DNA from: Candidatus Undinarchaeota archaeon
GTDB taxonomy: Archaea; SpSt-1190; JASMDC01
NCBI GenBank assembly: GCA_964519305.1
Contig: CAZFHY010000001.1
Coordinates: forward strand, 1 to 64,000
Direction: 5' to 3'
DNA: 64,000 bases
Part shown: in pieces, positions 1 through 64,000 of the stretch
Numbering within the stretch: the stretch's first letter is position 1
Layout of the letters: the number at the start of each line of letters is the position of its first letter
The notes under the pieces: model-generated
The model's database searches: none
Told to the model about the DNA's origin: nothing
What the model saw: the letters and a program-made list of their open reading frames with translations, nothing else
Made by a program: the position numbers and the translations under genes

Positions 1-167
1 CGAAAAGAATAAATAGATTTAGCGCCTATATTAGTTACTGAGCTAAAATACACCCTAAAATCTATAACGGACTTATTTTCAGTAATAATACTCCAATTTA
101 AGCTTATTCCTTCGCCCACTCCCTCCCTTGGCTCTATTCCTTCTGACAGGTAGTCGGAGTTATCCAC
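1..167 (-). CDS. Possible 5' end of an AT-rich hypothetical gene running off the left edge
   Basis: Open minus frame from GTG at 167 (VDNSDYLSEGIEPREGVGEGISLNWSIITENKSVIDFRVYF...) to the edge; alternative GTG at 119 after GGGAGGGA; TATAT at ~186-190. Confidence 0.35.
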   Translation of the reverse strand, partial: MDNSDYLSEGIEPREGVGEGISLNWSIITENKSVIDFRVYFSSVTNIGAKSIYSF

Positions 168-224
168 AGACGGAGGGAGAACACATATATTCCATGGAGA
201 GGCACATTGTGCCGGTGATGCGCG

Positions 225-1490
225 ATGACCGATGAGAGGGTACTGTTCGTCAATCCCCGGACCGAGGCACCGGGCAAGCGCTTCAACCGGGAACCGCCCA
301 TCGGGCTCCTCTCCATGGGCGCTGTGCTCCTTGAGCGTGGTGTCGAGGTCGAGGTGCTCGACCTGTCGGTATCGCGTGATCCGGAGCAGGACCTTGACCG
401 CGCGCTGGACCGTGGACCATCCCATGTCGGTTTCACTTGCCTGACCAACACCTTCCCGGTCACATGCGACCTGGCGCGTCATGTCAGGGAGAGCAGTGAC
501 ACCTCTGTGGTGTTCGGTGGCCCCCACGCCGCATTCGCTGCCGATGATGTGCTGGGGACGGGGCTTGCCGATGCAGTCGTCCTTGGCGAGGGCGAGAACG
601 CGATCGTCCAGCTCGTGGCGGAAGGTAGGGCGCCCACTGACGTTGACGGAGTGGCGTGTCTAACGAACGGCGTCGTACACAGAAGTGAGCAAAGTAATGC
701 GGTGGACCTCGAATCACTGCCCCTCCCGGCCAGGGACCTCCTGCGCGAACGTTACGATGTCGCCTCGATCATCGTCAACCGAGGGTGTCCCTATCGATGT
801 ATCTACTGCGTCCGACAGCGTCTGTTCGCCACGGTCCGTCTGAGGCCGATAGACCTTGTGGTCGATGAGCTCGATCAGGTCGCAGGGCTCGGCTACCGGT
901 ACGCTAACCTCTATGATAACATCAACATCGACCCACGTTACGCCGTTGGGCTCTGCGATGCCATCGGGGACGCAGCTCCGGCCATACCATGGGGTTGCGA
1001 GCTGAGAGCCGATGCCGTGTCAGCCGCTATGGCACGAGCGCTAGCGAAGGCCGAGTGCGTTGCCGTGGGTGTGGGCGTCGAGTCCGGGAGCGAGGCCGTG
1101 CTCCGCTCGGCAGGCAAGCACCAACGACCGTCAAAGGTCCGGGCAGGCATCCGCCGCCTCAAGGAGCAGGGCATCATCGTCCAGGCCTACTTCGTTGTAG
1201 GACTGCCGGGGGAGACAGAGACCACGTTCGAAAAGACCCTGTCATTCCTGGAAACGCTGGCGCTAGAGCCTGGTGTCGACCGTGTCAACTTCTTCGCAGC
1301 GACGCCCTACCCGGGCTCTACTCTCGAACGCGATGCCGAGCGGCTGGGGGTCACCATCCTCTCACGGGAGTGGGAGAAGTACGACAACGAGCACGTTCTC
1401 ATCGGTACGCGGGACCTCACGCCCGACCAGATCACGCGGATGTTGGCCCGCGGAAAGGAGCTGGAAGCGTACTACCGTGGCGAGGGATGA
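225..1490 (+). CDS. B12-binding domain radical SAM protein
   Basis: N-terminal cobalamin-binding region (PPIGLLSMGA, FGGPHA, GEGE); RGCPYRCIYC CxxxCxxC motif; GVESGS; GLPGET; PYPGS. Confidence 0.9.
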   Translation: MTDERVLFVNPRTEAPGKRFNREPPIGLLSMGAVLLERGVEVEVLDLSVSRDPEQDLDRALDRGPSHVGFTCLTNTFPVTCDLARHVRESSDTSVVFGGPHAAFAADDVLGTGLADAVVLGEGENAIVQLVAEGRAPTDVDGVACLTNGVVHRSEQSNAVDLESLPLPARDLLRERYDVASIIVNRGCPYRCIYCVRQRLFATVRLRPIDLVVDELDQVAGLGYRYANLYDNINIDPRYAVGLCDAIGDAAPAIPWGCELRADAVSAAMARALAKAECVAVGVGVESGSEAVLRSAGKHQRPSKVRAGIRRLKEQGIIVQAYFVVGLPGETETTFEKTLSFLETLALEPGVDRVNFFAATPYPGSTLERDAERLGVTILSREWEKYDNEHVLIGTRDLTPDQITRMLARGKELEAYYRGEG

Positions 1491-1496
1491 GGCGGT

Positions 1497-2612
1497 TCAG
1501 CCCACTGTGAAATCCGAGGTCTCCGAGATACGCTGGCCGTCGTACACGACGACTATCTTCATCTGGTAGTCCCCCGCGTCCACCGGTGATTTCAACGAGA
1601 GCTTGTACACGCCCCAGTTGTCGGTGCCCACGCAATTGCACATGAGGCACTGCGGGTCCACCTCGCACATGGTTTCACCTTTCTGGCACACTTCCTCGTC
1701 CAGCTCCGGCTTGACACAGATGATTGACGCACCCACGGAGGCCTGCTTTGCAGGGGAGCCATCGGGCTTTGAGACCGAGCCCTCCATCACGATAGGCTCG
1801 TCCGGATAGAAATACGATGACACGATCAGGGGGGTCATGGTGATCGCGTCCGAGGAAGGTACGATGAGAACTTGCCCGAGGACGGCCAGCAGGACACCGG
1901 CCACGACACCGTATGGGACTGCCTTACCCAGGTCGCGGCGGAGCACATAGCCGACCTGTATACCGAGGAGGGTCACACTGGTGATGCTCACGAGGAGGAA
2001 GTCCTTGGCGAACGAGCCCATGAGGGGCTTGAGCGGGCCGGAAGTGATGGCCTTGGCGATCCCCGATGTGTTCTGCATCAATAGGAACTCATCGACGATG
2101 CCGACAACGCCACGGTACACCCACAGGTGGCCGAGGAACATGAACCCCAGCAATATTGCATGGCTCCCGGTCACCTTGTGTATGAGCTGGAGTATGAACA
2201 GGGTAAGGAACGCGTTGAACAGACCTCCGGCGATGACGCCGACGCCCTCGATGCCGAAAGCGCCGGTGACGGCGATGAGGATGATCACGCCCGCCCCGGC
2301 GAGATGGTACTTGTACTGGTCGTAGGTGTCAGGGTCATCTAGGAACGCCTTTAGGAGCGAGTAGATGAGCACGTGCATCACGATGATCCCCGCGATCCCT
2401 CCCTTGAGGTACAGGGAATAGTCAGCACCGAACACGCCGACGAGAACAGCGAACACGGGAACGTACACGGTAGGGATGACGCTGACTATGTACAGCGCGT
2501 AGATCGTCGTCAGGTCGGAGAAAGCATCCACCGGCCCCTTTTCTACTACAGCATCGTCATCGACCACGACCGGTATATCATCGTCGATGGATCCCCCCTC
2601 TCCCCCTTCCAT
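1497..2612 (-). CDS. Multi-pass membrane protein with C-terminal beta-sandwich domain carrying a Cys-rich insert
   Basis: About 8 hydrophobic segments, then EGSVSKPDGSP...TDNWGVY...AGDYQMKIVVVYDG with 6 Cys inserted. Start moved to the ATG at 2612. Confidence 0.7.
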   Translation of the reverse strand: MEGGEGGSIDDDIPVVVDDDAVVEKGPVDAFSDLTTIYALYIVSVIPTVYVPVFAVLVGVFGADYSLYLKGGIAGIIVMHVLIYSLLKAFLDDPDTYDQYKYHLAGAGVIILIAVTGAFGIEGVGVIAGGLFNAFLTLFILQLIHKVTGSHAILLGFMFLGHLWVYRGVVGIVDEFLLMQNTSGIAKAITSGPLKPLMGSFAKDFLLVSITSVTLLGIQVGYVLRRDLGKAVPYGVVAGVLLAVLGQVLIVPSSDAITMTPLIVSSYFYPDEPIVMEGSVSKPDGSPAKQASVGASIICVKPELDEEVCQKGETMCEVDPQCLMCNCVGTDNWGVYKLSLKSPVDAGDYQMKIVVVYDGQRISETSDFTVG

Positions 2613-2749
2613 GAGGGCTATATGTGGGCTATCTTTTATCTTATTGTTGGCACTTGGGCACGGCGGACGCCGACGAAAGATTGATATAATTCCGCACGAC
2701 CGGATGTGCACGGATGTCCTTTCGTTCTGGAGGACCCCCTGGGGAAAAC

Positions 2750-4564
2750 ATGGTAACGGCTGAAGGTTACAGACGAGCGCAGATGTCCCTGTACGCGCTC
2801 ATCGCCGTGGCCGTCGTCCTCATGATCCTCATGGGCGCGTTCACCCGCTGGCGGTCCACCGAAGCGACCGAGGAAGTGCGCGAGGTCCGTGCTCGCCATA
2901 CGAAACGGCTCATGGAGAAGGCCCAGGACCTTCTCGGGACCTCTCTGGAGAGCGCTGTCCACCGCGCGACCGACGAGATGGCTACTCACGGCGGATACCT
3001 TGCATCGAACGTTCCTAAGGAGTCGGTCCGTTCCGTCCCCTATTGGTTCCTCCGAGGAAAGGTCGTGAGCATCCCATCGGTCGAGACCATGGAGGATATG
3101 CTCTCCCACCACATCGCCGAGCTCATCTCCAAGGACCTCGAAGAATCCCGCGAGGAAGCTCTGCGAATGGGATTCCCTGAGGTGAGCGTCCGTCTATACG
3201 ACACGGGATTGCTCGTAAAGGCCTCGGTCGACGCCAAGGGGGGAGAGGACGGCGAACTAAGTAAGCTCACGAGCGAGCAGGAGGTCCCGCTTCGGCTCAA
3301 ACCGCTCAGGGACCTTGCCGAACGCTACGTGCGTAACTACACCGTCGAACGCACCATCGAGGCGTCACTGCTGAACGCGCTCATACAGGACCCGCGCATA
3401 CCTGCACCGCCCGGTATGGTCTCTAAGAACCTGGGTTGCTCCGAGCGGGAAGCGCTGGCCTACAAACGCGATATGATCGCGCCCATGCGCGAGAACGCCC
3501 GGATGGCCGTGGCCCTGGAACTGCGGCGGTTGTCAGAGAGCGAGCTGGTCACAAGGGACACGGACTGGTCGATCGAGGCTGACGAACGTGGCCTTGAGTT
3601 CTCTCTCCTGGCCAACGAGGGTGTGCAGGCCGAGGGCCAGGACTGGGAGAGCACCAATGTCGTATACTTCGTCCCGGCCCGTATGCCCCACTCCGCTCTT
3701 GCCGAGGAGGGGATGTGCTCTTCCTACTACACTGTCGCGTACACTGCCCGGTTCCCGGTCGAGGTCACCATCACCGACCTGTCCAAGCCCGGGAGGCTGA
3801 AGGGCGTGGACGGCACGGCCGCCACCCGACCACTTACGTTCAAGATACTGCTCGGGATACTGGTGGAGCACAACGAGCCCGATGCTGTCGACCTCAATAT
3901 CACGCTCGACGAGAACGTCACCGACCTCTGCACGGGTGCATGCTCGCTCAGGGTCATCGTGGAGAACTCCAAAGCAGGCAGGATCTCTCTGGACTCGTGC
4001 TCGTACGAGTACAGGGGCGAGGTCTTCAATGCTCCAAAGGTCCCGTGCGGAGTCCATTCCCTGGTCGTGGAGTCAGGGGAACCAATCGGTCTTGCACGAT
4101 ATTCCAAGCAGGTGAACATCATCGCCAATCACACCGAGCAGATCGCGTTCACGGAACGGAGCACGGTGCTCGGTAAGGCGGTCGTGCGCGAACGGGTCTA
4201 CTGCACCACCTCAGGTACCGTAAGAGAGCTTGGTGACCGTCCCGCCGGGTTCGTCGACGGTGAGCCGCCCATGTATATCAAGGTGGTCATCCGCTCACTG
4301 GAGGGTGATGGCCTTGAGACGCGGTCCACTATCGCTGACGAGGACGGGCGGTTCCTCATCTCCGGCCTCGATCCGGGGAAGTACCTCATTCTCGCCCGTA
4401 GCTCTCTAGACCTCACCAACATCCCCTCCTATAAGGTCCAGCCCACCGCTTTCATCCAGGACGTTCTGCCAGGTCGGAACGAGCTCGAGATCGTGCTCGA
4501 ACCGCTCCTCATGGAACTCGTCGATGACACATACGTGGCCGTCAGCTCGCGCAAGGAATGCTGA
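2750..4564 (+). CDS. Large pilin-like protein 1 (class III signal peptide; C-terminal CnaB/carboxypeptidase-regulatory-like domain)
   Basis: RRA|QMSLYALIAVAVVLMILMG; shared core EMATHGGY...VPYWF.RGK...IPS; DEDGRFLISGLDPGKY. Paralog of 7528 and 36982. Confidence 0.7.
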   Translation: MVTAEGYRRAQMSLYALIAVAVVLMILMGAFTRWRSTEATEEVREVRARHTKRLMEKAQDLLGTSLESAVHRATDEMATHGGYLASNVPKESVRSVPYWFLRGKVVSIPSVETMEDMLSHHIAELISKDLEESREEALRMGFPEVSVRLYDTGLLVKASVDAKGGEDGELSKLTSEQEVPLRLKPLRDLAERYVRNYTVERTIEASLLNALIQDPRIPAPPGMVSKNLGCSEREALAYKRDMIAPMRENARMAVALELRRLSESELVTRDTDWSIEADERGLEFSLLANEGVQAEGQDWESTNVVYFVPARMPHSALAEEGMCSSYYTVAYTARFPVEVTITDLSKPGRLKGVDGTAATRPLTFKILLGILVEHNEPDAVDLNITLDENVTDLCTGACSLRVIVENSKAGRISLDSCSYEYRGEVFNAPKVPCGVHSLVVESGEPIGLARYSKQVNIIANHTEQIAFTERSTVLGKAVVRERVYCTTSGTVRELGDRPAGFVDGEPPMYIKVVIRSLEGDGLETRSTIADEDGRFLISGLDPGKYLILARSSLDLTNIPSYKVQPTAFIQDVLPGRNELEIVLEPLLMELVDDTYVAVSSRKEC

Positions 4565-4798
4565 CCGTTCGGAGGACGTCTGTCCGGCAACACAGCGAAC
4601 AGAGGATAATACTTCAGAATCTAGACCGAATAAGGATGTTTAGGCCGCAGGAAAGCGTGAGGAACAACAAGCAACCATCGGCACAAGGTGGACACCACTT
4701 CCAACGATTCGATGAAAAAGACGCAACAACGCCCCAACAACTCATATATATAGTTGCAGCCTACAAGTACGAGTGAGCTAAGGCTCTGGAGTGGTCCC

Positions 4799-7528
4799 AT
4801 GATGGGGAAGGCACGTTTGTTCACGGTTCTGATTGCAGTTTGTATTGCGCTCCTGCCCGTAGCGGTAGGAGTAGCGGATGCAGGTATCGAGGAGGTGGCC
4901 GATGTCTCTACATTGGCACTGATCCGGGGAAAGGTGACGTTCCATATGCCCTTGGGCACCGCCCCGCCACAGGACACCCTCGACGCAGTATGTCGTCGGC
5001 TCACTGACGCTGTATCCTGCATCCCGAGCGTTGTGGACTCGCCCGCGGGCTCGGATGTGAGCTTCAACGTCGATCTCCCTCACGATATCTCAATCATCTC
5101 CGCCGAGGGAGATGGACCGGATCGTCTCGTGCTCCTCTCCAAGCTCCGTCCGGTCCAGTTCGCCCTCGGTGCCGGGTTCGGTGACATGACCCGGGCACTG
5201 AGCATACGATACCCGACCCATACAACTGTCGTTGAGGAGGTCAGGGACACCGAGATCACTGCGACCATCCCACTGGACATTTCCGCTGCGCGGGACCTTC
5301 CACTAGCGGATCCCGGCCCCGTGTCCGTGGGCGAGGTGTTCAGCGTTCCTGCTCCCGGGGGCGACATGTGCATCTTCGCTATCATCGATGGATCGAGCGT
5401 CGCCGAGTCGCGTCTCGCGCCCGGCTGTCGCGATGCCGTGCTCTCCACCGCAGGGCTCAATGCGGGGAGCTCTTACAGGCTTCTCGTCGTGTCCGTGGAC
5501 GTCGGGGGCATCCGTGCTGCTACCAAGGACCTGTTCCTCGAGAGCGTGGACAATCCGTTGTCCATGGCGCTCGACAGGGATGCTGTGGTCATGGGCGATC
5601 CCTTCACCATCGAGCTCGGCCTCACTGCGGAGTCTTGCACGGTCACACTAACGGATCCGTCAGGGGTCGTGGCCGACCGACTGGAGCTCACAGATTGCGA
5701 CCGTGTCCCCGTGGGGACGTCCTCAGGCCTTGCTCCGGGTAGGTATATCGTCAGGGTAGAGGCCAAGACCGGCAATAAGATCAGCACTGCAGCGCGCACC
5801 ATCGAGGTCCGCTCAGGCGGTATGGACGCCACGTCCATGAAGGTCGAGAAGCGCTCATACCTTCCGGGCGAGACAGCGAGCATCCACGTGGACACCCCCG
5901 GCGATTACTGTTACACGGGCGTGTACAACATGGACAACATCAAGGTCGGTGAGGACGCTTCATTCGGATGTGGTTCGTACGAGATGAAGCTCGACGAGGC
6001 ACTCCCGGCCGGGAAGTACCTCATCAAGACAGAGGTGTTCGACAGGGGCACCCTCAAGGCCGTTGCCTCCACACCTATCGAGGTCGAGGCATGGGAACCG
6101 CGTATGCGTACCACCCAGGCCGAGCTGTGCACTCACGGGTTCATCGCCGTGGACGACCACCGGATCCAATGCATTTCAGAGAGCGACTCGTGCATCCCAT
6201 CATCCATCTCGGCACCGTTCTGCGTTTGCTTTGTCGAAGGCGATGCCCGGTCCGTGTGCGAGTACGGTGATTCCTGCACGCCTCAGGGGTGCAAACCGCC
6301 AGCAGTCGCGAGCCCGTTCATCATCGTCCACGAGCTTAGCGGCCGATGTCTTGCGAGACGTGGTGCCGATACGCTGACCTGCCTCGAGATCGGTGAGATC
6401 TGCGGCGACGAGTGCGTGTGCCTCTCAGGTGACGGCTCGCCCATATCTGCCTGCACGGACGGTCAGGCGTGCCAACCCGAGGGCTGTCGGACCGCCAACC
6501 TGGAGTTCAAGGTCGAGTCACGCTCCGCAGACCACGTCCGTTCCGATATCCTCAGAGGAGGCCTCACCGTGACCTGGGAGGGTACGGTCGACTTCGAGGG
6601 GCGCCGCCTCGTGACCGGTCCGCTCTCCGGTAAGGCGTTCATCGGGCAGCTTGAGGCCGAGGCGTTCGATGCCTCGTTCGACGGAGAGAAGTGGGCCGTA
6701 AAGGCCGTGTTCAAGGGTGAACTCGGACCGGGAGTGTACGAGCTCTACCTCATGACCGAGCACGGCGGATACACCCACGTCATCCGCAGAGCCTTCGAGG
6801 TCTGGTACTCGGTGGATGCGGGCGATCTCGAGGTCTCGATCGAGCGCGTCACACCGCGCCAGCTCTCCAGAAAGGAGATGGAGACGGGCGCGACCGTCGA
6901 GCTGGGAGCGCGTATCCGCGACGCTCGGGGGACCGATCTCGTATATCTACCCCAGGACGCTTTCTCGCTCAAGGCCGGTGGTCTGACCGCCGACTCCGTG
7001 GGTGTCGAGTACAGCCCTGTCTCCGGTATCTGGACCATCGTTGGCGACCTGTACGGACGCTCTACGGGTGAGGACTCTGTATCCTTGACCGTGGAATACC
7101 TGGGACGCCGGGGCTCGATGAAGAGTCCCATCGCAGTGATGGAACGGGTCCCTCTCTCGATCAGGATCCTAAAAGTGGACCCGGGCACCCGGGACAAGCC
7201 GCTCTTCTACATGCTCACCACACTCGGTTTCGACCTGGACGTGTTCCTCCACATCCGGGGTGCCGACCGCGTGGACAAGGAGAGCTTTGACATCCGTATG
7301 GGCGGCCACCGTGTCAAGCCCGAGGATATATCATACATCGTCAGTTCGCTGGAGGGAACGCGTGTGCACATCACGCGCGTGCGCCTCTGCCCGCCGGAGA
7401 AACCAAACACGCTCGTCCCGCTGGTGGTGGGCGTGACGGTCGGTGGTGAAGGGGCCCAGGACACTACCACCGTCCTTATCAAGCGTAATCCGGGCAACTG
7501 GGACAACGTCGCGGAGGCGAGGTGCTGA
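4799..7528 (+). CDS. Exported ~910-aa protein with Ig/MG2-like repeats and a central Cys-rich region
   Basis: Sec-type signal; repeated DRDAV.MGD / EKRSY.PGE...PGRY beta-sandwich units; two C-x-GE-x-C modules. Full-length paralog of 34169. Confidence 0.8.
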   Translation: MMGKARLFTVLIAVCIALLPVAVGVADAGIEEVADVSTLALIRGKVTFHMPLGTAPPQDTLDAVCRRLTDAVSCIPSVVDSPAGSDVSFNVDLPHDISIISAEGDGPDRLVLLSKLRPVQFALGAGFGDMTRALSIRYPTHTTVVEEVRDTEITATIPLDISAARDLPLADPGPVSVGEVFSVPAPGGDMCIFAIIDGSSVAESRLAPGCRDAVLSTAGLNAGSSYRLLVVSVDVGGIRAATKDLFLESVDNPLSMALDRDAVVMGDPFTIELGLTAESCTVTLTDPSGVVADRLELTDCDRVPVGTSSGLAPGRYIVRVEAKTGNKISTAARTIEVRSGGMDATSMKVEKRSYLPGETASIHVDTPGDYCYTGVYNMDNIKVGEDASFGCGSYEMKLDEALPAGKYLIKTEVFDRGTLKAVASTPIEVEAWEPRMRTTQAELCTHGFIAVDDHRIQCISESDSCIPSSISAPFCVCFVEGDARSVCEYGDSCTPQGCKPPAVASPFIIVHELSGRCLARRGADTLTCLEIGEICGDECVCLSGDGSPISACTDGQACQPEGCRTANLEFKVESRSADHVRSDILRGGLTVTWEGTVDFEGRRLVTGPLSGKAFIGQLEAEAFDASFDGEKWAVKAVFKGELGPGVYELYLMTEHGGYTHVIRRAFEVWYSVDAGDLEVSIERVTPRQLSRKEMETGATVELGARIRDARGTDLVYLPQDAFSLKAGGLTADSVGVEYSPVSGIWTIVGDLYGRSTGEDSVSLTVEYLGRRGSMKSPIAVMERVPLSIRILKVDPGTRDKPLFYMLTTLGFDLDVFLHIRGADRVDKESFDIRMGGHRVKPEDISYIVSSLEGTRVHITRVRLCPPEKPNTLVPLVVGVTVGGEGAQDTTTVLIKRNPGNWDNVAEARC

Positions 7529-9330
7529 TGTTGAACCGACAGCGAGCCCAGTTGTCGATGATGGCGCTCATGGCCATCTCTCTGGCGATCATCGTTATCG
7601 TCGGGGGATATCTCTATCAGGGCCGGACCGAGCGCGAGATAAGGGTAGGCCGCATCGCTTCCGAGTCGACCCGCGAGCTCCTCATCAAGCTCGAGCAGCA
7701 GGTGGACTCTTTCCTCACCGACGCCATGTACGAGACTGCGTACGAGATGGCCACCCATGGAGGTTTCATCTCCGAGAACGTGCCCGATCCGAACCATTAC
7801 GGAGTGCCGTACCTTTTCTATCGTGGGAAGATCGTCAACGTCCCGTCGGCGGAGGTCATGGAACAGATGTACGCCGATGAGGTCAAGCGTCGCATGGAGA
7901 CAAAGATCGCCGAGGTCCGACGTGAACTGGAGGGGCGTGTCATGCTCGCTGTCCCCGAGGTGCAGATCACGATCATCGATGATGCCATCATGGCCAAGAT
8001 GGAGCTGCCCGTCGAGGTACAGGGCGAGTCCCAGGCACGCTCGCGCATCCCCGTCTCTACGACGGTCCCCCTGCGCATCAAGCGCCTGCGGGACCTGGCC
8101 GAACGGTACGTCCACGACTATGCCACCGTAAGACGCATGGAGACCAGCATCCTCCACGGCATCACCAATGACGACCGCATCTCAAATCCACCCGGCGGTG
8201 TCACCCGGACGATCCCCTGTGAGGGGAAGACCATCTTCCGTACCAAGAAGGAACTGGTCACGCCCTTCAGGGAGAACACACAGCTATCGGTGTCCTTGGA
8301 GCTCAAGCGGGTGCGCGAGAACAAGGACCTGACCGCCGACCATCTCGAATGGGACGTGGACCTCAATCCCCGCGAGATCGAGTTCAGCTTCCTCGCGAAC
8401 GAGGATGAGGGGGAATTCAAGAGCACGGACGTGATCTACTTCGTCCCCATCCCCTTCGCTATGTTCGACCTGCGCGATGGGCTGTGCTTCTCAAAGTACT
8501 TCGTCCACTACGACGTCAACTTCCCTGTGCGTTACACCATCCGGGACATCATGCCCACGGCCCAGGTCATCGGGAGCGAGACCAAGCTAGAGGTCCGCCC
8601 CCTGGAGTTCCAGTTCTACATGATGCCGCTGCTCGAGGGCGAGGACGCGTTCGCTGTCGATCCGGCGGTCAAGGCACCCCAGACTATGGACGACATGTGC
8701 CAGGGCTCCTGCTCCGTCGACCTCACCATCACCAACTCCGACGCGGGCACCGTGTGGCTCGACTCGTGCAAGTACCGCTACTCCGGTGGCCGCCTCTCCC
8801 GGGAGGGGGTCGTGTGCAAGCTGCATACCATGGTCGTGGAGCCCGATGCCCAGTTCAGCCTTGCCAAGCACGTGGCACAGGTGAACATCGTCGGTGCATA
8901 CCGCGAGATGATCACGCTCAAACCCTTCGCCACCGTTTCCGGTTCCATCGGCGAGAACCGCCGTGTGTACTGCACTCAGATGAAGTCGATACGCGAGCTG
9001 GGTGCAGAGCCACTTGGTTCGATGGAGGGAGGTGCCGGCGGGTATGTCGAGGTTATCTTCCAACCCCTCTCCCCGCGCATCGAGCGAAGACGTGCCGTGG
9101 CGGACGAGAAAGGTAATTACCTGCTCTCCTTCATCGTCCCTGGCCGCTATCTCGTCATGGCCTTCCCATCGCGCGACGATTCGGGGATGCCTTATGGTAC
9201 GGTGGAATCGAAGGGTATGATCTATGAAGTAAAGGAGGGTAAGAACACACTCGACATCACGCTGGAGCCGTTGGGCGTCCAGAAGATAGGGAACGACTAC
9301 GTGCGAGTATCGGCAACGGAGGATTGTTAA
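7528..9330 (+). CDS. Large pilin-like protein 2
   Basis: RQRA|QLSMMALMAISLAIIVIVGG; TGATG overlap with the upstream stop; same core as 2750; ends TEDC. Confidence 0.75.
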   Translation: MLNRQRAQLSMMALMAISLAIIVIVGGYLYQGRTEREIRVGRIASESTRELLIKLEQQVDSFLTDAMYETAYEMATHGGFISENVPDPNHYGVPYLFYRGKIVNVPSAEVMEQMYADEVKRRMETKIAEVRRELEGRVMLAVPEVQITIIDDAIMAKMELPVEVQGESQARSRIPVSTTVPLRIKRLRDLAERYVHDYATVRRMETSILHGITNDDRISNPPGGVTRTIPCEGKTIFRTKKELVTPFRENTQLSVSLELKRVRENKDLTADHLEWDVDLNPREIEFSFLANEDEGEFKSTDVIYFVPIPFAMFDLRDGLCFSKYFVHYDVNFPVRYTIRDIMPTAQVIGSETKLEVRPLEFQFYMMPLLEGEDAFAVDPAVKAPQTMDDMCQGSCSVDLTITNSDAGTVWLDSCKYRYSGGRLSREGVVCKLHTMVVEPDAQFSLAKHVAQVNIVGAYREMITLKPFATVSGSIGENRRVYCTQMKSIRELGAEPLGSMEGGAGGYVEVIFQPLSPRIERRRAVADEKGNYLLSFIVPGRYLVMAFPSRDDSGMPYGTVESKGMIYEVKEGKNTLDITLEPLGVQKIGNDYVRVSATEDC

Positions 9331-9331
9331 C

Positions 9332-12300
9332 ATGGTAAGGGACCCCATCCTTGCTGTCATCCTCGCCACCGTCCTGATGACCGTGACGGGCCTGGGGGCC
9401 ATTGAATGTATCAACAAGGAGTATGCGCCGCCGTGCGATAGTATCGACTGCGATGCCCCGGGCTGGAGGCTCCCCACCGTCGGGTTCGACGATAACGGCG
9501 CCACGACGATCTCGACCGGCACCGTGACCGCGAACGTAGGCCCGGACCAGGTGATGCGCGGGCTCGTCATCGACGGCGGAGAGGTGAAGGTCGACATCGG
9601 TCAGGAAGGTGTCGACCACGTCATGCTAGTCACCGATACAGGGAACCGCATCAAGGTGGCCAAGGACGGGAGCGTGGATATCGAGGACGGGTCCTATACG
9701 CTCACCGACGGTACGCCCATACAGGTCGTAGGCGGTCGCATGCGGCTCACAGAACCACAGGTATTCTCGTCAGGGAACGTGGACGTCACCATCGATAACG
9801 AGGGTGTCGAGTGGATCACCATGAGGACCGACGAGGGCAACCAGGTCACCGTGATGGCGGACGGCGATACTACCTTCGATGACGGGACCTATCGGCTGCT
9901 TGACGGCACCGAGGTACGCATCGAGGGCGGATCGGTCCAGCTCCCTTCCTCAATGGATTTCAGCAGTGATGACAGGACCGTCTCGGTCTCTGTTGGGAAC
10001 AACGGTCTGGACGGTTTCGTTATCGTACCGCCGGGCGGTGGGAGCATCCGCATCGACGACGACGGCGACCTCCGGGCCGATGATGGTGTTTACACGATCG
10101 ACGGCCGGACGGTCCGGACCGTGGACGGCAGACTCCCCTCGGGCACCATCACGCTCGGTCCCGACGCGTCGTTCAATCTGGACTACGACGTTGCGGACCG
10201 GTTCTCCGGTCGCTTCGACGGTCCGGCAGGAGCCATTACGTTCCGGGACGGGCGGCCATCTGGCCGTCTTGACCTCAGCCGCGATGGGCAGGATTTCGTA
10301 CTGGACCTTGACAGGGGTGACGGGTCATTCTCGTTCACAGGTCCAGATGGGGACGTTGCCACATCCTTCGACCGGCGGGGCGTTGTGGGAGGGACCATCG
10401 ACATGGGCGGCGGGGCCCACATCACCATGGGCCAGGGTCCTCTCGGCGGGAACATGGCCATTGACATGAACGTCGATGGGCAGCACATCACTTTCGATCC
10501 CCATCACGGTCCCAGTGGCAAGATAGCTGCGAACAAGGACGGGGCAAATTACGCGATCGACCTCGAGCGTGGCGCCGGCCATGTGAGCCTTGCTGACGGT
10601 ACATTCGACATGTCCTTCGATGCCCCACGGGGCATGATCGATGGCACGATTAATATCAACGAGGACGGTGTCAACGCCGATATCGACCTCACCGGTGCAG
10701 GCCCGCGCGGTCGGATCGACTTCGGGGAGAACGGAGGGGTCACTTTCGGTCCCAACGGCTTCAACGGACAGTTCTCCACCGGAGACGGTGATGGTGGTAT
10801 AGACTTTCAGATGGGGCCCAATGGTCTCAGTGTCACAGGGGACGCCGATGGCAACCAGTTCGACTTCGGCCTCGGCCCAAACGGCTTCACCGGGGGCATG
10901 AACCTCGGAGGCGACAAGGGCGGTGGAGGTGGAAAAGGCTTCGATATCGGCCAGCTCGGTAAGGTGCTCGGCTCCTTCCCCATGCAGGGCGGCGGACAAG
11001 CGTCGTTCACACCTCAGGGGACACAGCTCCAGTACGGGCCCTCCACGGTGAACCTGAACAACGGTGCCATCTCTACTGGAACGACGCCTCCCGATACGGG
11101 GACCGGTACGGGTGCGGACACAGGTCAGGACACAGGCCAGGAGGGCGGTGGCGAGAAGGGTATGAACGTCTGCACGCCCAGGCTGCTCTCCAAACCCCAG
11201 ACCGCTGGCGGCGGTGGCCCGCCCATGGACCCATCGCTCACCGACTGCGATCCCAAGCGGACCGCCACGAACCAGCGGGAGCACGTCGACAAGCTCGTCA
11301 ACGACTTCAACCGCGCCAACCAGTACTACTCCACCATGCTCGCGAACCTCGAGAGCATCAGGAAAGGATTCGAACAGTGGTGCCAGAACTGCCAGAAGGC
11401 GACACAGGATTTCATACAGAAGCGTTACATGCCCTGCGGCGGCAAGCTCGCAATGAATCCCACCCCTGCCAAGGTGGCAGCTGATCCATCGTTCCGCCCC
11501 GAGATATGCGGCGAGTCGGTGAAGACGCTGTGCGCCCCGGACAACAAGGAAACTGCGGAGTGCACCGCAAATACAAAGCCATTGGACAACGCCAAGGCCT
11601 GCCCCCTGTGCCTGACGCTGAACTGCGTGTACGGGGACAAGTGCGAGATAGGGTTCCCTAACAACAAGGGCGCTGGAAAGGAACAGAAGCCCAAGGAGCC
11701 ACCAAAGGAGGAAGAGGGCGGCGGCGAGAAGGGCAGCGAGGACGACGAGAAAGCCAAATCGGAGGCATGCGGTGCCCAGAGCGAACAGCAGCCTCCCGGT
11801 GGACAACAGCCCCCGGGCGGCCAGCAACCTCCCGGTGGACAACAGCCCCCGGGCGGCCAGCAACCTCCCGGAGGTCAGCAGCCCCCTGGCGGTCAGCAAC
11901 CTCCCGGCGGACAACAGCCAGGAGGCGGCGGTCTGCCCTTCGATCCTAGCAGCCTGATACCTAAGGAGGAAGAAAAGGAGGACGAGCCCGAGCCGACGCC
12001 CCCGCCGACGCCCGAACCCGAGACAGACGAGCCCCTGGACGAAGTGCCGCCCGAGGAGGACCCCCTCGAGGAGCAGGACGAGAACGTCGAGTCGTCATGC
12101 ACGTGCGACGGGACCTACGAGCCGGTGTGCGGTACCGATGGGCGTACCTATATCAACCGGTGCATCGCCGGGTGTTTCAAGGTCGAGGTGGCCCATGACG
12201 CGGCATGCGACGAGTGGTGCGAGACCGACGCGGACTGCATCCCTGAGCGCTGCTGCGCGACCGAGACCAAGTGCGTGTGCGTAGCCAACCGGTGCCAGCG

Positions 12301-15300
12301 AGGCTTCAGGGCCGAGATGGCACCTGTCACGACCATGGCCCGCTCCCTATCGCTCGGGGCCGGGTTCGGAGGCTTCCTGCCTGCATCGGACGCCTCGTGG
12401 GACGAGCTGGTAAGGAGGCCTGCCCGTGGCGGGCTCGAGGGCGCTGACTCTGGCGGTGACGCTTCAAAGTGCCTCAAGGAGGAGGAGCAGAAGAACGCCT
12501 GCAACAGCAACGGCCAGGAGGACAGCTTCGAGGAGAAGGTCAAGGAGGATGGCAAGAACTCCGAGGACCTGGGTGTCAAGGGGTGCGAGACCAAGGGCGC
12601 TGGTCCCCAATGCACGAAGGCGGCCGACTGCAAGAAGTGTAGCACCTGTACCAAATGCTCCAAGGGCGGATGTAATAATTGCAAACAGAAGGTCAAGCAG
12701 GCAGAAACGCCCAAGGGCAAGGTCAAGGAGAAGGGCGCATGCCCGAAGCACCTATGCTGCGGTCCCGGGTTCAAGTGCCAGGACAGGAACAAGGTCACAT
12801 GCACGAAGTGCGGGACGACCAAGAACCGGAAGGACAGGATCACCTGCCAGCTCGAGACCCATACCTGCTCATATGTCACCCAGGCCACGCTGGTCACCAA
12901 GAAGACGCAGAACTCCCTACCATCACCTGGTGGCGTCCAGGAGTGCGCCCAGAACGTGGCAGACCTCAAGGACGTGTGCACCGTGGAGGGCTCCGAGGTC
13001 CTAGGCGGGAACACGCTCGATCCATGTGCCGTGAGCATGCAGCTGGGTATGATCATAGGCCAGCTCCAGGACCTGGTCACCCGCATGGGCGCATCTTCGA
13101 ACGAGCTCAAGAGCATCTCGTCGCGCCTCGGAGCAGAGCACTCCCAGGGATTCTCGGACAGGAAGACCGACGACATCAAGGGGAGCGTCAGCGAGATCGG
13201 CCAGGTGCTCGGGGGAGCACAGGCCGACGTGACCTTCCAGAACCGCCTGGCGAACTTCATCAAGCTCTTCCAGGACCAGAAGTTCCGCTCCGACATCACC
13301 GCCAACGCCAACCATCCTGCACCCAAGTTCACCATGGAGACCAAGGCCGAGGGGAGCCCTGCAGAGGGCATCTGGAAAGGCTACTGCAAGGAGTACGATC
13401 TGTGCGGCAAGTGCCAGGACCAGGACACGCCCGCCGGCTGCCTCGCTCCCACGTCTAAGAAGAGCTTCAAACGGATTAACGACGACTACCGCGGGCGGTG
13501 CGACACTCCCGAGTCCAAGGGAGCGGTCACGGAGCGTTCCTTCGACATCTGGCAGAACACCGCTGCCATCGACAACTTCGCTGGCATCAGTCCCGAGGAG
13601 GACCTGTTCATCGACACAGCGGACTGCTACGGGTACGACGCGCTGCCAAAGGCAGAGCAGCAACAACCGCAGCAGCCCCAGAACGACACGCAAGAGGAGA
13701 AGCCGCAAGAGGAAGAACCGAAGGAAGAGGAGAAGCCCGAGGAGGAGGAGGAGAAGCCTGAGGAAGAGGAGGTCCCCGAGGAGGAGGAACCGCTCGAGGA
13801 AGAGCCTCCCGAAGAAGAGGAGGAGTCGCATCCTGCCTGCACGGCCGCCTGCCGGACCTGCTTCGGTATCGACCGCTCCCACTGCCACGCACATCTGGGG
13901 ATCTGCGTTTGCGAGGCGGGAGGGAGATGGATGCTCACTTCACAGGCCTGTGAACCGGAGGTCATTCCGGACGCTGAGGAGCTCTCTTGCTGTGAGAACC
14001 TGTTCGGTGTCGGGGCGGAGAGCCTGGACATCTCCTCGGATGAACAGTGCGCTGGCCCGACGATCAAAGGGGCCACTGCGGACCGATGTGCCGAGGGCGG
14101 TGGCCTGTGCTGCAAGTACCGGTTCCAGGAGCTTTCCATAGACAAGCACTGTGGGGAGATCGATCCTGAGGATATCGATGATTGCGACGACATGTGTCTG
14201 GCCATCTTCGACCGGGAGACGGCCGACTGGTGCACTGAGCGCTGTCCTACCATCGAGCTGTCCTGCGAGCAGGAGTGCCTGCGCCAGGGCACTGACCTCG
14301 CATGCCTGGAGGGGTGCGATCCGCCCTCCGTCCACTGCATGCGCATCTGCCTCGACGCACACCCCGACAAGGACGAGGCGTGCATACGAGCGTGCAAGGC
14401 CGCGGCCCCAGAGGGCGAAGCAACGGCCGAGCTCACTAGGCCTGGTGCTGAGAACGTCGCCGGTCAGGTGTTCGCAGATGGTGACGAAGTGGAGGTCGGC
14501 GGTATCGTGAACAACACAGGGAAGGTGCCTCTCGTGGGTACGGGCCGCCTGTCCCTGGTCACTCTGAGCGACTGCGCATGTCAGGGCGAGGGCTGTGCGT
14601 GCGAGGAGAAGCTCACCCTGCTCAAGGAGTTCCCTGTCCATCTGGAACCGGGCGAGGGCCTGGACATACCGACGATGGCGACCGCGATCGAGGGCGTCGG
14701 CGCCTCGGTACAGACCCTGGTCGAGGTAGTGGACGACGAAGGCAACGTCCTGTTCTCCCAGCGAAGTCCCATCGCCCATATCGTGGACCCCGGTGCTATC
14801 ACTGTACGGGACGCCTACTTCGTAGGTCCCGGCGGCAGGACCGCGGAAGCGTACCCCGGTACCGACCTCTCGGGGGCAGTGACACTCGAGTCGGTCACCT
14901 ACCCCGTGATGGTGGAGCTCTCGTTGATGAAGGGCGGCTCGGCCCTAGACGGTTCTCCGGCCTCCTACACGCTCACCGGACCCACGGGCGACAATCCCCT
15001 GACCACCGGTGCGTTCACACCGACCGACGAGGATATCGGAGCGGTCATCCGCATCCGTGTAACGGTCCGGGACGCCGGGGGCGCGGTGCTCCTGGAACGG
15101 ACCCTCGAGGAGCAGGGGATGGACGCGGAGGCGTGCGGGAGCGAGATGACCGAGTGGTGCCTCACTGAGCTGGGAAAGGTACGGCCCAGCTACCCGGCGG
15201 CCTATGCCGAGGTGCGCAGATTGAGGCTCTACGTCAAGGACGCCGCCTTCATGAACTTCGACGGGCGACGTATCGACACCGTGTACGGCTCGGCCGACAT

Positions 15301-15757
15301 CGTGGCGGTCGTGTGGTTGCGGAACCTTCTCACGGTCCCATTCTCGGGCAATATCGTGGTGAGAGTGGTGAAGGAGGACGGTACGACCACCGCGTCCCAG
15401 GAGGTCTGGGCCACGGATGAACGGATGCTGGACCGGGGTGATGAGTCGACGGTCCAGATGGAGGCCTTCGGTGTTGAGCCACCGACCGTGTACGGCCTCT
15501 GGGTGACCGCCACTGACGACACAGGAGGCATATGGCTCGATGAGGTCGTGAACGTCGAGACGTTCCCCCACGCCCGTCTGGCCGTGGCTTCACGTGATCC
15601 GTCGGGGACCGGCTCGTCAATCGACACGGTCATAGGGATAGGCTCGTGCCAGCTCAGGGTGACCTGTGAAGGTTGTTCATCCCTGTGCGAACTGCATGTG
15701 AACCCGCAGACGTGCGCGCTCGAACCGTATAATTGTGACTGTGACTGCATATATTAG
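9332..15757 (+). CDS. Giant secreted Cys-rich protein 1 (Gly-rich beta repeats, Kazal-type module, helical and Ig-like C-terminal regions)
   Basis: Signal peptide; DGxYxLxDGT repeats; CTCDGTYEPVCGTDGRTYINRC at 12098-12208; ends NCDCDCIY; no C-terminal TM. Confidence 0.85.
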   Translation: MVRDPILAVILATVLMTVTGLGAIECINKEYAPPCDSIDCDAPGWRLPTVGFDDNGATTISTGTVTANVGPDQVMRGLVIDGGEVKVDIGQEGVDHVMLVTDTGNRIKVAKDGSVDIEDGSYTLTDGTPIQVVGGRMRLTEPQVFSSGNVDVTIDNEGVEWITMRTDEGNQVTVMADGDTTFDDGTYRLLDGTEVRIEGGSVQLPSSMDFSSDDRTVSVSVGNNGLDGFVIVPPGGGSIRIDDDGDLRADDGVYTIDGRTVRTVDGRLPSGTITLGPDASFNLDYDVADRFSGRFDGPAGAITFRDGRPSGRLDLSRDGQDFVLDLDRGDGSFSFTGPDGDVATSFDRRGVVGGTIDMGGGAHITMGQGPLGGNMAIDMNVDGQHITFDPHHGPSGKIAANKDGANYAIDLERGAGHVSLADGTFDMSFDAPRGMIDGTININEDGVNADIDLTGAGPRGRIDFGENGGVTFGPNGFNGQFSTGDGDGGIDFQMGPNGLSVTGDADGNQFDFGLGPNGFTGGMNLGGDKGGGGGKGFDIGQLGKVLGSFPMQGGGQASFTPQGTQLQYGPSTVNLNNGAISTGTTPPDTGTGTGADTGQDTGQEGGGEKGMNVCTPRLLSKPQTAGGGGPPMDPSLTDCDPKRTATNQREHVDKLVNDFNRANQYYSTMLANLESIRKGFEQWCQNCQKATQDFIQKRYMPCGGKLAMNPTPAKVAADPSFRPEICGESVKTLCAPDNKETAECTANTKPLDNAKACPLCLTLNCVYGDKCEIGFPNNKGAGKEQKPKEPPKEEEGGGEKGSEDDEKAKSEACGAQSEQQPPGGQQPPGGQQPPGGQQPPGGQQPPGGQQPPGGQQPPGGQQPGGGGLPFDPSSLIPKEEEKEDEPEPTPPPTPEPETDEPLDEVPPEEDPLEEQDENVESSCTCDGTYEPVCGTDGRTYINRCIAGCFKVEVAHDAACDEWCETDADCIPERCCATETKCVCVANRCQRGFRAEMAPVTTMARSLSLGAGFGGFLPASDASWDELVRRPARGGLEGADSGGDASKCLKEEEQKNACNSNGQEDSFEEKVKEDGKNSEDLGVKGCETKGAGPQCTKAADCKKCSTCTKCSKGGCNNCKQKVKQAETPKGKVKEKGACPKHLCCGPGFKCQDRNKVTCTKCGTTKNRKDRITCQLETHTCSYVTQATLVTKKTQNSLPSPGGVQECAQNVADLKDVCTVEGSEVLGGNTLDPCAVSMQLGMIIGQLQDLVTRMGASSNELKSISSRLGAEHSQGFSDRKTDDIKGSVSEIGQVLGGAQADVTFQNRLANFIKLFQDQKFRSDITANANHPAPKFTMETKAEGSPAEGIWKGYCKEYDLCGKCQDQDTPAGCLAPTSKKSFKRINDDYRGRCDTPESKGAVTERSFDIWQNTAAIDNFAGISPEEDLFIDTADCYGYDALPKAEQQQPQQPQNDTQEEKPQEEEPKEEEKPEEEEEKPEEEEVPEEEEPLEEEPPEEEEESHPACTAACRTCFGIDRSHCHAHLGICVCEAGGRWMLTSQACEPEVIPDAEELSCCENLFGVGAESLDISSDEQCAGPTIKGATADRCAEGGGLCCKYRFQELSIDKHCGEIDPEDIDDCDDMCLAIFDRETADWCTERCPTIELSCEQECLRQGTDLACLEGCDPPSVHCMRICLDAHPDKDEACIRACKAAAPEGEATAELTRPGAENVAGQVFADGDEVEVGGIVNNTGKVPLVGTGRLSLVTLSDCACQGEGCACEEKLTLLKEFPVHLEPGEGLDIPTMATAIEGVGASVQTLVEVVDDEGNVLFSQRSPIAHIVDPGAITVRDAYFVGPGGRTAEAYPGTDLSGAVTLESVTYPVMVELSLMKGGSALDGSPASYTLTGPTGDNPLTTGAFTPTDEDIGAVIRIRVTVRDAGGAVLLERTLEEQGMDAEACGSEMTEWCLTELGKVRPSYPAAYAEVRRLRLYVKDAAFMNFDGRRIDTVYGSADIVAVVWLRNLLTVPFSGNIVVRVVKEDGTTTASQEVWATDERMLDRGDESTVQMEAFGVEPPTVYGLWVTATDDTGGIWLDEVVNVETFPHARLAVASRDPSGTGSSIDTVIGIGSCQLRVTCEGCSSLCELHVNPQTCALEPYNCDCDCIY
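11786..11926 (+). repeat. 18-bp coding tandem repeat, (QQPPGG)x7 plus a partial unit
   Basis: CAGCAGCCTCCCGGTGGA-type units with synonymous variation. Confidence 0.95.
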
Positions 15758-15764
15758 GGGGTAT

Positions 15765-18700
15765 TTGGTGGGAGCTGTCAATAGGCGGCGGAAGTGGTTC
15801 CGCGAAGCGGTGCTCAGCTGTGCCTTCAGCCTCCTCCTCCTTCTAGTACCGGCCCTAGGGCTGACGCAGTGCGTCAACCGTGATTACGGTCCGCCATGCC
15901 AGGGCCTTGATTGCTCCCCGGACCGCGCGGGTGAGCCCCCGAACGTACATCTCGACCTCGACGGTACAACGACCATCTCGGACGGCGTGGTCACCACGAC
16001 GGTCGGTCCCGACCGCACGGTCCGTGGGTTCATTATCGACGGGGGAGACGTCCGTGTGGACGTCGACCATGAGGGCGTGGACACCGTCATGCTCGCGACC
16101 GAGAGCGGCCACCGCATCCGTGTCGAACGTGACGGATCAGTCAATATCGAGGACGGTTCCTACGTGCTCACCGACGGCACCGCTATCCGCGTCGTGAACG
16201 GGCGTATGTCGCTCCTCGATCCCCAGACGTTCACATCGAGGGATGTGAGCGTCACCATCGGTAACAAGGGCATGGAGACGGTCGCCGTTGTGAGCGATGA
16301 GGAGAGGCGGATCGATGTCTCAGCGCACGGCGAGGCCACTTTCGAGGACGGTACATACCGGTTCATGGACGGCACCGAGGTGCGCATGGAAGGCGGGTCC
16401 CCACAGCTCCCTGTCGATATGGTGTTCACGAGCGATGACGGATCGGTCACTCTCTCCATCGGGAACAACGGACTCGGTGACGTACTGCTGGCGACGCCGG
16501 AGGGCGGTGAGGTGCGTCTCGGTCCGTCCGGCGAGCTCCAGGCCGCCGAAGGCAGCTACACACTGGACGGTGACCGTCGCTGGACGCTAGGGGGTACCCT
16601 CCCCGAGGGCACGCTCAGCCTTGGTGACGATGCATCGATGGAGATCGAGTACGACGTGGCCGACAACTTCGCCGGACGTGTGGAGACCCCCGCGGGCTCG
16701 TTATCATTTCAGGACGGTAAACCCACAGGCCGGCTCAAGCTAAGACGCGAGAGCAAGGAGTATATCGTGGAGCTCAAGGAGGGCGACGGCACGCTCGCGT
16801 TCTCAAAGGACGAAGAACAGTTCTTCACGGACTTCGACCGCCGCGGGATTATCGGTGGGACCCTGGACATGGGCGAAGGGACCAGCCTCCGTATGGAGCG
16901 GGGACCGTTGGGGAGGACCACCGTGCTCTCCATGGACGTCGGCGACCAGCAGCTCACCTTCGATGCCACGCGGGGACCGAGCGGCGCCTTGGCAATAAGC
17001 AAGGACGGTAACTCGTACGCGCTCGACCTGTCCGATGGTATCGGCAGCGTCCAGCTCTCTGACGGGGCGTTCGGCATGTCCTTCGATCCCAGCGGTCTGT
17101 CCGATGCATCGATCCAGATCAAGGACGATGTCACGGTTGACCTGGACCTCGACCGGGGTACCGGTGCGTTCGATGCAGGCATCGGGTACAAGGGTGGTGA
17201 CGTCCGGTTCAGTCCCGACGAAGGTTTCTCCGGGAGCTTCTCCTTCGGCGAGGGCGACGGGAAGGTCGACGTGGAAATGGGCAACGGCGGTATCGGCGTC
17301 ACAGGTGGTGGCGGTGGAGGCGGGGGCGGCCAGGGTTTCGACCTCGGTTTCGATCCTACCAAGGGTTTCACGGGTGGAATGGACTTCCCCGGCGGGAACG
17401 GGAACCTGCAGTTCGGTGGCGACGGCCTAACCGGTAACGTCAACACGCCATTCGGTACGGCCAAGTTCGGCCCCCAGGGCATCGACATGGGTTACGGTGG
17501 CGTTTTCAACATGAACGTCGCACCCGACGGTGCGATGACGCCCAGTCTTTCGACAGCGGCCGAGGGTGCCGGTGAATCAGCGACGAGCGGCAAAGCGACG
17601 AACATCTGCACCCCCCGCCTGCTAAAGGAGACCACCGTCAGCGGTGGTGGCGGGCCTCCTCTCGACCCATCCCTCACCGACTGTGACCTGAGCCAGACGG
17701 CAACCAATCTGCGCGAACATGCCGATAACCTCATCAACGACTTCACCCGGGCGATCGAGTACTACTCCGCCCTGGTCACCAATCTCGAGACCATGAAGGG
17801 CGGTTTCGACCAGTGGTGTTCGAACTGTATGCAATCGGTCTCAGGGTTCATGGCCAAGGGGTACGTACCCTGTGGCGGTAAGCTCGCACCACCGCTCACG
17901 CCCGCATCGATCGCTGCGGACCCCGGGTTCCGACCGACCATCTGTGCTGCAGCGGCGATGGAGAAGTGTCCGCCCGGAGCGGCGCAGACGGCCCAGTGCA
18001 CGGCATCGTCCATGCCCAATCCCCTGGCCAAGGCATGTCCCCTCTGCCTGACGCTCAACTGCGTGTACGGGCACGAGTGCAAGATAGGCTTCCCCAATCC
18101 CGCGGCTGCAGGATCATCGGCGCAGGGAGAAGCGGGCGGCGCCGCAGCCGCCCAGGGCGCGGGCGGCAAGGCCGCGTGCGGAGCACAAGGCGCGGCCGGT
18201 GCAGGAAGTCTGGGCGGGCTGGGTGACGCGCTCGGTGGGATCGGCGACGCCCTGGGCCAGGCCAAGAGCATGATGGACAAGGCCAAGAGCTTCATGCCCG
18301 GTGGCGGTCAGCCCGGAGGAGGTCAACCGGGCGGTGGACAGCCCGGAGGGGATCAGCCGGGAGGAGGTCAGCCCGGTGGTGGCCAGCCTGGAGGAGACCA
18401 ACCGTCCGGCGGTGAGCAGCAGCCACAACAGCCCGGATCGTCCGATAATCCCAACCCTACATGTTCCTGCAGCGCCGAGGAGGCTCCCGTCTGCGGTACA
18501 GATGGGCGGACCTACTTCAACCGCTGTCTGACAGGATGCTTCGGTATAGAGGTAGCGCACGAGGGAGAGTGCGAGACGTGGTGCAATACGGATGCGGACT
18601 GTATCCCCGACCGATGCTGCACGACCGACACCCGGTGCACGTGCGTCAACAACCGATGCCGCTCGGGCATGCGCGCGACGCTGGCGCCCCTGAGCACGAT

Positions 18701-21700
18701 CGCCCGGGCCACACCGATGACCGCAGGGTTCGGCGGTCTGTACAGCACGATCGTCGAGGAATGGCGGTCGCTCCCGGAACGGCCTGCCACTGTAGAGCTC
18801 CAGGGCGCAGGCCAGTGCATCCCATTCCAGGGCAAGACATCGTGCAACAGCGGTGGGGCACCGGATGTGTACGACGTACCCCCTCCCCCAATCGGCAGCA
18901 ACATGAACGACCTCGGCGTCAAGGGGTGCACCACCAAGGGCGCACCGCAGATGTGCTCGGTCCCCGACTGCATCAAGTGCCAGACGGACTGCCAGGGAAA
19001 ATGCAAGGAAACGGCCGGATGTCCGATGTGCAAGGCGCTCATCAAGGCTATCGAGGCGCCGAAGCGCAACCCGCCCATCATGGGGGCCTGCACGAACCAT
19101 CATTGCTGTGGCCCTCCCTTCAACTGCCAGGACATGAACAAACCGGTCGGTTGCCCGCCATGCAAGTTCTGTGGTGTGCCCCCGACCCCATGCATGTGGC
19201 TGGTAGCAGGTTGTGCTCCCGAGACCCACGACTGCGCCGACGTCACCCAGGCCACCCTGGTCACCAAGATGAAGCAGAACTCCATCCCGTCACCGGGCGG
19301 GGTCCGGGAATGTGAGCAGAACGTGGCGGACCTCAAGGACGTGTGCACCGTCGAGGGCTCTCCTGAACTGGCCTCCGGCATGCTCGATCCATGCGCGGTC
19401 GGAATGCAGCTCGGGATCGTCATCGGAGAGCTGCATGACCTCATCCAGCGCATGAGCCAGGCGGTCGGCACCCTCAGCCAGGTCTCAGGTCGGTTGGGTT
19501 TCGAGCACTCTCAAGGCTTCTCTGACCGCCAGGCGGCCACCATCGAGTCCAGCATCCAGGAGATCAGTTCCGTACTGGAGGGCGCGAGCGCCACAGTGGA
19601 CTTCCAGGTGCGTCTCGCCAACTTCGTCCGTCTCTCCCAGAACCAGGAGTTCAACAAGGACATCATGTCCGATGCCAGCTTCCAGGCCCCCAAGTTCGAC
19701 ATCCTGCCCAAGGCCGAGGGATCTCCCGCCCAGGGTATCTGGAGCGGCTACTGCACAAACTACGACCTTTGCGCCGCTTGCACGGACAAGCCCACTCCCG
19801 CGGGATGCCTGGGACGCACGTCAAAGACGAGCTACAAGCCCAACGACCTCGACTACCGGGGCAGGTGCATGTCCAAGCAGAGCTCATCATCCATCACCGA
19901 GCGCTCGTTCGACATCTGGCAGAACAAGGGCTCAGTCGACAACCTTGCTTCCATCGATGCCGAGGAGGACCTCTTCATCGACATGATGGACTGCTACAAG
20001 TACGACGCTCTGCCCCAGGCGGAGCAACCGCAGCCGCCCGGTGGTCAGCCGGGTGGCGGCCAGCCCGAGGAGGAACAGCCCGAGGACGAGATGCCGCCCC
20101 CCGAGGATGAGCCCGATGCCGGATGCGTGTCCGTGTGCAAGGGATGCTATGGTGTGGACAGGACACACTGCCACCAGCATCTTGGCGTCTGTGTCTGTGA
20201 GGCCGGGAAAAGGTGGTTCCTCACGTCGCGGTCGTGCGAGCCCGGCAGCGGAGTCAGTGATGACGACCTTGCCTGCTGCGCGCAGGCCTTCTCCGTGGGG
20301 GCCGAGGTCCCTGACACGACCTCCGGCGAGGTGTGCTCGGGTCCGGTAATCCGCGGGATCACCGTGGACCGTTGTATTGATGGTTCAGGACCATGCTGCA
20401 AGTACCGGTTCCAGGAGGTACCCTTGGCAGGTCTCTGCGATGCTCCCGACGACGGGGATGATACCGGGGAACCCGGCGATGAGCGCACGTGCGATGCTAC
20501 GTGCAAGACCATCCTTGACCGGGACACGGCCGAGTGGTGCGTCCGGCGATGCCCTGACGTGGAGCTTACCTGTGCCCAGGAATGCTTGCGAGGACCATCT
20601 TACACGGAATGTCTAGCCGACTGTTCGCCCGCTGCAGCGGACTGCATGACAAAGTGCATGGACGAGCCCGGGAGCAGTGAGAACTACTGTGTGCGCACCT
20701 GTACTGGGGAGTCGCCGTCGGGTGATGCCGAGGTCTTCGTGGGACGCCCCGGTGGCCCGTCCATCGCAGGCCAGGTGTTCGCCTCGGGAGATAGCGTGCA
20801 GGTGGGCGGTGTGGTCAACAACACCGGCGATATCCCAATAGAGGGCATGGGCCGTCTCTCCCTGGTCACCCTGACCGATTGCGATTGCGAGGGCGCGGGC
20901 TGTACGTGCAGGGAGGAGGTCAAGCTCCTCAAGGAGTTCCCCGTGCGGCTGCGACCCGGAGATGACCTCGAGATCGACGAAGTGTCCACTTTCCTTGAGC
21001 AGGCCGATACATCGGTACAGGTCCTTGTCGAGGTCGTGGACGAGGACGGAAGGGTCGTACTCTCCCGCCGCAGCTCCATATCTCATGTGGTGTCCCCCGG
21101 TGCGATCGCTGTGCGGGACGCTTACTTCGTCGGCCAGGGTGGGAGGACCGACAAGACCTATCCGGGCGCCTCAATCGCCGGCGCTGTGACCATCGAGTCG
21201 ATCGTCCATCCTATCACGGTCGTGGTCTCTCTGGTGAAGGGCGACCTCCAGGTCATCGGGACTTCGACGGCCTACACGCTCAACGAACCGACCGGCGATA
21301 AACCGCTCCTCTCGGACACCTACACGGTCCTTGACGGGGATGTCGGTAAGCTGCTCCGCATCCATGTCGTCGTCCGGGATTCGGGCGGTGCAGTGCTCCT
21401 TGACAGGACCCTTGATGAGCAGGGCATCAATACTGATGTATGCGGCAACGAGATGACCGAGTGGTGCCTCACCCAACTGGGGAAGGTGCGACCGAGCTAC
21501 CCTGCCGCTTTCGCGGAGGTGCGCAGGCTGCAGCTCGAAGTGCGGGACGCCGCTTTCATGAACTTCGGCGGACGTCGTATCAGTACCGTGTACGGTTCGA
21601 CCGATATGGTCGCCATCGTGTGGTTGCGGAACCCGCTCACCGTCCCGTTCTCAGGGCAGGTCATCGTACGCGTGGTGAAGGAGGATGGTACCACCGCTGC

Positions 21701-22064
21701 GCGTAAGGAGCTCTGGATGACCGATGGACGGGTCCTTGACCGCGGCGACGAGGAAGTCGTTCAGGTGGATGCCTTCAGCGTCGAGCCGCCCACTGTCTAC
21801 AGCCTGTGGGTGACCGCCCAGGACAACGATGGGAGGAGCTGGCTCGACGATGTGGTGAACGTTGGTACGTTCCCTAACGCGCGGCTCTCCGCAGCGACAC
21901 GGGACCCCTCGTCACCCGGGACGTCCATCGACACGGTGATAGGAATCGACTCGTGCCAGCTCAGGGTGTCCTGCAAGGGCTGTTCGCCACTGTGCGAGTT
22001 GCACGTGAATCCGCGGACCTGCGTCCTCAAGCCTTATAACTGCGATTGTGAGTGTATCTATTAG
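15765..22064 (+). CDS. Giant secreted Cys-rich protein 2
   Basis: Colinear paralog of 9332; Kazal CGTDGRTYFNRC at 18462-18573; ends NCDCECIY. Start TTG 15765 or GTG 15768 after GGGGG. Confidence 0.85.
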   Translation: MVGAVNRRRKWFREAVLSCAFSLLLLLVPALGLTQCVNRDYGPPCQGLDCSPDRAGEPPNVHLDLDGTTTISDGVVTTTVGPDRTVRGFIIDGGDVRVDVDHEGVDTVMLATESGHRIRVERDGSVNIEDGSYVLTDGTAIRVVNGRMSLLDPQTFTSRDVSVTIGNKGMETVAVVSDEERRIDVSAHGEATFEDGTYRFMDGTEVRMEGGSPQLPVDMVFTSDDGSVTLSIGNNGLGDVLLATPEGGEVRLGPSGELQAAEGSYTLDGDRRWTLGGTLPEGTLSLGDDASMEIEYDVADNFAGRVETPAGSLSFQDGKPTGRLKLRRESKEYIVELKEGDGTLAFSKDEEQFFTDFDRRGIIGGTLDMGEGTSLRMERGPLGRTTVLSMDVGDQQLTFDATRGPSGALAISKDGNSYALDLSDGIGSVQLSDGAFGMSFDPSGLSDASIQIKDDVTVDLDLDRGTGAFDAGIGYKGGDVRFSPDEGFSGSFSFGEGDGKVDVEMGNGGIGVTGGGGGGGGGQGFDLGFDPTKGFTGGMDFPGGNGNLQFGGDGLTGNVNTPFGTAKFGPQGIDMGYGGVFNMNVAPDGAMTPSLSTAAEGAGESATSGKATNICTPRLLKETTVSGGGGPPLDPSLTDCDLSQTATNLREHADNLINDFTRAIEYYSALVTNLETMKGGFDQWCSNCMQSVSGFMAKGYVPCGGKLAPPLTPASIAADPGFRPTICAAAAMEKCPPGAAQTAQCTASSMPNPLAKACPLCLTLNCVYGHECKIGFPNPAAAGSSAQGEAGGAAAAQGAGGKAACGAQGAAGAGSLGGLGDALGGIGDALGQAKSMMDKAKSFMPGGGQPGGGQPGGGQPGGDQPGGGQPGGGQPGGDQPSGGEQQPQQPGSSDNPNPTCSCSAEEAPVCGTDGRTYFNRCLTGCFGIEVAHEGECETWCNTDADCIPDRCCTTDTRCTCVNNRCRSGMRATLAPLSTIARATPMTAGFGGLYSTIVEEWRSLPERPATVELQGAGQCIPFQGKTSCNSGGAPDVYDVPPPPIGSNMNDLGVKGCTTKGAPQMCSVPDCIKCQTDCQGKCKETAGCPMCKALIKAIEAPKRNPPIMGACTNHHCCGPPFNCQDMNKPVGCPPCKFCGVPPTPCMWLVAGCAPETHDCADVTQATLVTKMKQNSIPSPGGVRECEQNVADLKDVCTVEGSPELASGMLDPCAVGMQLGIVIGELHDLIQRMSQAVGTLSQVSGRLGFEHSQGFSDRQAATIESSIQEISSVLEGASATVDFQVRLANFVRLSQNQEFNKDIMSDASFQAPKFDILPKAEGSPAQGIWSGYCTNYDLCAACTDKPTPAGCLGRTSKTSYKPNDLDYRGRCMSKQSSSSITERSFDIWQNKGSVDNLASIDAEEDLFIDMMDCYKYDALPQAEQPQPPGGQPGGGQPEEEQPEDEMPPPEDEPDAGCVSVCKGCYGVDRTHCHQHLGVCVCEAGKRWFLTSRSCEPGSGVSDDDLACCAQAFSVGAEVPDTTSGEVCSGPVIRGITVDRCIDGSGPCCKYRFQEVPLAGLCDAPDDGDDTGEPGDERTCDATCKTILDRDTAEWCVRRCPDVELTCAQECLRGPSYTECLADCSPAAADCMTKCMDEPGSSENYCVRTCTGESPSGDAEVFVGRPGGPSIAGQVFASGDSVQVGGVVNNTGDIPIEGMGRLSLVTLTDCDCEGAGCTCREEVKLLKEFPVRLRPGDDLEIDEVSTFLEQADTSVQVLVEVVDEDGRVVLSRRSSISHVVSPGAIAVRDAYFVGQGGRTDKTYPGASIAGAVTIESIVHPITVVVSLVKGDLQVIGTSTAYTLNEPTGDKPLLSDTYTVLDGDVGKLLRIHVVVRDSGGAVLLDRTLDEQGINTDVCGNEMTEWCLTQLGKVRPSYPAAFAEVRRLQLEVRDAAFMNFGGRRISTVYGSTDMVAIVWLRNPLTVPFSGQVIVRVVKEDGTTAARKELWMTDGRVLDRGDEEVVQVDAFSVEPPTVYSLWVTAQDNDGRSWLDDVVNVGTFPNARLSAATRDPSSPGTSIDTVIGIDSCQLRVSCKGCSPLCELHVNPRTCVLKPYNCDCECIY
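18297..18415 (+). repeat. 15-bp coding tandem repeat, (PGG[G/D]Q)x7
   Basis: PGGGQ/PGGDQ units at the position equivalent to the QQPPGG repeat of paralog 1. Confidence 0.9.
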
Positions 22065-22074
22065 GGGGCATCTG

Positions 22075-25000
22075 ATGGTATACGGTATGACGGGACGGAG
22101 CATGGAGGTGAGGGTCATATCGGCCTGTCTCCTCGCGCTCATCCTGCTCGCCCCATCAGCCCTCGGCATCCGTCAGTGCGTGAACCGCGAGTACGCACCA
22201 TCGTGCCAGGGTGTCGATTGCGCTCCTGTGGAGCTGGGGACCCCGCCGGACCTTACCTGGAACGATGATGGATCGACCGTTATCACTACCGCCGACGAGG
22301 TGATCACAACACAAGTGGGGGCCGATCGCATCATGCGCGGTCTCATTATCGACGGTGGGGACATCCGCGTCGACGTTGGCGAGGACGGTGTCCTTTCCCT
22401 GGACCTGGTGACCTCTGACGGTCGACGTATCACGGTCAAACGGGACGGGAGCGTGAACCTTGAGGACGGCACCTACACGCTAACTGACAATACCACCATA
22501 CGCGTTGTCAACGGGAAGATGCACCTCACAGAACCCCAGGTGTTCACATCGCGCAACGTCAACGTCACCATAGGCAACAAGGGTATCGAGCAGATCACGG
22601 CGGTCACTGAAGAAGGCCATGTGGTACGCATCGCGCCGGACGGTGAAGTGACGTTCGACCACGGTTCCTACTGGCTCATGGACGGAACGGAGGTACGTAT
22701 CGAGGGGCGTAACGTCATCCTACCTGAAGTGCGGACCTACTCATCGTCCGACGGTCTTGTAACCGTCACGATTGGTAACAATGGTTTCGAGACACTGCTG
22801 CTCAAGCCCGCTGATGGCGGCGAGGTGCGTATCAACGCCGACGGTGATCTCAAGGCGGCGGCGGGCGACTATGTCATGGACGACGGACCCTATTACTCTC
22901 CGGGTGGGAAGCTCCCCGAGGGCGAGCTTTCACTAGGCCCCGATGCGACCCTGGAGGTATTGTACGACGTGTCCGACCGGTTCGCGGGCACATTGCGTAC
23001 ACCAGCAGGAACGCTGGTATTCAAGGATGGACGTCCCTCGGGTAGGCTCGAACTCGTCACCAAGGACCATACAGAGACGCTCACGTTCGAGGCGGGGACC
23101 GCTCTCGTGCATGCTCTCGAGGACAGACTGGCGGCCATCCTGGAACAAGCCCTCCACGAGACCGCCGATGAGATGGCACAGCACGGCGGGTACACTCTTG
23201 ACAACATCCCCGAGTCGAACCTCGACGATGTCCCCATTCTCTTCAACAGAGGGAAGATAACCAACGTCCCCTCATCGGATGCGATGGAGCAGATGCTCGT
23301 CCGGGGAGTCAAGCGACGTGTCGAGGACAGGATGATCGAGGTACGCCGCCAGCTCAGCGGGAGGGCCGATGCCGGTACGCCCGATATCGAGGTCGACCTT
23401 GATACCAACGAGATCACCGCGATGCTGGTGCTCCCCCTGAAGATCGAAGGCAATACTGAGCTCCCCTCGAGCGTCCCTGTACGGACGTCCGTCCCGCTCA
23501 GGCTCAAGCTCCTTCGTGACCGTCTCGCCCTGTACCTGAGCACGTACGTCGATGGGCGCGCCATGGAGCATGCGCTCTACCAGGCCCTCGTCGCGGACGA
23601 GCGGATCCCGGCACCTCCCGGCGGTGTCGCCGAGATCTCCGAGTGCGACCAGGGTGAGGTGCTCGCCACCATCGGCGACATCGCGCGCCCCGTGGGCGAG
23701 AACATCCATATCACGGTGAACGAGGAGCTCGTGCGCGTGGACCGGACAGCGTCGCTCACCACCGACTCCGTCGGATGGGAGATGGTGCCTGTGGATAAAG
23801 GGGCCCAGCTCTCCCTTCTGGCCAACGAGGGCGTCAAGGATTACGAGAGCCGTGTGGTCATCGCAATGGTGCCCGTCCCCATGGCGATGGGCGAATCCTG
23901 CATGGGTAAGTACTTCGTCGAGTACGATATCAGCTTCCCGGTGAGCGCCAGCGTCAGCGACCACTCGCCCGCGTTCCAGGTCAGGCACGGCGATCCGGCC
24001 AGACCCGAGAAGCGTCCGCTCACCCTCCGGTTCGTCATGGTACCGTTCATTCAGGGTGATGACGTCAATGCTCTAGATGAAGAGGTGTCCGGTCCAGAGG
24101 AAGCGAAGGACCTGTGCTCAGGCAAATGCTCGGTCCACCTGACCGTCCCGGACTCTGGTTCGGGCACAGTATGGATCGGCCCATGCAGCTTCGAGTACAC
24201 CGGTGGTCGCATCGACCTGGAGAATACCCCGTGCGGCGACCATGAGCTCATCGTCGAGCCGGACGAGTTCGAACTGGACCGTCACCGGGGTCGCGTTTCC
24301 GTGAGCGACGTGCACCGGGCAGAGGTGACCCTTCCGCCCCGGAGTGCCGGTCTTGAGCGGCCTAGCGCGGTCACCGTCGACCTTGAGCAGGGTGACGGCC
24401 TCATATCGTTCACGACGGGTGTGGGAAGCTTTTCCACGACCTTCGATGCCCGCGGCGTCATCGGTGGGACCGTGAGCGTCGGTGGGGGCGCGAACGTCCA
24501 GGTCGGACGGGGTCCTTTGGGCAGGAACCTGGCCCAGACCCTGAACGTCGGAGGCCAACAGTTGTCCTTCGACGTGCAGAACGGCATCAGCGGCACTCTC
24601 GGAGTGAACAAGGGCGGCAACTCGTACACGCTCGACGTCCTCAGCGGCGTCGGGGCCGTCCAGATGACCACCGGGCCCTTCGACATGGCGTTCAACACAG
24701 CGGGTCTCGCCGACGCCTCCATCCAGGTGGGCGGCGATACCACCCTCAACATGAACCTCAATCCCGCCACGGGCAATTTCGGTGTGGGCATCGGATTCGA
24801 GGGGGCCAATATCAACTTCGATCCCACGGCCGGCTTCTCAGGTGGTTTCGGTTTCGAGGCCGGGGGCGGTCAGTTCGGCGTCAACCTCGGTGGCCAAGGT
24901 CTCGGTCTCACAGCCAACGTGGGAGGAGAGAACTGGAACGTCGGGTTCAACGACGGCGCGTTCACCGGAGGCATCGGCTTCGGAGGTGGCAACGGTGCCA

Positions 25001-28000
25001 TCAACATCGACCTGGGCGGTGCTGTGACCGGCTCGTTCAACACGCCCTTCGGTACCGCGAACATGGGCCTCACCGGCGATGGCGTGACGCTCGGGTTCGG
25101 TACGTTCGACATGAACATCGGCCTGGACGGCGCCTTCACGAGCAACCTGGCAGAGGGGCTGCAGAACCTGGGCCAGAACATCGTCGACGGGGTAAAAGGC
25201 CTTGTCGAGGACGCGCTATCGGGCAAGCTCACTAACATCTGCAAACCACGTCTCCTTAGCGAGACACAGGTCAGTGGCGCAGGTGGACCGTTCCTCGACC
25301 CAATGCTCACCGACTGCGACCTCGGGCGCACGGCCGACAACCTTCACGAGCATATCAATAACATCATCGTTGATTACGAGAACGCGGTCGAATACCACAC
25401 GACACTCGTGGAGAACCTCGAGTCCCTCAGTGGCGGGTTCGAGGAATGGTGCGGTAACTGCGAGTCTTCCATCAGCGGGTTCATGGCCAAGGGCTACCTG
25501 CCCTGTGGCGGAAAGCTCTCCATGAAGCCGACCCCCAGCAAGGTCGCCTCCGATTCCGGGTTCAAGCCCGAGATCTGTGCCATATCGGTACTCGCGCTGT
25601 GCGCTCCACAGAACCCGCTCACCGCATGGTGCACCGCGGCCTCGTTCCCGAGCCCGCTCGGACTGGCCTGCCCACTATGCCTCACCCTGGACTGCGTGTA
25701 CGGCTCGCAGTGCATGATAGGGTTCCCCAACCCGAAGGCAGCCGCTGCCGCCGCTACCGCTGCAGGGACGGCGGCCAAGGGCGCGGGCAAGGCCATGATC
25801 GGCGGTGTCGCCGGAGCGGCCTCGTGCGCTGCCCAGAGCGCCATGGGAGGTGGAGGTGGCGGCGGAGCGCCCCAGCCACCAGAGGAGCCCCCACTCAATG
25901 AGATGATGCCTGAGGAGGAGTACGATAGGCTGACGCCCGATGTGCTGCAGCAGCTGAACGACCAGCCGCGTAACGGTACATGTATATGCGACGGCTCCGG
26001 CGGACAGGTATGCGGCACGGACGGTCGCACCTACATCAGCAGGTGCGTCGCCGAATGCTTCGAGGTATCGGTCGCCCGGGACGGCGCTTGCGAGGAATGG
26101 TGCACCACCGATGCCGACTGCGTCCCCGACGCCTGCTGCGACACCGTGACGGCCTGCTCGTGCGTTGACAACCGCTGTGTCGGCCCTGAGGACTCGGCAC
26201 CGGACCCGTGGACACCACCGACGGTCACGACCATCGTGGAAGAGGACGAATGGGACCCGTCCGAGATAACCTTGGACCCGGTGGAGGAAGGGGTCACCGT
26301 GGACGAGGGCAACGCCGGGATCCCCATGGAGGTCTGGGAGGAGGCTATCCCCGACATGGGCGGCGGAGGCGGAGACGGTGATGACGGCGGCGGGGGCGGG
26401 GACGGCCCCGGTGTCAGTGTCACCGTGAACATACCCATTGGCGAGATTGGCAACCTCGGCCAGCTCGGCGGCGGGCTTGGGAAGCTCGGCGACGGTCTCG
26501 GAAAGATCGGTGATGGTCTCAGCGCCGTCACCAAACCCGTCCAGGACCTCGCCCAGGGCGTACAGAACGCCGTCGACACGGTGACCAAGCCCGTCACGGA
26601 CGCCGTACAGGGAGTGCAGGACGCTATCGATCAAGGTATCGAGAACATGGGCGATGCCATCACCGGCGGTACTGGTGACCTCTCTAGCATGACCGGCGAG
26701 GCCGGTGGGGAGGCCGGCGGAGAGGCCGGACAGCAGGGCGATGAGGACCCGGGTGTCTGCCTGCCGTTCAAGGGTAAGATGGCCTGTAACAGCATGGGCG
26801 CCCCGGCCGTATACGACGTCCCCCCGGTGCCTATCGGTGCCCCGGTCATGGACCTGGGCGTCAAGGGCTGCATCACCCAGGGCGCGCCCATCACTTGCTC
26901 GATGCCCGACTGTATCGCCTGTCAGACGGAGTGTCTCCCCATGTGCGCGGACGAGCCCGGGTGCCCGGTGTGCCGGGGCCTCATGCAGGCCACCGAGATA
27001 CCCAGACGCGTGCCATCCATACCCGGTGCGTGCACCAACAACCACTGCTGCGGCATGCCGTACTCCTGCATCGATTGGAACATGCCCGATGCCTGCGAGA
27101 TACCATGCGGCTGGTGCGGCCCGGTCCCCTGTATCTGGAAAGCGGCCACATGCCTCCCCGAGATGCACGACTGCTCCGATGTCACCCAGGCCACCCTGGT
27201 GACCAAGAAGAAGCTCAACTCCATCCCGTCGCCCGGCGGTGTCTCAGAGTGCTCACAGAACGTGGCCGACCTCAAGGACGTGTGCACGGTCGAGGGCTCC
27301 AAGGAGCTACAATCGGGAACCCTGGACCCGTGCGAGGTCCAGGAGAAGCTCGACGTCGTCATCGAGGAGCTGCACGACCTGATCGACCGCATGAGCCAGG
27401 CGATCGAAGAGCTCTACGACGTGTCCGACCAGCTGGACTACGAGCACTCACAGGGATTCACCGACCGACGCTCGGCCACAATCAAGGAGACGCTCAAGCG
27501 CATCACCGACATCCTCGAGGGCTCCAAGGCCGACAAGGACTTCCAGGTGCGTCTGGCCAACTTCGTGCGGTTCTTCCAGAGCGACGACCTCCGGGGGGAC
27601 ATCTCCGAGAACGAGCAGCTCACCGCTGCCATGTTCGGTGTGCTGCCCTACGCCGAGGGAGTACCGGGCATGGCCATGTGGATGGGCTACTGCATGGACT
27701 TCCAGCTCTGCGGCGGGTGCTCGGGAGGTGCCGTCCAAGCAGGGTGCCTCGGCCCCACGTCCGTCGGCAGCTACCTGCCCAACATCCTCGACTTCAGGGG
27801 TAGGTGCATGTCGCTGCCCGCGGCCACAGTGGTCAACGAGCGCAGCTTCGACATGTGGGGCGACACGAGCGCACTGGACAACTTCGCCAACATCGATGCC
27901 GAGGAGGACCTGTTCATCGACACCCTGAAATGCTACAAGTACGACTCTGAGAGCACCGGATGGGAGAACCGGACGAGCGGGGAGGGCATCCCGTACGAAG

Positions 28001-29964
28001 AGGGCATGGATACTCCCGGCGGGGAGGGGATCCCTCCTGAGTGCGCTGCTGCCTGTCATGAGTGCTACGGGATCAATCTGGCGCACTGCCACTCCCACCT
28101 CGCCCTCTGCGTGTGCGAGGCCGATGACAGGGAGATCCTCACGTCCCAGTCCTGCGAGCCCGGGGTAGCTGTGAGCGAGGATATGCTCGGATGCTGCGAG
28201 CGGCTTCTCTCGGTGGGAGCGGAGAGCCTCGACAGTCCAGGTGGCGAGCTGTGCACGGGTCCGGTCCTTAAGGGCGTCACGGTCGACCTCTGCTCGGACG
28301 GTTCCGGCCTATGCTGCAAGCACCGGTTCGATGAGGTCCCTCTGGAGGGCAACTGCGAGGCCATAGAGGAGGCCGGGATCGGTACGTGCGAGGACATGTG
28401 CATGGACGTCTTCGACCGTGAGACCGCCGACTGGTGCGCCGAGCGTTGTCCGGCGATCGACATCTCCTGCGAGTCAGCATGCCTCGGGACAGAGGTGGAC
28501 ACGGAGTGCCTGAGCGAGTGCGTCCCGCAGCGACCCCTCTCGTGCATGGAGGACTGCATGGCGGAGCACGAGGGCCAGGAGGCCGAGTGTGTCCGGGCGT
28601 GCAAGGCCGTCTCGCCACGAGCGGACGTGGACGGGTACGTCGGTCGTTCGAAGGCGCCCGATGTACCGGGACAGGTGTTCACCGCCGGGGACGCGGTCGT
28701 CGCTGGCGCCGTGGTGAACAACACAGGTGAGATCCCTCTCATCGGTACGGCCCGCCTCTCCCTTGTCACCCTCTCGGACTGCTCGTGCTCGGGCAGCGAC
28801 TGCACCTGTGATGAGGAGATGCAGCTGGTCCGGGAGATACCAGTACGGCTCGGCCCGGGCCGGTCCATGACGATCCCGGCGCTCCCTGTGGACGTGGGCC
28901 GCGAGGATGTGTCGGTCCAGACGCTCGTCGAGATCCTGGACGAGAACGGGAACGTCATCGTATCCCAGCGCGGTCCCATCTCGCACGTGGTCTCTCCGGG
29001 CGCTGTGACCGTCCGTGACGCCTACATCGTCGCACCGGGCGGCAGGACGACCGAGGTGTACCCCGGCGCCGATGTCCATGGCGCCGTTACCATCGAGTCG
29101 AAGGCCTATCCCGTGGACCTCGAGGTCTCGCTGGTCATGGGTAGCACCACCGCCGCCGGTTCGAAAGCTTCGTTCACGCTCGCCGGCCCCACCCTCGACC
29201 GCGCCGTGGCCAGCGGTTCCTACACGGTAAAGGACGCTGACCTCGGGAAGGTGCTCCGGGTGCACGTCAAACTGACCGATAGCGCCGGTGTCGTGCTCCT
29301 CGAAGAGACCCTCGCCGAGCAGGGCATGACCACTGACACCTGCAGCGACGAGATGACAGAGTACTGCCTATCGAACATCGGGAATGTGAAGCCGAGCTAT
29401 CCCCTCGCCCATGCAGAGGTGCGACCGTTGACCCTAACGGTCCGGGACGCTGCCTTCATGAGCCTGGGGGCCCGGCCCATCGCCGCCATGTTCGGACGGG
29501 CGGACGTTGTGGCCATCGCCTGGGTCCGGAACATGCTTTCCGTCCCCTTCGACGGGCGCATCGAGGTCGAGGTCGTGCGGGAAGGCGGCACCGCTATCGC
29601 CACCAAGGAGACCTGGGCCACCGGGGACCGGATACTCGAACGTGGTGACGAGGTCGCAATCCAGGTCGAGACGTTCGGTGTTGAACCCGGTAACGTCTAC
29701 TCGTTGCATGTGTTCGCTGAGGACGGGGGGGGCAGGGTCTGGTTGGACGAGGTGCTCACGGATACGGTCTTCCCGAACGCGTGTCTGAACGTCGAATCAC
29801 GTGATCCGTCCGCTTCGGGTGGCGATATCAATACAGTGATCACCATCGGCAACTGCAGGCTCAGAGTAGAGTGCGCGGGATGCTCGTCACTTTGCGAGCT
29901 CCACGTCGATCCGTCCGACTGTTCGCTCAAACCGACGAACTGCGACTGCGAATGCGTTTATTGA
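22075..29964 (+). CDS. Giant secreted Cys-rich protein 3 with an internal pilin-like domain
   Basis: Paralog of 9332/15765; Kazal CGTDGRTYISRC at 25981-26091; ~430-aa insertion (EMAQHGGY...RGKITNVPS) homologous to the 2750/7528/36982 family. Start 22075 or 22102. Confidence 0.85.
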   Translation: MVYGMTGRSMEVRVISACLLALILLAPSALGIRQCVNREYAPSCQGVDCAPVELGTPPDLTWNDDGSTVITTADEVITTQVGADRIMRGLIIDGGDIRVDVGEDGVLSLDLVTSDGRRITVKRDGSVNLEDGTYTLTDNTTIRVVNGKMHLTEPQVFTSRNVNVTIGNKGIEQITAVTEEGHVVRIAPDGEVTFDHGSYWLMDGTEVRIEGRNVILPEVRTYSSSDGLVTVTIGNNGFETLLLKPADGGEVRINADGDLKAAAGDYVMDDGPYYSPGGKLPEGELSLGPDATLEVLYDVSDRFAGTLRTPAGTLVFKDGRPSGRLELVTKDHTETLTFEAGTALVHALEDRLAAILEQALHETADEMAQHGGYTLDNIPESNLDDVPILFNRGKITNVPSSDAMEQMLVRGVKRRVEDRMIEVRRQLSGRADAGTPDIEVDLDTNEITAMLVLPLKIEGNTELPSSVPVRTSVPLRLKLLRDRLALYLSTYVDGRAMEHALYQALVADERIPAPPGGVAEISECDQGEVLATIGDIARPVGENIHITVNEELVRVDRTASLTTDSVGWEMVPVDKGAQLSLLANEGVKDYESRVVIAMVPVPMAMGESCMGKYFVEYDISFPVSASVSDHSPAFQVRHGDPARPEKRPLTLRFVMVPFIQGDDVNALDEEVSGPEEAKDLCSGKCSVHLTVPDSGSGTVWIGPCSFEYTGGRIDLENTPCGDHELIVEPDEFELDRHRGRVSVSDVHRAEVTLPPRSAGLERPSAVTVDLEQGDGLISFTTGVGSFSTTFDARGVIGGTVSVGGGANVQVGRGPLGRNLAQTLNVGGQQLSFDVQNGISGTLGVNKGGNSYTLDVLSGVGAVQMTTGPFDMAFNTAGLADASIQVGGDTTLNMNLNPATGNFGVGIGFEGANINFDPTAGFSGGFGFEAGGGQFGVNLGGQGLGLTANVGGENWNVGFNDGAFTGGIGFGGGNGAINIDLGGAVTGSFNTPFGTANMGLTGDGVTLGFGTFDMNIGLDGAFTSNLAEGLQNLGQNIVDGVKGLVEDALSGKLTNICKPRLLSETQVSGAGGPFLDPMLTDCDLGRTADNLHEHINNIIVDYENAVEYHTTLVENLESLSGGFEEWCGNCESSISGFMAKGYLPCGGKLSMKPTPSKVASDSGFKPEICAISVLALCAPQNPLTAWCTAASFPSPLGLACPLCLTLDCVYGSQCMIGFPNPKAAAAAATAAGTAAKGAGKAMIGGVAGAASCAAQSAMGGGGGGGAPQPPEEPPLNEMMPEEEYDRLTPDVLQQLNDQPRNGTCICDGSGGQVCGTDGRTYISRCVAECFEVSVARDGACEEWCTTDADCVPDACCDTVTACSCVDNRCVGPEDSAPDPWTPPTVTTIVEEDEWDPSEITLDPVEEGVTVDEGNAGIPMEVWEEAIPDMGGGGGDGDDGGGGGDGPGVSVTVNIPIGEIGNLGQLGGGLGKLGDGLGKIGDGLSAVTKPVQDLAQGVQNAVDTVTKPVTDAVQGVQDAIDQGIENMGDAITGGTGDLSSMTGEAGGEAGGEAGQQGDEDPGVCLPFKGKMACNSMGAPAVYDVPPVPIGAPVMDLGVKGCITQGAPITCSMPDCIACQTECLPMCADEPGCPVCRGLMQATEIPRRVPSIPGACTNNHCCGMPYSCIDWNMPDACEIPCGWCGPVPCIWKAATCLPEMHDCSDVTQATLVTKKKLNSIPSPGGVSECSQNVADLKDVCTVEGSKELQSGTLDPCEVQEKLDVVIEELHDLIDRMSQAIEELYDVSDQLDYEHSQGFTDRRSATIKETLKRITDILEGSKADKDFQVRLANFVRFFQSDDLRGDISENEQLTAAMFGVLPYAEGVPGMAMWMGYCMDFQLCGGCSGGAVQAGCLGPTSVGSYLPNILDFRGRCMSLPAATVVNERSFDMWGDTSALDNFANIDAEEDLFIDTLKCYKYDSESTGWENRTSGEGIPYEEGMDTPGGEGIPPECAAACHECYGINLAHCHSHLALCVCEADDREILTSQSCEPGVAVSEDMLGCCERLLSVGAESLDSPGGELCTGPVLKGVTVDLCSDGSGLCCKHRFDEVPLEGNCEAIEEAGIGTCEDMCMDVFDRETADWCAERCPAIDISCESACLGTEVDTECLSECVPQRPLSCMEDCMAEHEGQEAECVRACKAVSPRADVDGYVGRSKAPDVPGQVFTAGDAVVAGAVVNNTGEIPLIGTARLSLVTLSDCSCSGSDCTCDEEMQLVREIPVRLGPGRSMTIPALPVDVGREDVSVQTLVEILDENGNVIVSQRGPISHVVSPGAVTVRDAYIVAPGGRTTEVYPGADVHGAVTIESKAYPVDLEVSLVMGSTTAAGSKASFTLAGPTLDRAVASGSYTVKDADLGKVLRVHVKLTDSAGVVLLEETLAEQGMTTDTCSDEMTEYCLSNIGNVKPSYPLAHAEVRPLTLTVRDAAFMSLGARPIAAMFGRADVVAIAWVRNMLSVPFDGRIEVEVVREGGTAIATKETWATGDRILERGDEVAIQVETFGVEPGNVYSLHVFAEDGGGRVWLDEVLTDTVFPNACLNVESRDPSASGGDINTVITIGNCRLRVECAGCSSLCELHVDPSDCSLKPTNCDCECVY

Positions 29965-29981
29965 GCACGTGAGCTAATTGC

Positions 29982-30626
29982 TTACCGAAGGTACACCGTT
30001 ACCTCGACCTCGTCCCCGTCATCGATCCCGAGGACTTCGCGGAGCCTGTCCGCGGCGATTATCTCGAGCACTCCGGTGCGATGCGTACGCTCAGGTATCA
30101 CTACAGCGCACGGGATGTCACTTAGGGATGCGCGAAGGACACGGACCGCTCCGAACGAGCGCTCTTCACCCGTATACCCCGGGAGCACAGCGCCTGTGAG
30201 CCCGTCCATCAGGAACGGCTCATTGGGAAGGATGTTGAGGGTCCCTGGGAAGGGCGTGAAACCGACAAGCGCGGCCAGTCCCTCCTGGTACCCCTTGCGA
30301 GAGAGGTAGTAAGCCCCCTCGCCCATGCCGGATGCTATCCGCCCCTTGATCACGACGGTCCCGGGCTTCCCCGTGATGATGCCCTCGAGCTCCTGCTGGA
30401 GCGCCTTCAATCGTCCACGACCGGCCGTTGTGAGCCGGACCCGCTGTACCCTGCCCACCATCTCGCGCTCCACGAGGCCTTCCCGTTCCAGCTCGATCAG
30501 GTAGCGGGAAGCGCTCTGCTGCGACCGGCCCAAGGCCTGGCCGAGCCGTCTGGAGGGTACCATGACGTACTCCCGATACCCGCCCAATCGAGCGATTGCG
30601 ACGATGGCGGCCAGCTCGAATCCCAC
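29982..30626 (-). CDS. ribK: CTP-dependent riboflavin kinase with N-terminal wHTH (RbkR type)
   Basis: SQQSASRYLIELE HTH; GRIASGMGEGAYY; PFPGTLN; PERTH; LEIIA...LR...DGD. Confidence 0.93.
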   Translation of the reverse strand: MGFELAAIVAIARLGGYREYVMVPSRRLGQALGRSQQSASRYLIELEREGLVEREMVGRVQRVRLTTAGRGRLKALQQELEGIITGKPGTVVIKGRIASGMGEGAYYLSRKGYQEGLAALVGFTPFPGTLNILPNEPFLMDGLTGAVLPGYTGEERSFGAVRVLRASLSDIPCAVVIPERTHRTGVLEIIAADRLREVLGIDDGDEVEVTVYLR

Positions 30627-30688
30627 GTTCCGCGGGGGGCGGGGAGAATTTAAGTAACTTTGCGGCGCTCACCCTGAAAGTGAACGCC

Positions 30689-31525
30689 ATGGACCGGCTA
30701 AGGCTCCTCTTCATCAAGACAGGAAACATCGGGGCATCGACCCTCATCGAGCACATAATCGACGAGCGGGCCACCCGCCAGGACATCGAGGTCCGCGTGG
30801 TCGGTTGCGGCTCACGCCTCGATCCCGCCTCGGTGATCTGGCCGACGGACATCGCTCTCAACGCCCGAGCGAACCTGGTGGTGTACGTCACCCCCAACGC
30901 CTCGCTCCCGGGCCCCATGGAGGTCATCAAGGCGATCAGGTCCGCGGACATACCGCTAATCATCGTCAGCGACGGTCCTGCCGTCAAGGCGCGCGAGGCT
31001 TTCGAGGAGCTGGGTGCCGGGTACATCCTGCTTCATGTCGATCCCATGATCGGTGCACGCTCGGACCTGCTCGATCCGACCGAGATGGTGCTCTTCAATG
31101 CTGACGTGCTCAGGGTGCTGGCCGCCTGCGGTGTAATCCGGACCATCGCCCGGGAGCTCGATGCCACAATCGAACGCCTCAAGGGCGGGGATGCCACCCT
31201 CCCAAGGACCATCATCGACCACCACCTGCCGACCACACTGGACGAGTTCTCGAACCCCTATGCACGCGCTAAGGCCATCGCCGCCCTGGACATGGCCTCG
31301 CGGGTAGGGCGACTGGACGTGGAGGGCTGCTTCATGGAGAAGGAGCCTGCCCGCTATCTCCCGCTCATCGCGGGGGCACATGAGCTCATGCGTGGTGCGG
31401 CCCTCCTGGCCGACGAGATACGTGAGCTGGAGAAGGCCGACGACGCGCTCCTGCGCACTCCGCACCGACGCGACGGCGTGGTGGCCAAGAAACGTCCCCT
31501 GGACGAGCGTCCGGTTTCACCGTGA
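30689..31525 (+). CDS. mtd: F420-dependent methylene-tetrahydromethanopterin dehydrogenase (divergent)
   Basis: IKTGNIG...DERA.RQDIEVRVVG; PNASLPGP; DPMIGAR..LLDPTEMVLFNAD; FSNPYARAKAIAA; AHELMR; RTPH. Confidence 0.88.
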   Translation: MDRLRLLFIKTGNIGASTLIEHIIDERATRQDIEVRVVGCGSRLDPASVIWPTDIALNARANLVVYVTPNASLPGPMEVIKAIRSADIPLIIVSDGPAVKAREAFEELGAGYILLHVDPMIGARSDLLDPTEMVLFNADVLRVLAACGVIRTIARELDATIERLKGGDATLPRTIIDHHLPTTLDEFSNPYARAKAIAALDMASRVGRLDVEGCFMEKEPARYLPLIAGAHELMRGAALLADEIRELEKADDALLRTPHRRDGVVAKKRPLDERPVSP

Positions 31526-32400
31526 GGCAGGGCTGCATGGAGGTCGACACCATCCCCGAGGGCTTCGGTCGGGTCATGGCCCGTGTGCTCGTCACCGCAA
31601 AGGACGCTGCATGGGCCCACCGTGCTGCGGAGGCCGCCTGCGGGTTCGCCACGTCCCTCACCATGTGCCCTGCTGAATGCGGTATCGATGTTGAGGTCAA
31701 AGGTCAGGACACCCCTGATGGCAGGCCCGGCGTTGTGTTCATGGTCGTCCAGCGCACGCTCCCACTTCTAGAGGAGCAGCTCGTGGCCCGCATCTCGCAA
31801 TGTGTTCTGACAACCCCCACAGCGGCCTGCTTCAATGCACTGGAAAGTGACGAGGTCCTGCCCATCGGAAGCGAGGTCCAGCATTTCGGTGACAAGCTCT
31901 CAACCAAGGAGGAACTTACCGGTCGAACACTATGGCACATCCCTCTTATGGGCGGCGACTTCATAATCGAAGATACCTTCGGAGTCGCCCGTGGTGAATC
32001 GTACAAACTCTGGATAATGGGTAGCGAGATGGGCGCGCTCACCGCCGCAACGGCCGCTGCTGGAACGGCCTCGAACGTGGAGGGCGTGTTCCTCCCTTTC
32101 CCGGGCGGGATCTGTGCAGCAGGGTCCAAGGTGGGTTCGGTGCACTACCCCTCCCTCAAGGCCTCCACCAACCATCCCTACTGTCCAACGGTGCGAGACA
32201 AGGTAGAAAGCAGGCTTCCCGATGGGGTCGAGGCCGTGTACGAGCTCGTGATCACCGGTCTCGACCGCCGCCGGGTCGAAGAGGCGATGAGCGGGGCCGT
32301 CGAGGCGGCCGCTGCGAACGGAGCGGCCCGCATCTCTGCAGGTACGTTCGCGAAGAAGATGGTCGCGCGCCGACCCGACCTGTCCGACCTGCTAGACTGA
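31522..32400 (+). CDS. ftr: Formylmethanofuran--tetrahydromethanopterin formyltransferase (divergent)
   Basis: GFATS..MCPAECGID; TPDGRPG; RISQCVLTTPTAACF; PFPGGI..AGSKVGS; ASTNHPYCPT; VYELVI.G. GTGA overlap with mtd. Confidence 0.88.
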   Translation: MRQGCMEVDTIPEGFGRVMARVLVTAKDAAWAHRAAEAACGFATSLTMCPAECGIDVEVKGQDTPDGRPGVVFMVVQRTLPLLEEQLVARISQCVLTTPTAACFNALESDEVLPIGSEVQHFGDKLSTKEELTGRTLWHIPLMGGDFIIEDTFGVARGESYKLWIMGSEMGALTAATAAAGTASNVEGVFLPFPGGICAAGSKVGSVHYPSLKASTNHPYCPTVRDKVESRLPDGVEAVYELVITGLDRRRVEEAMSGAVEAAAANGAARISAGTFAKKMVARRPDLSDLLD

Positions 32401-32439
32401 GAGATCAGGGAATATTACTTGTATATACTATTCTTGAGG

Positions 32440-32452
32440 AATCTATATAAAA
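32440..32452 (+). promoter_or_regulatory. TATA box upstream of micro-ORF 1
   Basis: AATCTATATAAAA; a similar AATCCATATAA lies at ~32739-32749 before micro-ORF 2. Confidence 0.55.
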
Positions 32453-32506
32453 CGATATTAGTATAGTATTGTTTAGAGAGAGCAACCCCCGAGGTGGCGT
32501 GTGAGA

Positions 32507-32584
32507 ATGATAACACTTCCGAGCCTAGCCGTGGCCGTGCTCACCGTGCTGTATGCCGTTAAAGGATACAGCGAGGTCGAGTAA
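32507..32584 (+). CDS. Hydrophobic micropeptide 1, MITLPSLAVAVLTVLYAVKGYSEVE (25 aa)
   Basis: GAGGTG RBS at 32491; gap-free homology to the next two micro-ORFs. Confidence 0.7.
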   Translation: MITLPSLAVAVLTVLYAVKGYSEVE

Positions 32585-32800
32585 CGCGCTGACGTGATCC
32601 CCACTGGTAAACGACCCCTACGGTCCGGTCCAGCCCGACCACACAGATATCGGAGCGACCGTCGTCGCGGATGCTGGTCCATTCCCAGAGAGGTCCACCC
32701 ATCCCCGTTTATAATTATCATATATATTAACAGTGTGAAATCCATATAACCCTGGAAACACATCTACTACTTGTAGCGAGAACACCCCCTGGTGATGCCC

Positions 32801-32890
32801 ATGTTGACAGTACCCGTTTTTGTAATGGCAATTCTGACCGTGCTCTATGCGATCCAAGGATTCCGCGAGGTCAAGAACAATCTCGCCTAG
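32801..32890 (+). CDS. Hydrophobic micropeptide 2, MLTVPVFVMAILTVLYAIQGFREVKNNLA (29 aa)
   Basis: GGTGA RBS at 32791; shares LTVLYA..G..EV with micropeptide 1. Confidence 0.7.
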   Translation: MLTVPVFVMAILTVLYAIQGFREVKNNLA

Positions 32891-33068
32891 CTAGAATCCC
32901 TTGGCTGCGAGCATGTCGCACAGGTCGTTCTATGACCTTTTCTATCGCCTTTTTCACTAGGAAGAGCCTTACATCATAGTAGTGGTATAGTACGATATAT
33001 ACGTTAACGTTATAGCTCAGTAATGATAATACTTACTGTAACGAGAAAATAGTAGGGAGGAACTGCAC

Positions 33069-33176
33069 ATGGTGACACTGCAATTGATCGCACTTGGGTT
33101 GGTCATCATCCTGTACGCAGCGCATGCCTATAGCGAGCTTTCAGAGGACCATCGGTCCCTGTCACACGACTTCTAG
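33069..33176 (+). CDS. Hydrophobic micropeptide 3, MVTLQLIALGLVIILYAAHAYSELSEDHRSLSHDF (35 aa)
   Basis: GGGAGG RBS at 33055; MxT...LYA...YSE in the same register as micropeptides 1 and 2. Confidence 0.65.
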   Translation: MVTLQLIALGLVIILYAAHAYSELSEDHRSLSHDF

Positions 33177-33248
33177 GATGAACGCTTCGGGGGATGTCCC
33201 GGGAAGGCCCAAGTATTGATAGGTACGAATCGGTACGCCCTTGGAACC

Positions 33249-34112
33249 TCAACGCTGGTCCATTAGCCAACGGTTCATCCTTATCCGGTTGATCTTACCC
33301 ACCCTCTCCTTGATTATGACCTTCTTTCGCTCCAGACGCTGGAGCGCGCGCGAGAGCGGGTACTTGTCGAGGGAAAGACGTGAGCGGATCGTGGTCTGTA
33401 GGAGCTCACCGTCCGACTTGAGCAGTTCCTGGACTATCGCCTTCTCAGTATCGTCCAGGGTCTTGAGCACATAGTCCAGTCCGCGCGTCGGTTCACCCTC
33501 TTCCTCCTCAGGCTCCCCCGCCTCTTCGGGATTGCGACTGATGGCCACAAGGTAGGCGGTCCACCCCAGGGCGAACACCAGAAAGACTATGGGCAGTGCA
33601 AGCGCCATCTCACCACTGAGCCTATAGGACACGTTGATGAGGCCAATGGGATCGTCAAAGCTCACGATGCGGGCCTCGACAAGGTGCTGCGAAGGGATCG
33701 TCGAGTTGCGTGGAAGGAAGTGGGCCCGCTCGGGAAGAGCGACCGAGTAGGTGATACCTTGTGTGAAGTGAGGTATGAAGGTCAGAGTGCTCGTCTTCCC
33801 ATCGGTCTTCACCAGACCTGAGATATCGTACTTGACCGTTACCGGGCCACCATAGGGATTATGGACCGAAAGCCGTTTGGAGGCAGCCGCGTAGTCGTAC
33901 GGGAGCATTCCGGAGCCTGTCCGTATATCGAAATCCCTGGGTTCATGGAGGAAGCGCATGGTGAGCGTCGTGTTCCTGACCATGTTGACCACATAGGATA
34001 CGTGGACCAGTCCATCTGCGTCCACGTCCAACCGACAGGAGTTGGGTAGCGCCTGGCCAAGTGTTACTAGGCAGAGCACAAGAGCGATAATTAGGACCTG
34101 GCTTCGGGTCAC
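33249..34112 (-). CDS. Membrane-anchored protein with extracellular domain and C-terminal wHTH (COG2512-like transmembrane regulator)
   Basis: Signal peptide, one TM, then LDDTEKAIVQELLKSDGELLQ...LSRALQRLERKKVIIKERVGKINRI. Start moved to the GTG at 34112. Confidence 0.8.
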   Translation of the reverse strand: MTRSQVLIIALVLCLVTLGQALPNSCRLDVDADGLVHVSYVVNMVRNTTLTMRFLHEPRDFDIRTGSGMLPYDYAAASKRLSVHNPYGGPVTVKYDISGLVKTDGKTSTLTFIPHFTQGITYSVALPERAHFLPRNSTIPSQHLVEARIVSFDDPIGLINVSYRLSGEMALALPIVFLVFALGWTAYLVAISRNPEEAGEPEEEEGEPTRGLDYVLKTLDDTEKAIVQELLKSDGELLQTTIRSRLSLDKYPLSRALQRLERKKVIIKERVGKINRIRMNRWLMDQR

Positions 34113-34134
34113 GGAGCGGACGTTCCTAATCAAC

Positions 34135-34142
34135 TTATATAA
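34135..34142. promoter_or_regulatory. Palindromic TATA box shared by divergent genes
   Basis: TTATATAA, 23 nt from GTG 34112 (-) and 27 nt from ATG 34169 (+). Confidence 0.65.
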
Positions 34143-34168
34143 ATCTTGTCGGGCGTTCGATTGTTCAC

Positions 34169-36982
34169 ATGGCACTTCATCGTCTGTTACGTACCATCTC
34201 AGCCATTGTCCTCGTCGCCCTGCTCCTGACACCGGGCAGCGCTATAGTCGCGGACGAGGTCGTTGAGGAGGTGGACATATCCACATTGAAGTACGCTCAG
34301 GTGGACATCACTTATGTTCTCCCGAGCCGCTACCTCGATACACTCGATGACCAGCTGCTCAACAGCAGATGCTCCCTGCTATCCTCGGTGACCGGGTGCC
34401 GTGCTTCGATCTACGGTGGCGAGGAGAAGGTAGTGTTCAACATGCTCGAGCCCAGCCCCGAGATAGGGGTCAGGGACCTCGACGTCCAAGAGGACCTCAT
34501 CAACGTCGAGTTCTACTTCAAGTACCTGCCCAAGCAATACGTGCTCGCCCAAGGACTGATGGTGCGTGAGCGAGGTATGAAGATCAGGTACCCCACCCAC
34601 ACGACCGTGCTCAACTACGTCCTGGACATGCCCCTCCTCTCGCAGTTCGCCATTTCCAGGCGGGCCGTCCCGTTCTCGGCCACGGTGGACAAGACGTCCT
34701 TCGTCATCGGTGAGACCATCCCTATCCCAAAGATCACAGAGGGCATATTCTGCATCGCCGCCCTCCTGGACGGCGACACGGTCATCGTCCGTGATTACTC
34801 GAGCACCTGTTCACCCTTCGAGCTCGGGACCACTTCGTTCATCCCCGAGGGCAGCTACGACCTATACCTCATCGCGCTCACCGGGAGCGCGACCAAGTAC
34901 AACAGTATCCGGGTGGACCTGGAAGCGTCCGATATCCCGACCTATCTGGATCTGGACAAGGACAGGTGCAACCTGGGCGAATCCTTCGTTGTGAAGGTCA
35001 CATCCTCCGAGGACCTCGACCGGTGCGAGGTGCACTTCATGGACCCCTTCGGCAACCAGGTGGAGGAGCGCACTTCGTACGATTGTGAGAACATAATCCT
35101 CGGAACGTCTCCCGCCCTGGTCCCTGGACGCTATCTCGTCAAGGCATATTCCTGGAAGGGAGAGGAGCGCGGGGCAGCTTCTATGAGCATCACCCTCGTG
35201 GGACAGGGCTACTCCTCCTCCGAGATCACCACAGACAGCAATGTGTACAACGCGGGCGACACTATCGAGGTGTACTCCGAATCCGAGGGCGACTACTGTC
35301 TGACCGAACTCTTCGACTCAGAGTACAACAAGGTCGCCGAGGCCGAATCTGTCGGATGCGAAGCCGTCGACATCCCGGCCCATGACAGTCTTGAGGCGGG
35401 CAACTACCTGATCAAGACCACCGTGAAGAAGAACGGACGCATCATCTCCGTGGCCCCCAAGGGGATCGAGATCAGACCCTGGTCGGAGCATAGCGGCACG
35501 GTCCAGTCCGACCTCTGCCAGCAGGGCAAGCTCTTCATCCTGGGCGAGCGCTTCCCCTGCATATCCACCGGCGAGGTGTGCATCCCGTCATCCTCATCCA
35601 AGCCGTTATGCCTCTGTTTCGACCAGAGCGGTAATCCGAAGGACTTTTGCGATTACGGCCACACATGCGGCCAGACCGGCTGCTCCGAAACGAAGGTGTT
35701 CAAGACGCCTTTCATCATAATCCGCGACCAGGGTAATTGCCTGGCACGCAAGGGCGACCAGACCATCTCCTGCATCGAGCTGGGCGAGATCTGTGGCGGT
35801 AACTGCGTGTGCATCAACGAGAAGGACCAGCCTCTATCTTCCTGTGTGGGTGGCGACTCCTGCACGTTCGAGGGATGCAGTCGCTCCACCATCGAGTTCG
35901 AGGTGACGTCGGTCAGTCCGGAAAGCGTGCGCGCGGACGAGCTGCGTGCCGGAAGTGCCGTTTCGTGGAAAGGACATATGCATATGGACGACCAGCTCTT
36001 CTCAGGGAGCAGGTCCCAGCTAGAGTTCACCATGCGACTGGGAACGATCACGCTCGAGGACGCTGACATCGAGGAGGAGTACGTCTCCGCCGCAGAGGGC
36101 TGGAAGGTGACAGGCACCTTCTCGGGCGACCTTGATCCCGGTAACTACGAGACGTTCCTCATGGTGAAGCGTGGCGAGGACGTCCACATCATGCGCAAGG
36201 CATTCCAGGTATGGTACCCCTTGTCCGAGAGCGCGCTGAACATCGAGCTCCGGTACGTCAATCCCGAGAAGATGTCCTATCGGGAGCTGGGTCTGGAAGG
36301 TGGAGGGATCGAACTGCACGCTCGTGTGACCAACCATGCGGGCCGTGCGCTCACCGGTAAGGACCTGCCACCCGATGTGTTCAATATGAGCCTTGAGGGT
36401 GCTGCTACGTCGCTCGGTGCGTTCTCCATGTCCGAACCGAAGTTCGACAAGAAGCTCGGTCTGTGGGTCATCAAGGGTACGTTCTACACGAAAGTGAGGA
36501 TCACCATCAGCAGGCTCGAACTTTCCATCATGCACCTGGGCAGGACAGGCGAGGCCACATCGCCCTTCGAACTGCTCGAGCACGTGCCACTCGAGATAAC
36601 CATCAGGACAACCGAACCTGGGAGCAACAAACCCATCTTCCACCTCATGGCCATCACCGGGTTCGACATCGATGTGTACGTGGACATCGAAGGCTCGTCC
36701 TCGCTGCAGAGCAAGGACTTCAATATCAAGATCGGGCACGTCGAGATCAAATCCGACTGTGGTACGGCGGACGGGGACCCCTGCATCGGTTACATAGTGG
36801 ACACCGAAAGGGGCGTGCGCATCCACCTCTCCAACATCAAGCTCTGTGAACTGGAGGACGTGTCATCCGACAGCGTCCGCAATCTCAGCATCGAGATCGA
36901 GGAGATGGGGCAGAAGGCCAGGGCCAAGACCCAATTGCGCATCGTCAGCAATCCCGGCAAGTACCAAGTGAGGTGTTCCTGA
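34169..36982 (+). CDS. Exported 937-aa Ig-like/Cys-rich protein, paralog of 4799
   Basis: Shared EEV.D.STL, IRYPTHTTV, CLAR.G..T..C.E.GEICG..CVC and C-terminal NPG...RC. Confidence 0.8.
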   Translation: MALHRLLRTISAIVLVALLLTPGSAIVADEVVEEVDISTLKYAQVDITYVLPSRYLDTLDDQLLNSRCSLLSSVTGCRASIYGGEEKVVFNMLEPSPEIGVRDLDVQEDLINVEFYFKYLPKQYVLAQGLMVRERGMKIRYPTHTTVLNYVLDMPLLSQFAISRRAVPFSATVDKTSFVIGETIPIPKITEGIFCIAALLDGDTVIVRDYSSTCSPFELGTTSFIPEGSYDLYLIALTGSATKYNSIRVDLEASDIPTYLDLDKDRCNLGESFVVKVTSSEDLDRCEVHFMDPFGNQVEERTSYDCENIILGTSPALVPGRYLVKAYSWKGEERGAASMSITLVGQGYSSSEITTDSNVYNAGDTIEVYSESEGDYCLTELFDSEYNKVAEAESVGCEAVDIPAHDSLEAGNYLIKTTVKKNGRIISVAPKGIEIRPWSEHSGTVQSDLCQQGKLFILGERFPCISTGEVCIPSSSSKPLCLCFDQSGNPKDFCDYGHTCGQTGCSETKVFKTPFIIIRDQGNCLARKGDQTISCIELGEICGGNCVCINEKDQPLSSCVGGDSCTFEGCSRSTIEFEVTSVSPESVRADELRAGSAVSWKGHMHMDDQLFSGSRSQLEFTMRLGTITLEDADIEEEYVSAAEGWKVTGTFSGDLDPGNYETFLMVKRGEDVHIMRKAFQVWYPLSESALNIELRYVNPEKMSYRELGLEGGGIELHARVTNHAGRALTGKDLPPDVFNMSLEGAATSLGAFSMSEPKFDKKLGLWVIKGTFYTKVRITISRLELSIMHLGRTGEATSPFELLEHVPLEITIRTTEPGSNKPIFHLMAITGFDIDVYVDIEGSSSLQSKDFNIKIGHVEIKSDCGTADGDPCIGYIVDTERGVRIHLSNIKLCELEDVSSDSVRNLSIEIEEMGQKARAKTQLRIVSNPGKYQVRCS

Positions 36983-38850
36983 TGGTCGAGCGCACACGAG
37001 GTCAGATGGCTCTCATCGGGCTCGCGGCGGTAGCACTGGTAGTCATCATGATCGTTTACATGATGAGCGGTAGCCGCAGGACCGAGACCGAGATCAATAT
37101 CAAGGACATCGAGTCCGCCGGCCTCAAGAGCGAGCTGGAGAAGGTGGAGAGCATCGTTACCGATATCTTCGAGGAGTCGATCCACTCCTCTGCGCTCGAG
37201 CTGGCACGTCATGGTGGGTATGCCCGCGGCAATGTACCGCCCCGCAATCTCGGGCTCACGCCGTACTGGTTCTACAAGGGGAACATCATCAACATCCCCT
37301 CGGTAGAGGTCATGACGGGCATGATGAAGGAGCGTATGGAATGGCGCATCCAGAACGATCTCAATGACCTGCGCAAGAACCTGCGGATGGACATGTTCCA
37401 CATCGGCCAGCCACGGGTCACCGTCACTCTCACCGATGTCCAGATCAACGCTGACCTGGAGCTACCTATCGAGGTAGTGCAGGGCGAGAACAAGGTCAAG
37501 ACCAAGATCGAGTTCACTCACACGGCACAACTACGTCTCAAGCTGTTACGCGACCTGGCCGAGAAGTACGTGCGTAATTACGCTGAAGTGCGTTACATGG
37601 AGCAGCAGTGGATGCACGGCGTCAACAACGATCCGCGGGTACCTAACACCCACGGTGCCGAGCCGGACGCGACGGGTCCCTGTACGACCTGCCAGGTCGT
37701 CAAGTACACGAAGCCGGGTATGACCTCAGCACTGCAGGAGCACGCTCAGCTCCACTCGTCAATGGAGCTCCAGCGTGCACGCAACCTACCTTTCTTCCAG
37801 AAGGACGCCAGTGGCGATCAGGTCAAGGACATCCAGCTCGACTTCAAGGCCAATGAGAAGGACCTCGAGTTCGAGTTCACCGCGAATCCGGGCGAGGCCT
37901 GCGAGAGCAACACCGAGGTATACCTCATCGAGCAGGGCAACACGGGCAGTGCGCCCATGGGCTCGTGCCAACATATGACCGTGACCTCCTATGACCTGTT
38001 CATGTTCCCGGTGGAGATCATCATCAGGGACCTGCTCAAGATCGGCATGGTCATGACCACAGAGACGGCCGAGACGACGACGGACCAGGACGGCAGCGCG
38101 ACAAAGAGCGTCGTCAAGCCCCTTGAGTTCCATATCGCCCTGAACTCCTACTTCACGACCGGTGATCCCAAGGCAGTGGACGGCTCTGTCAACGATCCTG
38201 AGACCGTCGATAACCTTTGTCAGGGAGCCTGCTCTATCGACATAAAGGCTACAAATGTCAACGAGGGCATGCTGTTCATCGACTCGTGCGAGTACGGGCC
38301 CGGCAACCACTTCACTGAGGCCAACGTACCCTGCGGTATCCACACCATCACGTTCAAGTCCATCGATCCCGCGGGCAAGGCCAAGTGGGTGAAGAGGGAC
38401 CCCATCACGGACAACTACCAGCTCGAGATCGAGGTCCAGGACTATGCATCGGTGAAGGGCACCATCAACATGAAGAACAAGGTGTACTGCACCCAGTCCA
38501 AGCGCGTGGAGGACAAGGGCCTCGAGACACTGGCGTACTACGAGGGCGATCCGCCTCGGACGATCAGGCTGTTCTTCTACCCCGTCAACCACAGGCTGGG
38601 AGAGATGGTGCATGCCGACATCGACGAGAACGGTGCCTACGAGGTCCCCGTTATCAATCCCGGGACATATCTGGTGCTTGCCTTCCCCACCGAGGACGCC
38701 TCACACCGCCCTACGCACAAGGTGCTGCCAAAGGGCCTGGTGATGGACATCGAGCCAGGTACTAACGACCTGAACATCGAGCTGGAGCCCATGCGCGTGG
38801 AGAAGGTCGGCGACAAGTACGTCAACGTGGTCGGAACCGAGGACTGTTAG
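36982..38850 (+). CDS. Large pilin-like protein 3
   Basis: RTRG|QMALIGLAAVALVVIMIVY; TGATG overlap; ELARHGGY...PYWFYKG; ends TEDC. Confidence 0.75.
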   Translation: MVERTRGQMALIGLAAVALVVIMIVYMMSGSRRTETEINIKDIESAGLKSELEKVESIVTDIFEESIHSSALELARHGGYARGNVPPRNLGLTPYWFYKGNIINIPSVEVMTGMMKERMEWRIQNDLNDLRKNLRMDMFHIGQPRVTVTLTDVQINADLELPIEVVQGENKVKTKIEFTHTAQLRLKLLRDLAEKYVRNYAEVRYMEQQWMHGVNNDPRVPNTHGAEPDATGPCTTCQVVKYTKPGMTSALQEHAQLHSSMELQRARNLPFFQKDASGDQVKDIQLDFKANEKDLEFEFTANPGEACESNTEVYLIEQGNTGSAPMGSCQHMTVTSYDLFMFPVEIIIRDLLKIGMVMTTETAETTTDQDGSATKSVVKPLEFHIALNSYFTTGDPKAVDGSVNDPETVDNLCQGACSIDIKATNVNEGMLFIDSCEYGPGNHFTEANVPCGIHTITFKSIDPAGKAKWVKRDPITDNYQLEIEVQDYASVKGTINMKNKVYCTQSKRVEDKGLETLAYYEGDPPRTIRLFFYPVNHRLGEMVHADIDENGAYEVPVINPGTYLVLAFPTEDASHRPTHKVLPKGLVMDIEPGTNDLNIELEPMRVEKVGDKYVNVVGTEDC

Positions 38851-38858
38851 TACCCGAG

Positions 38859-38880
38859 GAGCGTCCGGCTACGGGCGCTC
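38859..38880 (+). terminator. GC-rich hairpin just after the stop codon
   Basis: GAGCGTCCG-GCTA-CGGGCGCTC (9 bp, one G-U pair). Confidence 0.4.
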
Positions 38881-38904
38881 GTCTTGACAACGCGGGCAGT
38901 ACTC

Positions 38905-39059
38905 GTAGCTTGGTCCTGCTCCCGAGGATGCTTTCGATGAGCATATCGTTTACTTATGTAAACAACGGTGACAGGATGGACGGTACCATCCGCAAGGTGG
39001 ATGAGCTACCTTTGACCTCGGAAGGTATCACGGTAGTGGACGGGAGCAGCTAGTTCTAC
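38905..39059. ncRNA. Candidate multibranch structured RNA between convergent operons
   Basis: Closing stem CTGCTCCCG (38916-24)/CGGGAGCAG (39041-49) encloses hairpins ATGCT/AGCAT, GTTTAC/GTAAAC, GGATGG/CCATCC, AAGGTGG/CTACCTT and ACCT/AGGT. Confidence 0.4.
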
Positions 39060-40319
39060 TCACTGGCTCTGGCTCCACTGCTGGAACTGCTCCGCCCACT
39101 CGCCCTGGTTCGTAGGCTCTTCAGGCGGCGGCTCGTACGATGGCTGTTCTTCCCTCGGTTCGTTCGACCCAGTCATCATCTTCACGCGCTTGATCAGTTC
39201 CTTGATGCGCGGCATCTCCACACCGGCCAGCAGGATGACCACCTCGAACCGGTCGTAGCTGGAGATGACGGCGTTCCCCCAGCGCACGGTACCGCCGGCG
39301 CCATCATTGAGCTGGCTCCCGAGCCAGCTGATTGCCTCGTGGAGCTCGGAGACCTTGGGCGAAGTGGGTCCGGCGACGATGAGCGCCGCTGAGCGGGCAC
39401 TGGTGTACACCGCCTGGGTCGTCGTCCCCTGGAGCACTGCCATCTGGACCAGATTGGTGAGGCTCGAGCGGGCGTTCCCCTCGGCGTCCACGGGCGCTTC
39501 TGCCCGTCCCAAGCAGCACAGCACGCCGTAGTCGCTGGTCTTTGCCTCGAGGATCGTGTTCTTCAGGTCAGTGGAGTCCATGACCAGGTCCTGCTCCTGC
39601 GAGATGGGCAGGCCCGAGATGGTCAGCAGCTTGATCTGCTTGAGGATCTCCCGGTTGATCTGGTCGAAGATCTCGTTGATACCCACCCGCCCACGGACAT
39701 GGGCAGGGATGCGCTCGTAGAACCACTCGTTGTCGGCGATGATGAGCCCGTCCAGGCGGGGCAGGAGGTTCTTCATTCCCCATAGTGCGTTCTCCTCGTA
39801 CCGGCCGCTCTCGTACCCGAAGGGCAGCAGCCCGATGCCGATCTTGACGAAGTCGTTCGGGTTAACGACGTGGCGCTGGATGAACACCTCGTCGATTATG
39901 TCCGCCGCCACCGGTGAGCACCCGCAGCCGGAACCGCCGCCAAGGGAGGTGACGATAAAGCAGAAGTGGGGCATGATGCCGCGGCCAAGGGTGTTGACTG
40001 TGATGGTGTTTCGGATGAGGTCGCGGTTCTGGTTGGCCACACCCTTGCAGTACTCGGGATTGCCGCCGCACCCCTTTCCTCCGCCGATCAGGATGCGCGA
40101 CTCCTCGGGGATGTTGAGGATGTTGAGGTCGCGGATGTTGGTGTTCAGGGCCACCGAGGCGAAGTAATCGTCCACACGCAGAGTGGAGATGCCCATGGAA
40201 CGGGCGAAGGTCAGCATCTGGCTGACCACCGAGCGCTGGAACTCGGCCACGGCGTCGAGCACGCGGGTGCCCCCCTGACCCAGCCCCATTGCGAATATCT
40301 GGCTTCCTGAGACGTCCAT
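39060..40319 (-). CDS. cetZ: Tubulin/FtsZ-superfamily GTPase, CetZ-like
   Basis: GLGQGG; ALNTN..DL; GKGCGGNP; SLGGGSGCG signature; LLPF..E; IIADN; T7-like MDSTDLKNTI; VVILLAGV.MPRIKEL. Start 40319 or 40328. Confidence 0.8.
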   Translation of the reverse strand: MDVSGSQIFAMGLGQGGTRVLDAVAEFQRSVVSQMLTFARSMGISTLRVDDYFASVALNTNIRDLNILNIPEESRILIGGGKGCGGNPEYCKGVANQNRDLIRNTITVNTLGRGIMPHFCFIVTSLGGGSGCGCSPVAADIIDEVFIQRHVVNPNDFVKIGIGLLPFGYESGRYEENALWGMKNLLPRLDGLIIADNEWFYERIPAHVRGRVGINEIFDQINREILKQIKLLTISGLPISQEQDLVMDSTDLKNTILEAKTSDYGVLCCLGRAEAPVDAEGNARSSLTNLVQMAVLQGTTTQAVYTSARSAALIVAGPTSPKVSELHEAISWLGSQLNDGAGGTVRWGNAVISSYDRFEVVILLAGVEMPRIKELIKRVKMMTGSNEPREEQPSYEPPPEEPTNQGEWAEQFQQWSQSQ

Positions 40320-40337
40320 GATGCACACTTCCCTTGC

Positions 40338-41309
40338 TCAGCCGAACAGGTCCTCCTCGAGCGTCTTCTTCTTAGGCGCGGCCCGCTCGCCGAAGCGTAC
40401 GTCCTCGAGCTCGCCCATGAGGTCGGCCTCGAGACTGACGGCCTTACGCGCTTCTTGTTCGGCCCCTGCACGGACCTCCATGAAATAATTATATATCTTC
40501 TGATAACGCGGCCGGAAAGTCAGGGAGAACAGTTCATAGTCCGGTGTGGGCGCGATGAAGGGGCGCACGCCTGGGATTATGCCAGGTGGTTCCTCGGGCA
40601 TGCACACGTAGGAGAACGAGTTATCGGTGAGGGAGAAGTCGGAGGCGCACACGTTCTGGAGGATGGCCGTGTTCAGGTCCATGCCCTGGAGGCTCTCTGC
40701 GAACGACGGTACGCACAGTTCGCCGGTGAGGCCGTCCGAGGCCAGGTACTGGCGCATGCCGTACTTGCTGTTGAGGCCCCTGAGGATGTCGAGCATGTAC
40801 TGGACGAACGTGTCCATGCGCTCGAACGCCGTGTGCTGGTCGAGCGCCTTTACCTTGCTCGTCAGTCGCTCCTCCTCGAGCACGATGACCAGGTCGGCGG
40901 TCTCTTTCATGTCCACCATCGTGGAGATTAGGTGGCGCTTGGCCTGCATGGGGTACTCCTTCATGTAGGGGAGCAGGAGGACGGCGCAGAGGAAAGCGTC
41001 GGGCTGGTACTGGCGGACGCGCTCGAAAGCGTGTGCGGCCAGCGCCCCGTACTCGGTGGTGGGATTGAGCAATGCCACGCTCATGCCATCGGTCATGTCC
41101 AGGGAGTGGTCCACCCAATCCCGGACAAGCCCCATCTTGAATTCGCGCTTGCTGGTGTCGTCGGAGATCTCGATCTTGAGGCATTTATTCCGATCGAACT
41201 CCTTGAGGTCGCTGATGCTCGCCGACGCCAGTGCGAAGGGTGCGCGGTGGCGCTCAGTGTACCGCTCGATCCATGTGGCGCCGAAGGTCCCGAGCCCGAT
41301 GAGGTTCAT
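40338..41309 (-). CDS. Degenerate tubulin/CetZ-fold protein lacking the GGGTG signature
   Basis: MNLIGLGTFG; AVLLLPY..E; ADLVIVLEEERL; acidic tail ending LEEDLFG. ATGA overlap with the upstream gene sets the start at 41309. Confidence 0.6.
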   Translation of the reverse strand: MNLIGLGTFGATWIERYTERHRAPFALASASISDLKEFDRNKCLKIEISDDTSKREFKMGLVRDWVDHSLDMTDGMSVALLNPTTEYGALAAHAFERVRQYQPDAFLCAVLLLPYMKEYPMQAKRHLISTMVDMKETADLVIVLEEERLTSKVKALDQHTAFERMDTFVQYMLDILRGLNSKYGMRQYLASDGLTGELCVPSFAESLQGMDLNTAILQNVCASDFSLTDNSFSYVCMPEEPPGIIPGVRPFIAPTPDYELFSLTFRPRYQKIYNYFMEVRAGAEQEARKAVSLEADLMGELEDVRFGERAAPKKKTLEEDLFG

Positions 41310-43105
41310 AAGCCAACCCACTCCCGCATGATACGCTTCCAGATGAACTTGCGTGCATGCTCGATCAATTTGAACCTGACGGTCACGTACATGATGCCCC
41401 CGGTCACCGCGAACAGGATGAGCAGGAACAGGACCCGCTGGCGGAACCGGTTCACCTCTACCGCGCAGGTGCCGTCCTCCTGTCTGACGTTGTCGTTCAT
41501 GAGCCCCTGGAACGTACCGAGCTCCTCGCACGCCTGGGGCATGCACACGTCGTTCTCGCAGTAGAAGCCCTTGATGCACCCGCAGTCGCTGCAGCAGTAC
41601 GGCTTCTCGATATCGAGGCAGAGGGTGTCACCGCACTTGATGTCGTACGCTCGGCGAGGTGCGTCGGTGAGGGTGCCCGTGAACCTCAGCCCTTCTTTGA
41701 AGCTCATACCGTCGGGGAGAGACATGGTCACCCATTCGTCCCCCTGGGGGAGTCGGATGCGCCACTCGCCGGCGTTCTTCGTCCTGTCCATGAGGCCCGG
41801 GACGGTGAAGGTGACGTTCTGCTCCTTGACCAGCATCCCCGCGATGGGCGTGACGTCGATATCGTTGCCGTGGACCGTTCCGTTGAGAGGGGATAGGAGG
41901 GCGGGGCCCGTGGCGTTCTCCATCCGCCATTCTACCAGCGACAGCACGCCGTCGGGATTGGCGGAGAGCACGTCGGCCTCGCCGTAGGCCTTCATGTCCT
42001 CGATCTCGCGCAGACGGAGCACGGCATGGCCTGAGCCGTCGGATAACAGGCTGAGAGTGATGTTACGCCTTCTGCTCGGCGGGAAGAGCACCTCCAACCG
42101 GTGCTGGCCTCCACGGTACGCACTCCCGTCCACCTCTACGTGCATTACCGCTTCATTGTGCATGATGTACTTCAGCCCGGGGGTAGCAGGAGCGCGTGTC
42201 CGGTACGCTACCGCCTTGCGCTCGCCAGCACCGAGGCTGAGGTTGACGGATAGGACGTTACCTACACCCTGGATATACACCGGCGCCAGCGCACCACCAA
42301 GGTACTCCAGGCGCGGGTTCGTCGGCTCGTCCAGCCGGATCTTCACGGATTGACGCCCCTGGTTCACCAGTGTGAAGTTTACCTGGAAACCCTCGCCCTG
42401 GACGGCCTTTGCTGGCATCGACCGGCCCATGGACAGCTTCGGGCGTTCCAATGCCCAGGTGATGAGCGTACGAGCGATGGGGAGCTTCTCGCGGAGCACG
42501 CACAGCCTCCTCGAGCAGTTCAGGCCGGGGACAACGTGAATGCCAGGCGCCTCGACATCGAACTTGAAGATGAACCATGTGAAATCGTCGAACCGTGAGC
42601 CGTTGATCCGCAGGGCATAGGGGAAGACCTCCTTGTGGACGTCCTCCAGCGGTGCGGCGGCCGTGTACACCAGGTCGTGCCGGGCGTAGGGGCCGAAGGG
42701 CAGTTCCCGGGTGTGCAGCGCTACAAGCTCCTCCCTCATTCCTGCAGCCTCGCGTGTCAGGTCTGCGCCCATGACCGAGACGTTCATGGCCCCCAGGTCC
42801 TCGCTCAGGTGGTTAGCCAACCGGATAATGGCCTTGCGCACGACCGTGTCATTGGGGCCAAGGACCACCGTGTAGAGCACCTCGTCCACGGTCACCGTGG
42901 TGAGGTCCATCGACCATATGTCAGCGTCGTCCGCAGCAGGCTCCTCGTGGATTTCGACGGGGGCGTCCGTGACATTGGACGGGACATCGGTGGCGTTGAC
43001 CGGGAGGTCGGTGGCGTTGACAGCAGCGGTCCCGTTGTCATCCTGTGCTACTGCCAGGGACATGAGGAGGAGGGCCATCACCAGGATAATCGTAGTTCGC
43101 GCCAT
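41306..43105 (-). CDS. Type I membrane surface protein (Ig-like domains, Cys-rich module, C-terminal TM)
   Basis: Signal MARTTIILVMALLL; NATD repeats (N-glycosylation sequons); FQVNFTLVNQG; CGDTLC...CCSDCGC..G..C; TM plus basic tail. RBS GGTGGTGA. Confidence 0.8.
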   Translation of the reverse strand: MARTTIILVMALLLMSLAVAQDDNGTAAVNATDLPVNATDVPSNVTDAPVEIHEEPAADDADIWSMDLTTVTVDEVLYTVVLGPNDTVVRKAIIRLANHLSEDLGAMNVSVMGADLTREAAGMREELVALHTRELPFGPYARHDLVYTAAAPLEDVHKEVFPYALRINGSRFDDFTWFIFKFDVEAPGIHVVPGLNCSRRLCVLREKLPIARTLITWALERPKLSMGRSMPAKAVQGEGFQVNFTLVNQGRQSVKIRLDEPTNPRLEYLGGALAPVYIQGVGNVLSVNLSLGAGERKAVAYRTRAPATPGLKYIMHNEAVMHVEVDGSAYRGGQHRLEVLFPPSRRRNITLSLLSDGSGHAVLRLREIEDMKAYGEADVLSANPDGVLSLVEWRMENATGPALLSPLNGTVHGNDIDVTPIAGMLVKEQNVTFTVPGLMDRTKNAGEWRIRLPQGDEWVTMSLPDGMSFKEGLRFTGTLTDAPRRAYDIKCGDTLCLDIEKPYCCSDCGCIKGFYCENDVCMPQACEELGTFQGLMNDNVRQEDGTCAVEVNRFRQRVLFLLILFAVTGGIMYVTVRFKLIEHARKFIWKRIMREWVGL

Positions 43106-43107
43106 GA

Positions 43108-44673
43108 TCACCACCCCAGGTACCAGTAGGCCTCCTCGAACTTTTTGACGTACTCCTCGGGCGTGTGCCGCCTCAGGTTCTCCGACTCGACCACGAACTT
43201 GAAGCGGACGATACCGCCTCCTCCACCGATCCGCCATCGGACGAAGAACAGGAACGATACGAAGGCGAAAGCGAACGATACCGCCACGAAGGTGCACTCG
43301 AACCCGTAGATCTCGCACACTAGGCCCGCAGGATGGAGGGTGACCGGGAATGTCTCGTTCCCCGCCTCGAAGCCACGGTAGTAGATACGACCGATGAGGT
43401 TGCAGGCGAGCGGTTCACGGGTCGCGGGCGTGCTCACGTTGCACCGGTCTATACCGTACTCGCCAGCTCCGCAGTGTCGGTCGAGCAACGTCTCGTTCCC
43501 TCCGCAGCGAAGGAAGAGCTCATAAGGAAGACCGGGGTCAGTGAGGCTGGCGAACACGATGGTACTTGCGTTCCCCTCGATGTCCTTTGCTACTGGCCGG
43601 AACTGCTCGAAAGCGGGTGAGAACTCCCTCACCTCGATCTCCAGCCCCTCCTCCTGCTCGTCGCCGTCCGTGGAGAAGGTCACCGATCCCTCGTAGATGA
43701 TCCGGCCCTCGTACTCGTGGAGTGGCAGGCGTCCCAGGTGGAGCGGGCAAGTGATCTCGTCGAGGATGTTGGTGCAGGCCTGGTCCACCGGAAGGGTCTG
43801 ATTGACGTACGCGGTGTTGTTCCAGGTGAGGATGATCGAGATCGTGTTGTCGCGCTGGAGTATATCGTTCCACTTCTCAATGGATGTGTTTACGACCACG
43901 GGATCGTACTGGTTCACGAGCCGGGTGTAGTTGGTAAGAGTGAACAAGGGGTCCTCGGCGTACACGACCGCGAAGGGCGTCTCCATGTAATCGACGATGC
44001 GCGATCCAGTTACGATCTCAAGGCGCGCCGTGTACCTCCCTCGCTCGTCGGGCACGTCCACGCTCACCGCATGTCGGATGCTGCCCTGCATATCGCAGCT
44101 GAGGTCGATCGGTTGATGGCTGCGCGCAACGACCTCCCGGCCCGGCCCGAGCACGTACAGGGTCGTGTTGTAGCTCACACCGTACTCCGGGCGTCGGATG
44201 ACGTAGTCGATATAGAGCTGCTCTCCGGGGCCGAACACGTCCTTGCTCAAGCCAGCCTCGAGCGCGGTGTTGACGAAGAACACGGTATGGATGTTGAACG
44301 GGATGGACTCTGACACGGGGGACGTGACATCGTAGGTGAAGTAGATCGTGTGGTCACCAGGGGTGCTGCATAGCGGGGCCTTCGTCAGGATGGTGAACGC
44401 ACGCTCGACGTCCTTGCGCACCTCGAGCTTGGGCAGACCGCCCGGGTAATCGGTACCCCAGTGGTACTGGGAGTTCGTATCGTTCTTCCGGTTGGCGATG
44501 CCGTACGCGGGCTCATCGATAAGACCGCGTACCGTGACCTTGTGGACGCCCTGGTCGCCAGGGAGGAGCACGTGGCGTACGTTCTGTACGTCGACGAGGA
44601 CCTGCTCGCCCGCAGAGACGCTCGCAGCGCACAGAGCGCATACGAGAACGAGAACAAGAAGCTTGGACGGCAA
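43108..44673 (-). CDS. Type I membrane surface protein with Ig-like domains
   Basis: Signal peptide; LSKDVFGPGE...GRYTARLEI beta-sandwich; many NxT sequons; C-terminal TM with cytoplasmic tail. Confidence 0.8.
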   Translation of the reverse strand: MPSKLLVLVLVCALCAASVSAGEQVLVDVQNVRHVLLPGDQGVHKVTVRGLIDEPAYGIANRKNDTNSQYHWGTDYPGGLPKLEVRKDVERAFTILTKAPLCSTPGDHTIYFTYDVTSPVSESIPFNIHTVFFVNTALEAGLSKDVFGPGEQLYIDYVIRRPEYGVSYNTTLYVLGPGREVVARSHQPIDLSCDMQGSIRHAVSVDVPDERGRYTARLEIVTGSRIVDYMETPFAVVYAEDPLFTLTNYTRLVNQYDPVVVNTSIEKWNDILQRDNTISIILTWNNTAYVNQTLPVDQACTNILDEITCPLHLGRLPLHEYEGRIIYEGSVTFSTDGDEQEEGLEIEVREFSPAFEQFRPVAKDIEGNASTIVFASLTDPGLPYELFLRCGGNETLLDRHCGAGEYGIDRCNVSTPATREPLACNLIGRIYYRGFEAGNETFPVTLHPAGLVCEIYGFECTFVAVSFAFAFVSFLFFVRWRIGGGGGIVRFKFVVESENLRRHTPEEYVKKFEEAYWYLGW

Positions 44674-44699
44674 CCTATCACAACACCACAGCGGGTATC

Positions 44700-44707
44700 T
44701 TTATATC
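44700..44707. promoter_or_regulatory. TATA box midway between divergent operons
   Basis: TTTATATC about 25 nt from both TTG 44673 (-) and ATG 44731 (+) in a 57-bp gap. Confidence 0.55.
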
Positions 44708-44730
44708 TCTTGCACGAAAGGAAGCCCCTG

Positions 44731-46677
44731 ATGGCCTCCCTGAAGCTCGACAGGAACAGGTGCACGAAGTGCGGAAAGTGCGTGGTCGCATGTCCGAACA
44801 ATGCCATCGTCATGCGTAACTTCCCTGCGTTCTGCAAGCACTGCGACCTCAAGGCCGCACCGTGCTACCAGGCCTGCCCGCTGGGCGCCATCGTGGACGT
44901 AGGTAACGGTATTCTCAAGGTGGACGTGAACCGCTGCGATCCCTACCAGTGCAAGAAGGAGTGCCAGAAGTGGTGTCAGTGGGATGGCGTGTTCGTGTTC
45001 GGCGACAAGGCCAAGAAGTGCGATCTGTGCTTCGACTACCAGAACCAGCCCAACTTCATCCCCAAGTGCATCGAGGTGTGCGACGCCAAGGCCATCACCA
45101 CCGACCTCATGCAGGAGGTCGTGCTCGACTACGCAGGATGGAGCGCCGAGTCCATTCCCCAGGAGATCATCGCAGAGGTCCTCCAGAGCTTCACCTACGG
45201 CCAGGTCGTCAAGGTGCAGGGCCAGCCGGTCCCGTACTACTACGTCAACTCGCTACCCCAGCTCACCGACTGGGCCCAGACCAAGCTCCTGGGTCTCACC
45301 ATCAAGAAGTACATCGACACCGGCAAGGCGGACCAGGACCCGTTCTCCTCGCTGATGATGATCATGCGCAAGTCCGCCCAGTGGGTGGGCACCAGCGTGG
45401 ACGAGAACATGCTAAAGGAGCTCGCCAACATCGCTCTCATGAACACGAAGGGCTACGGGCCCTTCGACGTCCTCCTCGAGGACGACCAGCTGGAGGAGTT
45501 GATGTGCATCGGCCTCGGTAAGGAGAGGCCAATGTATGTCTACCACCGCGAGTACGGGATGCTGCGGACCAACCTGTTCTTCCCCGACGAATACATGGAC
45601 TTCACGGTGGACCCACCGGAGAAGAAGTCCGGCGAGGAGGTCCTGTGGAAGATCATCGAGAAGATGATCGAGCCCATGGGGGAGCGTATCGACCGCCAGC
45701 ACCCCAGGGTCAACGCGCAGCTGCCGGACGGCTCCCGTCTCCACGCGTGCATCAAACCAATGGGATTCTCCGGACCGTCGGTGACGATCCGAAAGTTCCG
45801 GGCCGCACCGTTCTCGCCCATCGACACCATCAGGTTCAACACCATCTCTCTGGAGGCCGTGGTGTACTGCTGGATCGCAATGGAGAGCGAGATCTCGATG
45901 ATCGTGGCCGGAAACACAGGTTCCGGAAAGACCACCTCGCTCAACGCATTCTCTACGTTCATCCCTCCCGAGGAGCGCATCCTCATCCTCGAGTCAACGC
46001 CCGAAATCAATCTGCCCCACCCGCACAAGGCACGTCTGGTCACCGTCAACAACGCTGACCCGCCCATCGGTATGCAGGACATCATCGAGGACACGCTGCG
46101 TATGCGGCCCGACCGTGTGGTAGTAGGAGAGGTCCGGAGCGGCCCAGAGGCACAGGCGTTCATGAACTCGGTACTGGCAGGTCAGGCACGCGGTTCCATG
46201 TGCACGTTCCACGCACAGGACGCAGTATCTGTCGTCAAGCGTATGAAGAACCCTCCCATGAACATCTCACCTCTCGACCTGCAGGTCCTGGACCTCGTCT
46301 TCGTCCAGCGACGTATGTCGCGGGTCGAGGGCAGCAAGCGGAAGCAGATCCGTCGCGTCGTCGAGATCGCCGAGATCGACAAGCATAATATGAGCGACGA
46401 GGGCGTACCGGTCATCCATCCGATCTATCGCTACAATCCGGACACCGATGTCGTCGAGCGCGTGCACTCGGGTCTGTCCCCGCTAGAGGAGCGCATATCC
46501 AAGTACAACCTCTGTCTCGACGAGGGGCAGTTCTGGGGCGAGGTACAGGCGAGGACCAAGATGCTCAAGTACCTGATGGCCAACAACATCCGTGACATCA
46601 AGGTCTTCATGGACTACATCATCCAGTACGGTACGGATCCTGCTTTCAAGCAGAGCATAATCAACATGAACATCTGA
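44731..46677 (+). CDS. TadA/CpaF/VirB11-family secretion ATPase with N-terminal multi-[4Fe-4S] ferredoxin domain
   Basis: CTKCGKCVVACP, CKHC...PCYQACP, CDPYQCKKECQKWCQ, CDLC...KCIEVCD; LPDGSR; TIRKF; Walker A GNTGSGKTT; LRMRPDRVVVGEVR; TFHA. Confidence 0.9.
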   Translation: MASLKLDRNRCTKCGKCVVACPNNAIVMRNFPAFCKHCDLKAAPCYQACPLGAIVDVGNGILKVDVNRCDPYQCKKECQKWCQWDGVFVFGDKAKKCDLCFDYQNQPNFIPKCIEVCDAKAITTDLMQEVVLDYAGWSAESIPQEIIAEVLQSFTYGQVVKVQGQPVPYYYVNSLPQLTDWAQTKLLGLTIKKYIDTGKADQDPFSSLMMIMRKSAQWVGTSVDENMLKELANIALMNTKGYGPFDVLLEDDQLEELMCIGLGKERPMYVYHREYGMLRTNLFFPDEYMDFTVDPPEKKSGEEVLWKIIEKMIEPMGERIDRQHPRVNAQLPDGSRLHACIKPMGFSGPSVTIRKFRAAPFSPIDTIRFNTISLEAVVYCWIAMESEISMIVAGNTGSGKTTSLNAFSTFIPPEERILILESTPEINLPHPHKARLVTVNNADPPIGMQDIIEDTLRMRPDRVVVGEVRSGPEAQAFMNSVLAGQARGSMCTFHAQDAVSVVKRMKNPPMNISPLDLQVLDLVFVQRRMSRVEGSKRKQIRRVVEIAEIDKHNMSDEGVPVIHPIYRYNPDTDVVERVHSGLSPLEERISKYNLCLDEGQFWGEVQARTKMLKYLMANNIRDIKVFMDYIIQYGTDPAFKQSIINMNI

Positions 46678-46689
46678 GGGCCCAATCGC

Positions 46690-47967
46690 ATGACGGACGA
46701 CATGTTCTCGGTGAAGGCAGGCCAAGACAAGTCTTGGAACCAGGGGGCACAGGACTGGGCCCAGTCTCCCGGGCAGGCCAACCAAGGCTGGGGAGCACCG
46801 GCACCGCCGGCCATGCAACAGGCACCGAGCCACCCGCCCGGACCCATATCACCGCCGGCCATGCAACATGGACCCGGACCCATGCAACACGGACCTGGGC
46901 CAATGCAGCACGGACCCGGCCCTTCACCCATGGGAGGCGCTACGGCCCCCGTCGGTGGCGGCGACTGGTACTCGACGTCCGTTGGTGAACAGACACAGCA
47001 GACCACTGATGTCGAGGAAAAAGAGGCAGAGCAGCGCTCACGGTTCAAGTTCATGGGCCCAATGCTCCTGCGCATGGGCCCCGAGCGGATCAAGTGGTAC
47101 CGCCAGGCCTGTGATGCCGTGGAGTTCTTCATGTTCGCCGACGACTGGGTGCTTGTCTCCTCGCTGATAGGTATCGCTGTATTCGCCCTGGCGTTCCCGA
47201 TACTCACATCGCTATCTGACGCATTCATCATGATCGTCCTCGTCCCCGTGACCGGAGGCGGTGTGTTCGCCATCCTGATCTCATATCCTATCTTCAAGTT
47301 CGAGAGCCGCAAGGACGAGATCGAGACCAACCTCCCGGACGCCCTGTTCCAGGCGGCGAGCAATCCGCCCCGGACCCACTTCGTGGAGCTGCTGACGGGC
47401 CTGACGAAGATCGGGTACGGACCGCTGACCGACGAGCTGCGGGTCACGGTGAAGGAGATCGAGAAGGGCTCGTCCGTCAAGGAGGGTCTGGAGAAGCTCT
47501 CCGAGCGCAACCAGTCGAAGATCCTGGAGAGGGCCTGCTACCTCCTAATCCGGGCGCAGGAGCAGGGTGTAGATATCGTCGAGGCCCTGGCCGCCCTGGC
47601 CACGGACATCAAGGAGACCAAATACCTCCTGCGTGAACAGGCCGCGTCGCTCCAGCTCCAGAAGATCACACTTCTGGCAGCGGGGGCCGTCCTCATCCCC
47701 CTCATCCTCGGGTTCGTCGTAGGGCTGGCGGAGTCCATGGGCAATTTCAGCGAGGACAAGGCAGAGATCATCGCTGCACAGGTCCAGACGGTGCAACCAA
47801 TCTTCCTCGGGTACGTGGTCATCCACGCCCTCGAGGCGTGTCTGGCCATCGGCCGTCAGGAGGGCGATGCCAAGAAGGCCGTTTACTATGTGATCCCAGT
47901 GCTCCTGATCGCGATTATTCTGTTCCAGTACGTGGCCCCTCAGGCCATGATGATGTTCATGGGGTGA
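46690..47967 (+). CDS. TadB-like type II secretion system F-family membrane platform protein with P/G/Q-rich N-terminal extension
   Basis: IETNLPDALFQAAS; GYGPLTDEL; IEKGSSVKEGL; 5 TMs; follows the ATPase. Confidence 0.85.
   Translation: MTDDMFSVKAGQDKSWNQGAQDWAQSPGQANQGWGAPAPPAMQQAPSHPPGPISPPAMQHGPGPMQHGPGPMQHGPGPSPMGGATAPVGGGDWYSTSVGEQTQQTTDVEEKEAEQRSRFKFMGPMLLRMGPERIKWYRQACDAVEFFMFADDWVLVSSLIGIAVFALAFPILTSLSDAFIMIVLVPVTGGGVFAILISYPIFKFESRKDEIETNLPDALFQAASNPPRTHFVELLTGLTKIGYGPLTDELRVTVKEIEKGSSVKEGLEKLSERNQSKILERACYLLIRAQEQGVDIVEALAALATDIKETKYLLREQAASLQLQKITLLAAGAVLIPLILGFVVGLAESMGNFSEDKAEIIAAQVQTVQPIFLGYVVIHALEACLAIGRQEGDAKKAVYYVIPVLLIAIILFQYVAPQAMMMFMG
46861..46923 (+). repeat. 21-bp coding repeat, (MQHGPGP)x3
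   Basis: Three ATGCA(A/G)CA(T/C)GGACC... units. Confidence 0.9.
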
Positions 47968-47994
47968 TATGAGATAGCAACTTTCGGCGACGAG

Positions 47995-48897
47995 ATGGAG
48001 GTGTACGAGCAGGAGAGCAGGTTCCGCCAGTTCCTGTTCACCTTCAATCAAGCGTTCGCCATCTCGAACCGCCTCCGGGAGAAGGACCGGAACGAGCTGT
48101 CGGTCGTCCTGCGCAAGGCGCGCATGGACTATGATCCTGAAGAGTACGTCACTCTCACCTACGTTGCATGGATCGCTTCGTTCTTCGGCGTACTCCTCGT
48201 CGGCGGTATCTTCGTCATCGCGCTCGGTGACGTCGTAGGCTACACCAACATGATCGTGGGCGACGCCATTCTCGCGTTCTTCGTGAGCACCATCGTCTAC
48301 TCCTACTCCAAGAGCTATCCGTACGGGGAGATCAAGGACATCGGCCTCCGGATCGAGGCGGAGCTGCCTTTCATGGTCCGGAACCTCGCCATCGAGCGCG
48401 AGATGGGCATCCCCATCAAGGACTCCTTCGAGAAGCTGGCCGAGGAGGAGGGGCTCCTGGGACGCGAATCGCGGGTCATCCTTGCCGAGATCGAGCGCGG
48501 CTACTCGGTGACACAGGCACTTCGCGCTTCCTGTCAGCGTACGGAGAGCCGGTTGTACGTGCGCACCATGGCACAGCTCACCCACGCCCTGGAGATAGGT
48601 ACCGAGATCAAGTCTGTGCTCAACGCCATGGCAAAGGAGGCCGAGACCAACCTTCGTATCGCGCTCAAGGAGTACTCGGGCAAGGTATCCACGCTCTCCA
48701 TCATGTACGTCATCGTGGCGGCCGTGGTCCCCGCCATCCTGGGCGCAGCGCTCATCCTCTCGGTGCTCTTCGAGGAGGGCTCCACCCAGCTCCTCTCCGC
48801 GGACATGCTCATGCTCCTCTACTGGGGCCTCTTCCCCCTGGCCAACTACACCATCCTGGCCGTCATGAAGCGGGGACAGCCGTACATAATGGTCTGA
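47995..48897 (+). CDS. TadC-like type II secretion system F-family protein
   Basis: LRKARM; IEAELPFMVRNLAIE...G; EIERGYSV..AL; LKEYSGK; 4 TMs. Confidence 0.85.
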   Translation: MEVYEQESRFRQFLFTFNQAFAISNRLREKDRNELSVVLRKARMDYDPEEYVTLTYVAWIASFFGVLLVGGIFVIALGDVVGYTNMIVGDAILAFFVSTIVYSYSKSYPYGEIKDIGLRIEAELPFMVRNLAIEREMGIPIKDSFEKLAEEEGLLGRESRVILAEIERGYSVTQALRASCQRTESRLYVRTMAQLTHALEIGTEIKSVLNAMAKEAETNLRIALKEYSGKVSTLSIMYVIVAAVVPAILGAALILSVLFEEGSTQLLSADMLMLLYWGLFPLANYTILAVMKRGQPYIMV

Positions 48898-48929
48898 GCC
48901 CCACTTGAGGGTGACCTGAGGTGATCTAC

Positions 48930-49469
48930 ATGGAGCAGGAGTTCCTCGACGGACGTGTGCTAGTTAAGGTGGGCGACCTCACCAGAGAGGACGTGGACGC
49001 TATCGTCAACGCAGCGAACTCCGGCCTGATGGGCGGAGGTGGCGTGGACGGGGCCATACACAGGGCCGGCGGCAGGGCCATCCTGAAGGAGTGCGAGCGC
49101 ATCAGGGGGACGGACTGGCCAGATGGTCTGCCCACCGGACGCGCGGTCATCACCACCGGCGGCGGTCTTGCGGCCAGGCACGTCATCCACACGGTCGGCC
49201 CGGTCTGGAGCAGCCGGCCCGGAAAGGACGAGCAGCTGGCCAGCTGCTACACCGAGTCGCTGCGGATAGCGGTGGACAACGGACTTCGGACGATCGCGTT
49301 CCCGGCCATCTCCACCGGTATCTACCACTTCCCCAAGGACCGGGCAGCGCGCGTGGCGTCAGCGGCCGTCAAGGCTTTCCTGGAAGGGGACAGTACAATC
49401 GAGCAGGTTCGGTTCGTGTTCTTCAGCGAGGGTGATGCGAGGACGTTCCTGGACAACTGCGGGTTCTGA
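48930..49469 (+). CDS. Macro domain O-acetyl-ADP-ribose deacetylase (YmdB-like)
   Basis: GDLT; DAIVNAANSGLMGGGGVDGAIHRAGG; VIHTVGP; AFPAISTGIY. GAGGTGA RBS. Confidence 0.93.
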   Translation: MEQEFLDGRVLVKVGDLTREDVDAIVNAANSGLMGGGGVDGAIHRAGGRAILKECERIRGTDWPDGLPTGRAVITTGGGLAARHVIHTVGPVWSSRPGKDEQLASCYTESLRIAVDNGLRTIAFPAISTGIYHFPKDRAARVASAAVKAFLEGDSTIEQVRFVFFSEGDARTFLDNCGF

Positions 49470-49494
49470 GCAGGTAACGAAAGACTTATAGTGC

Positions 49495-49588
49495 TGGAGG
49501 CCCACGGTCTCAGTATACCGATTCGGTCATCGGGGGCCAGCACCCCCGTGCCATCGTAACAGGTTCATCATCGTCCGGGGGCCCTCCA
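49495..49588 (-). ncRNA. Candidate box C/D guide sRNA
   Basis: Minus strand: terminal stem UGGAGG..CCGG/CCG..CCUCCA; box C AUGAUGA (49571-49565); C'-like CGAUGA; box D CUGA (49513-49510) in K-turn register; D' box degenerate. Confidence 0.6.
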
Positions 49589-49652
49589 CAGGGATGGTCC
49601 CCGGCGGTGATATTGATTTGTGACGACCGTGAGCAGTACTTGGAAAGGCCTT

Positions 49653-50078
49653 TTACTCGTTTCCTGATGCCTTTCCGACCGCTTCCCGTGCGAACCTGGC
49701 AGCGTCCTCGAGGTCGCTCTCGTTCGGCCGACCCCAATTCACGATGAACAGGAACCGTCCCCTGCACAGGAATCCGTCCAGATATTTACCGCCTGCTTTC
49801 TCCACGGCCTGCTTCACGTCGTCAAATGTGTACGGGCTGCCAGCGTTCGTGGCGAAAGGGGCGATAATCTTACCGGACAGTTCGCTCTTGTTGAGCAGCT
49901 CCTTAATGCTGTCATGGGCCGAACCAGCATACACGCCGGACCCGAGGAACACCAGGTCCCCGTCCAGTGAGCTCACGTCCTGTGCGAGCAAAGCCTTCGT
50001 TCCGACCTCACTTGCGATTCGCTCGGCGACCTTCTTCGTGTTGGACCCTCGCGAATAGTAGACGACCTGTACATCCAT
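49653..50078 (-). CDS. Flavodoxin-family protein
   Basis: VVYYSRGSNTKKVAE; FLGSGVYAG; GRPNESDLEDAARFA. Confidence 0.9.
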   Translation of the reverse strand: MDVQVVYYSRGSNTKKVAERIASEVGTKALLAQDVSSLDGDLVFLGSGVYAGSAHDSIKELLNKSELSGKIIAPFATNAGSPYTFDDVKQAVEKAGGKYLDGFLCRGRFLFIVNWGRPNESDLEDAARFAREAVGKASGNE

Positions 50079-50131
50079 AGGTCACGTGAGGGGATGAAGT
50101 CATAAAAAGACCACTATGCTCGCCCGGCATC

Positions 50132-50860
50132 TCACCAGCCGTGCAGCACGTCATAGAGAAGATCGGGCCTGTCCGTGATGATACCGTCGACGCCGATATC
50201 CACCAATCGCTGCATGTCGGGCTCCTCGTTCACGGTATAGGAATATACCTTCAGACCTGCCTCGTGCGCAGCGTTGACGAAGGAATCGTTCAGGGACTCG
50301 TACCCGGGATTGATGGCGTCGGCGCCGGCAAGGAGCGCGGAGTAGATACTGAGCGGATTCGCGCCATGTACTAGAAGGCCGGTCCTGATGGAGGGATCGG
50401 CCTGTTTGGCCTCCCACACCTCCAGGTAGTTGAAGGAGGAGATGAGCGTGCTGGACCCGAGCCCGTACCGGTTCACGGTCTCCACGACCTCACGTGCAAG
50501 ACCGGAGTCCTTAATCTCGACGTTAACAATACCATTGCGTTCGACAGCCAGCTCGAGCGCTTCCTCAAGGGTAGGCACGTACTCCCCGTCGCCCACGTCC
50601 ATCCTCTGGAGCTCCTCGAGAGTGTAGTCGGACACCTTCCCGGTGTAGACGCCACCGGTCACGCGATCGAGGTCGTCATCGTGGATCACCACGATAATGC
50701 CGTCACGCGAGCGTCGGACATCTAGCTCTATGCCGTCCGCGCCCTCGTCGTACGCACGGGCGAATCCCCGCATGGTGTTCTCGGGTTCGAGATCACGCGC
50801 TCCTCGATGGCCGATGTTGAGGAGATCGTCCCAATCCCCGAGAGCGCCCCTGTCGCTCAT
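50132..50860 (-). CDS. Glycerophosphodiester phosphodiesterase
   Basis: IGHRGA...PENT; IELDV..SRDG..VVIHD; PTLEE; NVEIK; YTVN; GVDGIITDRP. Confidence 0.93.
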   Translation of the reverse strand: MSDRGALGDWDDLLNIGHRGARDLEPENTMRGFARAYDEGADGIELDVRRSRDGIIVVIHDDDLDRVTGGVYTGKVSDYTLEELQRMDVGDGEYVPTLEEALELAVERNGIVNVEIKDSGLAREVVETVNRYGLGSSTLISSFNYLEVWEAKQADPSIRTGLLVHGANPLSIYSALLAGADAINPGYESLNDSFVNAAHEAGLKVYSYTVNEEPDMQRLVDIGVDGIITDRPDLLYDVLHGW

Positions 50861-50940
50861 GAACGTGATGGTAACAATTGTCTTATTTGAAGCTTTCGCC
50901 GCTGCGTAGCGGATTGGCATAACTGGGGCGCCAACTATGA

Positions 50941-51017
50941 ATGTTGAATTTCATCAGTAGATTACGGGGTCACCCCCGATATTGACCGGCTAATCTACTG
51001 ATATTACCCTTCAACAT
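50941..51017. repeat. Long imperfect inverted repeat (hairpin)
   Basis: ATGTTGAA/TTCAACAT, ATCAGTAGATTA (50953-64)/TAATCTACTGAT (50991-51002) and GGTCA/TGACC are nested. Confidence 0.8.
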
Positions 51018-51068
51018 CTTCGCACACCCTACGTTGGATTTTTAAGCTTCCTTTCCTCCCCCGGGACC

Positions 51069-51398
51069 ATGGCAGAAGTGGAGCTTGAGCTCGAGCTCGA
51101 TGACACCGAGTACGACTTCGGCGAGGAGATCGACGTATCCTTCACCGTGGAGACCGATGAGGACCTCTCAGTGCGCGGCGTCCGTGTTGAGCTATTGAAC
51201 AACGGCAGCGTCGTTCAGACCATGAAAGAGGAGTTCCCCTCCATCCCTCGAGGCGAGAACGAGTACGAGTTCACCATACCCGTACCCAGGGGTAGACCGA
51301 CCGAGGATGGTGGGCGTTGGACCGTTCGCGGTATCGTGGACATACCTCTTTGGCCCGATAAGTCCGTGAGCAAGGACGTCGTTGTTTGCGAGCCTTAG
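51069..51398 (+). CDS. Small acidic beta-sandwich protein (arrestin-N/Spo0M-like)
   Basis: YDFGEEI; VRGVRVEL; GENEYEFTIPVP; WTVRGIVDIPLWPD; TTTTTAAG promoter upstream. Confidence 0.65.
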   Translation: MAEVELELELDDTEYDFGEEIDVSFTVETDEDLSVRGVRVELLNNGSVVQTMKEEFPSIPRGENEYEFTIPVPRGRPTEDGGRWTVRGIVDIPLWPDKSVSKDVVVCEP

Positions 51399-51446
51399 AG
51401 AACGCCCGTCCTCACCACTAAAGAGGCCGGGAAGGCCCATGTCAAG

Positions 51447-51478
51447 GAAAAGTATAAATTCTTATTAAGCCTTAATAA
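51447..51478 (+). promoter_or_regulatory. BRE/TATA with adjacent palindromic operator
   Basis: GAAAAGTATAAA followed by TTATTAAG-C-CTTAATAA (51462-51478). Confidence 0.55.
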
Positions 51479-51715
51479 TATATTGGACTATCGTGGAGCT
51501 GGCCCGCAATGGCTCCCCTTCTGGAGGGACTGGGAAGTCGGGATCGCGCCTGTCCACAGCCCATGGATGACGTAGGGACCAACGGCGACCTCTGCATTCT
51601 ATGCTGGTCGGAACGACACCTTCCCCCCTGAACGGTGACCGGCCCATGTGGTCGCCGCCCCCTTCGTCACTCGTTTGACATCGGTTTTTTAAAGGAGTGT
51701 GCAATCTCTCCTTGC

Positions 51716-52006
51716 ATGGATGATGACCTTGAGGAGCGTGTTTATGCCCTCGAGCGCGAGGTCAGGCTTCTCACCGAGCAGACCGAGACCATGCGCAGGG
51801 TCGTCGGTCGCCTCGTACCCATCCTTTCCGACAGCGTGCGACAACTTGCTGACATCCAGCATGAGCTAAAGCGCATCAAGGTAGTCCATGTGGGATCGGG
51901 CGATGAGACGCTCGAGGAGCGTGAGGCACGTTTGGCGTCCGAGCGAGATGCCGATGAGGAGGTGGACCATGATGTCCGCCACCCCCACCACATCAAGATA
52001 GGCTGA
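51716..52006 (+). CDS. Small coiled-coil hypothetical protein
   Basis: MDDDLEERVYALEREVRLL heptads; TTTTTTAAA box about 25 nt upstream. Confidence 0.65.
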   Translation: MDDDLEERVYALEREVRLLTEQTETMRRVVGRLVPILSDSVRQLADIQHELKRIKVVHVGSGDETLEEREARLASERDADEEVDHDVRHPHHIKIG

Positions 52007-52074
52007 CCCCGAGGGGTGTCCAGGACCGTTTCTTAAGGATTATTGTCGTTTCCCAGCAGAATATGGTATGTTTT

Positions 52075-52118
52075 TGTAATGTTGTTATCATTATATAAAC
52101 ATTACATATCAATTACAT
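52075..52118 (+). promoter_or_regulatory. Inverted-repeat operator bracketing the TATA box of the RHH gene
   Basis: TGTAATGTT-N14-AACATTACA around TTATATAAA; extra ATTACAT at 52112. Confidence 0.65.
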
Positions 52119-52122
52119 CACC

Positions 52123-52437
52123 ATGCCAGCTGACGTCCTTATCCAGTTCAAGTTATCGCCAGGGCTCGTGTCCATGATCGACGAGGTGCTCGCCTCAGGG
52201 TTCTATGTCAACCGTACCGAGTTCCTCAGGGACGCCGTACGTACTCGACTGGAAGTGCTCCAGGAACACGGGCTTGCCAGGAAGTTACGGGCACACCGGA
52301 GGCCGGGACCCTCCGTCGTCACCGAGAACGTGCATACGGACCATGAGGACCTCTCACACCACGTTCACCACTGGAACGAACATCGCAGTGTCATGGGTGA
52401 CGTTCCGTCGACGGGGCGAGGGGAGGACACGCTCTAA
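52123..52437 (+). CDS. Ribbon-helix-helix (CopG/Arc/MetJ) regulator
   Basis: IQFKLSPGLVSMIDEVLASGFYVNRTEFLRDAVR; His-rich C-terminus. Confidence 0.85.
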   Translation: MPADVLIQFKLSPGLVSMIDEVLASGFYVNRTEFLRDAVRTRLEVLQEHGLARKLRAHRRPGPSVVTENVHTDHEDLSHHVHHWNEHRSVMGDVPSTGRGEDTL

Positions 52438-53606
52438 TCGGATGACGGAGAGGTATCATCGTCCGGTCGCAGCCCCTGTCGCGTCGACCATGCAGGCCAC
52501 AGCCGGCCCCACGGACCCCCGACATGGACCGTCGCCTCAGTGTGGGGGCAATACAGCTCACATTCCATGCAGAGCACGCACTCATCGCTGACCTCAAGGC
52601 CATCGCCCACACGGGATACGGCACCCCAGTCACACACAGCACGGCAGATCTTGCACCGGTCGACCCTATCGCAGCGGATGTCCAGCCGATAAAGCCCGAA
52701 CCGGCTCAAGAGGGCGGTGAGCGCGCCCATCGGGCACATCGTCGTACAGAAGCCCCGCCGCATCGTCAGCGCCAGGAGCGTCACGATGGCCGCTGCCGCC
52801 AACGCCAGCCGGGGATCGGGCGTGAGATAGAAGTAGGAGACGGGGCAGAACGAGCAGATCGCCATGTATCCGAACACGACCATCGCCCACAGTGCGACGG
52901 CCAAGACCTCGTACCTGACAGTAAGGGGACGGGGGACACCGCCCTTGGGCTGGTCGACGGCAGCGTCCACAACGTCGATCATGGTGCCTATGGGGCACAA
53001 CCATCCGCAGAACGCGCGTGAGGCAAGCAGCGAGAATCCTGCTGCGAGCACGGCGAGGGTAGCCCATGCACCGGTGAGATAGTACAGCTGCATCGAGCCG
53101 AACGGACAATCGAGCGCATTCCATGGCCCCGGGAGCCAGACCGGGGCCAGCGAACCGGTGTACGCCCACACATCGGCAGGTCCTGCCGCCAGTAAGAGGA
53201 AGATGAGGAGGACCGCCCCTTGTGACATCTGTCGCCACGTGAACCGTCGCGGTTTCCGTGGGACGACCAATGCATTGCGAGGGCAGGTGGCCGTGCACTC
53301 CTTGCACGTCTCGCACGCCCCGGTGTCAACCTCGAGCTCCCCGTCAACGGTGAGCGCGTCCTCGGGACAGGATAGGAAGCACGCTCTGCAGGCCTTCGTG
53401 CACTGTTCCTCGTCCACCGTCAGAGCGCCGTCGTCAATGGCGATGGCACCCTCGGGACAGGCCCCGATGCAGTTACCGCACTTGCTACAGCGGTCAAGGT
53501 CCACCGAGATGCGCCTGTCACGTACGGACAGCGCTCCCAGTTCGCAGCGTCCGATGCAGTCACCGCATCCGTCGCATACGTCCCTGAGGACCACCGGGAC
53601 GACCAT
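52434..53606 (-). CDS. Polyferredoxin-fused NapH/MauN-like membrane Fe-S protein
   Basis: Four N-terminal ferredoxin motifs; TMs; RAFCGWLCPIG; RGFCTTMCPMG; two C-terminal clusters. Confidence 0.85.
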   Translation of the reverse strand: MVVPVVLRDVCDGCGDCIGRCELGALSVRDRRISVDLDRCSKCGNCIGACPEGAIAIDDGALTVDEEQCTKACRACFLSCPEDALTVDGELEVDTGACETCKECTATCPRNALVVPRKPRRFTWRQMSQGAVLLIFLLLAAGPADVWAYTGSLAPVWLPGPWNALDCPFGSMQLYYLTGAWATLAVLAAGFSLLASRAFCGWLCPIGTMIDVVDAAVDQPKGGVPRPLTVRYEVLAVALWAMVVFGYMAICSFCPVSYFYLTPDPRLALAAAAIVTLLALTMRRGFCTTMCPMGALTALLSRFGLYRLDIRCDRVDRCKICRAVCDWGAVSRVGDGLEVSDECVLCMECELYCPHTEATVHVGGPWGRLWPAWSTRQGLRPDDDTSPSSD

Positions 53607-53638
53607 CACCGATGGCTTTGCCGGGAATGCTTATATCA

Positions 53639-55483
53639 CTATGGGCGGTCAGCGCAACGCCCGTTGCGGGACAGCCGGACCAGGGCCCAGCCGGGTCCGG
53701 TGGAAACCCTCTCGCCCCTTAGCGGGGGATCGAGCGTGCCCACGTCACCCGTGTCGACGAGATATACAGGACGGCCCGAGCACACGAGCGATGTGGTCGC
53801 GGAGAGGTCGATCTCGTACCGGAAGTCGGAGGCGAGCTGCTGTCGTCTGTACGCGAGTGCCGCTCGTCCGTCCCGGACCATGACCACTTGGGGAGCAAGA
53901 GGAACGATGATGACGGCGTTCCTCTCCGTTCCGCGGATCGCCATGGAGAGAGGTAGTTCTTCCGGCAGGACATCACCCAATAAATGTTCGTGACCGCGCT
54001 CCGAGATGGTGAGCTGTGTCAGGGACGCTGGCGTTCTCAGTGCGTGCGAGGCCATATCTTCGATTTCGGCAGGCAGGATCGGCGGATTCGCAAGGAGCGG
54101 GACCATTGCCTCCATCCCGTTTTCACGTTCCTGCACGAAAAAGGCCAGCCACGGCTCCTCAGAGATCTCCAGGTAGCGTGAATCCATAGGTGGTTGCCAC
54201 AATAATGAGAGAGTAGCGAAAAGCACGAGGGCGCTGGCGACCATGCCAATGATGATGAGAGCGAAGTACCGATCGCGACGCCGGGCCCAGGCGACGCCGT
54301 AGGCCGCGAGCAGCAGGAACGCAGGCATCAGAGGTTGCATGTACCTGTTCTTGATGATGCTCCAGTTCTCATTGGAGGCCAGAAGAAGGAACGTGGGAAC
54401 TATCCATAGCACCAACAGGACCGCACGCCCTCGGTCCCTTGTGCACAGGTCGGCGAGCCCGATCAGCGCGAGGGAGGCCAGGGCGGTCCCAAGGGAACGA
54501 AGGATGAACAGGGGTATGAACAGCGCGACTGGCGACGGGAAACCCGGTGTCCGGACAATACGGTCGTGGAAAGGCCAGTTCAGCAATCCCATGAACATGA
54601 AATCGCGTGTCAGGAACCGGTGAGGGAACACGTACCGGTCCCCACCTAGCTTGTACCGCATCGGATCGCACAGTTCAGGCTCCCTATAGGCCGCGGGATC
54701 ACATGACAGGATGCATCCCTGGACCGGGTGGATGAAGATGCTGCCGCATGCACGCTGGTATACCAGCATCCACGGCAGAGCGGCCAAGAGACCGCCGATG
54801 GTGAACAACGCCAGCTGGTGCCATCGATGAGGGCCGCGGCCGTAACGCCAGAGGCAGGCCGGGAGCAGGAGCACGAGCGGATTGGACATCCCCGCGGCCG
54901 CACCCAGGGCAAGGCCTGCCGCAAGGGGCTCACGCCGGCCCTGTCTACGATGGAGCACGGCTAGGAGCACCGTCGCAGCTGCAAGGACCACTATGTTCAG
55001 CAGATCGTTGATGAAGAGCATCATGCCCGTCGGGTCCATGAATTCCTGCGGCGGCTGCACCGCCGAGTACAGGACCACTGCGTTGAGGCTCCCTAGCGCC
55101 CCGATCACAATAGCGGCCACTGTCCCGGCACCTGCACCCTCTGACGCCACGAGGAGCGTCAGGAAGACTATCCCGGACGCGAGGGCGGCGACAATGTAAA
55201 TACCATGGGTCGCAGTGAGCGAACCCGCGGCAGCGAGCACGGTGGACGCGCCGATCTCACGCGAGTGATGGTCATGTCCAAGGTCCATGCGCCGTGATAA
55301 TGACGGTTGGTCCAGGCCCTTCGGGTCCAGGTCGATAAGCTGGCCGAGCATGCCTGCCGCGACATCCAGTGGTTCGGGCAATTTCTGGATGTAGGAGAGC
55401 TTCACGTCCAAGGCCGCGACGTACATGGCACCTATGACCAAGAACAGTGCCACCGCCGCCAATGTGCGGGTTGTTCCTTCCAC
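53639..55483 (-). CDS. Multi-pass GT-C (ArnT/PMT-like) glycosyltransferase-like membrane protein
   Basis: About 11 TMs; AGLALGAAAG; RYMQPLMPAFLLLAAYG. Start uncertain (GTG 55483 or 55513). Confidence 0.6.
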   Translation of the reverse strand: MEGTTRTLAAVALFLVIGAMYVAALDVKLSYIQKLPEPLDVAAGMLGQLIDLDPKGLDQPSLSRRMDLGHDHHSREIGASTVLAAAGSLTATHGIYIVAALASGIVFLTLLVASEGAGAGTVAAIVIGALGSLNAVVLYSAVQPPQEFMDPTGMMLFINDLLNIVVLAAATVLLAVLHRRQGRREPLAAGLALGAAAGMSNPLVLLLPACLWRYGRGPHRWHQLALFTIGGLLAALPWMLVYQRACGSIFIHPVQGCILSCDPAAYREPELCDPMRYKLGGDRYVFPHRFLTRDFMFMGLLNWPFHDRIVRTPGFPSPVALFIPLFILRSLGTALASLALIGLADLCTRDRGRAVLLVLWIVPTFLLLASNENWSIIKNRYMQPLMPAFLLLAAYGVAWARRRDRYFALIIIGMVASALVLFATLSLLWQPPMDSRYLEISEEPWLAFFVQERENGMEAMVPLLANPPILPAEIEDMASHALRTPASLTQLTISERGHEHLLGDVLPEELPLSMAIRGTERNAVIIVPLAPQVVMVRDGRAALAYRRQQLASDFRYEIDLSATTSLVCSGRPVYLVDTGDVGTLDPPLRGERVSTGPGWALVRLSRNGRCADRP

Positions 55484-55544
55484 GTCCTTGATGGATGACT
55501 CCCATGACAACACTTATATTTCTTCCAAGACCACTCTTTTATTG

Positions 55545-56156
55545 ATGGAACAGCCCTCCAGGCGGGCGGTCCTCGCTGCGCTGCCACGCGCCGCTCTCGC
55601 CGCTTTCATTATCTCGGTAGGCCTCGCTCGGGCGGGCCGTGTGCGCCGCTCTCTAGGGCTCGCACCACCAGAGCGCATCATCCGGCCGCCCGGCGCGCTC
55701 CCCGACAAGCAGTTCAAGGCAGCGTGCGTGCGGTGCACGAAATGCGTGGACGTATGCCCCACAAAGGCCATCGAGAAGGTGGGTATGGAGGGCTGGCCCG
55801 ACGAGTACGGCACGCCCCGGCTCGTCACCAAGTGCCTCTTCTGGGACGGGTGCACACAATGCGTGGACGCCTGCCCCACTGACGCCCTCAGCAATTTCGA
55901 TCCGGACAAGGTACGCTTGGCAACGGCGGAGGTCGTCGAGTCGACCTGTATAGTCCATAAACAAGAGAAGCAGTGCTTCGTATGCCAGGAGTTCTGTCCG
56001 TTCGATGCGGTGAAGACCGTGCTCGCACCGGAGAATGATCCGCCCTTCGACAAGGTGCCCCAGATCTCGACCACCGAGTGCATGGGTTGTTTCTTCTGCC
56101 ATGAGGTGTGCCCGACGGACCCCAAGTCCATCAAGATGGGCCCGGTGATGCCATGA
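55545..56156 (+). CDS. NapG/MauM-family ferredoxin with Tat-like signal
   Basis: SRRAVL; IRPPGALP...F...CVRCTKCVDVCPT; GTP; four cluster motifs. Confidence 0.85.
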   Translation: MEQPSRRAVLAALPRAALAAFIISVGLARAGRVRRSLGLAPPERIIRPPGALPDKQFKAACVRCTKCVDVCPTKAIEKVGMEGWPDEYGTPRLVTKCLFWDGCTQCVDACPTDALSNFDPDKVRLATAEVVESTCIVHKQEKQCFVCQEFCPFDAVKTVLAPENDPPFDKVPQISTTECMGCFFCHEVCPTDPKSIKMGPVMP

Positions 56157-57103
56157 GCCGGGACGATGAGGACGATGCTCCCGAGAAGGCAGCGGACGCT
56201 CTAAAGGAGATGAACGCACGAAGGATCTCCCGTCGCGCGATGGTGCGGGCGTTCCTTCTGGGTGGACTGGGGGCCTTGGGCGCTTGGCACATGAGCCGGC
56301 CGGGCGAGCTACCGCTCGATGTCGTGCGTCGAGCGACACCGGACCTGCCGTCCTGCAAGGTAACGGCCGAAGGGGTACAGGACTGGACATCACAGGAAGA
56401 GCTCATCGCTGCGCTCAGGACGGGGCTCGATGGGATAGGTGGTGTCCGCTCCATCGTCCCGAACGGTTCCACCGTGTTCATCAAGCCCAACCTCGTCCGT
56501 CACGACAACCAGTTCGATCCCCGTGTTGTGCCGGCCCTGGTACAGCTCATCGAGGAAGCGGGGGCAGAGCGCGTGCTCGTGGGAGATAATGCGCCGGCGC
56601 CCACTCGATATACGGCCGACAGCATCGGCCTCTTGCGCCATCTGCGTCAGACCGACGCCGAGTTCGTGGAAGTGGAGCGCGGCAAGTTCTCGATGGTGGA
56701 CATCCCGAACGGTGTGGCGGTCAAGAAAGCGCCCATGTCCAACTACATGCTCGACACGGACGTGCTAGTGAACGTGGCGTTCTTCAAGAAGCACCCTCAT
56801 TACAAGGTCAATTACAGCCTGGCCCTCAAGAACCTCATGGGTCTGGTCAGGTTCCAGGACATCGTCCATCTTGTCCACCCGGTGCTCGAGGACGGGATCC
56901 CTGACCTCGTGTCGACGGTGACACCTCAGCTGAACATCGTCGATATGCTCGGGACGCCAGCAAAGACGGTGGTCATGGGCACCCACCCTGTAGCAGTGGA
57001 CCGTGTGGCCATGGACCTATATGGAGAGAAGGACATGCCACTCTATCTTCAGCGCGCGTTCGCGCGTTTCTCCGAGGTGCTCGCCGGATGCGACGGACAA
57101 TGA
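56153..57103 (+). CDS. DUF362-family protein with Tat-like signal
   Basis: ISRRAMVRAFL; LDGIGG; VFIKPN; LALKNLMG; PVAVD. ATGA overlap. Confidence 0.8.
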   Translation: MSRDDEDDAPEKAADALKEMNARRISRRAMVRAFLLGGLGALGAWHMSRPGELPLDVVRRATPDLPSCKVTAEGVQDWTSQEELIAALRTGLDGIGGVRSIVPNGSTVFIKPNLVRHDNQFDPRVVPALVQLIEEAGAERVLVGDNAPAPTRYTADSIGLLRHLRQTDAEFVEVERGKFSMVDIPNGVAVKKAPMSNYMLDTDVLVNVAFFKKHPHYKVNYSLALKNLMGLVRFQDIVHLVHPVLEDGIPDLVSTVTPQLNIVDMLGTPAKTVVMGTHPVAVDRVAMDLYGEKDMPLYLQRAFARFSEVLAGCDGQ

Positions 57104-58905
57104 TCGAACGGACGATAGCCGTCCTGTTGCTCGCGATCCTCCTTGCAGGCTGTTCATCCACACCTCAGCCACCGGGCGCCGATCCGACCCCCACCGCTAC
57201 CATCGTGCCTTCGCCGACAGAACTCCCCGAGCCCACTCCTGCCCCCAGGGAATGGAAATGCGACGGTCTGGATTCCGCTGTGGACCGTTCCATGTGCATC
57301 ATCGCCATGGCCAGGTCACGGGCCCACACGGGCGGTACATGGGCCGTCGGTCTCTGCGAGTCGCTCACCATCGAACCGTTCCGCAAGGAGTGCGTCGACC
57401 ATGTCCTCCCCGCGACACCGCCCTGGAGCGCACCCGTGCTCGAGCGATTGTGCGCAATTGACATGTCCCGGGAGGGATGCAAGGCTCTGGCCGAGGCCAG
57501 GACGACCGGGAACCCCTCCCGATGCCCTCCACTGGACACGCATATCGGGCGGGGGTGTGTGATGACGGTCGCACGGGAGCTCGCGATGGCGGGCGACCAG
57601 CGGGCGGTCACTGCGTGCACCGTGTTCGAGGACCCGTTCTTCGTCGCCCGGTGCTCACGGGCAGCAGCCCGGGCGGCGGTACCGGACCATCCGGAACTGG
57701 CCCGACAGGTCTGCGGCCCGGTCCTGGATTCGATTTTCCACTTCCACTGCATTCAGGGTGCCGCTCTGCTCGCTGGTTCGACGGATGCTGTACAAGCACT
57801 GTGCGACGATATCAATTTCACGGTCTCGCGGACCAGATGCCTCATCGATGCGCTCGCCCGTACACGGCTGGCCGTTCACACGAACATGAGCATGCCCGTA
57901 TGCCGCTCGTCCCCCGAGTGGGTATCCAAATGCACCGCTGACGTAGCTGCACGAGTGGCCGTGGAGGACCACGGCCCCGTCGCGGACCTGTGCGCCGGGC
58001 TCGAGGATGGCGCGGATTGCGCAGTGGTCGTCGCAAGGGTCGTCGGCCGCACTGACCTGGACGCCGCCATTGCCTTGTGCGATCGCTTCGCCACGGGCAC
58101 GTTCGTCCACGACAGTTGTCTTGCTGCTGCCGTCTCATCGTCCCCCTGCATCGATCCTGCGGCGTGTGCGGACGCGTGCACTGGTGCTTCCACACCGGTC
58201 GAGCGCGACGGTTGCCTGCTATCCATACTGACCCGTATCAGCGCGAACGTATGGCAGGACGTCTGCAAGAGGGCAGGATCAGAGGTCACACTGCAGTTGT
58301 GCGCGGCGGCATCCCGTGCGGTAGAGGGTGACGATGGCGCGGCCACATGCGGCGGCCTGGCGGACCGTAGGGACCGGGAGGCATGCTTCGGGATCATCGT
58401 ACCGGGGCTTGCTCCCGATGCGCTCGCACGATTGGCGGACACCTGTGCTGCAATGGACCCTCCGTTCCCTGCGTGCCTCACGGCCATAGCTACCGAGGGC
58501 GCACGTCGCCATATTCCCGAGCCGGCGGCCCCCTGCCTCTCGCTCCAGGATAATGCTGCCCGGGACACCTGTCTCCTCGAGTCGTTCGCCGAGACCATCG
58601 GTCACGACCACCTTACAGCGCGTGCGATGTGCGACCAGTGCGGGGACGGGCCGGAACGCGATATGTGCATGGCCGCAGCCGTGGCCGCAGACATCGCCCC
58701 CGACGCCCTTCCCGTTGCCCTTGACATCTGTGAAGGCCTCGAGCTATCGGAGGAGACCGACAGCTGCCGGTACGGCGTGGCCCGCGCTCTCGCTGCCAGC
58801 GACCCGGTGATGGCCGCCGAGGTGTGCGAGCACGTCATCGGCGTGTTCTGGCGGGACAGGTGCTCAACGGTAGCCGCGGACCATCGATCGAGTGACTTAG
58901 AATAA
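57100..58905 (+). CDS. Lipoprotein with Cys-paired helical repeats
   Basis: Lipobox LAGC; P/T linker; many C-x(8-10)-RD.C repeats. ATGA overlap. Confidence 0.75.
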   Translation: MIERTIAVLLLAILLAGCSSTPQPPGADPTPTATIVPSPTELPEPTPAPREWKCDGLDSAVDRSMCIIAMARSRAHTGGTWAVGLCESLTIEPFRKECVDHVLPATPPWSAPVLERLCAIDMSREGCKALAEARTTGNPSRCPPLDTHIGRGCVMTVARELAMAGDQRAVTACTVFEDPFFVARCSRAAARAAVPDHPELARQVCGPVLDSIFHFHCIQGAALLAGSTDAVQALCDDINFTVSRTRCLIDALARTRLAVHTNMSMPVCRSSPEWVSKCTADVAARVAVEDHGPVADLCAGLEDGADCAVVVARVVGRTDLDAAIALCDRFATGTFVHDSCLAAAVSSSPCIDPAACADACTGASTPVERDGCLLSILTRISANVWQDVCKRAGSEVTLQLCAAASRAVEGDDGAATCGGLADRRDREACFGIIVPGLAPDALARLADTCAAMDPPFPACLTAIATEGARRHIPEPAAPCLSLQDNAARDTCLLESFAETIGHDHLTARAMCDQCGDGPERDMCMAAAVAADIAPDALPVALDICEGLELSEETDSCRYGVARALAASDPVMAAEVCEHVIGVFWRDRCSTVAADHRSSDLE

Positions 58906-58912
58906 GAGCGGA

Positions 58913-58987
58913 TGGGGCCGCCCGGATTTGAACCGGGGTCGCGGGATCCCAAACCCCGAAGGATGGACCAAACTACCCAACGGCCCC
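58913..58987 (-). tRNA. tRNA-Pro(TGG)
   Basis: GGGGCCG/CGGCCCC acceptor stem; CGGGG-TTTGGGA-TCCCG anticodon arm; GGTTCAAATCC; CCA not encoded. Confidence 0.97.
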
Positions 58988-58993
58988 AATGAT

Positions 58994-59100
58994 TGGTAGC
59001 CCCGCCCGGAATCCCGCGCCCCGTCAAATCTGGCGGGACGGTTCGAACCAGGGTCAGCGGCTCCAAAGGCCGCCATGATTGGCCGCTACACCACGGGGCT
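58994..59100 (-). tRNA. tRNA-Gln(TTG) with a 31-nt intron at position 59/60 (59011-59041); CCA encoded
   Basis: AGCCCCG/CGGGGCT acceptor stem; GCGGC-CTTTGGA-GCCGC anticodon arm; T-loop TTCGAA|intron|T with canonical BHB. Confidence 0.93.
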
Positions 59101-59121
59101 GGCGGAATTGACGTGTGTTGC

Positions 59122-59130
59122 TTATTTAAA
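59122..59130. promoter_or_regulatory. TATA box shared by the tRNA pair and nfeD
   Basis: TTATTTAAA, 22 nt from the tRNA-Gln 5' end and 27 nt from ATG 59157. Confidence 0.6.
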
Positions 59131-59156
59131 GCTTGTTCCATTCACCCAATCCGACC

Positions 59157-59822
59157 ATGGGAAGGAGGCAAATCGTACTTCTTATTTGTATACTACTCGC
59201 TCCCGCCATCGCTGTCGAGTGTTCCATCCTCACAGGACAGAACGCCTGCCGTGATGCGCGGTGCGTGTGGGTGAACAATACCTGCGCTGCGTGCAAAGAC
59301 CTGACCGAGAGCGGGTGCGTCGTGGCCAGTGACGCCTGCGTTTGGGACAAGGGCATGTGCACGGCCCAGCCACCTCTGGACCCGACCCTGACGTGGATTA
59401 TCCTGGGTGCGGTGTTCCTTGTACTTGAGATCTTCACCCCAGGGATATTCTTCATCCTGTTCGGAGTGTCGTCGTTCATCGTGGCGGCAGCCGTGGGTAT
59501 AGGCTTCATCAGCGGCACAGCCCTCGGTATACAGACCCTGGTGTTCCTGCTCACTTCCATCGTGCTCCTCGCTTTCGTGAGACCTATGTTCAACGTCGTT
59601 ACCGTTGACACGGGCGAGCGATTTGGCGTGGAGGCCTTCGTGGGGAAGGTAGGTACCGTCACCGAGGACATCGAGCCCGAGGGTGACAAGGGAAAGGTCA
59701 AAGTGACTGGCGAGGAGTGGAGGGCCGATTCCGATGTGCCCCTGGAGAAGGGAACAAAGGTCGAGGTCATCGAGCTGAAGTCCAACACCCTCATCGTGAA
59801 AGAACATACTAAGGAGGAATGA
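59157..59822 (+). CDS. NfeD-like protein (OB fold) with N-terminal exported Cys-rich module
   Basis: WIILG..FLVLEIFTPG; VGKVGTV; GKVKVTGEEWRADSD; next to an SPFH gene. Confidence 0.88.
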   Translation: MGRRQIVLLICILLAPAIAVECSILTGQNACRDARCVWVNNTCAACKDLTESGCVVASDACVWDKGMCTAQPPLDPTLTWIILGAVFLVLEIFTPGIFFILFGVSSFIVAAAVGIGFISGTALGIQTLVFLLTSIVLLAFVRPMFNVVTVDTGERFGVEAFVGKVGTVTEDIEPEGDKGKVKVTGEEWRADSDVPLEKGTKVEVIELKSNTLIVKEHTKEE

Positions 59823-60730
59823 AAATGGATCCATTAACCGCTATAGTGCTCTTAGTGTTTATCGTTGCCATCATAGGCACGAAGGCCTTGAAGATCGTGA
59901 ACCCGTACGAGAAAGCGCTCATCGAGCGGATGGGCCGGTACCAGCGGACGGCCGAGTCCGGTCTGACGATCATCGTCCCCTTCGTCGACAACATCAAGAA
60001 GGTGGACATGCGCGAGACGGTCGTCGACGTTCCTCCGCAGGACGTCATCACAAAGGACAACGTAGTGGTCACGGTCGACGCGGTCGTCTACTACCAGGTC
60101 ACCGATCCCAAGGCCGTGGTCTACAACGTCGGACAGTTCAACCTCGCCTGCACCAAGCTGGCACAGACCAACCTGAGGAACATCGTCGGTGATCTTGAGC
60201 TGGACCAGACACTGACCAGTCGCGAGCGCATCAACACGAGCCTTCGCGAGATCCTGGACGAGGCCACTGACAAGTGGGGCGTCAAGGTCAACCGCGTGGA
60301 GATCCAGAAGATCGATCCACCCGCTGACGTCACCGAGTCGATGCACAAGCAGATGAAGGCAGAGCGAGAGAAGCGCGCCGCCATCCTTGAGGCCGACGGC
60401 CAGAAGCAGTCCCGCATCCTTGAGGCAGAGGGTCAGAAGGAAGCGCAGATCCGCCGGGCAGAAGGTGAGGCCGAGGCCATCAAGCAGGTGGCCCTCGCCG
60501 AGCGTGACAAGTTCATCTACGAGGCACAAGGTAAGGCACAGGCACTGGCAACGGTGTTCGCCGCCATCAAGCAGTCGCAGGTGGACAAGGACATCCTCTC
60601 GATCCAGTACCTCGATACCCTGCGAACGGCCCTGGCCACGAACTCCAAGTTCGTCGTCATGCCCCTGGAGTTCTCAGAGCTCCTCAAGGGCCTGAAGGGC
60701 ATGGGCGGTACCGGCGAGCTGCTCAAGTAG
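59819..60730 (+). CDS. SPFH/band 7 (QmcA/stomatin-like) protein
   Basis: ERMGRY; PPQDVITKDNV; QTNLRNIVG; LTSRERIN; WGVKVNRVEI; QMKAEREKRA. Confidence 0.95.
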   Translation: MKMDPLTAIVLLVFIVAIIGTKALKIVNPYEKALIERMGRYQRTAESGLTIIVPFVDNIKKVDMRETVVDVPPQDVITKDNVVVTVDAVVYYQVTDPKAVVYNVGQFNLACTKLAQTNLRNIVGDLELDQTLTSRERINTSLREILDEATDKWGVKVNRVEIQKIDPPADVTESMHKQMKAEREKRAAILEADGQKQSRILEAEGQKEAQIRRAEGEAEAIKQVALAERDKFIYEAQGKAQALATVFAAIKQSQVDKDILSIQYLDTLRTALATNSKFVVMPLEFSELLKGLKGMGGTGELLK

Positions 60731-60742
60731 AAGCACGAGCAC

Positions 60743-60768
60743 GCCCCCTCCCCGTTCGGGGAGGGGGC
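60743..60768. terminator. Perfect GC hairpin between convergent genes
   Basis: GCCCCCTCCCC-GTTC-GGGGAGGGGGC. Confidence 0.6.
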
Positions 60769-60794
60769 ACACCCCAATAATTATCCCGCACCGT

Positions 60795-62159
60795 CTACTT
60801 ATTCTCTTTCTCTATTTGTGCGAGCATCGCCCTCAGCTTGGGCGATACCCTGACGCTCTGTCCGCTCTCGAGGACCGTCTTCAGGTCCTTGGCCATGACG
60901 AGCAGCTCACGCTTCAACAAGCGGGGGTCCTTGAACTTCGGCTCCAGCTTGTAGTAATGCTCAGCGGTGCGCTGGACGATGTCCTCCAATAGGCAGAGAT
61001 TGTCCATGTACCCGTTGTATGCCATGAGCTCAGGGTCCATGGCGATGCGCAGCCCGTCGGTGAGGTCGTCCAGGTCCGCGCCGGCTCGTTCCAGTGCCGC
61101 ACGGTCATCCTCCTTCACCGCTTTAGCGATGTTGACGATGATCGTGTCCCGTAGATGTGCGAACTGCATCAGGTTGGTGGGTGCCATCAGATAGTCCAGT
61201 TGTGCGTAATAGGCCCCCAGTGCTATGAGCATGGGTGCTATCATGGACACACGGTCCTGGACCGCCGCCCATTTCGAGGTGGACTCGGCAGTGAGCGGGA
61301 TGAGCACAGCTGTCAGCAGGACGACCACAACGGCGCCGAGCGCACCACCGTCGGCGAGCACGTAGAAGATCTTTCTAGCGTACTTGTACAGGAGCCATGA
61401 CGCAAGGATGCAGACCGCGATGAGTGTGAGGCCGTGGTCGTGAACGGTGATCGGGATCAGGAGCCCGAAGAGGGCGAGTATGTTCCATAAGCCCCGGTAG
61501 ACGATGAACAGGATGAACGAGAGCGTGAGCAGTTCTGCAGGATGATCGTACATGGAGGGGACCGAGGCCTGGAGGACCCATCCCATCGCCAGGAACGCGA
61601 TTATGTAGTACACGCTCACCAGCCAGCCCAGAGTACCCTCAGAAGCCCCCGTTCCCGTGCGGACCTCGACCACGACGGCAAGGACGAGCAGGATGAGCAC
61701 AACGGCAGCTCCGCGTGGATCGAGCAGTGGCGTTTCCCGGGGCACTACCTCGATGGGATAGGCGACCACTTCCTCGGCACATTGATCGGCTTTGACGTAG
61801 TTGGGCCCATCCTCGAACAGCTGTACTCCGTGGTAATGGAGAGGTTTCTTCCCCTGGAATGTGATGCGAAGCACGTGCTGGCCTTCACCCTTTCCCTCGT
61901 GGCACGTAGCGGGTTCGTCCCGCCAGCCACGGAAGTACCGTACCTCATCCTCCGACCACAGGACCTTGTCCGGGAGCTTGTCGGCGGGGAACCAGAGCGT
62001 GATCTCGCCGTAACGCTCCTCTACGTACGCTGTCCGCCCACGGTAGCTGATGATGTTCCATATCCACCCGGACATATCGTCCTTTGGATTGTTGGTGACA
62101 CTGACCTTGCCGGTGAGTAGGTCGAACGCGTCCTTCCCAATTCGTCCGTGTTCACGCAT
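60795..62159 (-). CDS. Hypothetical membrane protein (N-terminal soluble domain, ~6 TMs, helical C-terminus)
   Basis: Full-length paralog of 62175 (VEE.YGE.T.W.P...LP; GV.LFE.G.NY; L.DGLRIA.DP). Confidence 0.8.
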   Translation of the reverse strand: MREHGRIGKDAFDLLTGKVSVTNNPKDDMSGWIWNIISYRGRTAYVEERYGEITLWFPADKLPDKVLWSEDEVRYFRGWRDEPATCHEGKGEGQHVLRITFQGKKPLHYHGVQLFEDGPNYVKADQCAEEVVAYPIEVVPRETPLLDPRGAAVVLILLVLAVVVEVRTGTGASEGTLGWLVSVYYIIAFLAMGWVLQASVPSMYDHPAELLTLSFILFIVYRGLWNILALFGLLIPITVHDHGLTLIAVCILASWLLYKYARKIFYVLADGGALGAVVVVLLTAVLIPLTAESTSKWAAVQDRVSMIAPMLIALGAYYAQLDYLMAPTNLMQFAHLRDTIIVNIAKAVKEDDRAALERAGADLDDLTDGLRIAMDPELMAYNGYMDNLCLLEDIVQRTAEHYYKLEPKFKDPRLLKRELLVMAKDLKTVLESGQSVRVSPKLRAMLAQIEKENK

Positions 62160-62174
62160 AGCAACGTCCTCCCA

Positions 62175-63587
62175 TCAGTCCTCTTCCACGACCTCATGCT
62201 CCACCAGACCACGCAGGATCGGGGACACCCGGATGCACATACCACGCTCCAGTGCGTACCTCAGGTCGTGGGTCATGATCTGGATCTCGCGCGCGAGGTC
62301 CGCTGGATCGTCGAAATCCCGCTCGAGCCGGTCGTAATTCTCGGCCGCACCCTTCACGACGCTCTCGAGCAGTCGTAGGTTGTCCAAATAGTTCCGGAAT
62401 GCGGCCAGGTTGGGGTCCTTTGCGATCCGCAGACCGTCTGCCAGATCGTTGAGCTCCTCACCAGCCTCCCGCAGCGCCTCCCGGTCACCGGACCTTACCG
62501 TTCGGTCCATGAGCGTCGCGATCTCGTCGCGGAGCCGGAAGAACTGCTTCTCCGTGTCAGGTGCATTGCGGTAGTCCTTCCATTTGTAATAAGCACCGGC
62601 GACGATGAGGAAGGGCGCGAGCATGGATATGGTGTTAAGCGCCTCATGCCACCATTCGATGTCCTCCTCGATACCCATGTTCCAGATGAAGGCGAGTATC
62701 ATGATGAACAGCGCCCCTGCAGAACCGCCGTCGGTTAGCATGTAGAAGCGCTTTCGGATCATGCGGAACATGAGGAAGGAGAGCACGATCGATGCTGCGA
62801 TGAGCGTGAAGCCGTAGTGCTCGATGGGTAACAGGAACTCCTTACCGAACAAGTAGAAGATGTTCTCAACACCCTTGAAACCTATATAGAGCACGAACGA
62901 GCAGGCAAGTATCTCTGCGGGGATGTCGTAGTCAGTGGGCGTGCCTGCGACGAGCACGAATCCCATGGACACGAAACACATCATGTACCACAAGGCCACC
63001 AGCACCTGGGTCCATCCGGGAAGCGCCCCCGCTCCCGCCTCCAGTTCGAGCCAGAGCGCAACAACGGCGATGCCAAGGATCATTAGAGCGCCCCATGTCC
63101 CCACGAGCGCTTCCTTCCTGGCCAGCACTTCGATGTTGTAGTGGTCCAGGTCCTCGGCGCGGGCGTGGGCGGTGGCGTAGTTCTCCCCGTGCTCGAACAG
63201 CATCACGCCTGTGAAGAAGAGTGGCCTGCGGTCAGGGAACACGATGCGGAGCACGTCCTCGCCGTCCGCCTCGCCCTCCGAGCAGGAGGCAGTACCGTCC
63301 CCCTCCTCGCTCGTCCTCACCTTCCGGGGGTCCCAGAGCACCTCAAGACGGCCTGAAAAGTCTCGCACCGCCTCCTCGTGCCATGAGACATCGGCGGGCA
63401 GTCGTTCGACCGGGGTCCAGACGGTGAGCTCGCCGCCGTACTCCTCGACGAAGACCGTCTTCCGGTCCCACTCGATAGTGTCCCAGCTCCAGCTCTCCTG
63501 GTCCTCTCCTTCCCCCTCGGTCAGTTTGATGATGCCCTCGGGGACGGTGGTGTACCGTTTCCGATTGATCTGGGCCTGTTCTTTCAC
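62175..63587 (-). CDS. Hypothetical membrane protein, paralog of 60795
   Basis: Same architecture; GTGA overlap with the udp stop. Confidence 0.8.
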   Translation of the reverse strand: MKEQAQINRKRYTTVPEGIIKLTEGEGEDQESWSWDTIEWDRKTVFVEEYGGELTVWTPVERLPADVSWHEEAVRDFSGRLEVLWDPRKVRTSEEGDGTASCSEGEADGEDVLRIVFPDRRPLFFTGVMLFEHGENYATAHARAEDLDHYNIEVLARKEALVGTWGALMILGIAVVALWLELEAGAGALPGWTQVLVALWYMMCFVSMGFVLVAGTPTDYDIPAEILACSFVLYIGFKGVENIFYLFGKEFLLPIEHYGFTLIAASIVLSFLMFRMIRKRFYMLTDGGSAGALFIMILAFIWNMGIEEDIEWWHEALNTISMLAPFLIVAGAYYKWKDYRNAPDTEKQFFRLRDEIATLMDRTVRSGDREALREAGEELNDLADGLRIAKDPNLAAFRNYLDNLRLLESVVKGAAENYDRLERDFDDPADLAREIQIMTHDLRYALERGMCIRVSPILRGLVEHEVVEED

Positions 63588-64000
63588 TTCCTAAGCCCCG
63601 GGTACCAGTACCTCTTCCCGCTGTTCTCCTTCTCCTCGTCCATCTCCTTGAGGATGCGCACGGCCTCCACGGCCACCTTCGCGCATTCCTTCTCGCCCGT
63701 GACCTTCAGCTCGTCACGGGGACGGTTGGCGAACACCGTGCACACGCAGCCCGCACGCAGCCCGAAAAGACTGGTGAGGGTGTAGAGCGCGGCGGCCTCC
63801 ATCTCGAAGTTGAGCACGCGGGCCTTCTGGAGGTCGACGACGAGGTTGTCCATCCAGCCCTGCCAGAACCCGTTGAACCCAGGCCTACCCTGGCCGCAGT
63901 AGAAGGTGTTGGTGGATGCCGTGATCCCTACATGATAAGGTATGTTCAGGCATTCTGCTGCCTGGATGAGGGCCAGAGTTACCTCGTACGAACCGACGGC
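63584..64000 (-). CDS. udp: Uridine phosphorylase (PNP/UDP family), 3' part
   Basis: Frame open to the edge: YHVGITASTNTFYCGQGRPG...VLNFEMEAAALYTL...RAGCVCTVFANR. Confidence 0.88.
   Translation of the reverse strand, partial: AVGSYEVTLALIQAAECLNIPYHVGITASTNTFYCGQGRPGFNGFWQGWMDNLVVDLQKARVLNFEMEAAALYTLTSLFGLRAGCVCTVFANRPRDELKVTGEKECAKVAVEAVRILKEMDEEKENSGKRYWYPGLRK

What the first reader, a model, noticed from the sequence alone, without database searches (positions are those of the whole stretch)
2750..48897. Candidate undescribed archaeal surface machine: Tad-type pilus/secretion system with giant Cys-rich cargo, linked to a tubulin-family pair
Seen: the ATPase plus two platform genes (44731-48897) sit head-to-head, across 57 bp with one central TATA box, with a translationally coupled operon of two membrane-anchored Ig-like proteins, a degenerate tubulin-fold protein and a CetZ-like GTPase. 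Nearby are three ~600-aa class III-signal proteins, two ~920-aa partners and three 2100-2600-aa secreted paralogs, one with the pilin-like domain fused inside it. Established: TadA/TadB/TadC-type proteins assemble class III-signal proteins, and haloarchaeal CetZs control cell shape and motility. Inference: the parts form one co-regulated, cytoskeleton-positioned, disulfide-rich adhesion or cell-contact apparatus. No prepilin peptidase or small major pilin is visible in this window.
Basis: partly seen in the sequence, partly recalled or inferred. Interest (0 to 1): 0.85.

Follow-up and report, generated by a model that had tools for sequence, protein, structure and literature searches.

The report
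Archaeal large-pilin surface protein cassettes
An uncultured marine archaeon spends about one fifteenth of its genome on repeated gene cassettes for a 600-residue pilin-like anchor protein with cysteine-rich partner proteins, and two of these cassettes lie next to a pilus-assembly motor that is paired with tubulin-like genes.

Summary
The single-machine reading is only partly supported.

- **Cassettes.** The three ~600-aa proteins (P) carry archaeal class III signal motifs. P602 models with a 76-residue N-terminal helix (pLDDT 88).
- **Scale.** The P, Q (~920 aa) and giant G genes are a genome-wide expansion: 21 P, 22 Q and about 23 G genes, 6.5% of a 3.6-Mb genome. Only two cassettes lie in this window.
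- **Wider family.** A distant P-like family with the same signal peptide occurs in 23 of 299 other archaeal genomes sampled, all small.
- **Likely assembly machine.** All 23 of those genomes carry a different pilus system: a ~760-aa ATPase with a fused ~720-aa membrane protein. In this genome that system sits in one operon with a Q-P pair on contig C2. It is a better candidate than the window's ATPase.
- **The window's ATPase.** It is an Epd/Tad-like core with two platform genes and an N-terminal Fe-S domain. It shares a 57-nt promoter region with two anchored proteins, a weakly tubulin-like protein and a CetZ-like tubulin.
- **Tubulin link.** CetZ genes next to pilus loci are already in print.

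Verdict: a new variant of a known kind. No expression data were available and the complex prediction never ran.

The parts
2714..4564 (+). P616: 616-aa class III-signal protein of the P family, 8 Cys, C-terminal Cys
   Evidence: N-terminus ...RRA|QMSLYALIAVAVVL. It is 35% identical to P602. No Pfam family passes its cut-off.
4799..7528 (+). Q924: secreted 27-Cys partner protein of the Q family. Its end overlaps the start of P602 by 7 nt.
   Evidence: Sec-type N-terminus. One of 22 paralogs in the genome. Alignment A8 shows a conserved Cys-rich core. No Pfam, PDB or Atlas assignment.
7522..9330 (+). P602: 602-aa class III-signal protein, the P member that was modelled
   Evidence: Motif RA|QLSMMALMA. 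AlphaFold2 pLDDT 88.0, pTM 0.72. Helix 3-78, an alpha/beta head, then two beta-sandwich domains at 394-469 and 469-585.
9332..15757 (+). G2141: giant secreted protein with 96 Cys. Kazal-like stretch at residues 919-960.
   Evidence: PDB sequence match to Kazal-type inhibitors, E 3.6e-6.
15735..22064 (+). G2109: giant secreted protein with 99 Cys
   Evidence: 59% identical to G2141 over the last 648 residues. Conserved C-terminal Cys motif.
22048..29964 (+). G2638: giant secreted protein with 106 Cys and an internal P-type head domain at residues 348-764
   Evidence: 39% identical to P602 residues 48-468, E 2.8e-100. The G001 ortholog is 88% identical.
33249..34232 (-). R327: membrane-associated winged-helix (MarR/DUF7343-like) regulator, divergent from Q937. 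Its true start is probably below 34137.
   Evidence: Pfam DUF7343 and MarR_2, both below their cut-offs. Paralogs lie beside three other cassettes. A TATA-like TTTATAT sits at 34137-34143.
34169..36982 (+). Q937: secreted 29-Cys protein of the Q family
   Evidence: 31% identical to Q924. The G001 ortholog is 85% identical.
36973..38850 (+). P625: class III-signal protein of the P family. It overlaps Q937 by 10 nt.
   Evidence: Motif TRG|QMALIGLAAV. The G001 ortholog is 81% identical.
39060..40319 (-). CetZ-like tubulin-family GTPase
   Evidence: Pfam Tubulin 1.6e-16 and CetZ_C 8.6e-12. Best PDB sequence matches are 4b46 and 4b45. The GGGSGCG loop is visible in the alignment.
40338..41312 (-). 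324-aa protein, a possible degenerate tubulin-superfamily member
   Evidence: hhalign against the genome's own tubulins gives 43% probability, E 2.5e-4, columns 91-178. The control gives 0.16%. Atlas feature neighbours are tubulin/FtsZ clusters at 0.92. No Pfam or PDB match. The AlphaFold2 model failed.
41306..43105 (-). 599-aa protein with a signal peptide and a C-terminal membrane anchor
   Evidence: N-terminal and C-terminal hydrophobic segments. The start lies 2 nt after the upstream stop. No family match.
43108..44673 (-). 521-aa protein with a signal peptide, a C-terminal membrane anchor and a cytoplasmic tail of about 35 aa
   Evidence: No family or PDB match.
44674..44730 (.). 57-nt divergent promoter region with a central TTTATATC
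   Evidence: TTTATAT occurs 4 times in the window against 0.43 expected.
44731..46677 (+). FlaI/TadA-family secretion ATPase with an N-terminal multi-cluster ferredoxin-like domain
   Evidence: Pfam T2SSE 3.7e-32 plus Fer4. NCBIfam FlaI 231 bits and TadA family 140 bits, both below their cut-offs. There are 17 Cys in the first 120 residues.
46690..47967 (+). Half-size platform protein (T2SSF domain, C-half-like) with a Q/P/G-rich N-terminal extension
   Evidence: Pfam T2SSF 2e-09. Matches ArlJ profile positions 267-458.
47995..48897 (+). Half-size platform protein (T2SSF domain, N-half-like)
   Evidence: Pfam T2SSF 3.4e-13. Matches ArlJ profile positions 5-232.

Best explanation
The window holds two neighbouring things, not one dedicated machine.

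(A) Two copies of a repeated surface-protein cassette.
- P is a ~600-aa protein with an archaeal class III (prepilin-type) signal.
- After cleavage by a prepilin peptidase, P's long hydrophobic N-terminal helix is probably taken up by a type IV filament (T4F) assembly system. It would then sit as a membrane-proximal stalk or short pseudopilus.
- Its head and two beta-sandwich domains would carry Q and, in about half the cassettes, giant G proteins. Q and G are Sec-exported and cysteine-rich.
- The roughly 20 diverged cassettes would give alternative adhesion or cell-contact specificities.
- The most likely assembly machine is the conserved DPANN-type T4F: a ~760-aa ATPase plus a fused ~720-aa membrane protein. 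In this genome it lies in one operon with a Q-P pair on contig C2.
- The window's own machine may also serve P proteins.

(B) An Epd/Tad-like ('system 1') T4F core.
- It has an Fe-S-domain ATPase and two half platform genes.
- It is transcribed divergently from an operon of two membrane-anchored surface proteins and a tubulin pair.
- This is a further case of the CetZ-to-T4F gene link already reported.

Shown: the gene anatomy, the signal motifs, the P fold, the paralog census, co-occurrence and synteny in the sister species.
Inferred: signal cleavage, assembly, P-Q-G binding, disulfide bonding and any positioning role of the tubulins.
For: P is a pilin-type protein:
- 19 of 21 P paralogs carry [KR][GA]|Q followed by a hydrophobic stretch.
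- P602 models at pLDDT 88 with helix 3-78.
- Its C-terminal domains resemble transthyretin-like and Gram-positive pilin beta-sandwiches: Z 9.8 for 5aq0_B and Z 9.3 for 3phs_A.

The cassettes are units:
- 20 P-Q pairs abut, overlapping mostly by 1-13 nt. The order is Q then P in 15 and P then Q in 5.
- P and Q distance matrices correlate, r = 0.92, with 0 of 2000 permutations reaching that value.
- The P head domain is fused inside G2638.
- P, Q and G genes total 237,300 nt, 6.5% of the genome.

Wider distribution:
- A distant P-like family with MKKRGQITLFII-type N-termini and 8 Cys turned up in the profile search.
- It occurs in 23 of 299 other genomes.
- Large Cys-rich genes lie directly downstream in the four genomes inspected.

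Link to the C2-type machine:
- The C2 operon runs ATPase767, a 726-aa 9-helix membrane protein, Q951, P658.
- It is conserved at 91-94% identity in G001.
- The 726-aa protein family is present in 23 of 23 P-like-bearing genomes against 122 of 276 others. Fisher p = 2.2e-8, not corrected for phylogeny.
- The five genomes with the best P-like matches all have such a long ATPase (5 of 5) and a Peptidase_A24 (5 of 5).

Proximity: three of eight T4F loci in this genome lie within 6 kb of a P or Q gene. 9.6% of the genome is that close, binomial p = 0.034.

Part (B):
- Domain hits.
- The operon is conserved in G001 at 81-96% identity.
- A second locus reads peptidase A24, CetZ-like, T2SSF-like.
- Literature: passages of PMC9856176, PMC4858521 and PMC13705601.
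Against: - No experiment or expression data exist. No RNA run holds the stretch.
- The co-occurrence of the P-like family with the C2-type platform may only reflect shared ancestry. Both are common in small DPANN-like genomes.
- In G100, G198 and G079 the P-like genes lie far from, or on another contig than, the C2-type ATPase and platform genes.
- The 726-aa protein matches a T2SSF profile only weakly: 21% probability, E 0.001.
- Q and G profiles do not match the large Cys-rich neighbours in the four other genomes. The 'P plus giant partner' theme is therefore not shown to be homologous.
- The window's ATPase lies 5.9 kb from cassette B, so it cannot be excluded as the machine for P.
- 600 aa is far larger than typical filament-forming pilins.
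- The proximity threshold of 6 kb was chosen after seeing the data.
- The only relative holding P, Q and G is the sister species, so conserved order there carries little weight.
Confidence: 0.55

Rival explanations
1. The window encodes one integrated apparatus. Its Fe-S ATPase and split platform assemble the P proteins. These display or export Q and G. The tubulin pair and the two anchored proteins position the structure. All parts are co-regulated.
For: - Cassette B ends 5.9 kb from the ATPase, and the tubulin operon lies between them.
- The same strong TATA-like motif precedes Q937 and sits in the divergent ATPase promoter.
- A second tubulin/T2SSF/peptidase locus on C15 also lies 5.7 kb from a P-Q-G cassette.
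- The operon and the core genes are conserved in G001.
Against: - About 20 cassettes are spread over at least 13 contigs.
- Housekeeping genes split the window's cassettes.
- Some cassettes have their own regulator paralogs.
- In the sister species the contigs break between P625 and the CetZ-like gene, with at least 4.4 kb of other sequence there. A 1.2-kb HEPN/nucleotidyltransferase-like pair is inserted between the anchored-protein gene and the 324-aa gene.
- The window-type platform shows no association with the P-like family: 17 of 23 against 198 of 276, p = 0.52.
- Genomes with Fe-S ATPases (14) and genomes with P-like proteins (23) do not overlap outside this genus.
Confidence: 0.2
2. 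P is not a substrate of any pilus machine. Its N-terminal helix is an ordinary signal anchor. P, Q and G together form a variable, disulfide-rich cell-envelope or sheath layer.
For: - P is about 600 aa, several times the size of known filament pilins.
- Its C-terminal domains resemble wall-anchored adhesin domains. One match is to the S-layer anchor SlaB (8qox_B, Z 8.1).
- The family takes 6.5% of the genome.
- No T4F genes were seen in the P-like loci of the four other genomes inspected.
Against: - The R-G/A-Q motif directly before the hydrophobic stretch is kept in 19 of 21 paralogs that are only 19-62% identical. It is also kept in the distant family. A plain anchor would not need it.
- One Q-P pair lies in an operon with a T2SSE ATPase.
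- Peptidase_A24 is present in 5 of 5 of the best P-like genomes.
Confidence: 0.15
3. The linkage is chance. The cassettes, the T4F core and the tubulin operon are three unrelated gene sets that happen to be neighbours. The tubulin pair works with the two anchored proteins only.
For: - A third locus on C8 pairs a divergent tubulin with four anchored or secreted proteins and has no T4F gene.
- G017 has a tandem tubulin pair plus a secreted protein, with no T4F gene in 14 kb.
- 0 of 28 best platform loci in other archaea have a tubulin match within 1.5 kb.
Against: - The 57-nt shared promoter region is conserved with the operon in G001.
- A second CetZ-like gene lies between a prepilin peptidase gene and a platform-like gene, with 4-nt and 0-nt junctions.
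- Published surveys report CetZ next to T4F loci in Thermococcales and Halobacteria.
Confidence: 0.1

Closest known systems
Archaeal T4F 'system 1' / clade 1 (the Epd pilus of Methanococcus; kin of the bacterial Tad pilus)
   Same: A secretion ATPase followed by two separate half-size platform genes. This is the feature that PMC13705601 gives for system 1, which it reports in methanogens, Thermococcales and DPANN (passages).
   Different: - The gene order here is ATPase, C-half, N-half. In 28 related loci the N-half-like gene comes first.
- The ATPase carries an N-terminal multi-cluster Fe-S domain.
- No pilin or dedicated peptidase lies in the locus.
- NCBIfam scores are far below the equivalog cut-offs.
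CetZ-associated T4F loci (Thermococcales clade 1; Halobacteria pilB2/C2, subsystem 4F)
   Same: A CetZ/FtsZ-family GTPase is encoded beside T4F genes (PMC9856176; PMC4858521; PMC13705601).
   Different: - Here the tubulin comes as a pair with a highly diverged second member.
- It is coupled to two anchored surface proteins.
- The lineage is filed with Undinarchaeales (record title).
- A second locus places a CetZ-like gene between a peptidase A24 gene and a platform-like gene.
Sulfolobus bindosome (BasEF with class III-signal sugar-binding proteins)
   Same: Large non-filament proteins (hundreds of residues) with class III signals, thought to be assembled near the membrane by a T4F-type ATPase and platform. 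This description is recalled knowledge. The BasE and BasF profiles give weak hits.
   Different: - BasE scores 111 bits against a cut-off of 1000, and BasF 25 against 1300.
- P has no solute-binding fold match.
- The partners are Cys-rich giants, not transporters.
Large tip or minor pilins of bacterial type IVb pili (CofB, TcpB) that bind a secreted partner
   Same: A pilin-type N-terminal helix followed by extra beta-rich domains, working with a separately secreted protein. This is recalled and was not tested here.
   Different: No sequence or fold match to these proteins appeared. The domain and the organism differ. The comparison is analogy only.
Unnamed P-like family of small DPANN-type archaeal genomes
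   Same: About 600-680 aa, a class III signal (KRGQ|ITLFII), GGY and PYW(Y/F)Y motifs, and 8 conserved Cys. E-values of 1e-8 to 1e-11 to the P profile.
   Different: - Only 14-19% identical to P602.
- Preceded by a ~250-aa polytopic membrane protein that is absent from this genome.
- No Q homolog.
- One to four copies per genome, not 21.

Membership tests
Archaeal T4F system 1 (Epd/Tad-like core) | Secretion ATPase of the T2SSE/VirB11 family | tested here: met
   Pfam T2SSE 3.7e-32 at 111.8 bits against a cut-off of 24.9. The closest NCBIfam models, FlaI and TadA family, score below their equivalog cut-offs.
Archaeal T4F system 1 (Epd/Tad-like core) | Platform encoded by two genes, each with one T2SSF domain | tested here: met
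   T2SSF 2e-09 and 3.4e-13. The two genes match the C-terminal and N-terminal halves of ArlJ.
Archaeal T4F system 1 (Epd/Tad-like core) | Class III signal peptidase available | tested here: met
   Four Peptidase_A24 matches over the cut-off in the genome, none in the window.
Archaeal T4F system 1 (Epd/Tad-like core) | Cognate small major pilin (Epd type) | tested here: inconclusive
   Pfam Pilin_N finds 0 matches in the genome. A cluster of about ten 140-200-aa Cys-rich proteins with N-terminal hydrophobic helices lies on contig C11. They have no family assignment and no shown link to this locus.
Type IV pilin-like (class III signal) proteins - P family | Short basic leader, G/A at -1, then a hydrophobic stretch of about 20 residues | tested here: met
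   19 of 21 paralogs have [KR][GA]Q plus a hydrophobic stretch. One has RG|S and one has an unclear start.
Type IV pilin-like (class III signal) proteins - P family | Extended N-terminal alpha-helix ahead of a globular domain | tested here: met
   AlphaFold2 helix 3-78, with block pLDDT of 53-94 along it and 88.0 for the whole model.
Type IV pilin-like (class III signal) proteins - P family | Cleavage by a prepilin peptidase and assembly by the ATPase and platform | not testable with these tools
   Needs biochemistry or proteomics.
Type IV pilin-like (class III signal) proteins - P family | Globular pilin fold of the head domain | tested here: inconclusive
   The fold searches were dominated by the C-terminal beta-sandwich domains. 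Residues 80-390 were barely tested.
CetZ family (window 39060-40319) | Tubulin/FtsZ GTPase domain with a glycine-rich nucleotide loop | tested here: met
   Pfam Tubulin 1.6e-16. The GGGSGCG loop is seen in the alignment.
CetZ family (window 39060-40319) | CetZ-type C-terminal domain | tested here: met
   Pfam CetZ_C 8.6e-12 at 45.3 bits against a cut-off of 21.6. The best PDB sequence matches are 4b46 and 4b45.
CetZ family (window 39060-40319) | Placement inside the CetZ clade in a tubulin-superfamily tree | not tested
   No tree was built. At E <= 1e-25, relatives were found in only 3 of 301 genomes.
Tubulin superfamily (324-aa protein, window 40338-41312) | Recognisable tubulin/FtsZ GTPase domain | tested here: inconclusive
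   No Pfam hit at E <= 10. hhalign gives 43% probability, E 2.5e-4, over 84 columns against a 0.16% control. Atlas feature neighbours are tubulin clusters at 0.92. The AlphaFold2 model is unusable.
Tubulin superfamily (324-aa protein, window 40338-41312) | GGGTG(S/T)G nucleotide-binding loop | tested here: not met
   No glycine-rich loop precedes the stretch aligned. The consensus there reads LLNPTTEYG. If the protein is a tubulin relative, it probably does not bind GTP in the usual way.
Sulfolobus bindosome (BasE/BasF) | Match to the BasE and BasF models at their cut-offs | tested here: not met
   BasE scores 111.2 bits against 1000. BasF scores 25.2 against 1300.

The most novel reading that the evidence does not exclude
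A so far undescribed contact apparatus is shared across DPANN-type archaea and is massively expanded in a large-genome relative (21 cassettes, 6.5% of the genome). In it, a ~600-aa 'large pilin' is processed by a prepilin peptidase and inserted by the conserved long-ATPase/fused-platform T4F system. It serves as the stalk that holds giant disulfide-rich proteins used to grip other cells. In this lineage, tubulin-family proteins place or gate a second, Fe-S-sensing pilus motor that feeds the same cassettes.
Probability: 0.25. Interest if true: 0.8.

Novelty: new variant of a known kind. Interest (0 to 1): 0.6.

Why it matters
- **An entry point to DPANN attachment.** DPANN-type archaea live by attaching to other cells, yet the molecules that make contact are largely unknown. 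A conserved family with a pilin-type signal, regularly encoded beside very large cysteine-rich proteins, gives a concrete and testable candidate for that apparatus.
- **A natural amplified example.** The 21-fold expansion occurs in a 3.6-Mb genome that is filed with lineages of 0.6-1.2 Mb.
- **Tubulin-pilus link.** The window adds a case of this gene link outside Thermococcales and Halobacteria.
- **Fe-S pilus ATPases.** The window also shows a subfamily of pilus ATPases with an Fe-S domain. I did not find this subfamily in the main text of the two T4F surveys I searched, nor in one full-text literature search. Their supplements could not be seen.

Tried and rejected
- **Complex prediction, never run.** P602 residues 79-602 with Q924 residues 435-909. 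There is no result of any kind.
- **AlphaFold2 of the 324-aa protein.** A 3-sequence alignment gave pLDDT 34. The model is unusable and was not searched.
- **RNA evidence.** No RNA holder was listed for 39000-48900.
- **Laying contigs.** One 51-kb contig of run X3 spans 30000-49000. It may be the source of this DNA, so it is not independent.
- **Word-indexed homolog searches.** They found only self or the sister species for P602, the 324-aa protein and the ATPase N-domain. They say nothing about wider distribution.
- **The search for related loci.** Repeating with A1 found only the sister genome.
- **PDB sequence searches.** Q924, the 521-aa protein and the 599-aa protein gave nothing below E 0.1.
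- **Atlas search for Q.** Best score 0.77, with recognition below the useful level.
- **Profiles of Q and the G C-terminus.** Searched against ORFs around P-like genes of four other genomes, with no hits.
- **Family searches in the own genome.** Pfam Pilin_N and VKOR gave no match. Arch_flagellin gave one weak match below its cut-off.
- **Tubulin next to the closest platform homologs elsewhere.** 0 of 28 loci within 1.5 kb.
- **CetZ422-like genes elsewhere.** Only G017 had one, with no T4F gene in 14 kb.
- **My permissive regex scan for class III signals.** It gave 238 candidates, mostly wrong-frame ORFs. Only the R[GA]Q cases were used.
- **Foldseek and VIA searches of the whole P model.** They reported the C-terminal beta-sandwiches only. 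The head domain remains unclassified.

Full report

On the plus strand:
- P616 at 2714-4564
- Q924 at 4799-7528
- P602 at 7522-9330
- G2141, G2109 and G2638 at 9332-29964
- Q937 at 34169-36982
- P625 at 36973-38850
- a T2SSE ATPase at 44731-46677
- two T2SSF genes at 46690-47967 and 47995-48897

On the minus strand:
- a CetZ-like gene at 39060-40319
- a 324-aa gene at 40338-41312
- two genes for proteins with a signal peptide and a C-terminal membrane helix, at 41306-43105 and 43108-44673

The divergent intergenic stretch is 57 nt and carries TTTATATC in the middle. TTTATAT occurs four times in the window against 0.43 expected, each time in a promoter-like gap. The minus-strand genes are joined by a 2-nt gap, an ATGA overlap and an 18-nt gap. 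G2638 residues 348-764 are 39% identical to P602 residues 48-468. Two words in the finding are not verified. 'Ig-like' has no support beyond topology. 'Tubulin fold' for the 324-aa protein is only weakly supported.

**The P proteins are pilin-type.** In 19 of 21 genomic paralogs, a short basic leader ends in R-G/A and is followed by Q and about 20 hydrophobic residues. A 39-sequence alignment gave an AlphaFold2 model of P602 with mean pLDDT 88.0 and pTM 0.72. It has a helix at 3-78, an alpha/beta head, and two beta-sandwich domains. The last two domains resemble transthyretin-like and Gram-positive pilin or adhesin domains: Z 9.8 for 5aq0_B and Z 9.3 for 3phs_A (Foldseek list). The head was not classified.

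**The cassettes are a genome-wide expansion.** BLAST of the window's proteins against all ORFs of the 3.63-Mb, 42-contig genome found these counts:
- 21 full-length P genes plus one fragment
- 22 Q genes
- 22 G genes, or 23 with one weak member

Twenty P-Q pairs abut, mostly overlapping by 1-13 nt. The order is Q then P in 15 pairs and P then Q in 5. P and Q distance matrices correlate at r = 0.92, with 0 of 2000 permutations as high. This shows that they duplicate and diverge as units. It does not by itself show binding.

G proteins have 3.0-9.8% Cys against a median of 1.33% for long ORFs. They have Sec-type N-termini and a conserved C-terminal Cys motif. Together the three families take 237,300 nt, 6.5% of the genome. 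In the window, riboflavin kinase, Mtd and Ftr genes separate cassette A from cassette B. A winged-helix regulator lies divergent to Q937, and paralogs of it sit beside three other cassettes.

**Distribution.**
- With a profile of close P sequences, 2 of 41 genomes matched: the own genome and its sister species G001.
- A full HMMER scan of 1.84 billion representatives gave 33 clusters below 1e-30.
- Beyond these it gave weaker matches (1e-8 to 1e-11) to ~600-680-aa proteins. These start MKKRGQITLFII..., share GGY and PYWYY motifs and have 8 Cys. None has a Pfam family over its cut-off.
- A profile of these distant proteins matched 23 of 299 other genomes, all 0.7-1.6 Mb.
- In the four genomes inspected, the P-like gene is followed by a 1400-1900-aa protein with 20-49 Cys. 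It is often preceded by a conserved ~250-aa polytopic membrane protein.
- Q and G profiles do not match those neighbours.
- A record of the sister genome is titled 'Candidatus Undinarchaeales archaeon'.
- The 15 same-class genomes sampled are 0.6-1.2 Mb and lack the P family.

**Which machine?** The genome has six T2SSE matches over the Pfam cut-off and four Peptidase_A24 matches.

On contig C2, four genes run without gaps:
- a 767-aa FlaI/TadA-like ATPase
- a 726-aa protein with nine predicted membrane helices
- Q951
- P658

The 726-aa protein matches a T2SSF profile only weakly, at 21% probability and E 0.001. The operon is 91-94% identical in G001.

The five other genomes with the best P-like matches all have a T2SSE match in an ORF of 713-775 aa (5 of 5) and a Peptidase_A24 (5 of 5). 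Only 1 of 5 has a T2SSF match, and that one is weak. Homologs of the 726-aa protein occur in 147 of 301 genomes. These include 15 of 15 same-class genomes and 23 of 23 P-like-bearing genomes, against 122 of 276 others. Fisher p = 2.2e-8, not corrected for shared ancestry.

The window-type platform is present in 17 of those 23 against 198 of 276 others, p = 0.52. Three of eight T4F loci lie within 6 kb of a P or Q gene, where 9.6% of the genome is that close. The binomial p is 0.034 with a post-hoc threshold. I read this as follows. P proteins are T4F clients, and the conserved long-ATPase system is their most likely machine. The window's machine is a possible second one.

**The window's T4F core and the tubulins.** An ATPase with two half platform genes is the published hallmark of archaeal 'system 1' (Epd-like), reported in methanogens, Thermococcales and DPANN (PMC13705601, passages).

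The ATPase's first 120 residues hold 17 Cys, including CxxCxxCxxxCP motifs, with DmsB/NrfC-like hits. A paralog on the same contig has the same domain. Fifteen matches in 14 other small genomes lie at the start of 535-657-aa ORFs, and seven of them are within 3.5 kb of a platform match. Of two checked by Pfam, both have T2SSE and one also has Fer4 families. These 14 genomes do not overlap the 23 with P-like proteins.

The CetZ-like protein has Tubulin and CetZ_C domains. The 324-aa protein gives an hhalign probability of 43% to the genome's own tubulins, over the region after the nucleotide loop. An unrelated profile gives 0.16%. Its language-model neighbours are tubulin/FtsZ clusters at 0.92. 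It lacks the glycine loop, and its structure model failed.

A second locus on C15 reads presenilin-type protease, coiled-coil membrane protein, peptidase A24, CetZ-like, T2SSF-like, PrsW. It lies 5.7 kb from a P-Q-G cassette. G001 keeps the CetZ/T2SSF adjacency there but has a 4.8-kb insert after the peptidase gene.

G001 keeps the window's operon and core at 81-96% identity. However, it carries a 1.2-kb HEPN/nucleotidyltransferase-like pair between the anchored-protein gene and the 324-aa gene. Its contigs also break between P625 and the CetZ-like gene.

Elsewhere, 0 of 28 closest platform loci have a tubulin within 1.5 kb. CetZ422-like genes at E <= 1e-25 occur in 3 of 301 genomes.

The link itself is in print:
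- An FtsZ-family GTPase lies in clade 1 loci of Thermococci and in 4F loci of Halobacteria (PMC4858521, passages).
- cetZ2 and Thermococcales cetZ lie beside type IV pilus regulons (PMC9856176, abstract and passages).
- Subsystem 4F co-localises with CetZ2 (PMC13705601, passage).

**Mechanism proposed.** The following steps are all inferred.
1. A prepilin peptidase removes the leader of P.
2. A T4F ATPase and platform extract the hydrophobic helix from the membrane into a short stalk or pseudopilus.
3. Q and G are exported by Sec and dock on P's head and beta-sandwich domains. The P head fused inside G2638 is Rosetta-stone evidence for P-G contact.
4. The invariant terminal cysteines of P, Q and G suggest intermolecular disulfides.
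5. The diverged cassettes provide alternative binding surfaces.
6. The short cytoplasmic tails of the two anchored proteins could couple to the tubulin pair, and so site the Epd-like machine.

**Comparison and novelty.** The core is a member of a known kind (system 1 T4F), and the CetZ link is known. Three things were not found in the literature searched (T4F papers):
- the P family, its obligate Q partner, the giant G proteins and their 21-fold expansion
- the DPANN-wide P-like family
- the Fe-S ATPase subfamily

The supplements of those papers could not be read and may list relevant arCOGs. I rate the finding a new variant of a known kind, with interest 0.6.

Noticed in passing
window 44731-45420; L045:8435-10891; L093:1429-3171: The pilus ATPase carries an N-terminal multi-cluster ferredoxin-like domain with 17 Cys in 120 residues. 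A paralog in the genome has it too, as do ATPase-length ORFs in 14 other small archaeal genomes. It could make pilus assembly redox-sensitive. It is not mentioned in the main text of the two T4F surveys searched.
   Followed up: partly
whole genome G000; window 30596-32400: The genome is 3.63 Mb and 99.8% complete. All 15 sampled genomes of the same class are 0.6-1.2 Mb, and the sister's record is titled Undinarchaeales. The window also encodes Mtd and Ftr of the methanopterin C1 pathway. A large-genome member of a reduced-genome lineage, or a misplaced lineage, deserves its own look.
   Followed up: no
window 12086-12211 (G2141 residues 919-960): A Kazal-type cysteine-knot stretch inside the giant protein. 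The PDB sequence match to a leech tryptase inhibitor has E 3.6e-6.
   Followed up: no
G000:C8:71502-79544 (L096): A third divergent tubulin (427 aa, Pfam Tubulin 1.9e-21) is followed by four proteins. All four have an N-terminal signal peptide. Two have a predicted C-terminal membrane helix, and two more end in a hydrophobic stretch. This is the same tubulin-plus-anchored-protein theme as in the window, but with no pilus gene.
   Followed up: partly
G000:C11:5343-14501 (L095): A run of about ten genes for 140-200-aa (some larger) Cys-rich proteins with N-terminal hydrophobic helices. Several carry R[GA]Q-type motifs. They are candidate small pilins with no family assignment.
   Followed up: partly
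L078:5387-6401 and L078:391-2940 (G001:C75): In the sister species, HEPN/nucleotidyltransferase-like gene pairs are inserted inside the tubulin operon and beyond the CetZ-like gene. A relative's contig in run X14 shows the same 1229-nt insert.
   Followed up: partly
window 33249-34232; G000:C9:22475-23467, C2:76923-77915, C11:46775-47122: Membrane-associated winged-helix regulators of one paralog family sit beside four cassettes. This hints that each cassette is controlled separately.
   Followed up: no
window 1497-2711 (minus strand): A 404-aa six-helix membrane protein lies divergent from P616. Its C-terminal domain is 48% identical to that of a T2SSF-like protein encoded next to another pilus ATPase, at C18:57024-58274.
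   Followed up: no
L118:481-2652 (G017:C75): An unrelated 1.4-Mb archaeal genome has a tandem pair of tubulin-family genes, one CetZ-like of 385 aa and a second of 334 aa, followed by a secreted protein. No pilus genes lie within 14 kb.
   Followed up: partly
window 46690-47100 (first ~135 residues of the platform protein): A long Q/P/G-rich low-complexity N-terminal extension (PGPMQHG repeats). It also gives a spurious-looking BLAST match to G2141 residues 800-872.
   Followed up: no

Follow-up and report, generated by a model that had tools for sequence, protein, structure and literature searches.

A head domain of a rare archaeal protein family with class III-like signals lies in frame inside a giant protein encoded at the same locus

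In the Sulfolobus bindosome, surface proteins with a class III signal are assembled by BasE/BasF; the system comprises large surface proteins that do not form filaments, together with an ATPase and a membrane protein like those of type IV filaments. In the CofB-CofJ and TcpB-TcpF systems, a pilin-like protein of ~500-600 aa with extra beta domains is reportedly encoded beside a secreted non-pilin protein, and we know of no fused form in these systems. Interaction between proteins can also be deduced from a gene fusion, by the Rosetta-stone inference. Promiscuous adhesive modules are known to mislead this kind of inference; such modules are often reused without contact between their carriers, and domain reuse is common in surface proteins. 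Large type IVb minor pilins are reported to carry a secreted partner at the tip of the pilus, CofJ in the case of CofB (PMC6048534) and TcpF in that of TcpB (PMC9565799, PMC10120004). PilC/PilY1 is described as a large adhesin, not itself a pilin, that a complex of minor pilins displays (bioRxiv 10.64898/2026.09.18.752573). In PMC8179133, PilB and PilC of Streptococcus sanguinis are described as modular type IV pilins, CarboxypepD_reg (PF13620) is listed among the modules grafted onto pilins for display, and the class III signal is defined as a short hydrophilic leader with a final Gly or Ala, followed by about 20 mainly hydrophobic residues. In the literature searched, no report was found of a pilin-like head inside a giant non-pilin protein.

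We analysed a stretch of 64,000 nt from a Candidatus Undinarchaeota archaeon (the window; contig CAZFHY010000001.1), the sequence of which contains no N. It encodes three separate proteins of ~600 aa (hereafter the free proteins) and three giant proteins (Table 1). Giant protein 3 is Cys-rich, with a hydrophobic signal-like segment at its N-terminus and no C-terminal hydrophobic anchor, and it probably starts not at the first GTG but at one of the ATGs that follow within a few codons. When the three giants were aligned, giants 1 and 2 had eight residues at a site (GRLDLSRDGQDFVLDLDRGDG and GRLKLRRESKEYIVELKEGDG, respectively, across it) where giant 3 had a long insert, a net gain of ~432 aa. 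An earlier note on this DNA had placed ~430 extra residues at 23060-24365, which agrees within about 10 nt with the 23056-24375 given by the alignment. Only chance matches of 12-17 nt were found when flanking direct repeats were sought at the junctions. An intein or a mobile element was rejected as the identity of the insert, as there was neither a Pfam match nor a junction repeat.

Table 1. Features of the window discussed in the text
Feature	Coordinates	Strand	Remarks
P0004	2750..4564	+	Start is the ATG giving leader MVTAEGYRRA before Q
~925-aa protein	4754..7528	+	Signal-like N-terminus; upstream partner of P0005; no family assigned
P0005	7528..9330	+	Highest identity to the insert among free copies (39%); ATG overlaps upstream stop (TGATG)
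Giant protein 1	9332..15757	+	2141 aa; without insert
Giant protein 2	15735..22064	+	2109 aa; without insert
Giant protein 3	22048..29964	+	2638 aa counted from first GTG; single open frame
Insert in giant protein 3	23056..24375	+	Residues 337-776 (~440); three-giant alignment, junction DNA inspected
Part of insert homologous to free ~600-aa proteins	23089..24354	+	Residues 348-769; BLASTP, profile
Long helix of insert	23095..23181	+	Residues 350-378; corresponds to P0005 helix 48-78; models
Alpha/beta head of insert	23230..24054	+	Residues about 395-669; element order as P0005 95-372; models
All-beta domain ending insert	24127..24324	+	Residues about 694-759; corresponds to P0005 397-464; models
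937-aa protein	34169..36982	+	Paralog (31% identity) of the 4754..7528 protein; upstream partner of P0006
P0006	36982..38850	+	ATG overlaps stop of upstream gene (TGATG)
Type IV filament assembly genes	44461..48897	+	T2SSE-type ATPase, two T2SSF-domain membrane proteins; Pfam above cut-off

The earlier note had read the insert as a domain of the ~600-aa family lying in frame inside giant 3, and homology searches bore this out. In BLASTP, giant 3 matched P0005 (ORF 7522-9330; 39% identity over 422 columns, E 1e-101), P0004 (ORF 2714-4564; 33%, E 9e-64), and P0006 (ORF 36973-38850; 26%, E 8e-35); the three pairs of giant 1 or 2 with a free protein that were tried (P0002-P0004, P0002-P0005, and P0003-P0005) gave no match at E<=1e-3. 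A family profile built from 33 free proteins only, with the insert left out, matched giant 3 with an E value of 2e-116 (384.6 bits) at positions 8-416, which is nearly its full length, the highest position matched by any sequence being 417. The alignment on which the claim hung is thus significant by both BLASTP and the free-only profile. When the profile was run against 820 stop-to-stop ORFs of the window and four loci, the window yielded four copies (the three free proteins and the insert), and the best match of the insert among 1.84 billion representatives had an E value of 1e-93. The eight family motifs quoted earlier (RGKITNVPS, VPLRLKLLRD, RIPAPPG, LLANEG, ETADEMAQHGGY, KYFVEYDISFPV, DLCSGKCSV, and PCGDHELIVEPD) were all seen by eye in the giant 3 translation. 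Of the 34 columns of the core span (insert residues 32-387) that at least 80% of 30 free proteins conserve, the insert keeps 32, six Cys included; the two changes are A150 to L and F317 to L. The full-length profile match, these conserved residues, and the order of helices and strands described below place the insert in the family.

In the free proteins, a short basic leader with G or A as its last residue precedes Q and about 20 hydrophobic residues. The motif [KR][GA]Q plus a hydrophobic tract was present in 23 of 30 free proteins, and five of the seven lacking it begin within the hydrophobic tract, as expected from a late start call. In the window, all three free copies have the motif, which was found at the N-terminus of no other gene. 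The same scan gave one extra match, inside giant 3 at nt 25789. Judged from their sequences, the free proteins carry a class III-like signal. No curated pilin or class III signal profile of Pfam or NCBIfam matched them at E<=0.01, and searches with the first 100 residues at E up to 10 returned chance-level profile matches only, such as DUF7261 (E 0.058). The description of the family as pilin-like in the earlier note rests on this signal. As seen in P0004, the signal and membrane helix are followed by the head and by a CarboxypepD_reg-like domain at the C-terminus. Among 32 members, the last domain matched PF13620 in seven, the NOMO transthyretin-like domain in four, and SdrD_B in one, and the PDB profile match was NOMO2 (E 4e-5). 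This domain, which had been called CnaB-like, is probably better named CarboxypepD_reg/transthyretin-like; its absence from the insert had been noted correctly, as had that of the class III signal and the membrane helix, all three being missing in the alignment and in two models. The insert is part of the ~600-aa family architecture, not a whole member. The head of the family had no match in Pfam or PDB.

The predicted structures agreed with this delimitation. The P0005 model had a pLDDT of 86.8, with helices at 2-43 and 48-78 and strands thereafter, helix 48-78 coming right after the membrane helix. The model of the N-terminal part of giant 3, made from an alignment of 13 rows trimmed by DNA reference, had a pLDDT of 62; the insert was folded in it, with means of 10-residue blocks of 64-92 except for 43 and 46 at the 675-687 loop, and the two junction stretches (297-350 and 765-793) were below 50. 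The order of elements was the same in P0005 (H48-78, E95-100, H110-135 ... E459-464) and giant 3 (H350-378, E395-400, H410-436 ... E755-759). The insert is thus a full-length copy of the extracellular head found in the free proteins: it keeps their long helix, their alpha/beta domain, and the first of their beta-sandwiches. Foldseek searches with the whole P0005 model gave low-TM matches to tandem beta-sandwiches only (TMq <=0.19 in PDB and <=0.18 in BFVD), and no type IV pilin was among the best 50 matches listed, in which beta-sandwich proteins dominated. The matches of the giant 3 N-terminal model in PDB (teneurin, Rhs, and DDB1; TMq <=0.09) are meaningless at a pLDDT of 62.

The ~600-aa family is rare, with 29 members among the 1.84 billion representatives, 26 of which are 562-697 aa long and three of which are fragments of 295-373 aa; P0007 and P0022 among the representatives matched correspond to the window's own genes. 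No fused form and no giant was among these 29. The family profile gave only two matches in a word-indexed collection, and tblastn against plasmids gave none. Residues 300-820 of giant 3 matched no protein in a collection of 1450-4617-aa proteins, and since the fragment did not match even giant 3 itself, the giants are missing from that collection. A search of proteins of 756-2155 aa with the insert, of weak evidential value, also gave no match. Searches of the protein collections recovered neither of the two fused proteins, which fits an artefact in which assembly chimerism or an error of frame had merged the gene of a free pilin-like protein with that of a giant. We regard such an artefact as extremely improbable. 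The frame is open on both sides of the insert, and a second, independent assembly, a MAG labelled Ca. Undinarchaeales, has an ortholog of giant 3 in the same 2640-aa frame (L001 8972-16894) with identical junctions, which stands in for read support. Since the insert is, moreover, only 26-39% identical to the free copies of the window, and therefore cannot be a misplaced copy of any of them, it is not an assembly chimera. A recent duplication of the neighbouring P0005 was likewise rejected as its source, the identity being only 39%.

A contig scan with a 4-row alignment of the family had led to this MAG. The insert and its MAG counterpart aligned without gaps over 431 of 431 residues (80.7% identity), with no indels and no stops in 431 codons at a dS of about 0.47. 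The dN/dS of the insert was 0.24, the highest value of the six giant 3 segments; the remainder of the protein gave 0.09-0.15 and the free heads 0.06-0.20. Compared with the heads of P0005 and P0004, two of the three free ones, the insert evolves faster, so its job may have drifted. The high ratio within giant 3, together with the low confidence of both junction stretches, as a flexible linker might show, could be taken to mean that the insert, though folded, does nothing in giant 3 and is retained as a tolerated passenger in a permissive linker. This seems improbable to us, because a dN/dS of 0.24 is far below 1, because not one indel or stop has accumulated at this dS, and because nearly all of the highly conserved core columns, including every conserved Cys, have been kept. 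Comparison of the two genomes indicates a single acquisition of the head, predating the split between the window's genome and the MAG; as read from the codons, the head has since stayed open, indel-free, and under purifying selection. Given this early presence and the 26-39% identity, the transfer is old. The domain shuffling in the locus that the earlier note proposed stands in that a module moved between two kinds of surface protein; the move was not a recent one.

In the family tree, the insert falls in an unresolved part, at the end of a long separate stem (1.15), and no grouping of it with a free copy has support; its descent from the P0005 lineage was neither demonstrated nor rejected (AU p 0.274). 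Free and fused forms coexist in both genomes, and one of the three giants has the insert. As in Rosetta-stone cases, a domain that exists as a separate protein has also become part of a different protein encoded at this locus. Unlike in those cases, the free and fused forms are paralogs in one genome and the fused copy lies inside the chain, not end to end; since both forms coexist in one genome, this is not a classical Rosetta-stone case. The head may instead be a general adhesive or ligand-binding module, reused without contact between its two unrelated carriers, of which one is a protein anchored in the membrane or in a filament and the other a secreted giant; the neighbourhood would then reflect only the co-regulation of surface proteins. 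The coexistence, by which the fusion replaces nothing, points in this direction, and so do the long stem, the faster evolution relative to the P0005 and P0004 heads, the presence of the insert in a single giant, and the sharing of modules among pilins and other adhesins, which is common in the literature (PMC8179133). We hold such reuse to be quite possible, although less likely than not; the gene order and the giants themselves speak against it. The order of ~925-aa, ~600-aa, and giant genes is conserved in three cassettes (in the window, in the MAG contig syntenic to it, and at L003, another locus of the MAG), with a gap of 1 nt between the P0005 stop and the giant 1 start, and the giants, inspected by eye, have no membrane anchor of their own.

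Other features of the locus concern its coupling and surroundings. TGATG overlaps of stop and start couple the ~925-aa genes to the ~600-aa genes. A few kb separate the cassettes from the genes for type IV filament assembly, whose T2SSE-type ATPase has a 4Fe-4S domain at its N-terminus; against the NCBIfam models for FlaI/TadA/BasE and ArlJ/UpsF/BasF, the assembly genes were all below cut-off. The window ORFs that were scanned contained neither a prepilin peptidase (A24) nor a small major pilin. At L003, the giant-like protein is without the entire N-terminal module. The conserved gene order suggests that the giants and the free proteins may act in one complex, as the earlier note had supposed. 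Because the giants have a signal-like N-terminus, also seen by eye, and no membrane anchor, they may belong to the same surface apparatus as the free heads.

We consider it about an even chance that the free heads and the giants form one surface apparatus, in which giant 3 carries in cis a head with the same putative binding job. The free proteins would be modular, pilin-like surface proteins, with a membrane helix serving as an anchor or as a means of entry into a type IV filament and with the head as a putative binding module. In giant 3, the head would do the job of the free heads in cis, sharing their partner or ligand, while lacking the helix needed for entering a filament. For giants 1 and 2, any such head function would come in trans from the free proteins.

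An apparatus of this kind would resemble the known systems in part. Like the modular pilins described in PMC8179133, the free proteins have a class III-like signal, a hydrophobic helix, and then bulky modules, PF13620 among them (7 of 32 members). The direction of grafting is reversed here, a helix-less pilin-like head being grafted into a non-pilin giant; furthermore, the IPR012902/N-methyl motif does not apply to the ~600-aa family, which is archaeal and has no pilin profile match. The trans arrangement proposed for the free proteins and giants is comparable to CofB-CofJ and TcpB-TcpF, from which it differs in that no sequence or fold match was found and in the candidate partners, which are giants of 2100-2600 aa. 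With PilC/PilY1 it would share a very large non-pilin protein depending on pilin-like proteins for display; the likeness is one of description, and in giant 3 a whole pilin-like head is built in. As for the bindosome, the window ATPase and one membrane protein match BasE/BasF weakly, far below cut-off (110.7 vs 1000 and 25.2 vs 1300 bits, respectively), and the heads, as far as tested, do not have folds of sugar-binding proteins. In a bolder form of the proposal, the heads would serve as docking units in an archaeal surface apparatus of a new kind. The pilin-like helix would fix the free heads to a type IV filament, at its tip or its base; associating head-to-head or via the ~925-aa partner, these heads would carry the anchorless giants of 2100-2600 aa, and giant 3 would join directly as a helix-less subunit. 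We think this bolder form unlikely.

The case has been seen in two related genomes only. Within them, the fusion ties a rare ~600-aa family and a trio of Cys-rich giants, both wholly unannotated, to each other and to type IV filament genes. The natural helix-less head (residues about 344-774) marks domain borders for a soluble construct. What is gained is a testable hypothesis of how an uncultivated archaeon displays giant surface proteins. If the heads were indeed docking units, the apparatus would be a device for holding giant adhesins towards another cell, in a small-celled, possibly host-dependent archaeon.

The alignment of the three giant secreted proteins encoded in the window (giants 1-3) confirmed that giant 3 carries an in-frame insertion, with its residues 337-776 standing in place of eight residues in giants 1 and 2. 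The coordinates proposed in the earlier note agreed with this alignment to within about 10 nt, and the translations of the giants contained the motifs quoted there as well as both short paralog sequences. The homology of the insert to the free ca. 600-aa pilin-like proteins of the window (P0004, P0005, and P0006), also claimed there, was far beyond chance in both BLASTP and profile searches. In BLASTP, giant 3 showed 39%, 33%, and 26% identity with P0005, P0004, and P0006 (E 1e-101, 9e-64, and 8e-35, respectively), and no match between giants 1 or 2 and the free proteins was obtained in the three pairs tried. A profile of the free proteins alone (33 sequences) matched giant 3 with an E-value of 2e-116, covering profile positions 8-416, and detected exactly four copies in the window. 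The counterpart of the insert was residues about 44-478 of P0005, and the expected absence of the N-terminal signal/membrane helix and of the last ca. 130 residues of P0005 was borne out by the alignment. Of the 34 core-span columns that at least 80% of the free proteins conserve, the insert kept 32, six cysteines among them.

A scan of genome contigs yielded four loci, all in one MAG labelled Candidatus Undinarchaeales archaeon ETNP3_MAG_31, whose contig 29 was syntenic with the window. On this contig, giant 3 had an ortholog encoded by an open frame of 2640 aa (L001, 8972-16894), in which the insert occupied the same position, with junctions identical in both proteins; the MAG orthologs of giants 1 and 2 were without the insert. 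The two inserts aligned over 431 of 431 residues with no gap (80.7% identity), and the other five segments of giant 3 were 86-92% identical. Since the junctions are identical, the insertion is older than the split of the two genomes. Besides, the insert shares no more than 26-39% identity with any of the free copies and so is not a misplaced one of them. These two facts argue strongly against a chimeric assembly, and it is unlikely that the fusion is an artefact rather than genuine.

Between the window and the MAG, the insert had a dN/dS of 0.24 and the remainder of giant 3 values of 0.09-0.15 (dS about 0.4-0.55); the values were 0.06, 0.11, and 0.20 for the heads (long helix, alpha/beta domain, and first beta-sandwich) of P0005, P0004, and P0006, respectively. 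Because its dN/dS was 0.24, the insert is under purifying selection, and it is unlikely to be a neutral passenger without function; this selection is laxer than that on the P0005 and P0004 heads and similar to that on P0006. The MAG ortholog of P0004 was split over two frames (L002, 5041-5403 and 5325-6899), of which one ORF matched the profile at positions 2-43 and the other at 49-416; the cause is a frameshift or else an error of sequencing in the MAG assembly.

In a model of giant 3 residues 1-1060 (13 rows, pLDDT 62.4), the insert was folded at 350-765, with 10-residue block means of 64-92 except for the 675-687 loop, and its elements followed the order of P0005 with an offset of about 300 residues. 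The pLDDT of the junction stretches (297-350 and 765-793) was below 50. Of the two modules that flank the insertion site, the N-terminal one is beta-rich and marked by repeated DG.Y.L.DG motifs, and the other is a beta module rich in glycine (24.5% Gly). The DG.Y.L.DG and GRL repeats of the giant 3 N-terminal modules, together with very weak Foldseek matches to teneurin/Rhs shells (TMq <=0.09), were tentatively reminiscent of YD repeats; Pfam gave no RHS match. Kazal-type protease-inhibitor domains were located inside giants 1 and 3, where Kazal_2 scored 30.9 and 25.7 bits (cut-off 22.8) with the segments scanned alone and was missed when the whole giants were scanned; a Kazal motif was likewise present in giant 2 by eye. 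Kazal domains are unusual in archaea. Giants 1 and 2 also contain tandem DNA repeats (periods 15-45 nt) that code for PGGQQ-type and E/K/P-rich stretches; such stretches readily vary in length and are easily misassembled.

The head had no match in Pfam and NCBIfam. The sole recurring match was in the last domain of the family (CarboxypepD_reg in 7 of 32 members and a NOMO transthyretin-like domain in 4 of 32), and PDB sequences searched by profile also matched the last domain only. The family is rare: a search of 1.84 billion representatives gave 29 matches at E<=0.001 (26 of 562-697 aa and three fragments of 295-373 aa), and no giant was among the 29. In 23 of 30 free proteins, the N-terminus was a short leader with [KR][GA] at its end, after which came Q and a stretch of about 20 hydrophobic residues; five of the other seven start within the hydrophobic tract, as from a late start call. 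These N-termini fit the class III signal as defined in PMC8179133. Foldseek of an AlphaFold2 model of P0005 (32 rows, pLDDT 86.8) returned only low-TM tandem Ig/CnaB-like matches (TMq <=0.19 in PDB and <=0.18 in BFVD), and the best 50 matches listed included no type IV pilin; accordingly, no relative of the head is recognised.

A tree was built from 35 rows and 406 columns, comprising the two inserts, seven free copies (window plus MAG), and 26 representatives longer than 500 aa, with the three fragments left out. The two inserts paired at 100/100 on a stem of 1.15, and the pair fell in a polytomy, where no placement next to a paralog from its own genome had support. By the AU test, monophyly of the inserts and the P0005 group was not rejected (p 0.274). 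No flanking repeats remain at the junctions, and the insertion event is old.

Features of the window, of the P0005 model, and of the related MAG locus L003
Feature	Position	Strand	Remark
P0004, ca. 600-aa gene	2714/2750-4564	+	
924-aa gene	4754-7528	+	
P0005, second ca. 600-aa gene	7522/7528-9330	+	
Giant 1	9332-15757	+	2141 aa
Giant 2	15735-22064	+	2109 aa
Giant 3	22048-29964	+	2638 aa
Insert	23056-24375		in giant 3
N-terminal modules	22048-23076, 24370-25227		in giant 3
Kazal-type domains	12029-12331, 25900-26250		in giants 1 and 3
Tandem repeats	11781-11919, 13692-13804, 18296-18396		in giants 1 and 2
mtd and ftr	30596-32400		directly after giant 3
937-aa gene	34169-36982	+	beyond mtd and ftr
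P0006, third ca. 600-aa gene	36973/36982-38850	+	
Three ORFs	40338-44673	-	413, 670, 521 aa
T2SSE-type ATPase and two T2SSF-domain membrane proteins	44461-48897		further on, with CetZ gene
T2SSE-type ATPase	44461-46677		
Two ca. 460-aa proteins	60795-62159, 62175-63587	-	adjoining
P0005 model: helix	residues 2-43		
P0005 model: break	residues 36-46		low confidence
P0005 model: helix	residues 48-78		
P0005 model: alpha/beta region	residues 95-372		
P0005 model: all-beta domain	residues 397-464		
P0005 model: last all-beta domain	residues 470-600		
L003 cassette	6190-16277		300 aa, 925 aa, 604 aa, then 1533-aa giant-like protein

The window sequence contained no N characters. The ends of the ca. 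925-aa genes were joined to the ca. 600-aa genes by TGATG overlaps, giant 1 started 2 nt past the end of P0005, and the order of ca. 925-aa protein, ca. 600-aa protein, and giant was repeated on the syntenic MAG contig and at another MAG locus (L003). The 925-aa protein of L003 was 52% identical to the 924-aa protein of the window, and the giant-like protein of L003, which begins at the equivalent of giant 1 residue about 612, had neither the N-terminal module that hosts the insert nor the glycine-rich module. By eye, a hydrophobic segment is present at the N-terminus of the giants, and their Cys-rich tail shows no hydrophobic anchor at the C-terminal end. The gene overlaps, the cassette order, and the giant termini speak for one surface apparatus but do not prove it; the main rival explanation is that an adhesive module was simply reused by carriers that make no contact.

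The methanopterin-dependent C1 genes mtd and ftr were unexpected for Undinarchaeota, and 'methanopterin' had no occurrence in the main text of the Undinarchaeota paper; the taxon label or the expectation may be off. The T2SSE-type ATPase of the type IV filament genes had an N-terminal 4Fe-4S ferredoxin-type domain (residues about 94-120), with weak Fe-S subunit matches reaching about residue 220. The three ORFs between cetZ and these genes, whose calls overlap, were assigned to no family; two of them had a signal-like segment as well as a hydrophobic anchor at the C-terminus. The adjoining ca. 460-aa proteins were alike in their N- and C-terminal sequences and matched no Pfam family.

Among the closest described systems, CofB-CofJ and TcpB-TcpF are reportedly tip minor pilins holding secreted partners, and PilY1 is said to be displayed by minor pilins. 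Modular pilins, as described in PMC8179133, also belong here. Unlike in these systems, the graft is reversed, with a pilin-like protein as the source and a giant as the recipient, and the host is an archaeon. A literature search of main texts yielded no account of the ca. 600-aa family or of the head-giant fusion. In the best-supported account, the free proteins would be modular, pilin-like surface proteins with the head as a putative binding module, and giant 3 took in a helix-less head long ago and would retain it as a working module. The giants and the free proteins are likely to belong to one putative type IV filament-linked surface system.

Follow-up and report, generated by a model that had tools for sequence, protein, structure and literature searches.

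KdpF, AcrZ, CydX and MgrB are bacterial one-helix peptides of 25–50 aa that bind a larger membrane protein. Prli42 is another small membrane protein from bacteria (bioRxiv 10.1101/2025.10.28.685009), and in the parts of that preprint used here sP24 of Methanosarcina mazei is described as membrane-integrated and as protective rather than toxic. Together with its antisense RNA, sP24 is the closest archaeal case to the locus presented below, and the tandem ldr and ibs loci of E. coli are the closest by architecture. According to the abstract of a 2025 article, type I systems have so far been known only from three bacterial phyla (PMC12390103); our own literature search, which was limited and provides a thin basis, found no archaeal type I system among the matches listed.

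Here, we describe three small ORFs on the plus strand of an uncultivated marine archaeon, placed between ftr and a convergent membrane HTH gene (Table 1). They lie in a window of 64,000 nucleotides, by which we mean the whole stretch of DNA that was analysed. The coordinates and translations given for them in the initial annotation were reproduced exactly, as was the spacing of their starts (294 and 268 bp). That annotation had also called the genes hidden, which is true only in part, as all three peptides are already present in public protein collections, where the entry for pep3 is annotated as “hypothetical protein”. Throughout, the source genome (G000) is compared with a genome of the same genus (G001). 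On the opposite strand, a 96-aa ORF (32473–32763, minus) was rejected as a gene, being only 65 aa long in G001 and having no Pfam match.

Table 1. Features of the micropeptide array and its two neighbours, in positions of the window.
Feature	Position	Strand	Description
ftr	31522–32400		left neighbour of the peptide array
Unit 1 upstream block	32410–32506	+	GC 36%; boxes conserved in G001
Unit 1 palindrome GTATATAC	32421–32428		
Unit 1 TATA-like site	32438–32454	+	predicted TSS ~32475, 32 nt before the ATG
Unit 1 SD, GAGGTG	32491–32496		
pep1	32507–32584	+	25 aa; single-helix hydrophobic micropeptide gene
Unit 2 upstream block	32701–32800	+	AT tract, CATATAA, GTAGCGAGAA, SD GGTGAT
Unit 2 AT tract	32706–32733		best TATA-like site 32717–32733, TSS ~32754
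Unit 2 proximal CATATAA	32743–32749		
Unit 2 leader motif GTAGCGAGAA	32773–32782		
Unit 2 SD, GGTGAT	32791–32796		
pep2	32801–32890	+	29 aa; paralog
Unit 3 upstream block	32961–33068	+	GATATATAC, GTTATAGC, GTAACGAGAA, SD GGGAGG
Unit 3 box GATATATAC	32994–33002		
Unit 3 box GTTATAGC	33009–33016		
Unit 3 best-scoring TATA-like site	33019–33035	+	implied TSS 12–13 nt before the ATG in both genomes
Unit 3 leader motif GTAACGAGAA	33038–33047		
Unit 3 SD, GGGAGG	33055–33060		
pep3	33069–33176	+	35 aa; paralog; tail acidic and His-rich
Membrane-anchored winged-helix regulator	33249–34112	−	convergent neighbour

The gapless alignment with a common motif that had been proposed for the peptides holds when the three paralogs of both genomes are taken together: every one of the six sequences carries M1, T3, L15, Y16, A17 and E23. 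A hydrophobic stretch begins at residue 2, with no charged N-region before it, and the mean Kyte-Doolittle hydropathy of residues 1–18 is 2.15–2.39. For pep3, AlphaFold2 (10-row alignment) predicts one helix spanning residues 3–34, with a mean pLDDT of 93–95 over residues 1–20. The peptides end in the tails KGYSEVE (pep1), QGFREVKNNLA (pep2) and HAYSELSEDHRSLSHDF (pep3); by net charge, read from the sequence, those of pep1 and pep3 are acidic and that of pep2 slightly basic. A stripe of small residues (T3, A/G10, A17, G/A20) is visible along the peptides.

To place the three ORFs in their genomic context, we scanned the whole genome assembly (42 contigs, 3,634,172 bp, 59.6% GC, 99.8% complete). 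Three regular expressions, relaxed from the full motif down to LYA..[GA][YFW].[ED] and applied in six frames, each matched exactly these three places. In single-sequence phmmer searches against 92,460 six-frame stop-to-stop segments of at least 20 aa from the same genome, pep1 and pep2 recovered each other (E = 8e-5 and 9.5e-5), pep1 and pep3 were linked at E = 0.17–0.21, as best or second-best non-self match, and pep2 against pep3 alone was not significant (E = 10–13). Because of the weak pep1–pep3 and non-significant pep2–pep3 values, the homology of pep3 leans on its position, its rank in these searches and its upstream DNA. The 100 nt upstream of each ATG are homologous across the three units, and a profile of this DNA, searched against the whole genome, found the three sites only (E between 3.5e-17 and 2e-14; next E = 0.37). 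One weak match in the own genome, antisense within a 323-aa ORF on contig C2, was dismissed. The duplicated unit thus measures ~200 bp and comprises promoter block, leader and ORF; homology ends just past the stop codon, and the spacers that follow the stop codons are unlike each other among the units.

The initial annotation held that the protein pattern is better conserved than the DNA and saw selection in this. Between the paralogs, synonymous sites are near saturation (pS 0.59–0.70) and pN is 0.24–0.41, in agreement with selection; the first half of the statement could not be upheld, since raw nucleotide identity (51–67%) is not below amino-acid identity (25–54%).

G001 aligns over 4.6 kb at 85% identity. 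All three ORFs are intact there, in the same order and of the same lengths, with identities of 83% (pep1), 79% (pep2) and 84% (pep3) and not a single gap column. The six spacer segments are 64–73% identical, and five of the six hold 1–8 gap columns; for the neighbouring genes the values are 84% with 9 gap columns (ftr) and 85% with none (HTH gene). The ratio of dN to dS between orthologs, a check that had been named beforehand, came to 0.22 for the pooled peptides by the Nei-Gojobori method (pep1 0.115, pep2 0.33, pep3 0.24), with a pooled dS of 0.53 that is comparable to the dS of 0.31–0.55 in the flanking genes (part of Mtd, Ftr, the HTH gene and the first 930 nt of a 937-aa gene), whose dN/dS ranges from 0.06 to 0.18. 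Substitutions fall predominantly on third codon positions, with pooled counts of 14/7/27 for first, second and third positions (pep1 2/2/9; pep2 7/3/9), and seven of the eight differences in the first 24 codons of pep3 are third-position changes. When the five other frames were read in the same way, dN/dS was 0.65–3.7 with 3–11 stops, bar the antisense frame that shares third positions, where a value of 0.229, accompanied by 2 stops, is the expected mirror effect. As an intergenic control, 191 gap-free 75-nt windows, from which those with gaps or undefined ratios had been left out, gave a median pseudo-dN/dS of 0.71, and 1.6% of them were at or below 0.33.

Further evidence points the same way. 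Across the six genes, invariant residues switch codons: Ala17 is encoded by GCC, GCG, GCA and GCT, and Thr3 by ACA, ACC and ACG. Six protein variants of pep3 are present in public data; their differences are confined to residues 6 and 24–30, with residues 1–5, 7–23 and 31–35 invariant. Eight sequencing runs from two studies, all of DNA, are possible sources of the locus, and four of them yielded contigs only. A third relative, represented by a low-depth contig of 201–209 nt, covers 32821–32935, and with it part of pep2, without gaps; among the 12 of its 21 differences that are listed, seven lie in the pep2 ORF, three of them synonymous, one giving F21Y, two jointly altering codon 25 and one altering codon 27. 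The codon-level tests draw on two independent genomes, G000 and G001, since the metagenome loci that were recovered (L019 and L024) are 100% identical to the latter. Judged by these substitution patterns, purifying selection acts on the reading frames, and no copy has been lost in either genome since the two species split. On comparative sequence evidence, it is almost certain that the three ORFs are genuine genes coding for hydrophobic peptides with a single helix, and we consider it very probable that they are translated as membrane micropeptides. The view of the locus as homologous, selected genes for such peptides, organised as three promoter-plus-ORF units, is therefore supported by the alignment, by dN/dS, by the upstream homology and by the predicted helix.

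The ribosome-binding sites proposed for the three genes (GAGGTG, GGTGA and GGGAGG) are true anti-SD matches to the 3′ end of the organism's own 16S rRNA (...GGATCACCTCCT), and they lie 4–10 nt before the ATGs. Over the two genomes, an SD match is found in five of six units; G001 has AGGTGATCC in unit 2, GGGAG in unit 3 and none in unit 1. The AT-rich character claimed for the promoter blocks is borne out by a GC content of 32–40%, against 59.6% for the genome, and the related leader motifs GTAGCGAGAA and GTAACGAGAA are present as described. Genome-wide, TATA-like heptamers peak 26–30 nt upstream of start codons (2,016 long ORFs), and an AT-rich octamer occurs at that distance in 464 of 2,024 long ORFs, so that many mRNAs would be leaderless; ORF starts were set at the most upstream start codon in these counts and may be wrong. 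A TATA/BRE matrix trained on these 464 sites of the own genome recovered, as a control, the divergent promoter of the neighbouring genes, with predicted TSSs at 34167 and 34112 for start codons at 34169 and 34112.

Applied to the array, the matrix gave scores within the top 0.2% of the genome in every peptide unit of both genomes. The unit 1 site scored 10.9 (99.99th percentile); its counterpart in G001, with an identical offset, scored 9.5. In unit 3 the scores were weaker and inconsistent, and in the unit 2 tract they showed no strand preference (10.4 minus vs 10.5 plus). The implied leaders measure 32 nt for unit 1 (both genomes), 47–49 nt for unit 2 and 12–13 nt for unit 3, with the result that a uniform promoter geometry for the three units, which we had considered, is not borne out. 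Moreover, minus-strand TATA-like sites score as high as those of the plus strand (9.9, 10.4 and 8.0 in G000; 9.2, 8.2 and 9.3 in G001). What remains of the claim that each gene has its own promoter is a conserved AT-rich, TATA-like block in every unit; the differing TSS offsets and the equal minus-strand scores qualify it. We infer, on good grounds, that each unit has its own promoter, its exact start and strandedness being uncertain.

In the data searched, the peptide family is restricted to one genus. Among the 17 genomes of the phylum (here equal to the class), true homologs occur in two only, G000 and G001. A search of archaeal genomes with a profile of the peptides had been proposed beforehand; across 401 genomes, nine gave matches at E ≤ 0.01, and two of these, from the same genus, are true. 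The other seven matched at 16.7–21.5 bits, six of them inside open frames of 96–512 aa and the seventh in a frame of 53 aa that contains a TGA; about four such matches would be expected by chance. Among 1.84 billion protein representatives, four were found at E ≤ 0.001, three of them clusters of the peptide family and one a 268-aa repeat protein. A degenerate DNA motif located 14 loci in metagenome contigs, of which two are true and both identical to G001, and four loci in genome contigs, of which one, G001 itself, is true; the false loci lie inside long ORFs or are interrupted by stops. Searches of family and structure collections were equally sparse. Pfam returned no family at E ≤ 10 for any of the three peptides, and PADLOC none; the sole NCBIfam row (PsbN for pep1, E = 0.12) is noise, PHROGs yielded one row of unknown function (E = 0.059), the best match among PDB sequences was a GPCR helix (E = 0.22), and the best ESM Atlas score, 0.81, is below the level worth following. 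Micro-ORFs are seldom called and are under-sampled in protein databases, so that absence here refers to the searched data only.

As an explanation of the locus as a whole, we propose a tandem triplication that gave rise to lineage-specific membrane peptides with a benign accessory role, an account to which we assign about an even chance. A unit of ~200 bp, made up of an AT-rich archaeal promoter block, a short SD-bearing leader and a micro-ORF, would have been triplicated in tandem, leaving three paralogs, since diverged, of a single-pass membrane peptide specific to the lineage. Each unit would be transcribed separately and translated from its own ATG via its SD, after which the N-terminal helix (residues ~2–20) would insert each peptide into the cytoplasmic membrane. 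There, the products may serve, without being lethal, as small accessory or regulatory partners, packed either onto a larger protein of the membrane or onto each other. Contacts would be made by the conserved T3, by L15-Y16-A17 as a core and by the [GA]-[YF]-x-E motif next to the membrane, and the diverged C-terminal tails could give the three copies different specificities. The packing interface is conjecture, because helix-face tests (helical moment, permutation) were not significant for conservation (p = 0.56) or for small residues (p = 0.26).

That the peptides act in an accessory or regulatory rather than a toxic mode is a tentative preference, and it has several grounds. The three copies, diverged and different in their tails, persist with unchanged lengths and order across a dS of ~0.5. 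No downstream antitoxin-like part was duplicated with the unit, pep3 has no AT-rich block downstream, and the spacers are the least conserved parts of the locus. In addition, no unusual degree of structure is predicted for the mRNAs, and two of the tails, those of pep1 and pep3, are acidic. Small accessory or regulatory membrane proteins, a kind grouped by function and not by homology, have a single TM helix, fewer than 50 aa and a defined larger membrane partner; in helix (one, predicted) and size (25–35 aa) the peptides agree with them.

The toxins of type I systems are likewise small, at fewer than ~70 aa, and combine a TM segment with a C-terminus that is polar, charged or aromatic; the peptides, with 25, 29 and 35 aa and such tails, match this build. 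We weighed the possibility that the units form a type I toxin-antitoxin-like array, in which membrane-damaging peptides would be held down by antisense RNA starting in the symmetric AT-rich block downstream or, in the case of pep3, produced by read-through of the convergent HTH gene. The array has the traits on which the screen of Fozo et al. (2010; PMC2887945) was based, as far as the parts of that paper used here describe them, i.e. tandem short ORFs in one intergenic region with a TM segment and a short, charged or bulky C-terminus; that screen itself, according to the same parts, yields many false positives. A very narrow phylogenetic range would fit as well. The initial annotation had suggested that the symmetric ATATAT tracts drive antisense RNAs, and such promoters are possible on the matrix scores, which are equal for the two strands: the sites past pep1 and pep2 would put antisense starts ~109 nt (G000) or 113–114 nt (G001) after the stops. 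These two sites, however, sit in non-homologous boxes of their units, the like site upstream of unit 1 points into ftr and not into a peptide gene, and pep3, as noted, has no such block downstream. The spacers in which an antitoxin gene would lie are 64–67% identical, with indels in that of pep1. The mRNAs are not unusually stable either, as the fold z-scores of the six putative mRNAs are −1.5, −1.3, +0.5, −2.7, −0.7 and −1.0, with no common structure. Together with tails that are acidic, not basic, in pep1 and pep3, with the lack of a match to any toxin family in Pfam or NCBIfam (Hok, Ldr, Ibs, Fst, TisB and others), and with the known range of type I systems, three bacterial phyla in the abstract cited above, this leads us to regard an array of repressed toxins as unlikely. 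Its boldest form, a first type I toxin-antitoxin-like system in Archaea whose three membrane toxins would be silenced by antisense RNAs from the next unit's TATA tract (for pep3, from HTH-gene read-through), is one that we consider quite unlikely, on an equal footing with a variant in which the trio would gate the adjacent regulator.

The regulator itself is of interest as a neighbour. It is laid out as a signal anchor, an outside domain of ~170 aa, a TM segment, an acidic linker and a DUF7343/MarR-like HTH (PF24034, E = 2.8e-6, at 27.5 bits just under the 27.6-bit cut-off; PF12802, E = 8.7e-5). The peptides could be dedicated membrane ligands or modulators of this protein that tune the divergent genes for 937 and 625 aa, and the initial annotation had likewise thought of signalling peptides for it. 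Adjacency and convergent arrangement are kept in both G000 and G001, the two TM segments of the regulator could pack against a one-helix peptide, and its close orthologs are equally lineage-restricted, four proteins being found at E ≤ 0.001 among 5.8 billion. Nevertheless, gene neighbourhood within one genus is the sole evidence, and it lends the link no specific support. The source genome contains five further matches to the regulator, but outside the array neither the motif nor the profile of the peptides matches anywhere in it; the TM-plus-HTH part is present in 102 of 401 archaeal genomes, against true peptide homologs in two of the 401. A co-fold of pep3 (10-row alignment) with the regulator (5-row alignment), run without controls, gave no answer (0.00 against a mark of 0.32) and weighs neither for nor against the link. 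We hold a dedicated function on this regulator to be very unlikely. For the further suggestion that the peptides are small subunits of a surface machine we found no evidence in favour.

That the ORFs are untranslated, their frames arising by chance in units that would be promoter repeats or genes for small non-coding RNAs, is hardly tenable: the ORFs are indeed very short and a conserved hairpin lies inside the pep1 coding region, but pep2 and pep3 lack that hairpin, and the folds show no consistent gain in stability over shuffled sequences. Coding is indicated by the third-position bias, by dN/dS, by ORFs free of indels beside spacers that have them, and by synonymous changes of codon at invariant residues. 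In line with this, Rfam at gathering score found one tRNA only in the whole window, and at E ≤ 10 returned two chance rows for 32350–33300 (E = 1.3 and 2.2; 17–18 bits, where the gathering scores are 65 and 90), so that no known non-coding RNA family, such as the C/D-box sRNAs, was recognised in the array.

Annotation of small membrane proteins is badly incomplete, most of all for archaea that have not been cultivated, and the present locus offers a clean case of comparative evidence for three selected micro-genes that are lost to standard length cut-offs. It also supplies a concrete, testable archaeal candidate for a small-protein regulator or for a type I-like toxin. Its practical value is limited, as the family belongs to one genus of an uncultured lineage.

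Several described families were compared with the peptides directly. The LYA...E end of the helix is one that we take to be loosely like KdpF. The KdpF profile (PF09604) did not match the peptides, and its sole match in the genome lies elsewhere (E = 4.6); KdpA (PF03814) had no match in the 99.8%-complete source genome, against six of 14 control genomes, and KdpF was rejected. In type IV pilins with a class III signal peptide, the hydrophobic stretch is preceded by a short, positively charged N-region and by a cleavage motif. An archaeal type IV pilin was likewise rejected, given that the peptides have no charged residue before their hydrophobic stretch. With the bacterial KdpF, AcrZ, CydX, MgrB and Prli42, the peptides have in common one helix and a small size.

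The likeness to the ldr/rdl and ibs/sib loci of E. coli, and to the further candidates of Fozo et al. (2010), is one of architecture. There too, as far as the parts of that paper used here go (PMC2887945), several short ORFs (<70 aa) share one intergenic region and are each expressed from signals of their own; they encode a predicted TM helix and a short C-terminus of polar or aromatic character, occur in a narrow range of taxa and easily escape gene callers. In contrast to ldr and ibs, the array described here comes from an archaeon, has no sequence homology to them, consists of a duplicated unit that stops just after the ORF and carries acidic tails in two of three peptides. M. mazei sP24 with asRNA94 is similarly archaeal and specific to a strain or lineage, with one predicted TM helix and its own short transcript, according to the parts of the preprint considered here (bioRxiv 10.1101/2025.10.28.685009). 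In the same parts, sP24 is a lone gene whose antisense partner has been demonstrated and which has a phenotype under salt stress, whereas our locus contains three paralogs, and the two are likened by description, not by sequence. Set beside these systems, the trio represents new orphan, lineage-restricted small membrane proteins.

The 56-bp region between the gene for the membrane-anchored winged-helix regulator (HTH gene) and its divergent neighbour, a gene for a 937-aa protein, is 94.6% identical to its counterpart in the sister genome of the same genus, the highest conservation of any stretch in the locus. It is flanked by a GTG start codon at 34112 (HTH gene, minus strand) and an ATG at 34169 (937-aa gene), and contains one near-palindromic TTATATAA at 34135-34142. 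Scanning it with the genome-trained TATA/BRE promoter matrix, we found predicted transcription start sites at 34112 and 34167. If these matrix-predicted sites hold, the region would be a single bidirectional promoter common to two leaderless mRNAs.

At its other end, the HTH gene converges with pep3, the last of the three tandem micropeptide genes. The gap between their stops holds a GC-rich stretch, GGGGATGTCCCGGGAAGGCCCA, which is largely kept in the sister genome and may be a 3′-end element common to both genes. Over pep2, the middle micropeptide gene, we also noted a contig that is 201-209 nt long and of low depth (~4x). It derives from a more distant, third relative, covers 32821-32935 with 21 differences across the 115 nt, and co-occurs with the source organism in two sequencing runs.

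Features of the window discussed here, with their coordinates
Feature	Position	Strand	Details
Putative orphan cluster, further region	2714-9330		
Three consecutive giant ORFs	9332-29964	+	2141, 2109 and 2638 aa
pep3/HTH gene convergent gap	33177-33248		72 bp
HTH gene/937-aa gene intergenic region	34113-34168		56 bp
Putative orphan cluster, further region	34169-38850		
Type II/IV secretion ATPase	44461-46677	+	T2SSE at residues 393-627
Two T2SSF membrane proteins	46690-48897		after ATPase gene

No Pfam domain above cut-off was found in the three giant ORFs, nor in several more of 600-940 aa; taken together, these ORFs resemble a large cluster of orphan proteins that are probably located at the surface. 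The secretion ATPase carries a 4Fe-4S ferredoxin-type motif near its N-terminus (residues ~94-119); an iron-sulfur cluster, here suggested by the motif, would be unusual on a pilus/secretion ATPase.

The source genome itself (3.63 Mb, GC 59.6%, completeness 99.8%) encodes the H4MPT C1 enzymes Mtd and Ftr as well as CetZ. Its sister measures 3.8 Mb, and the other 15 representative genomes of the phylum, which comprises one class, span 0.6-1.2 Mb. Among DPANN genomes, which average ~1 Mb, exceptions of ~4 Mb are noted in one report (PMC10936187).
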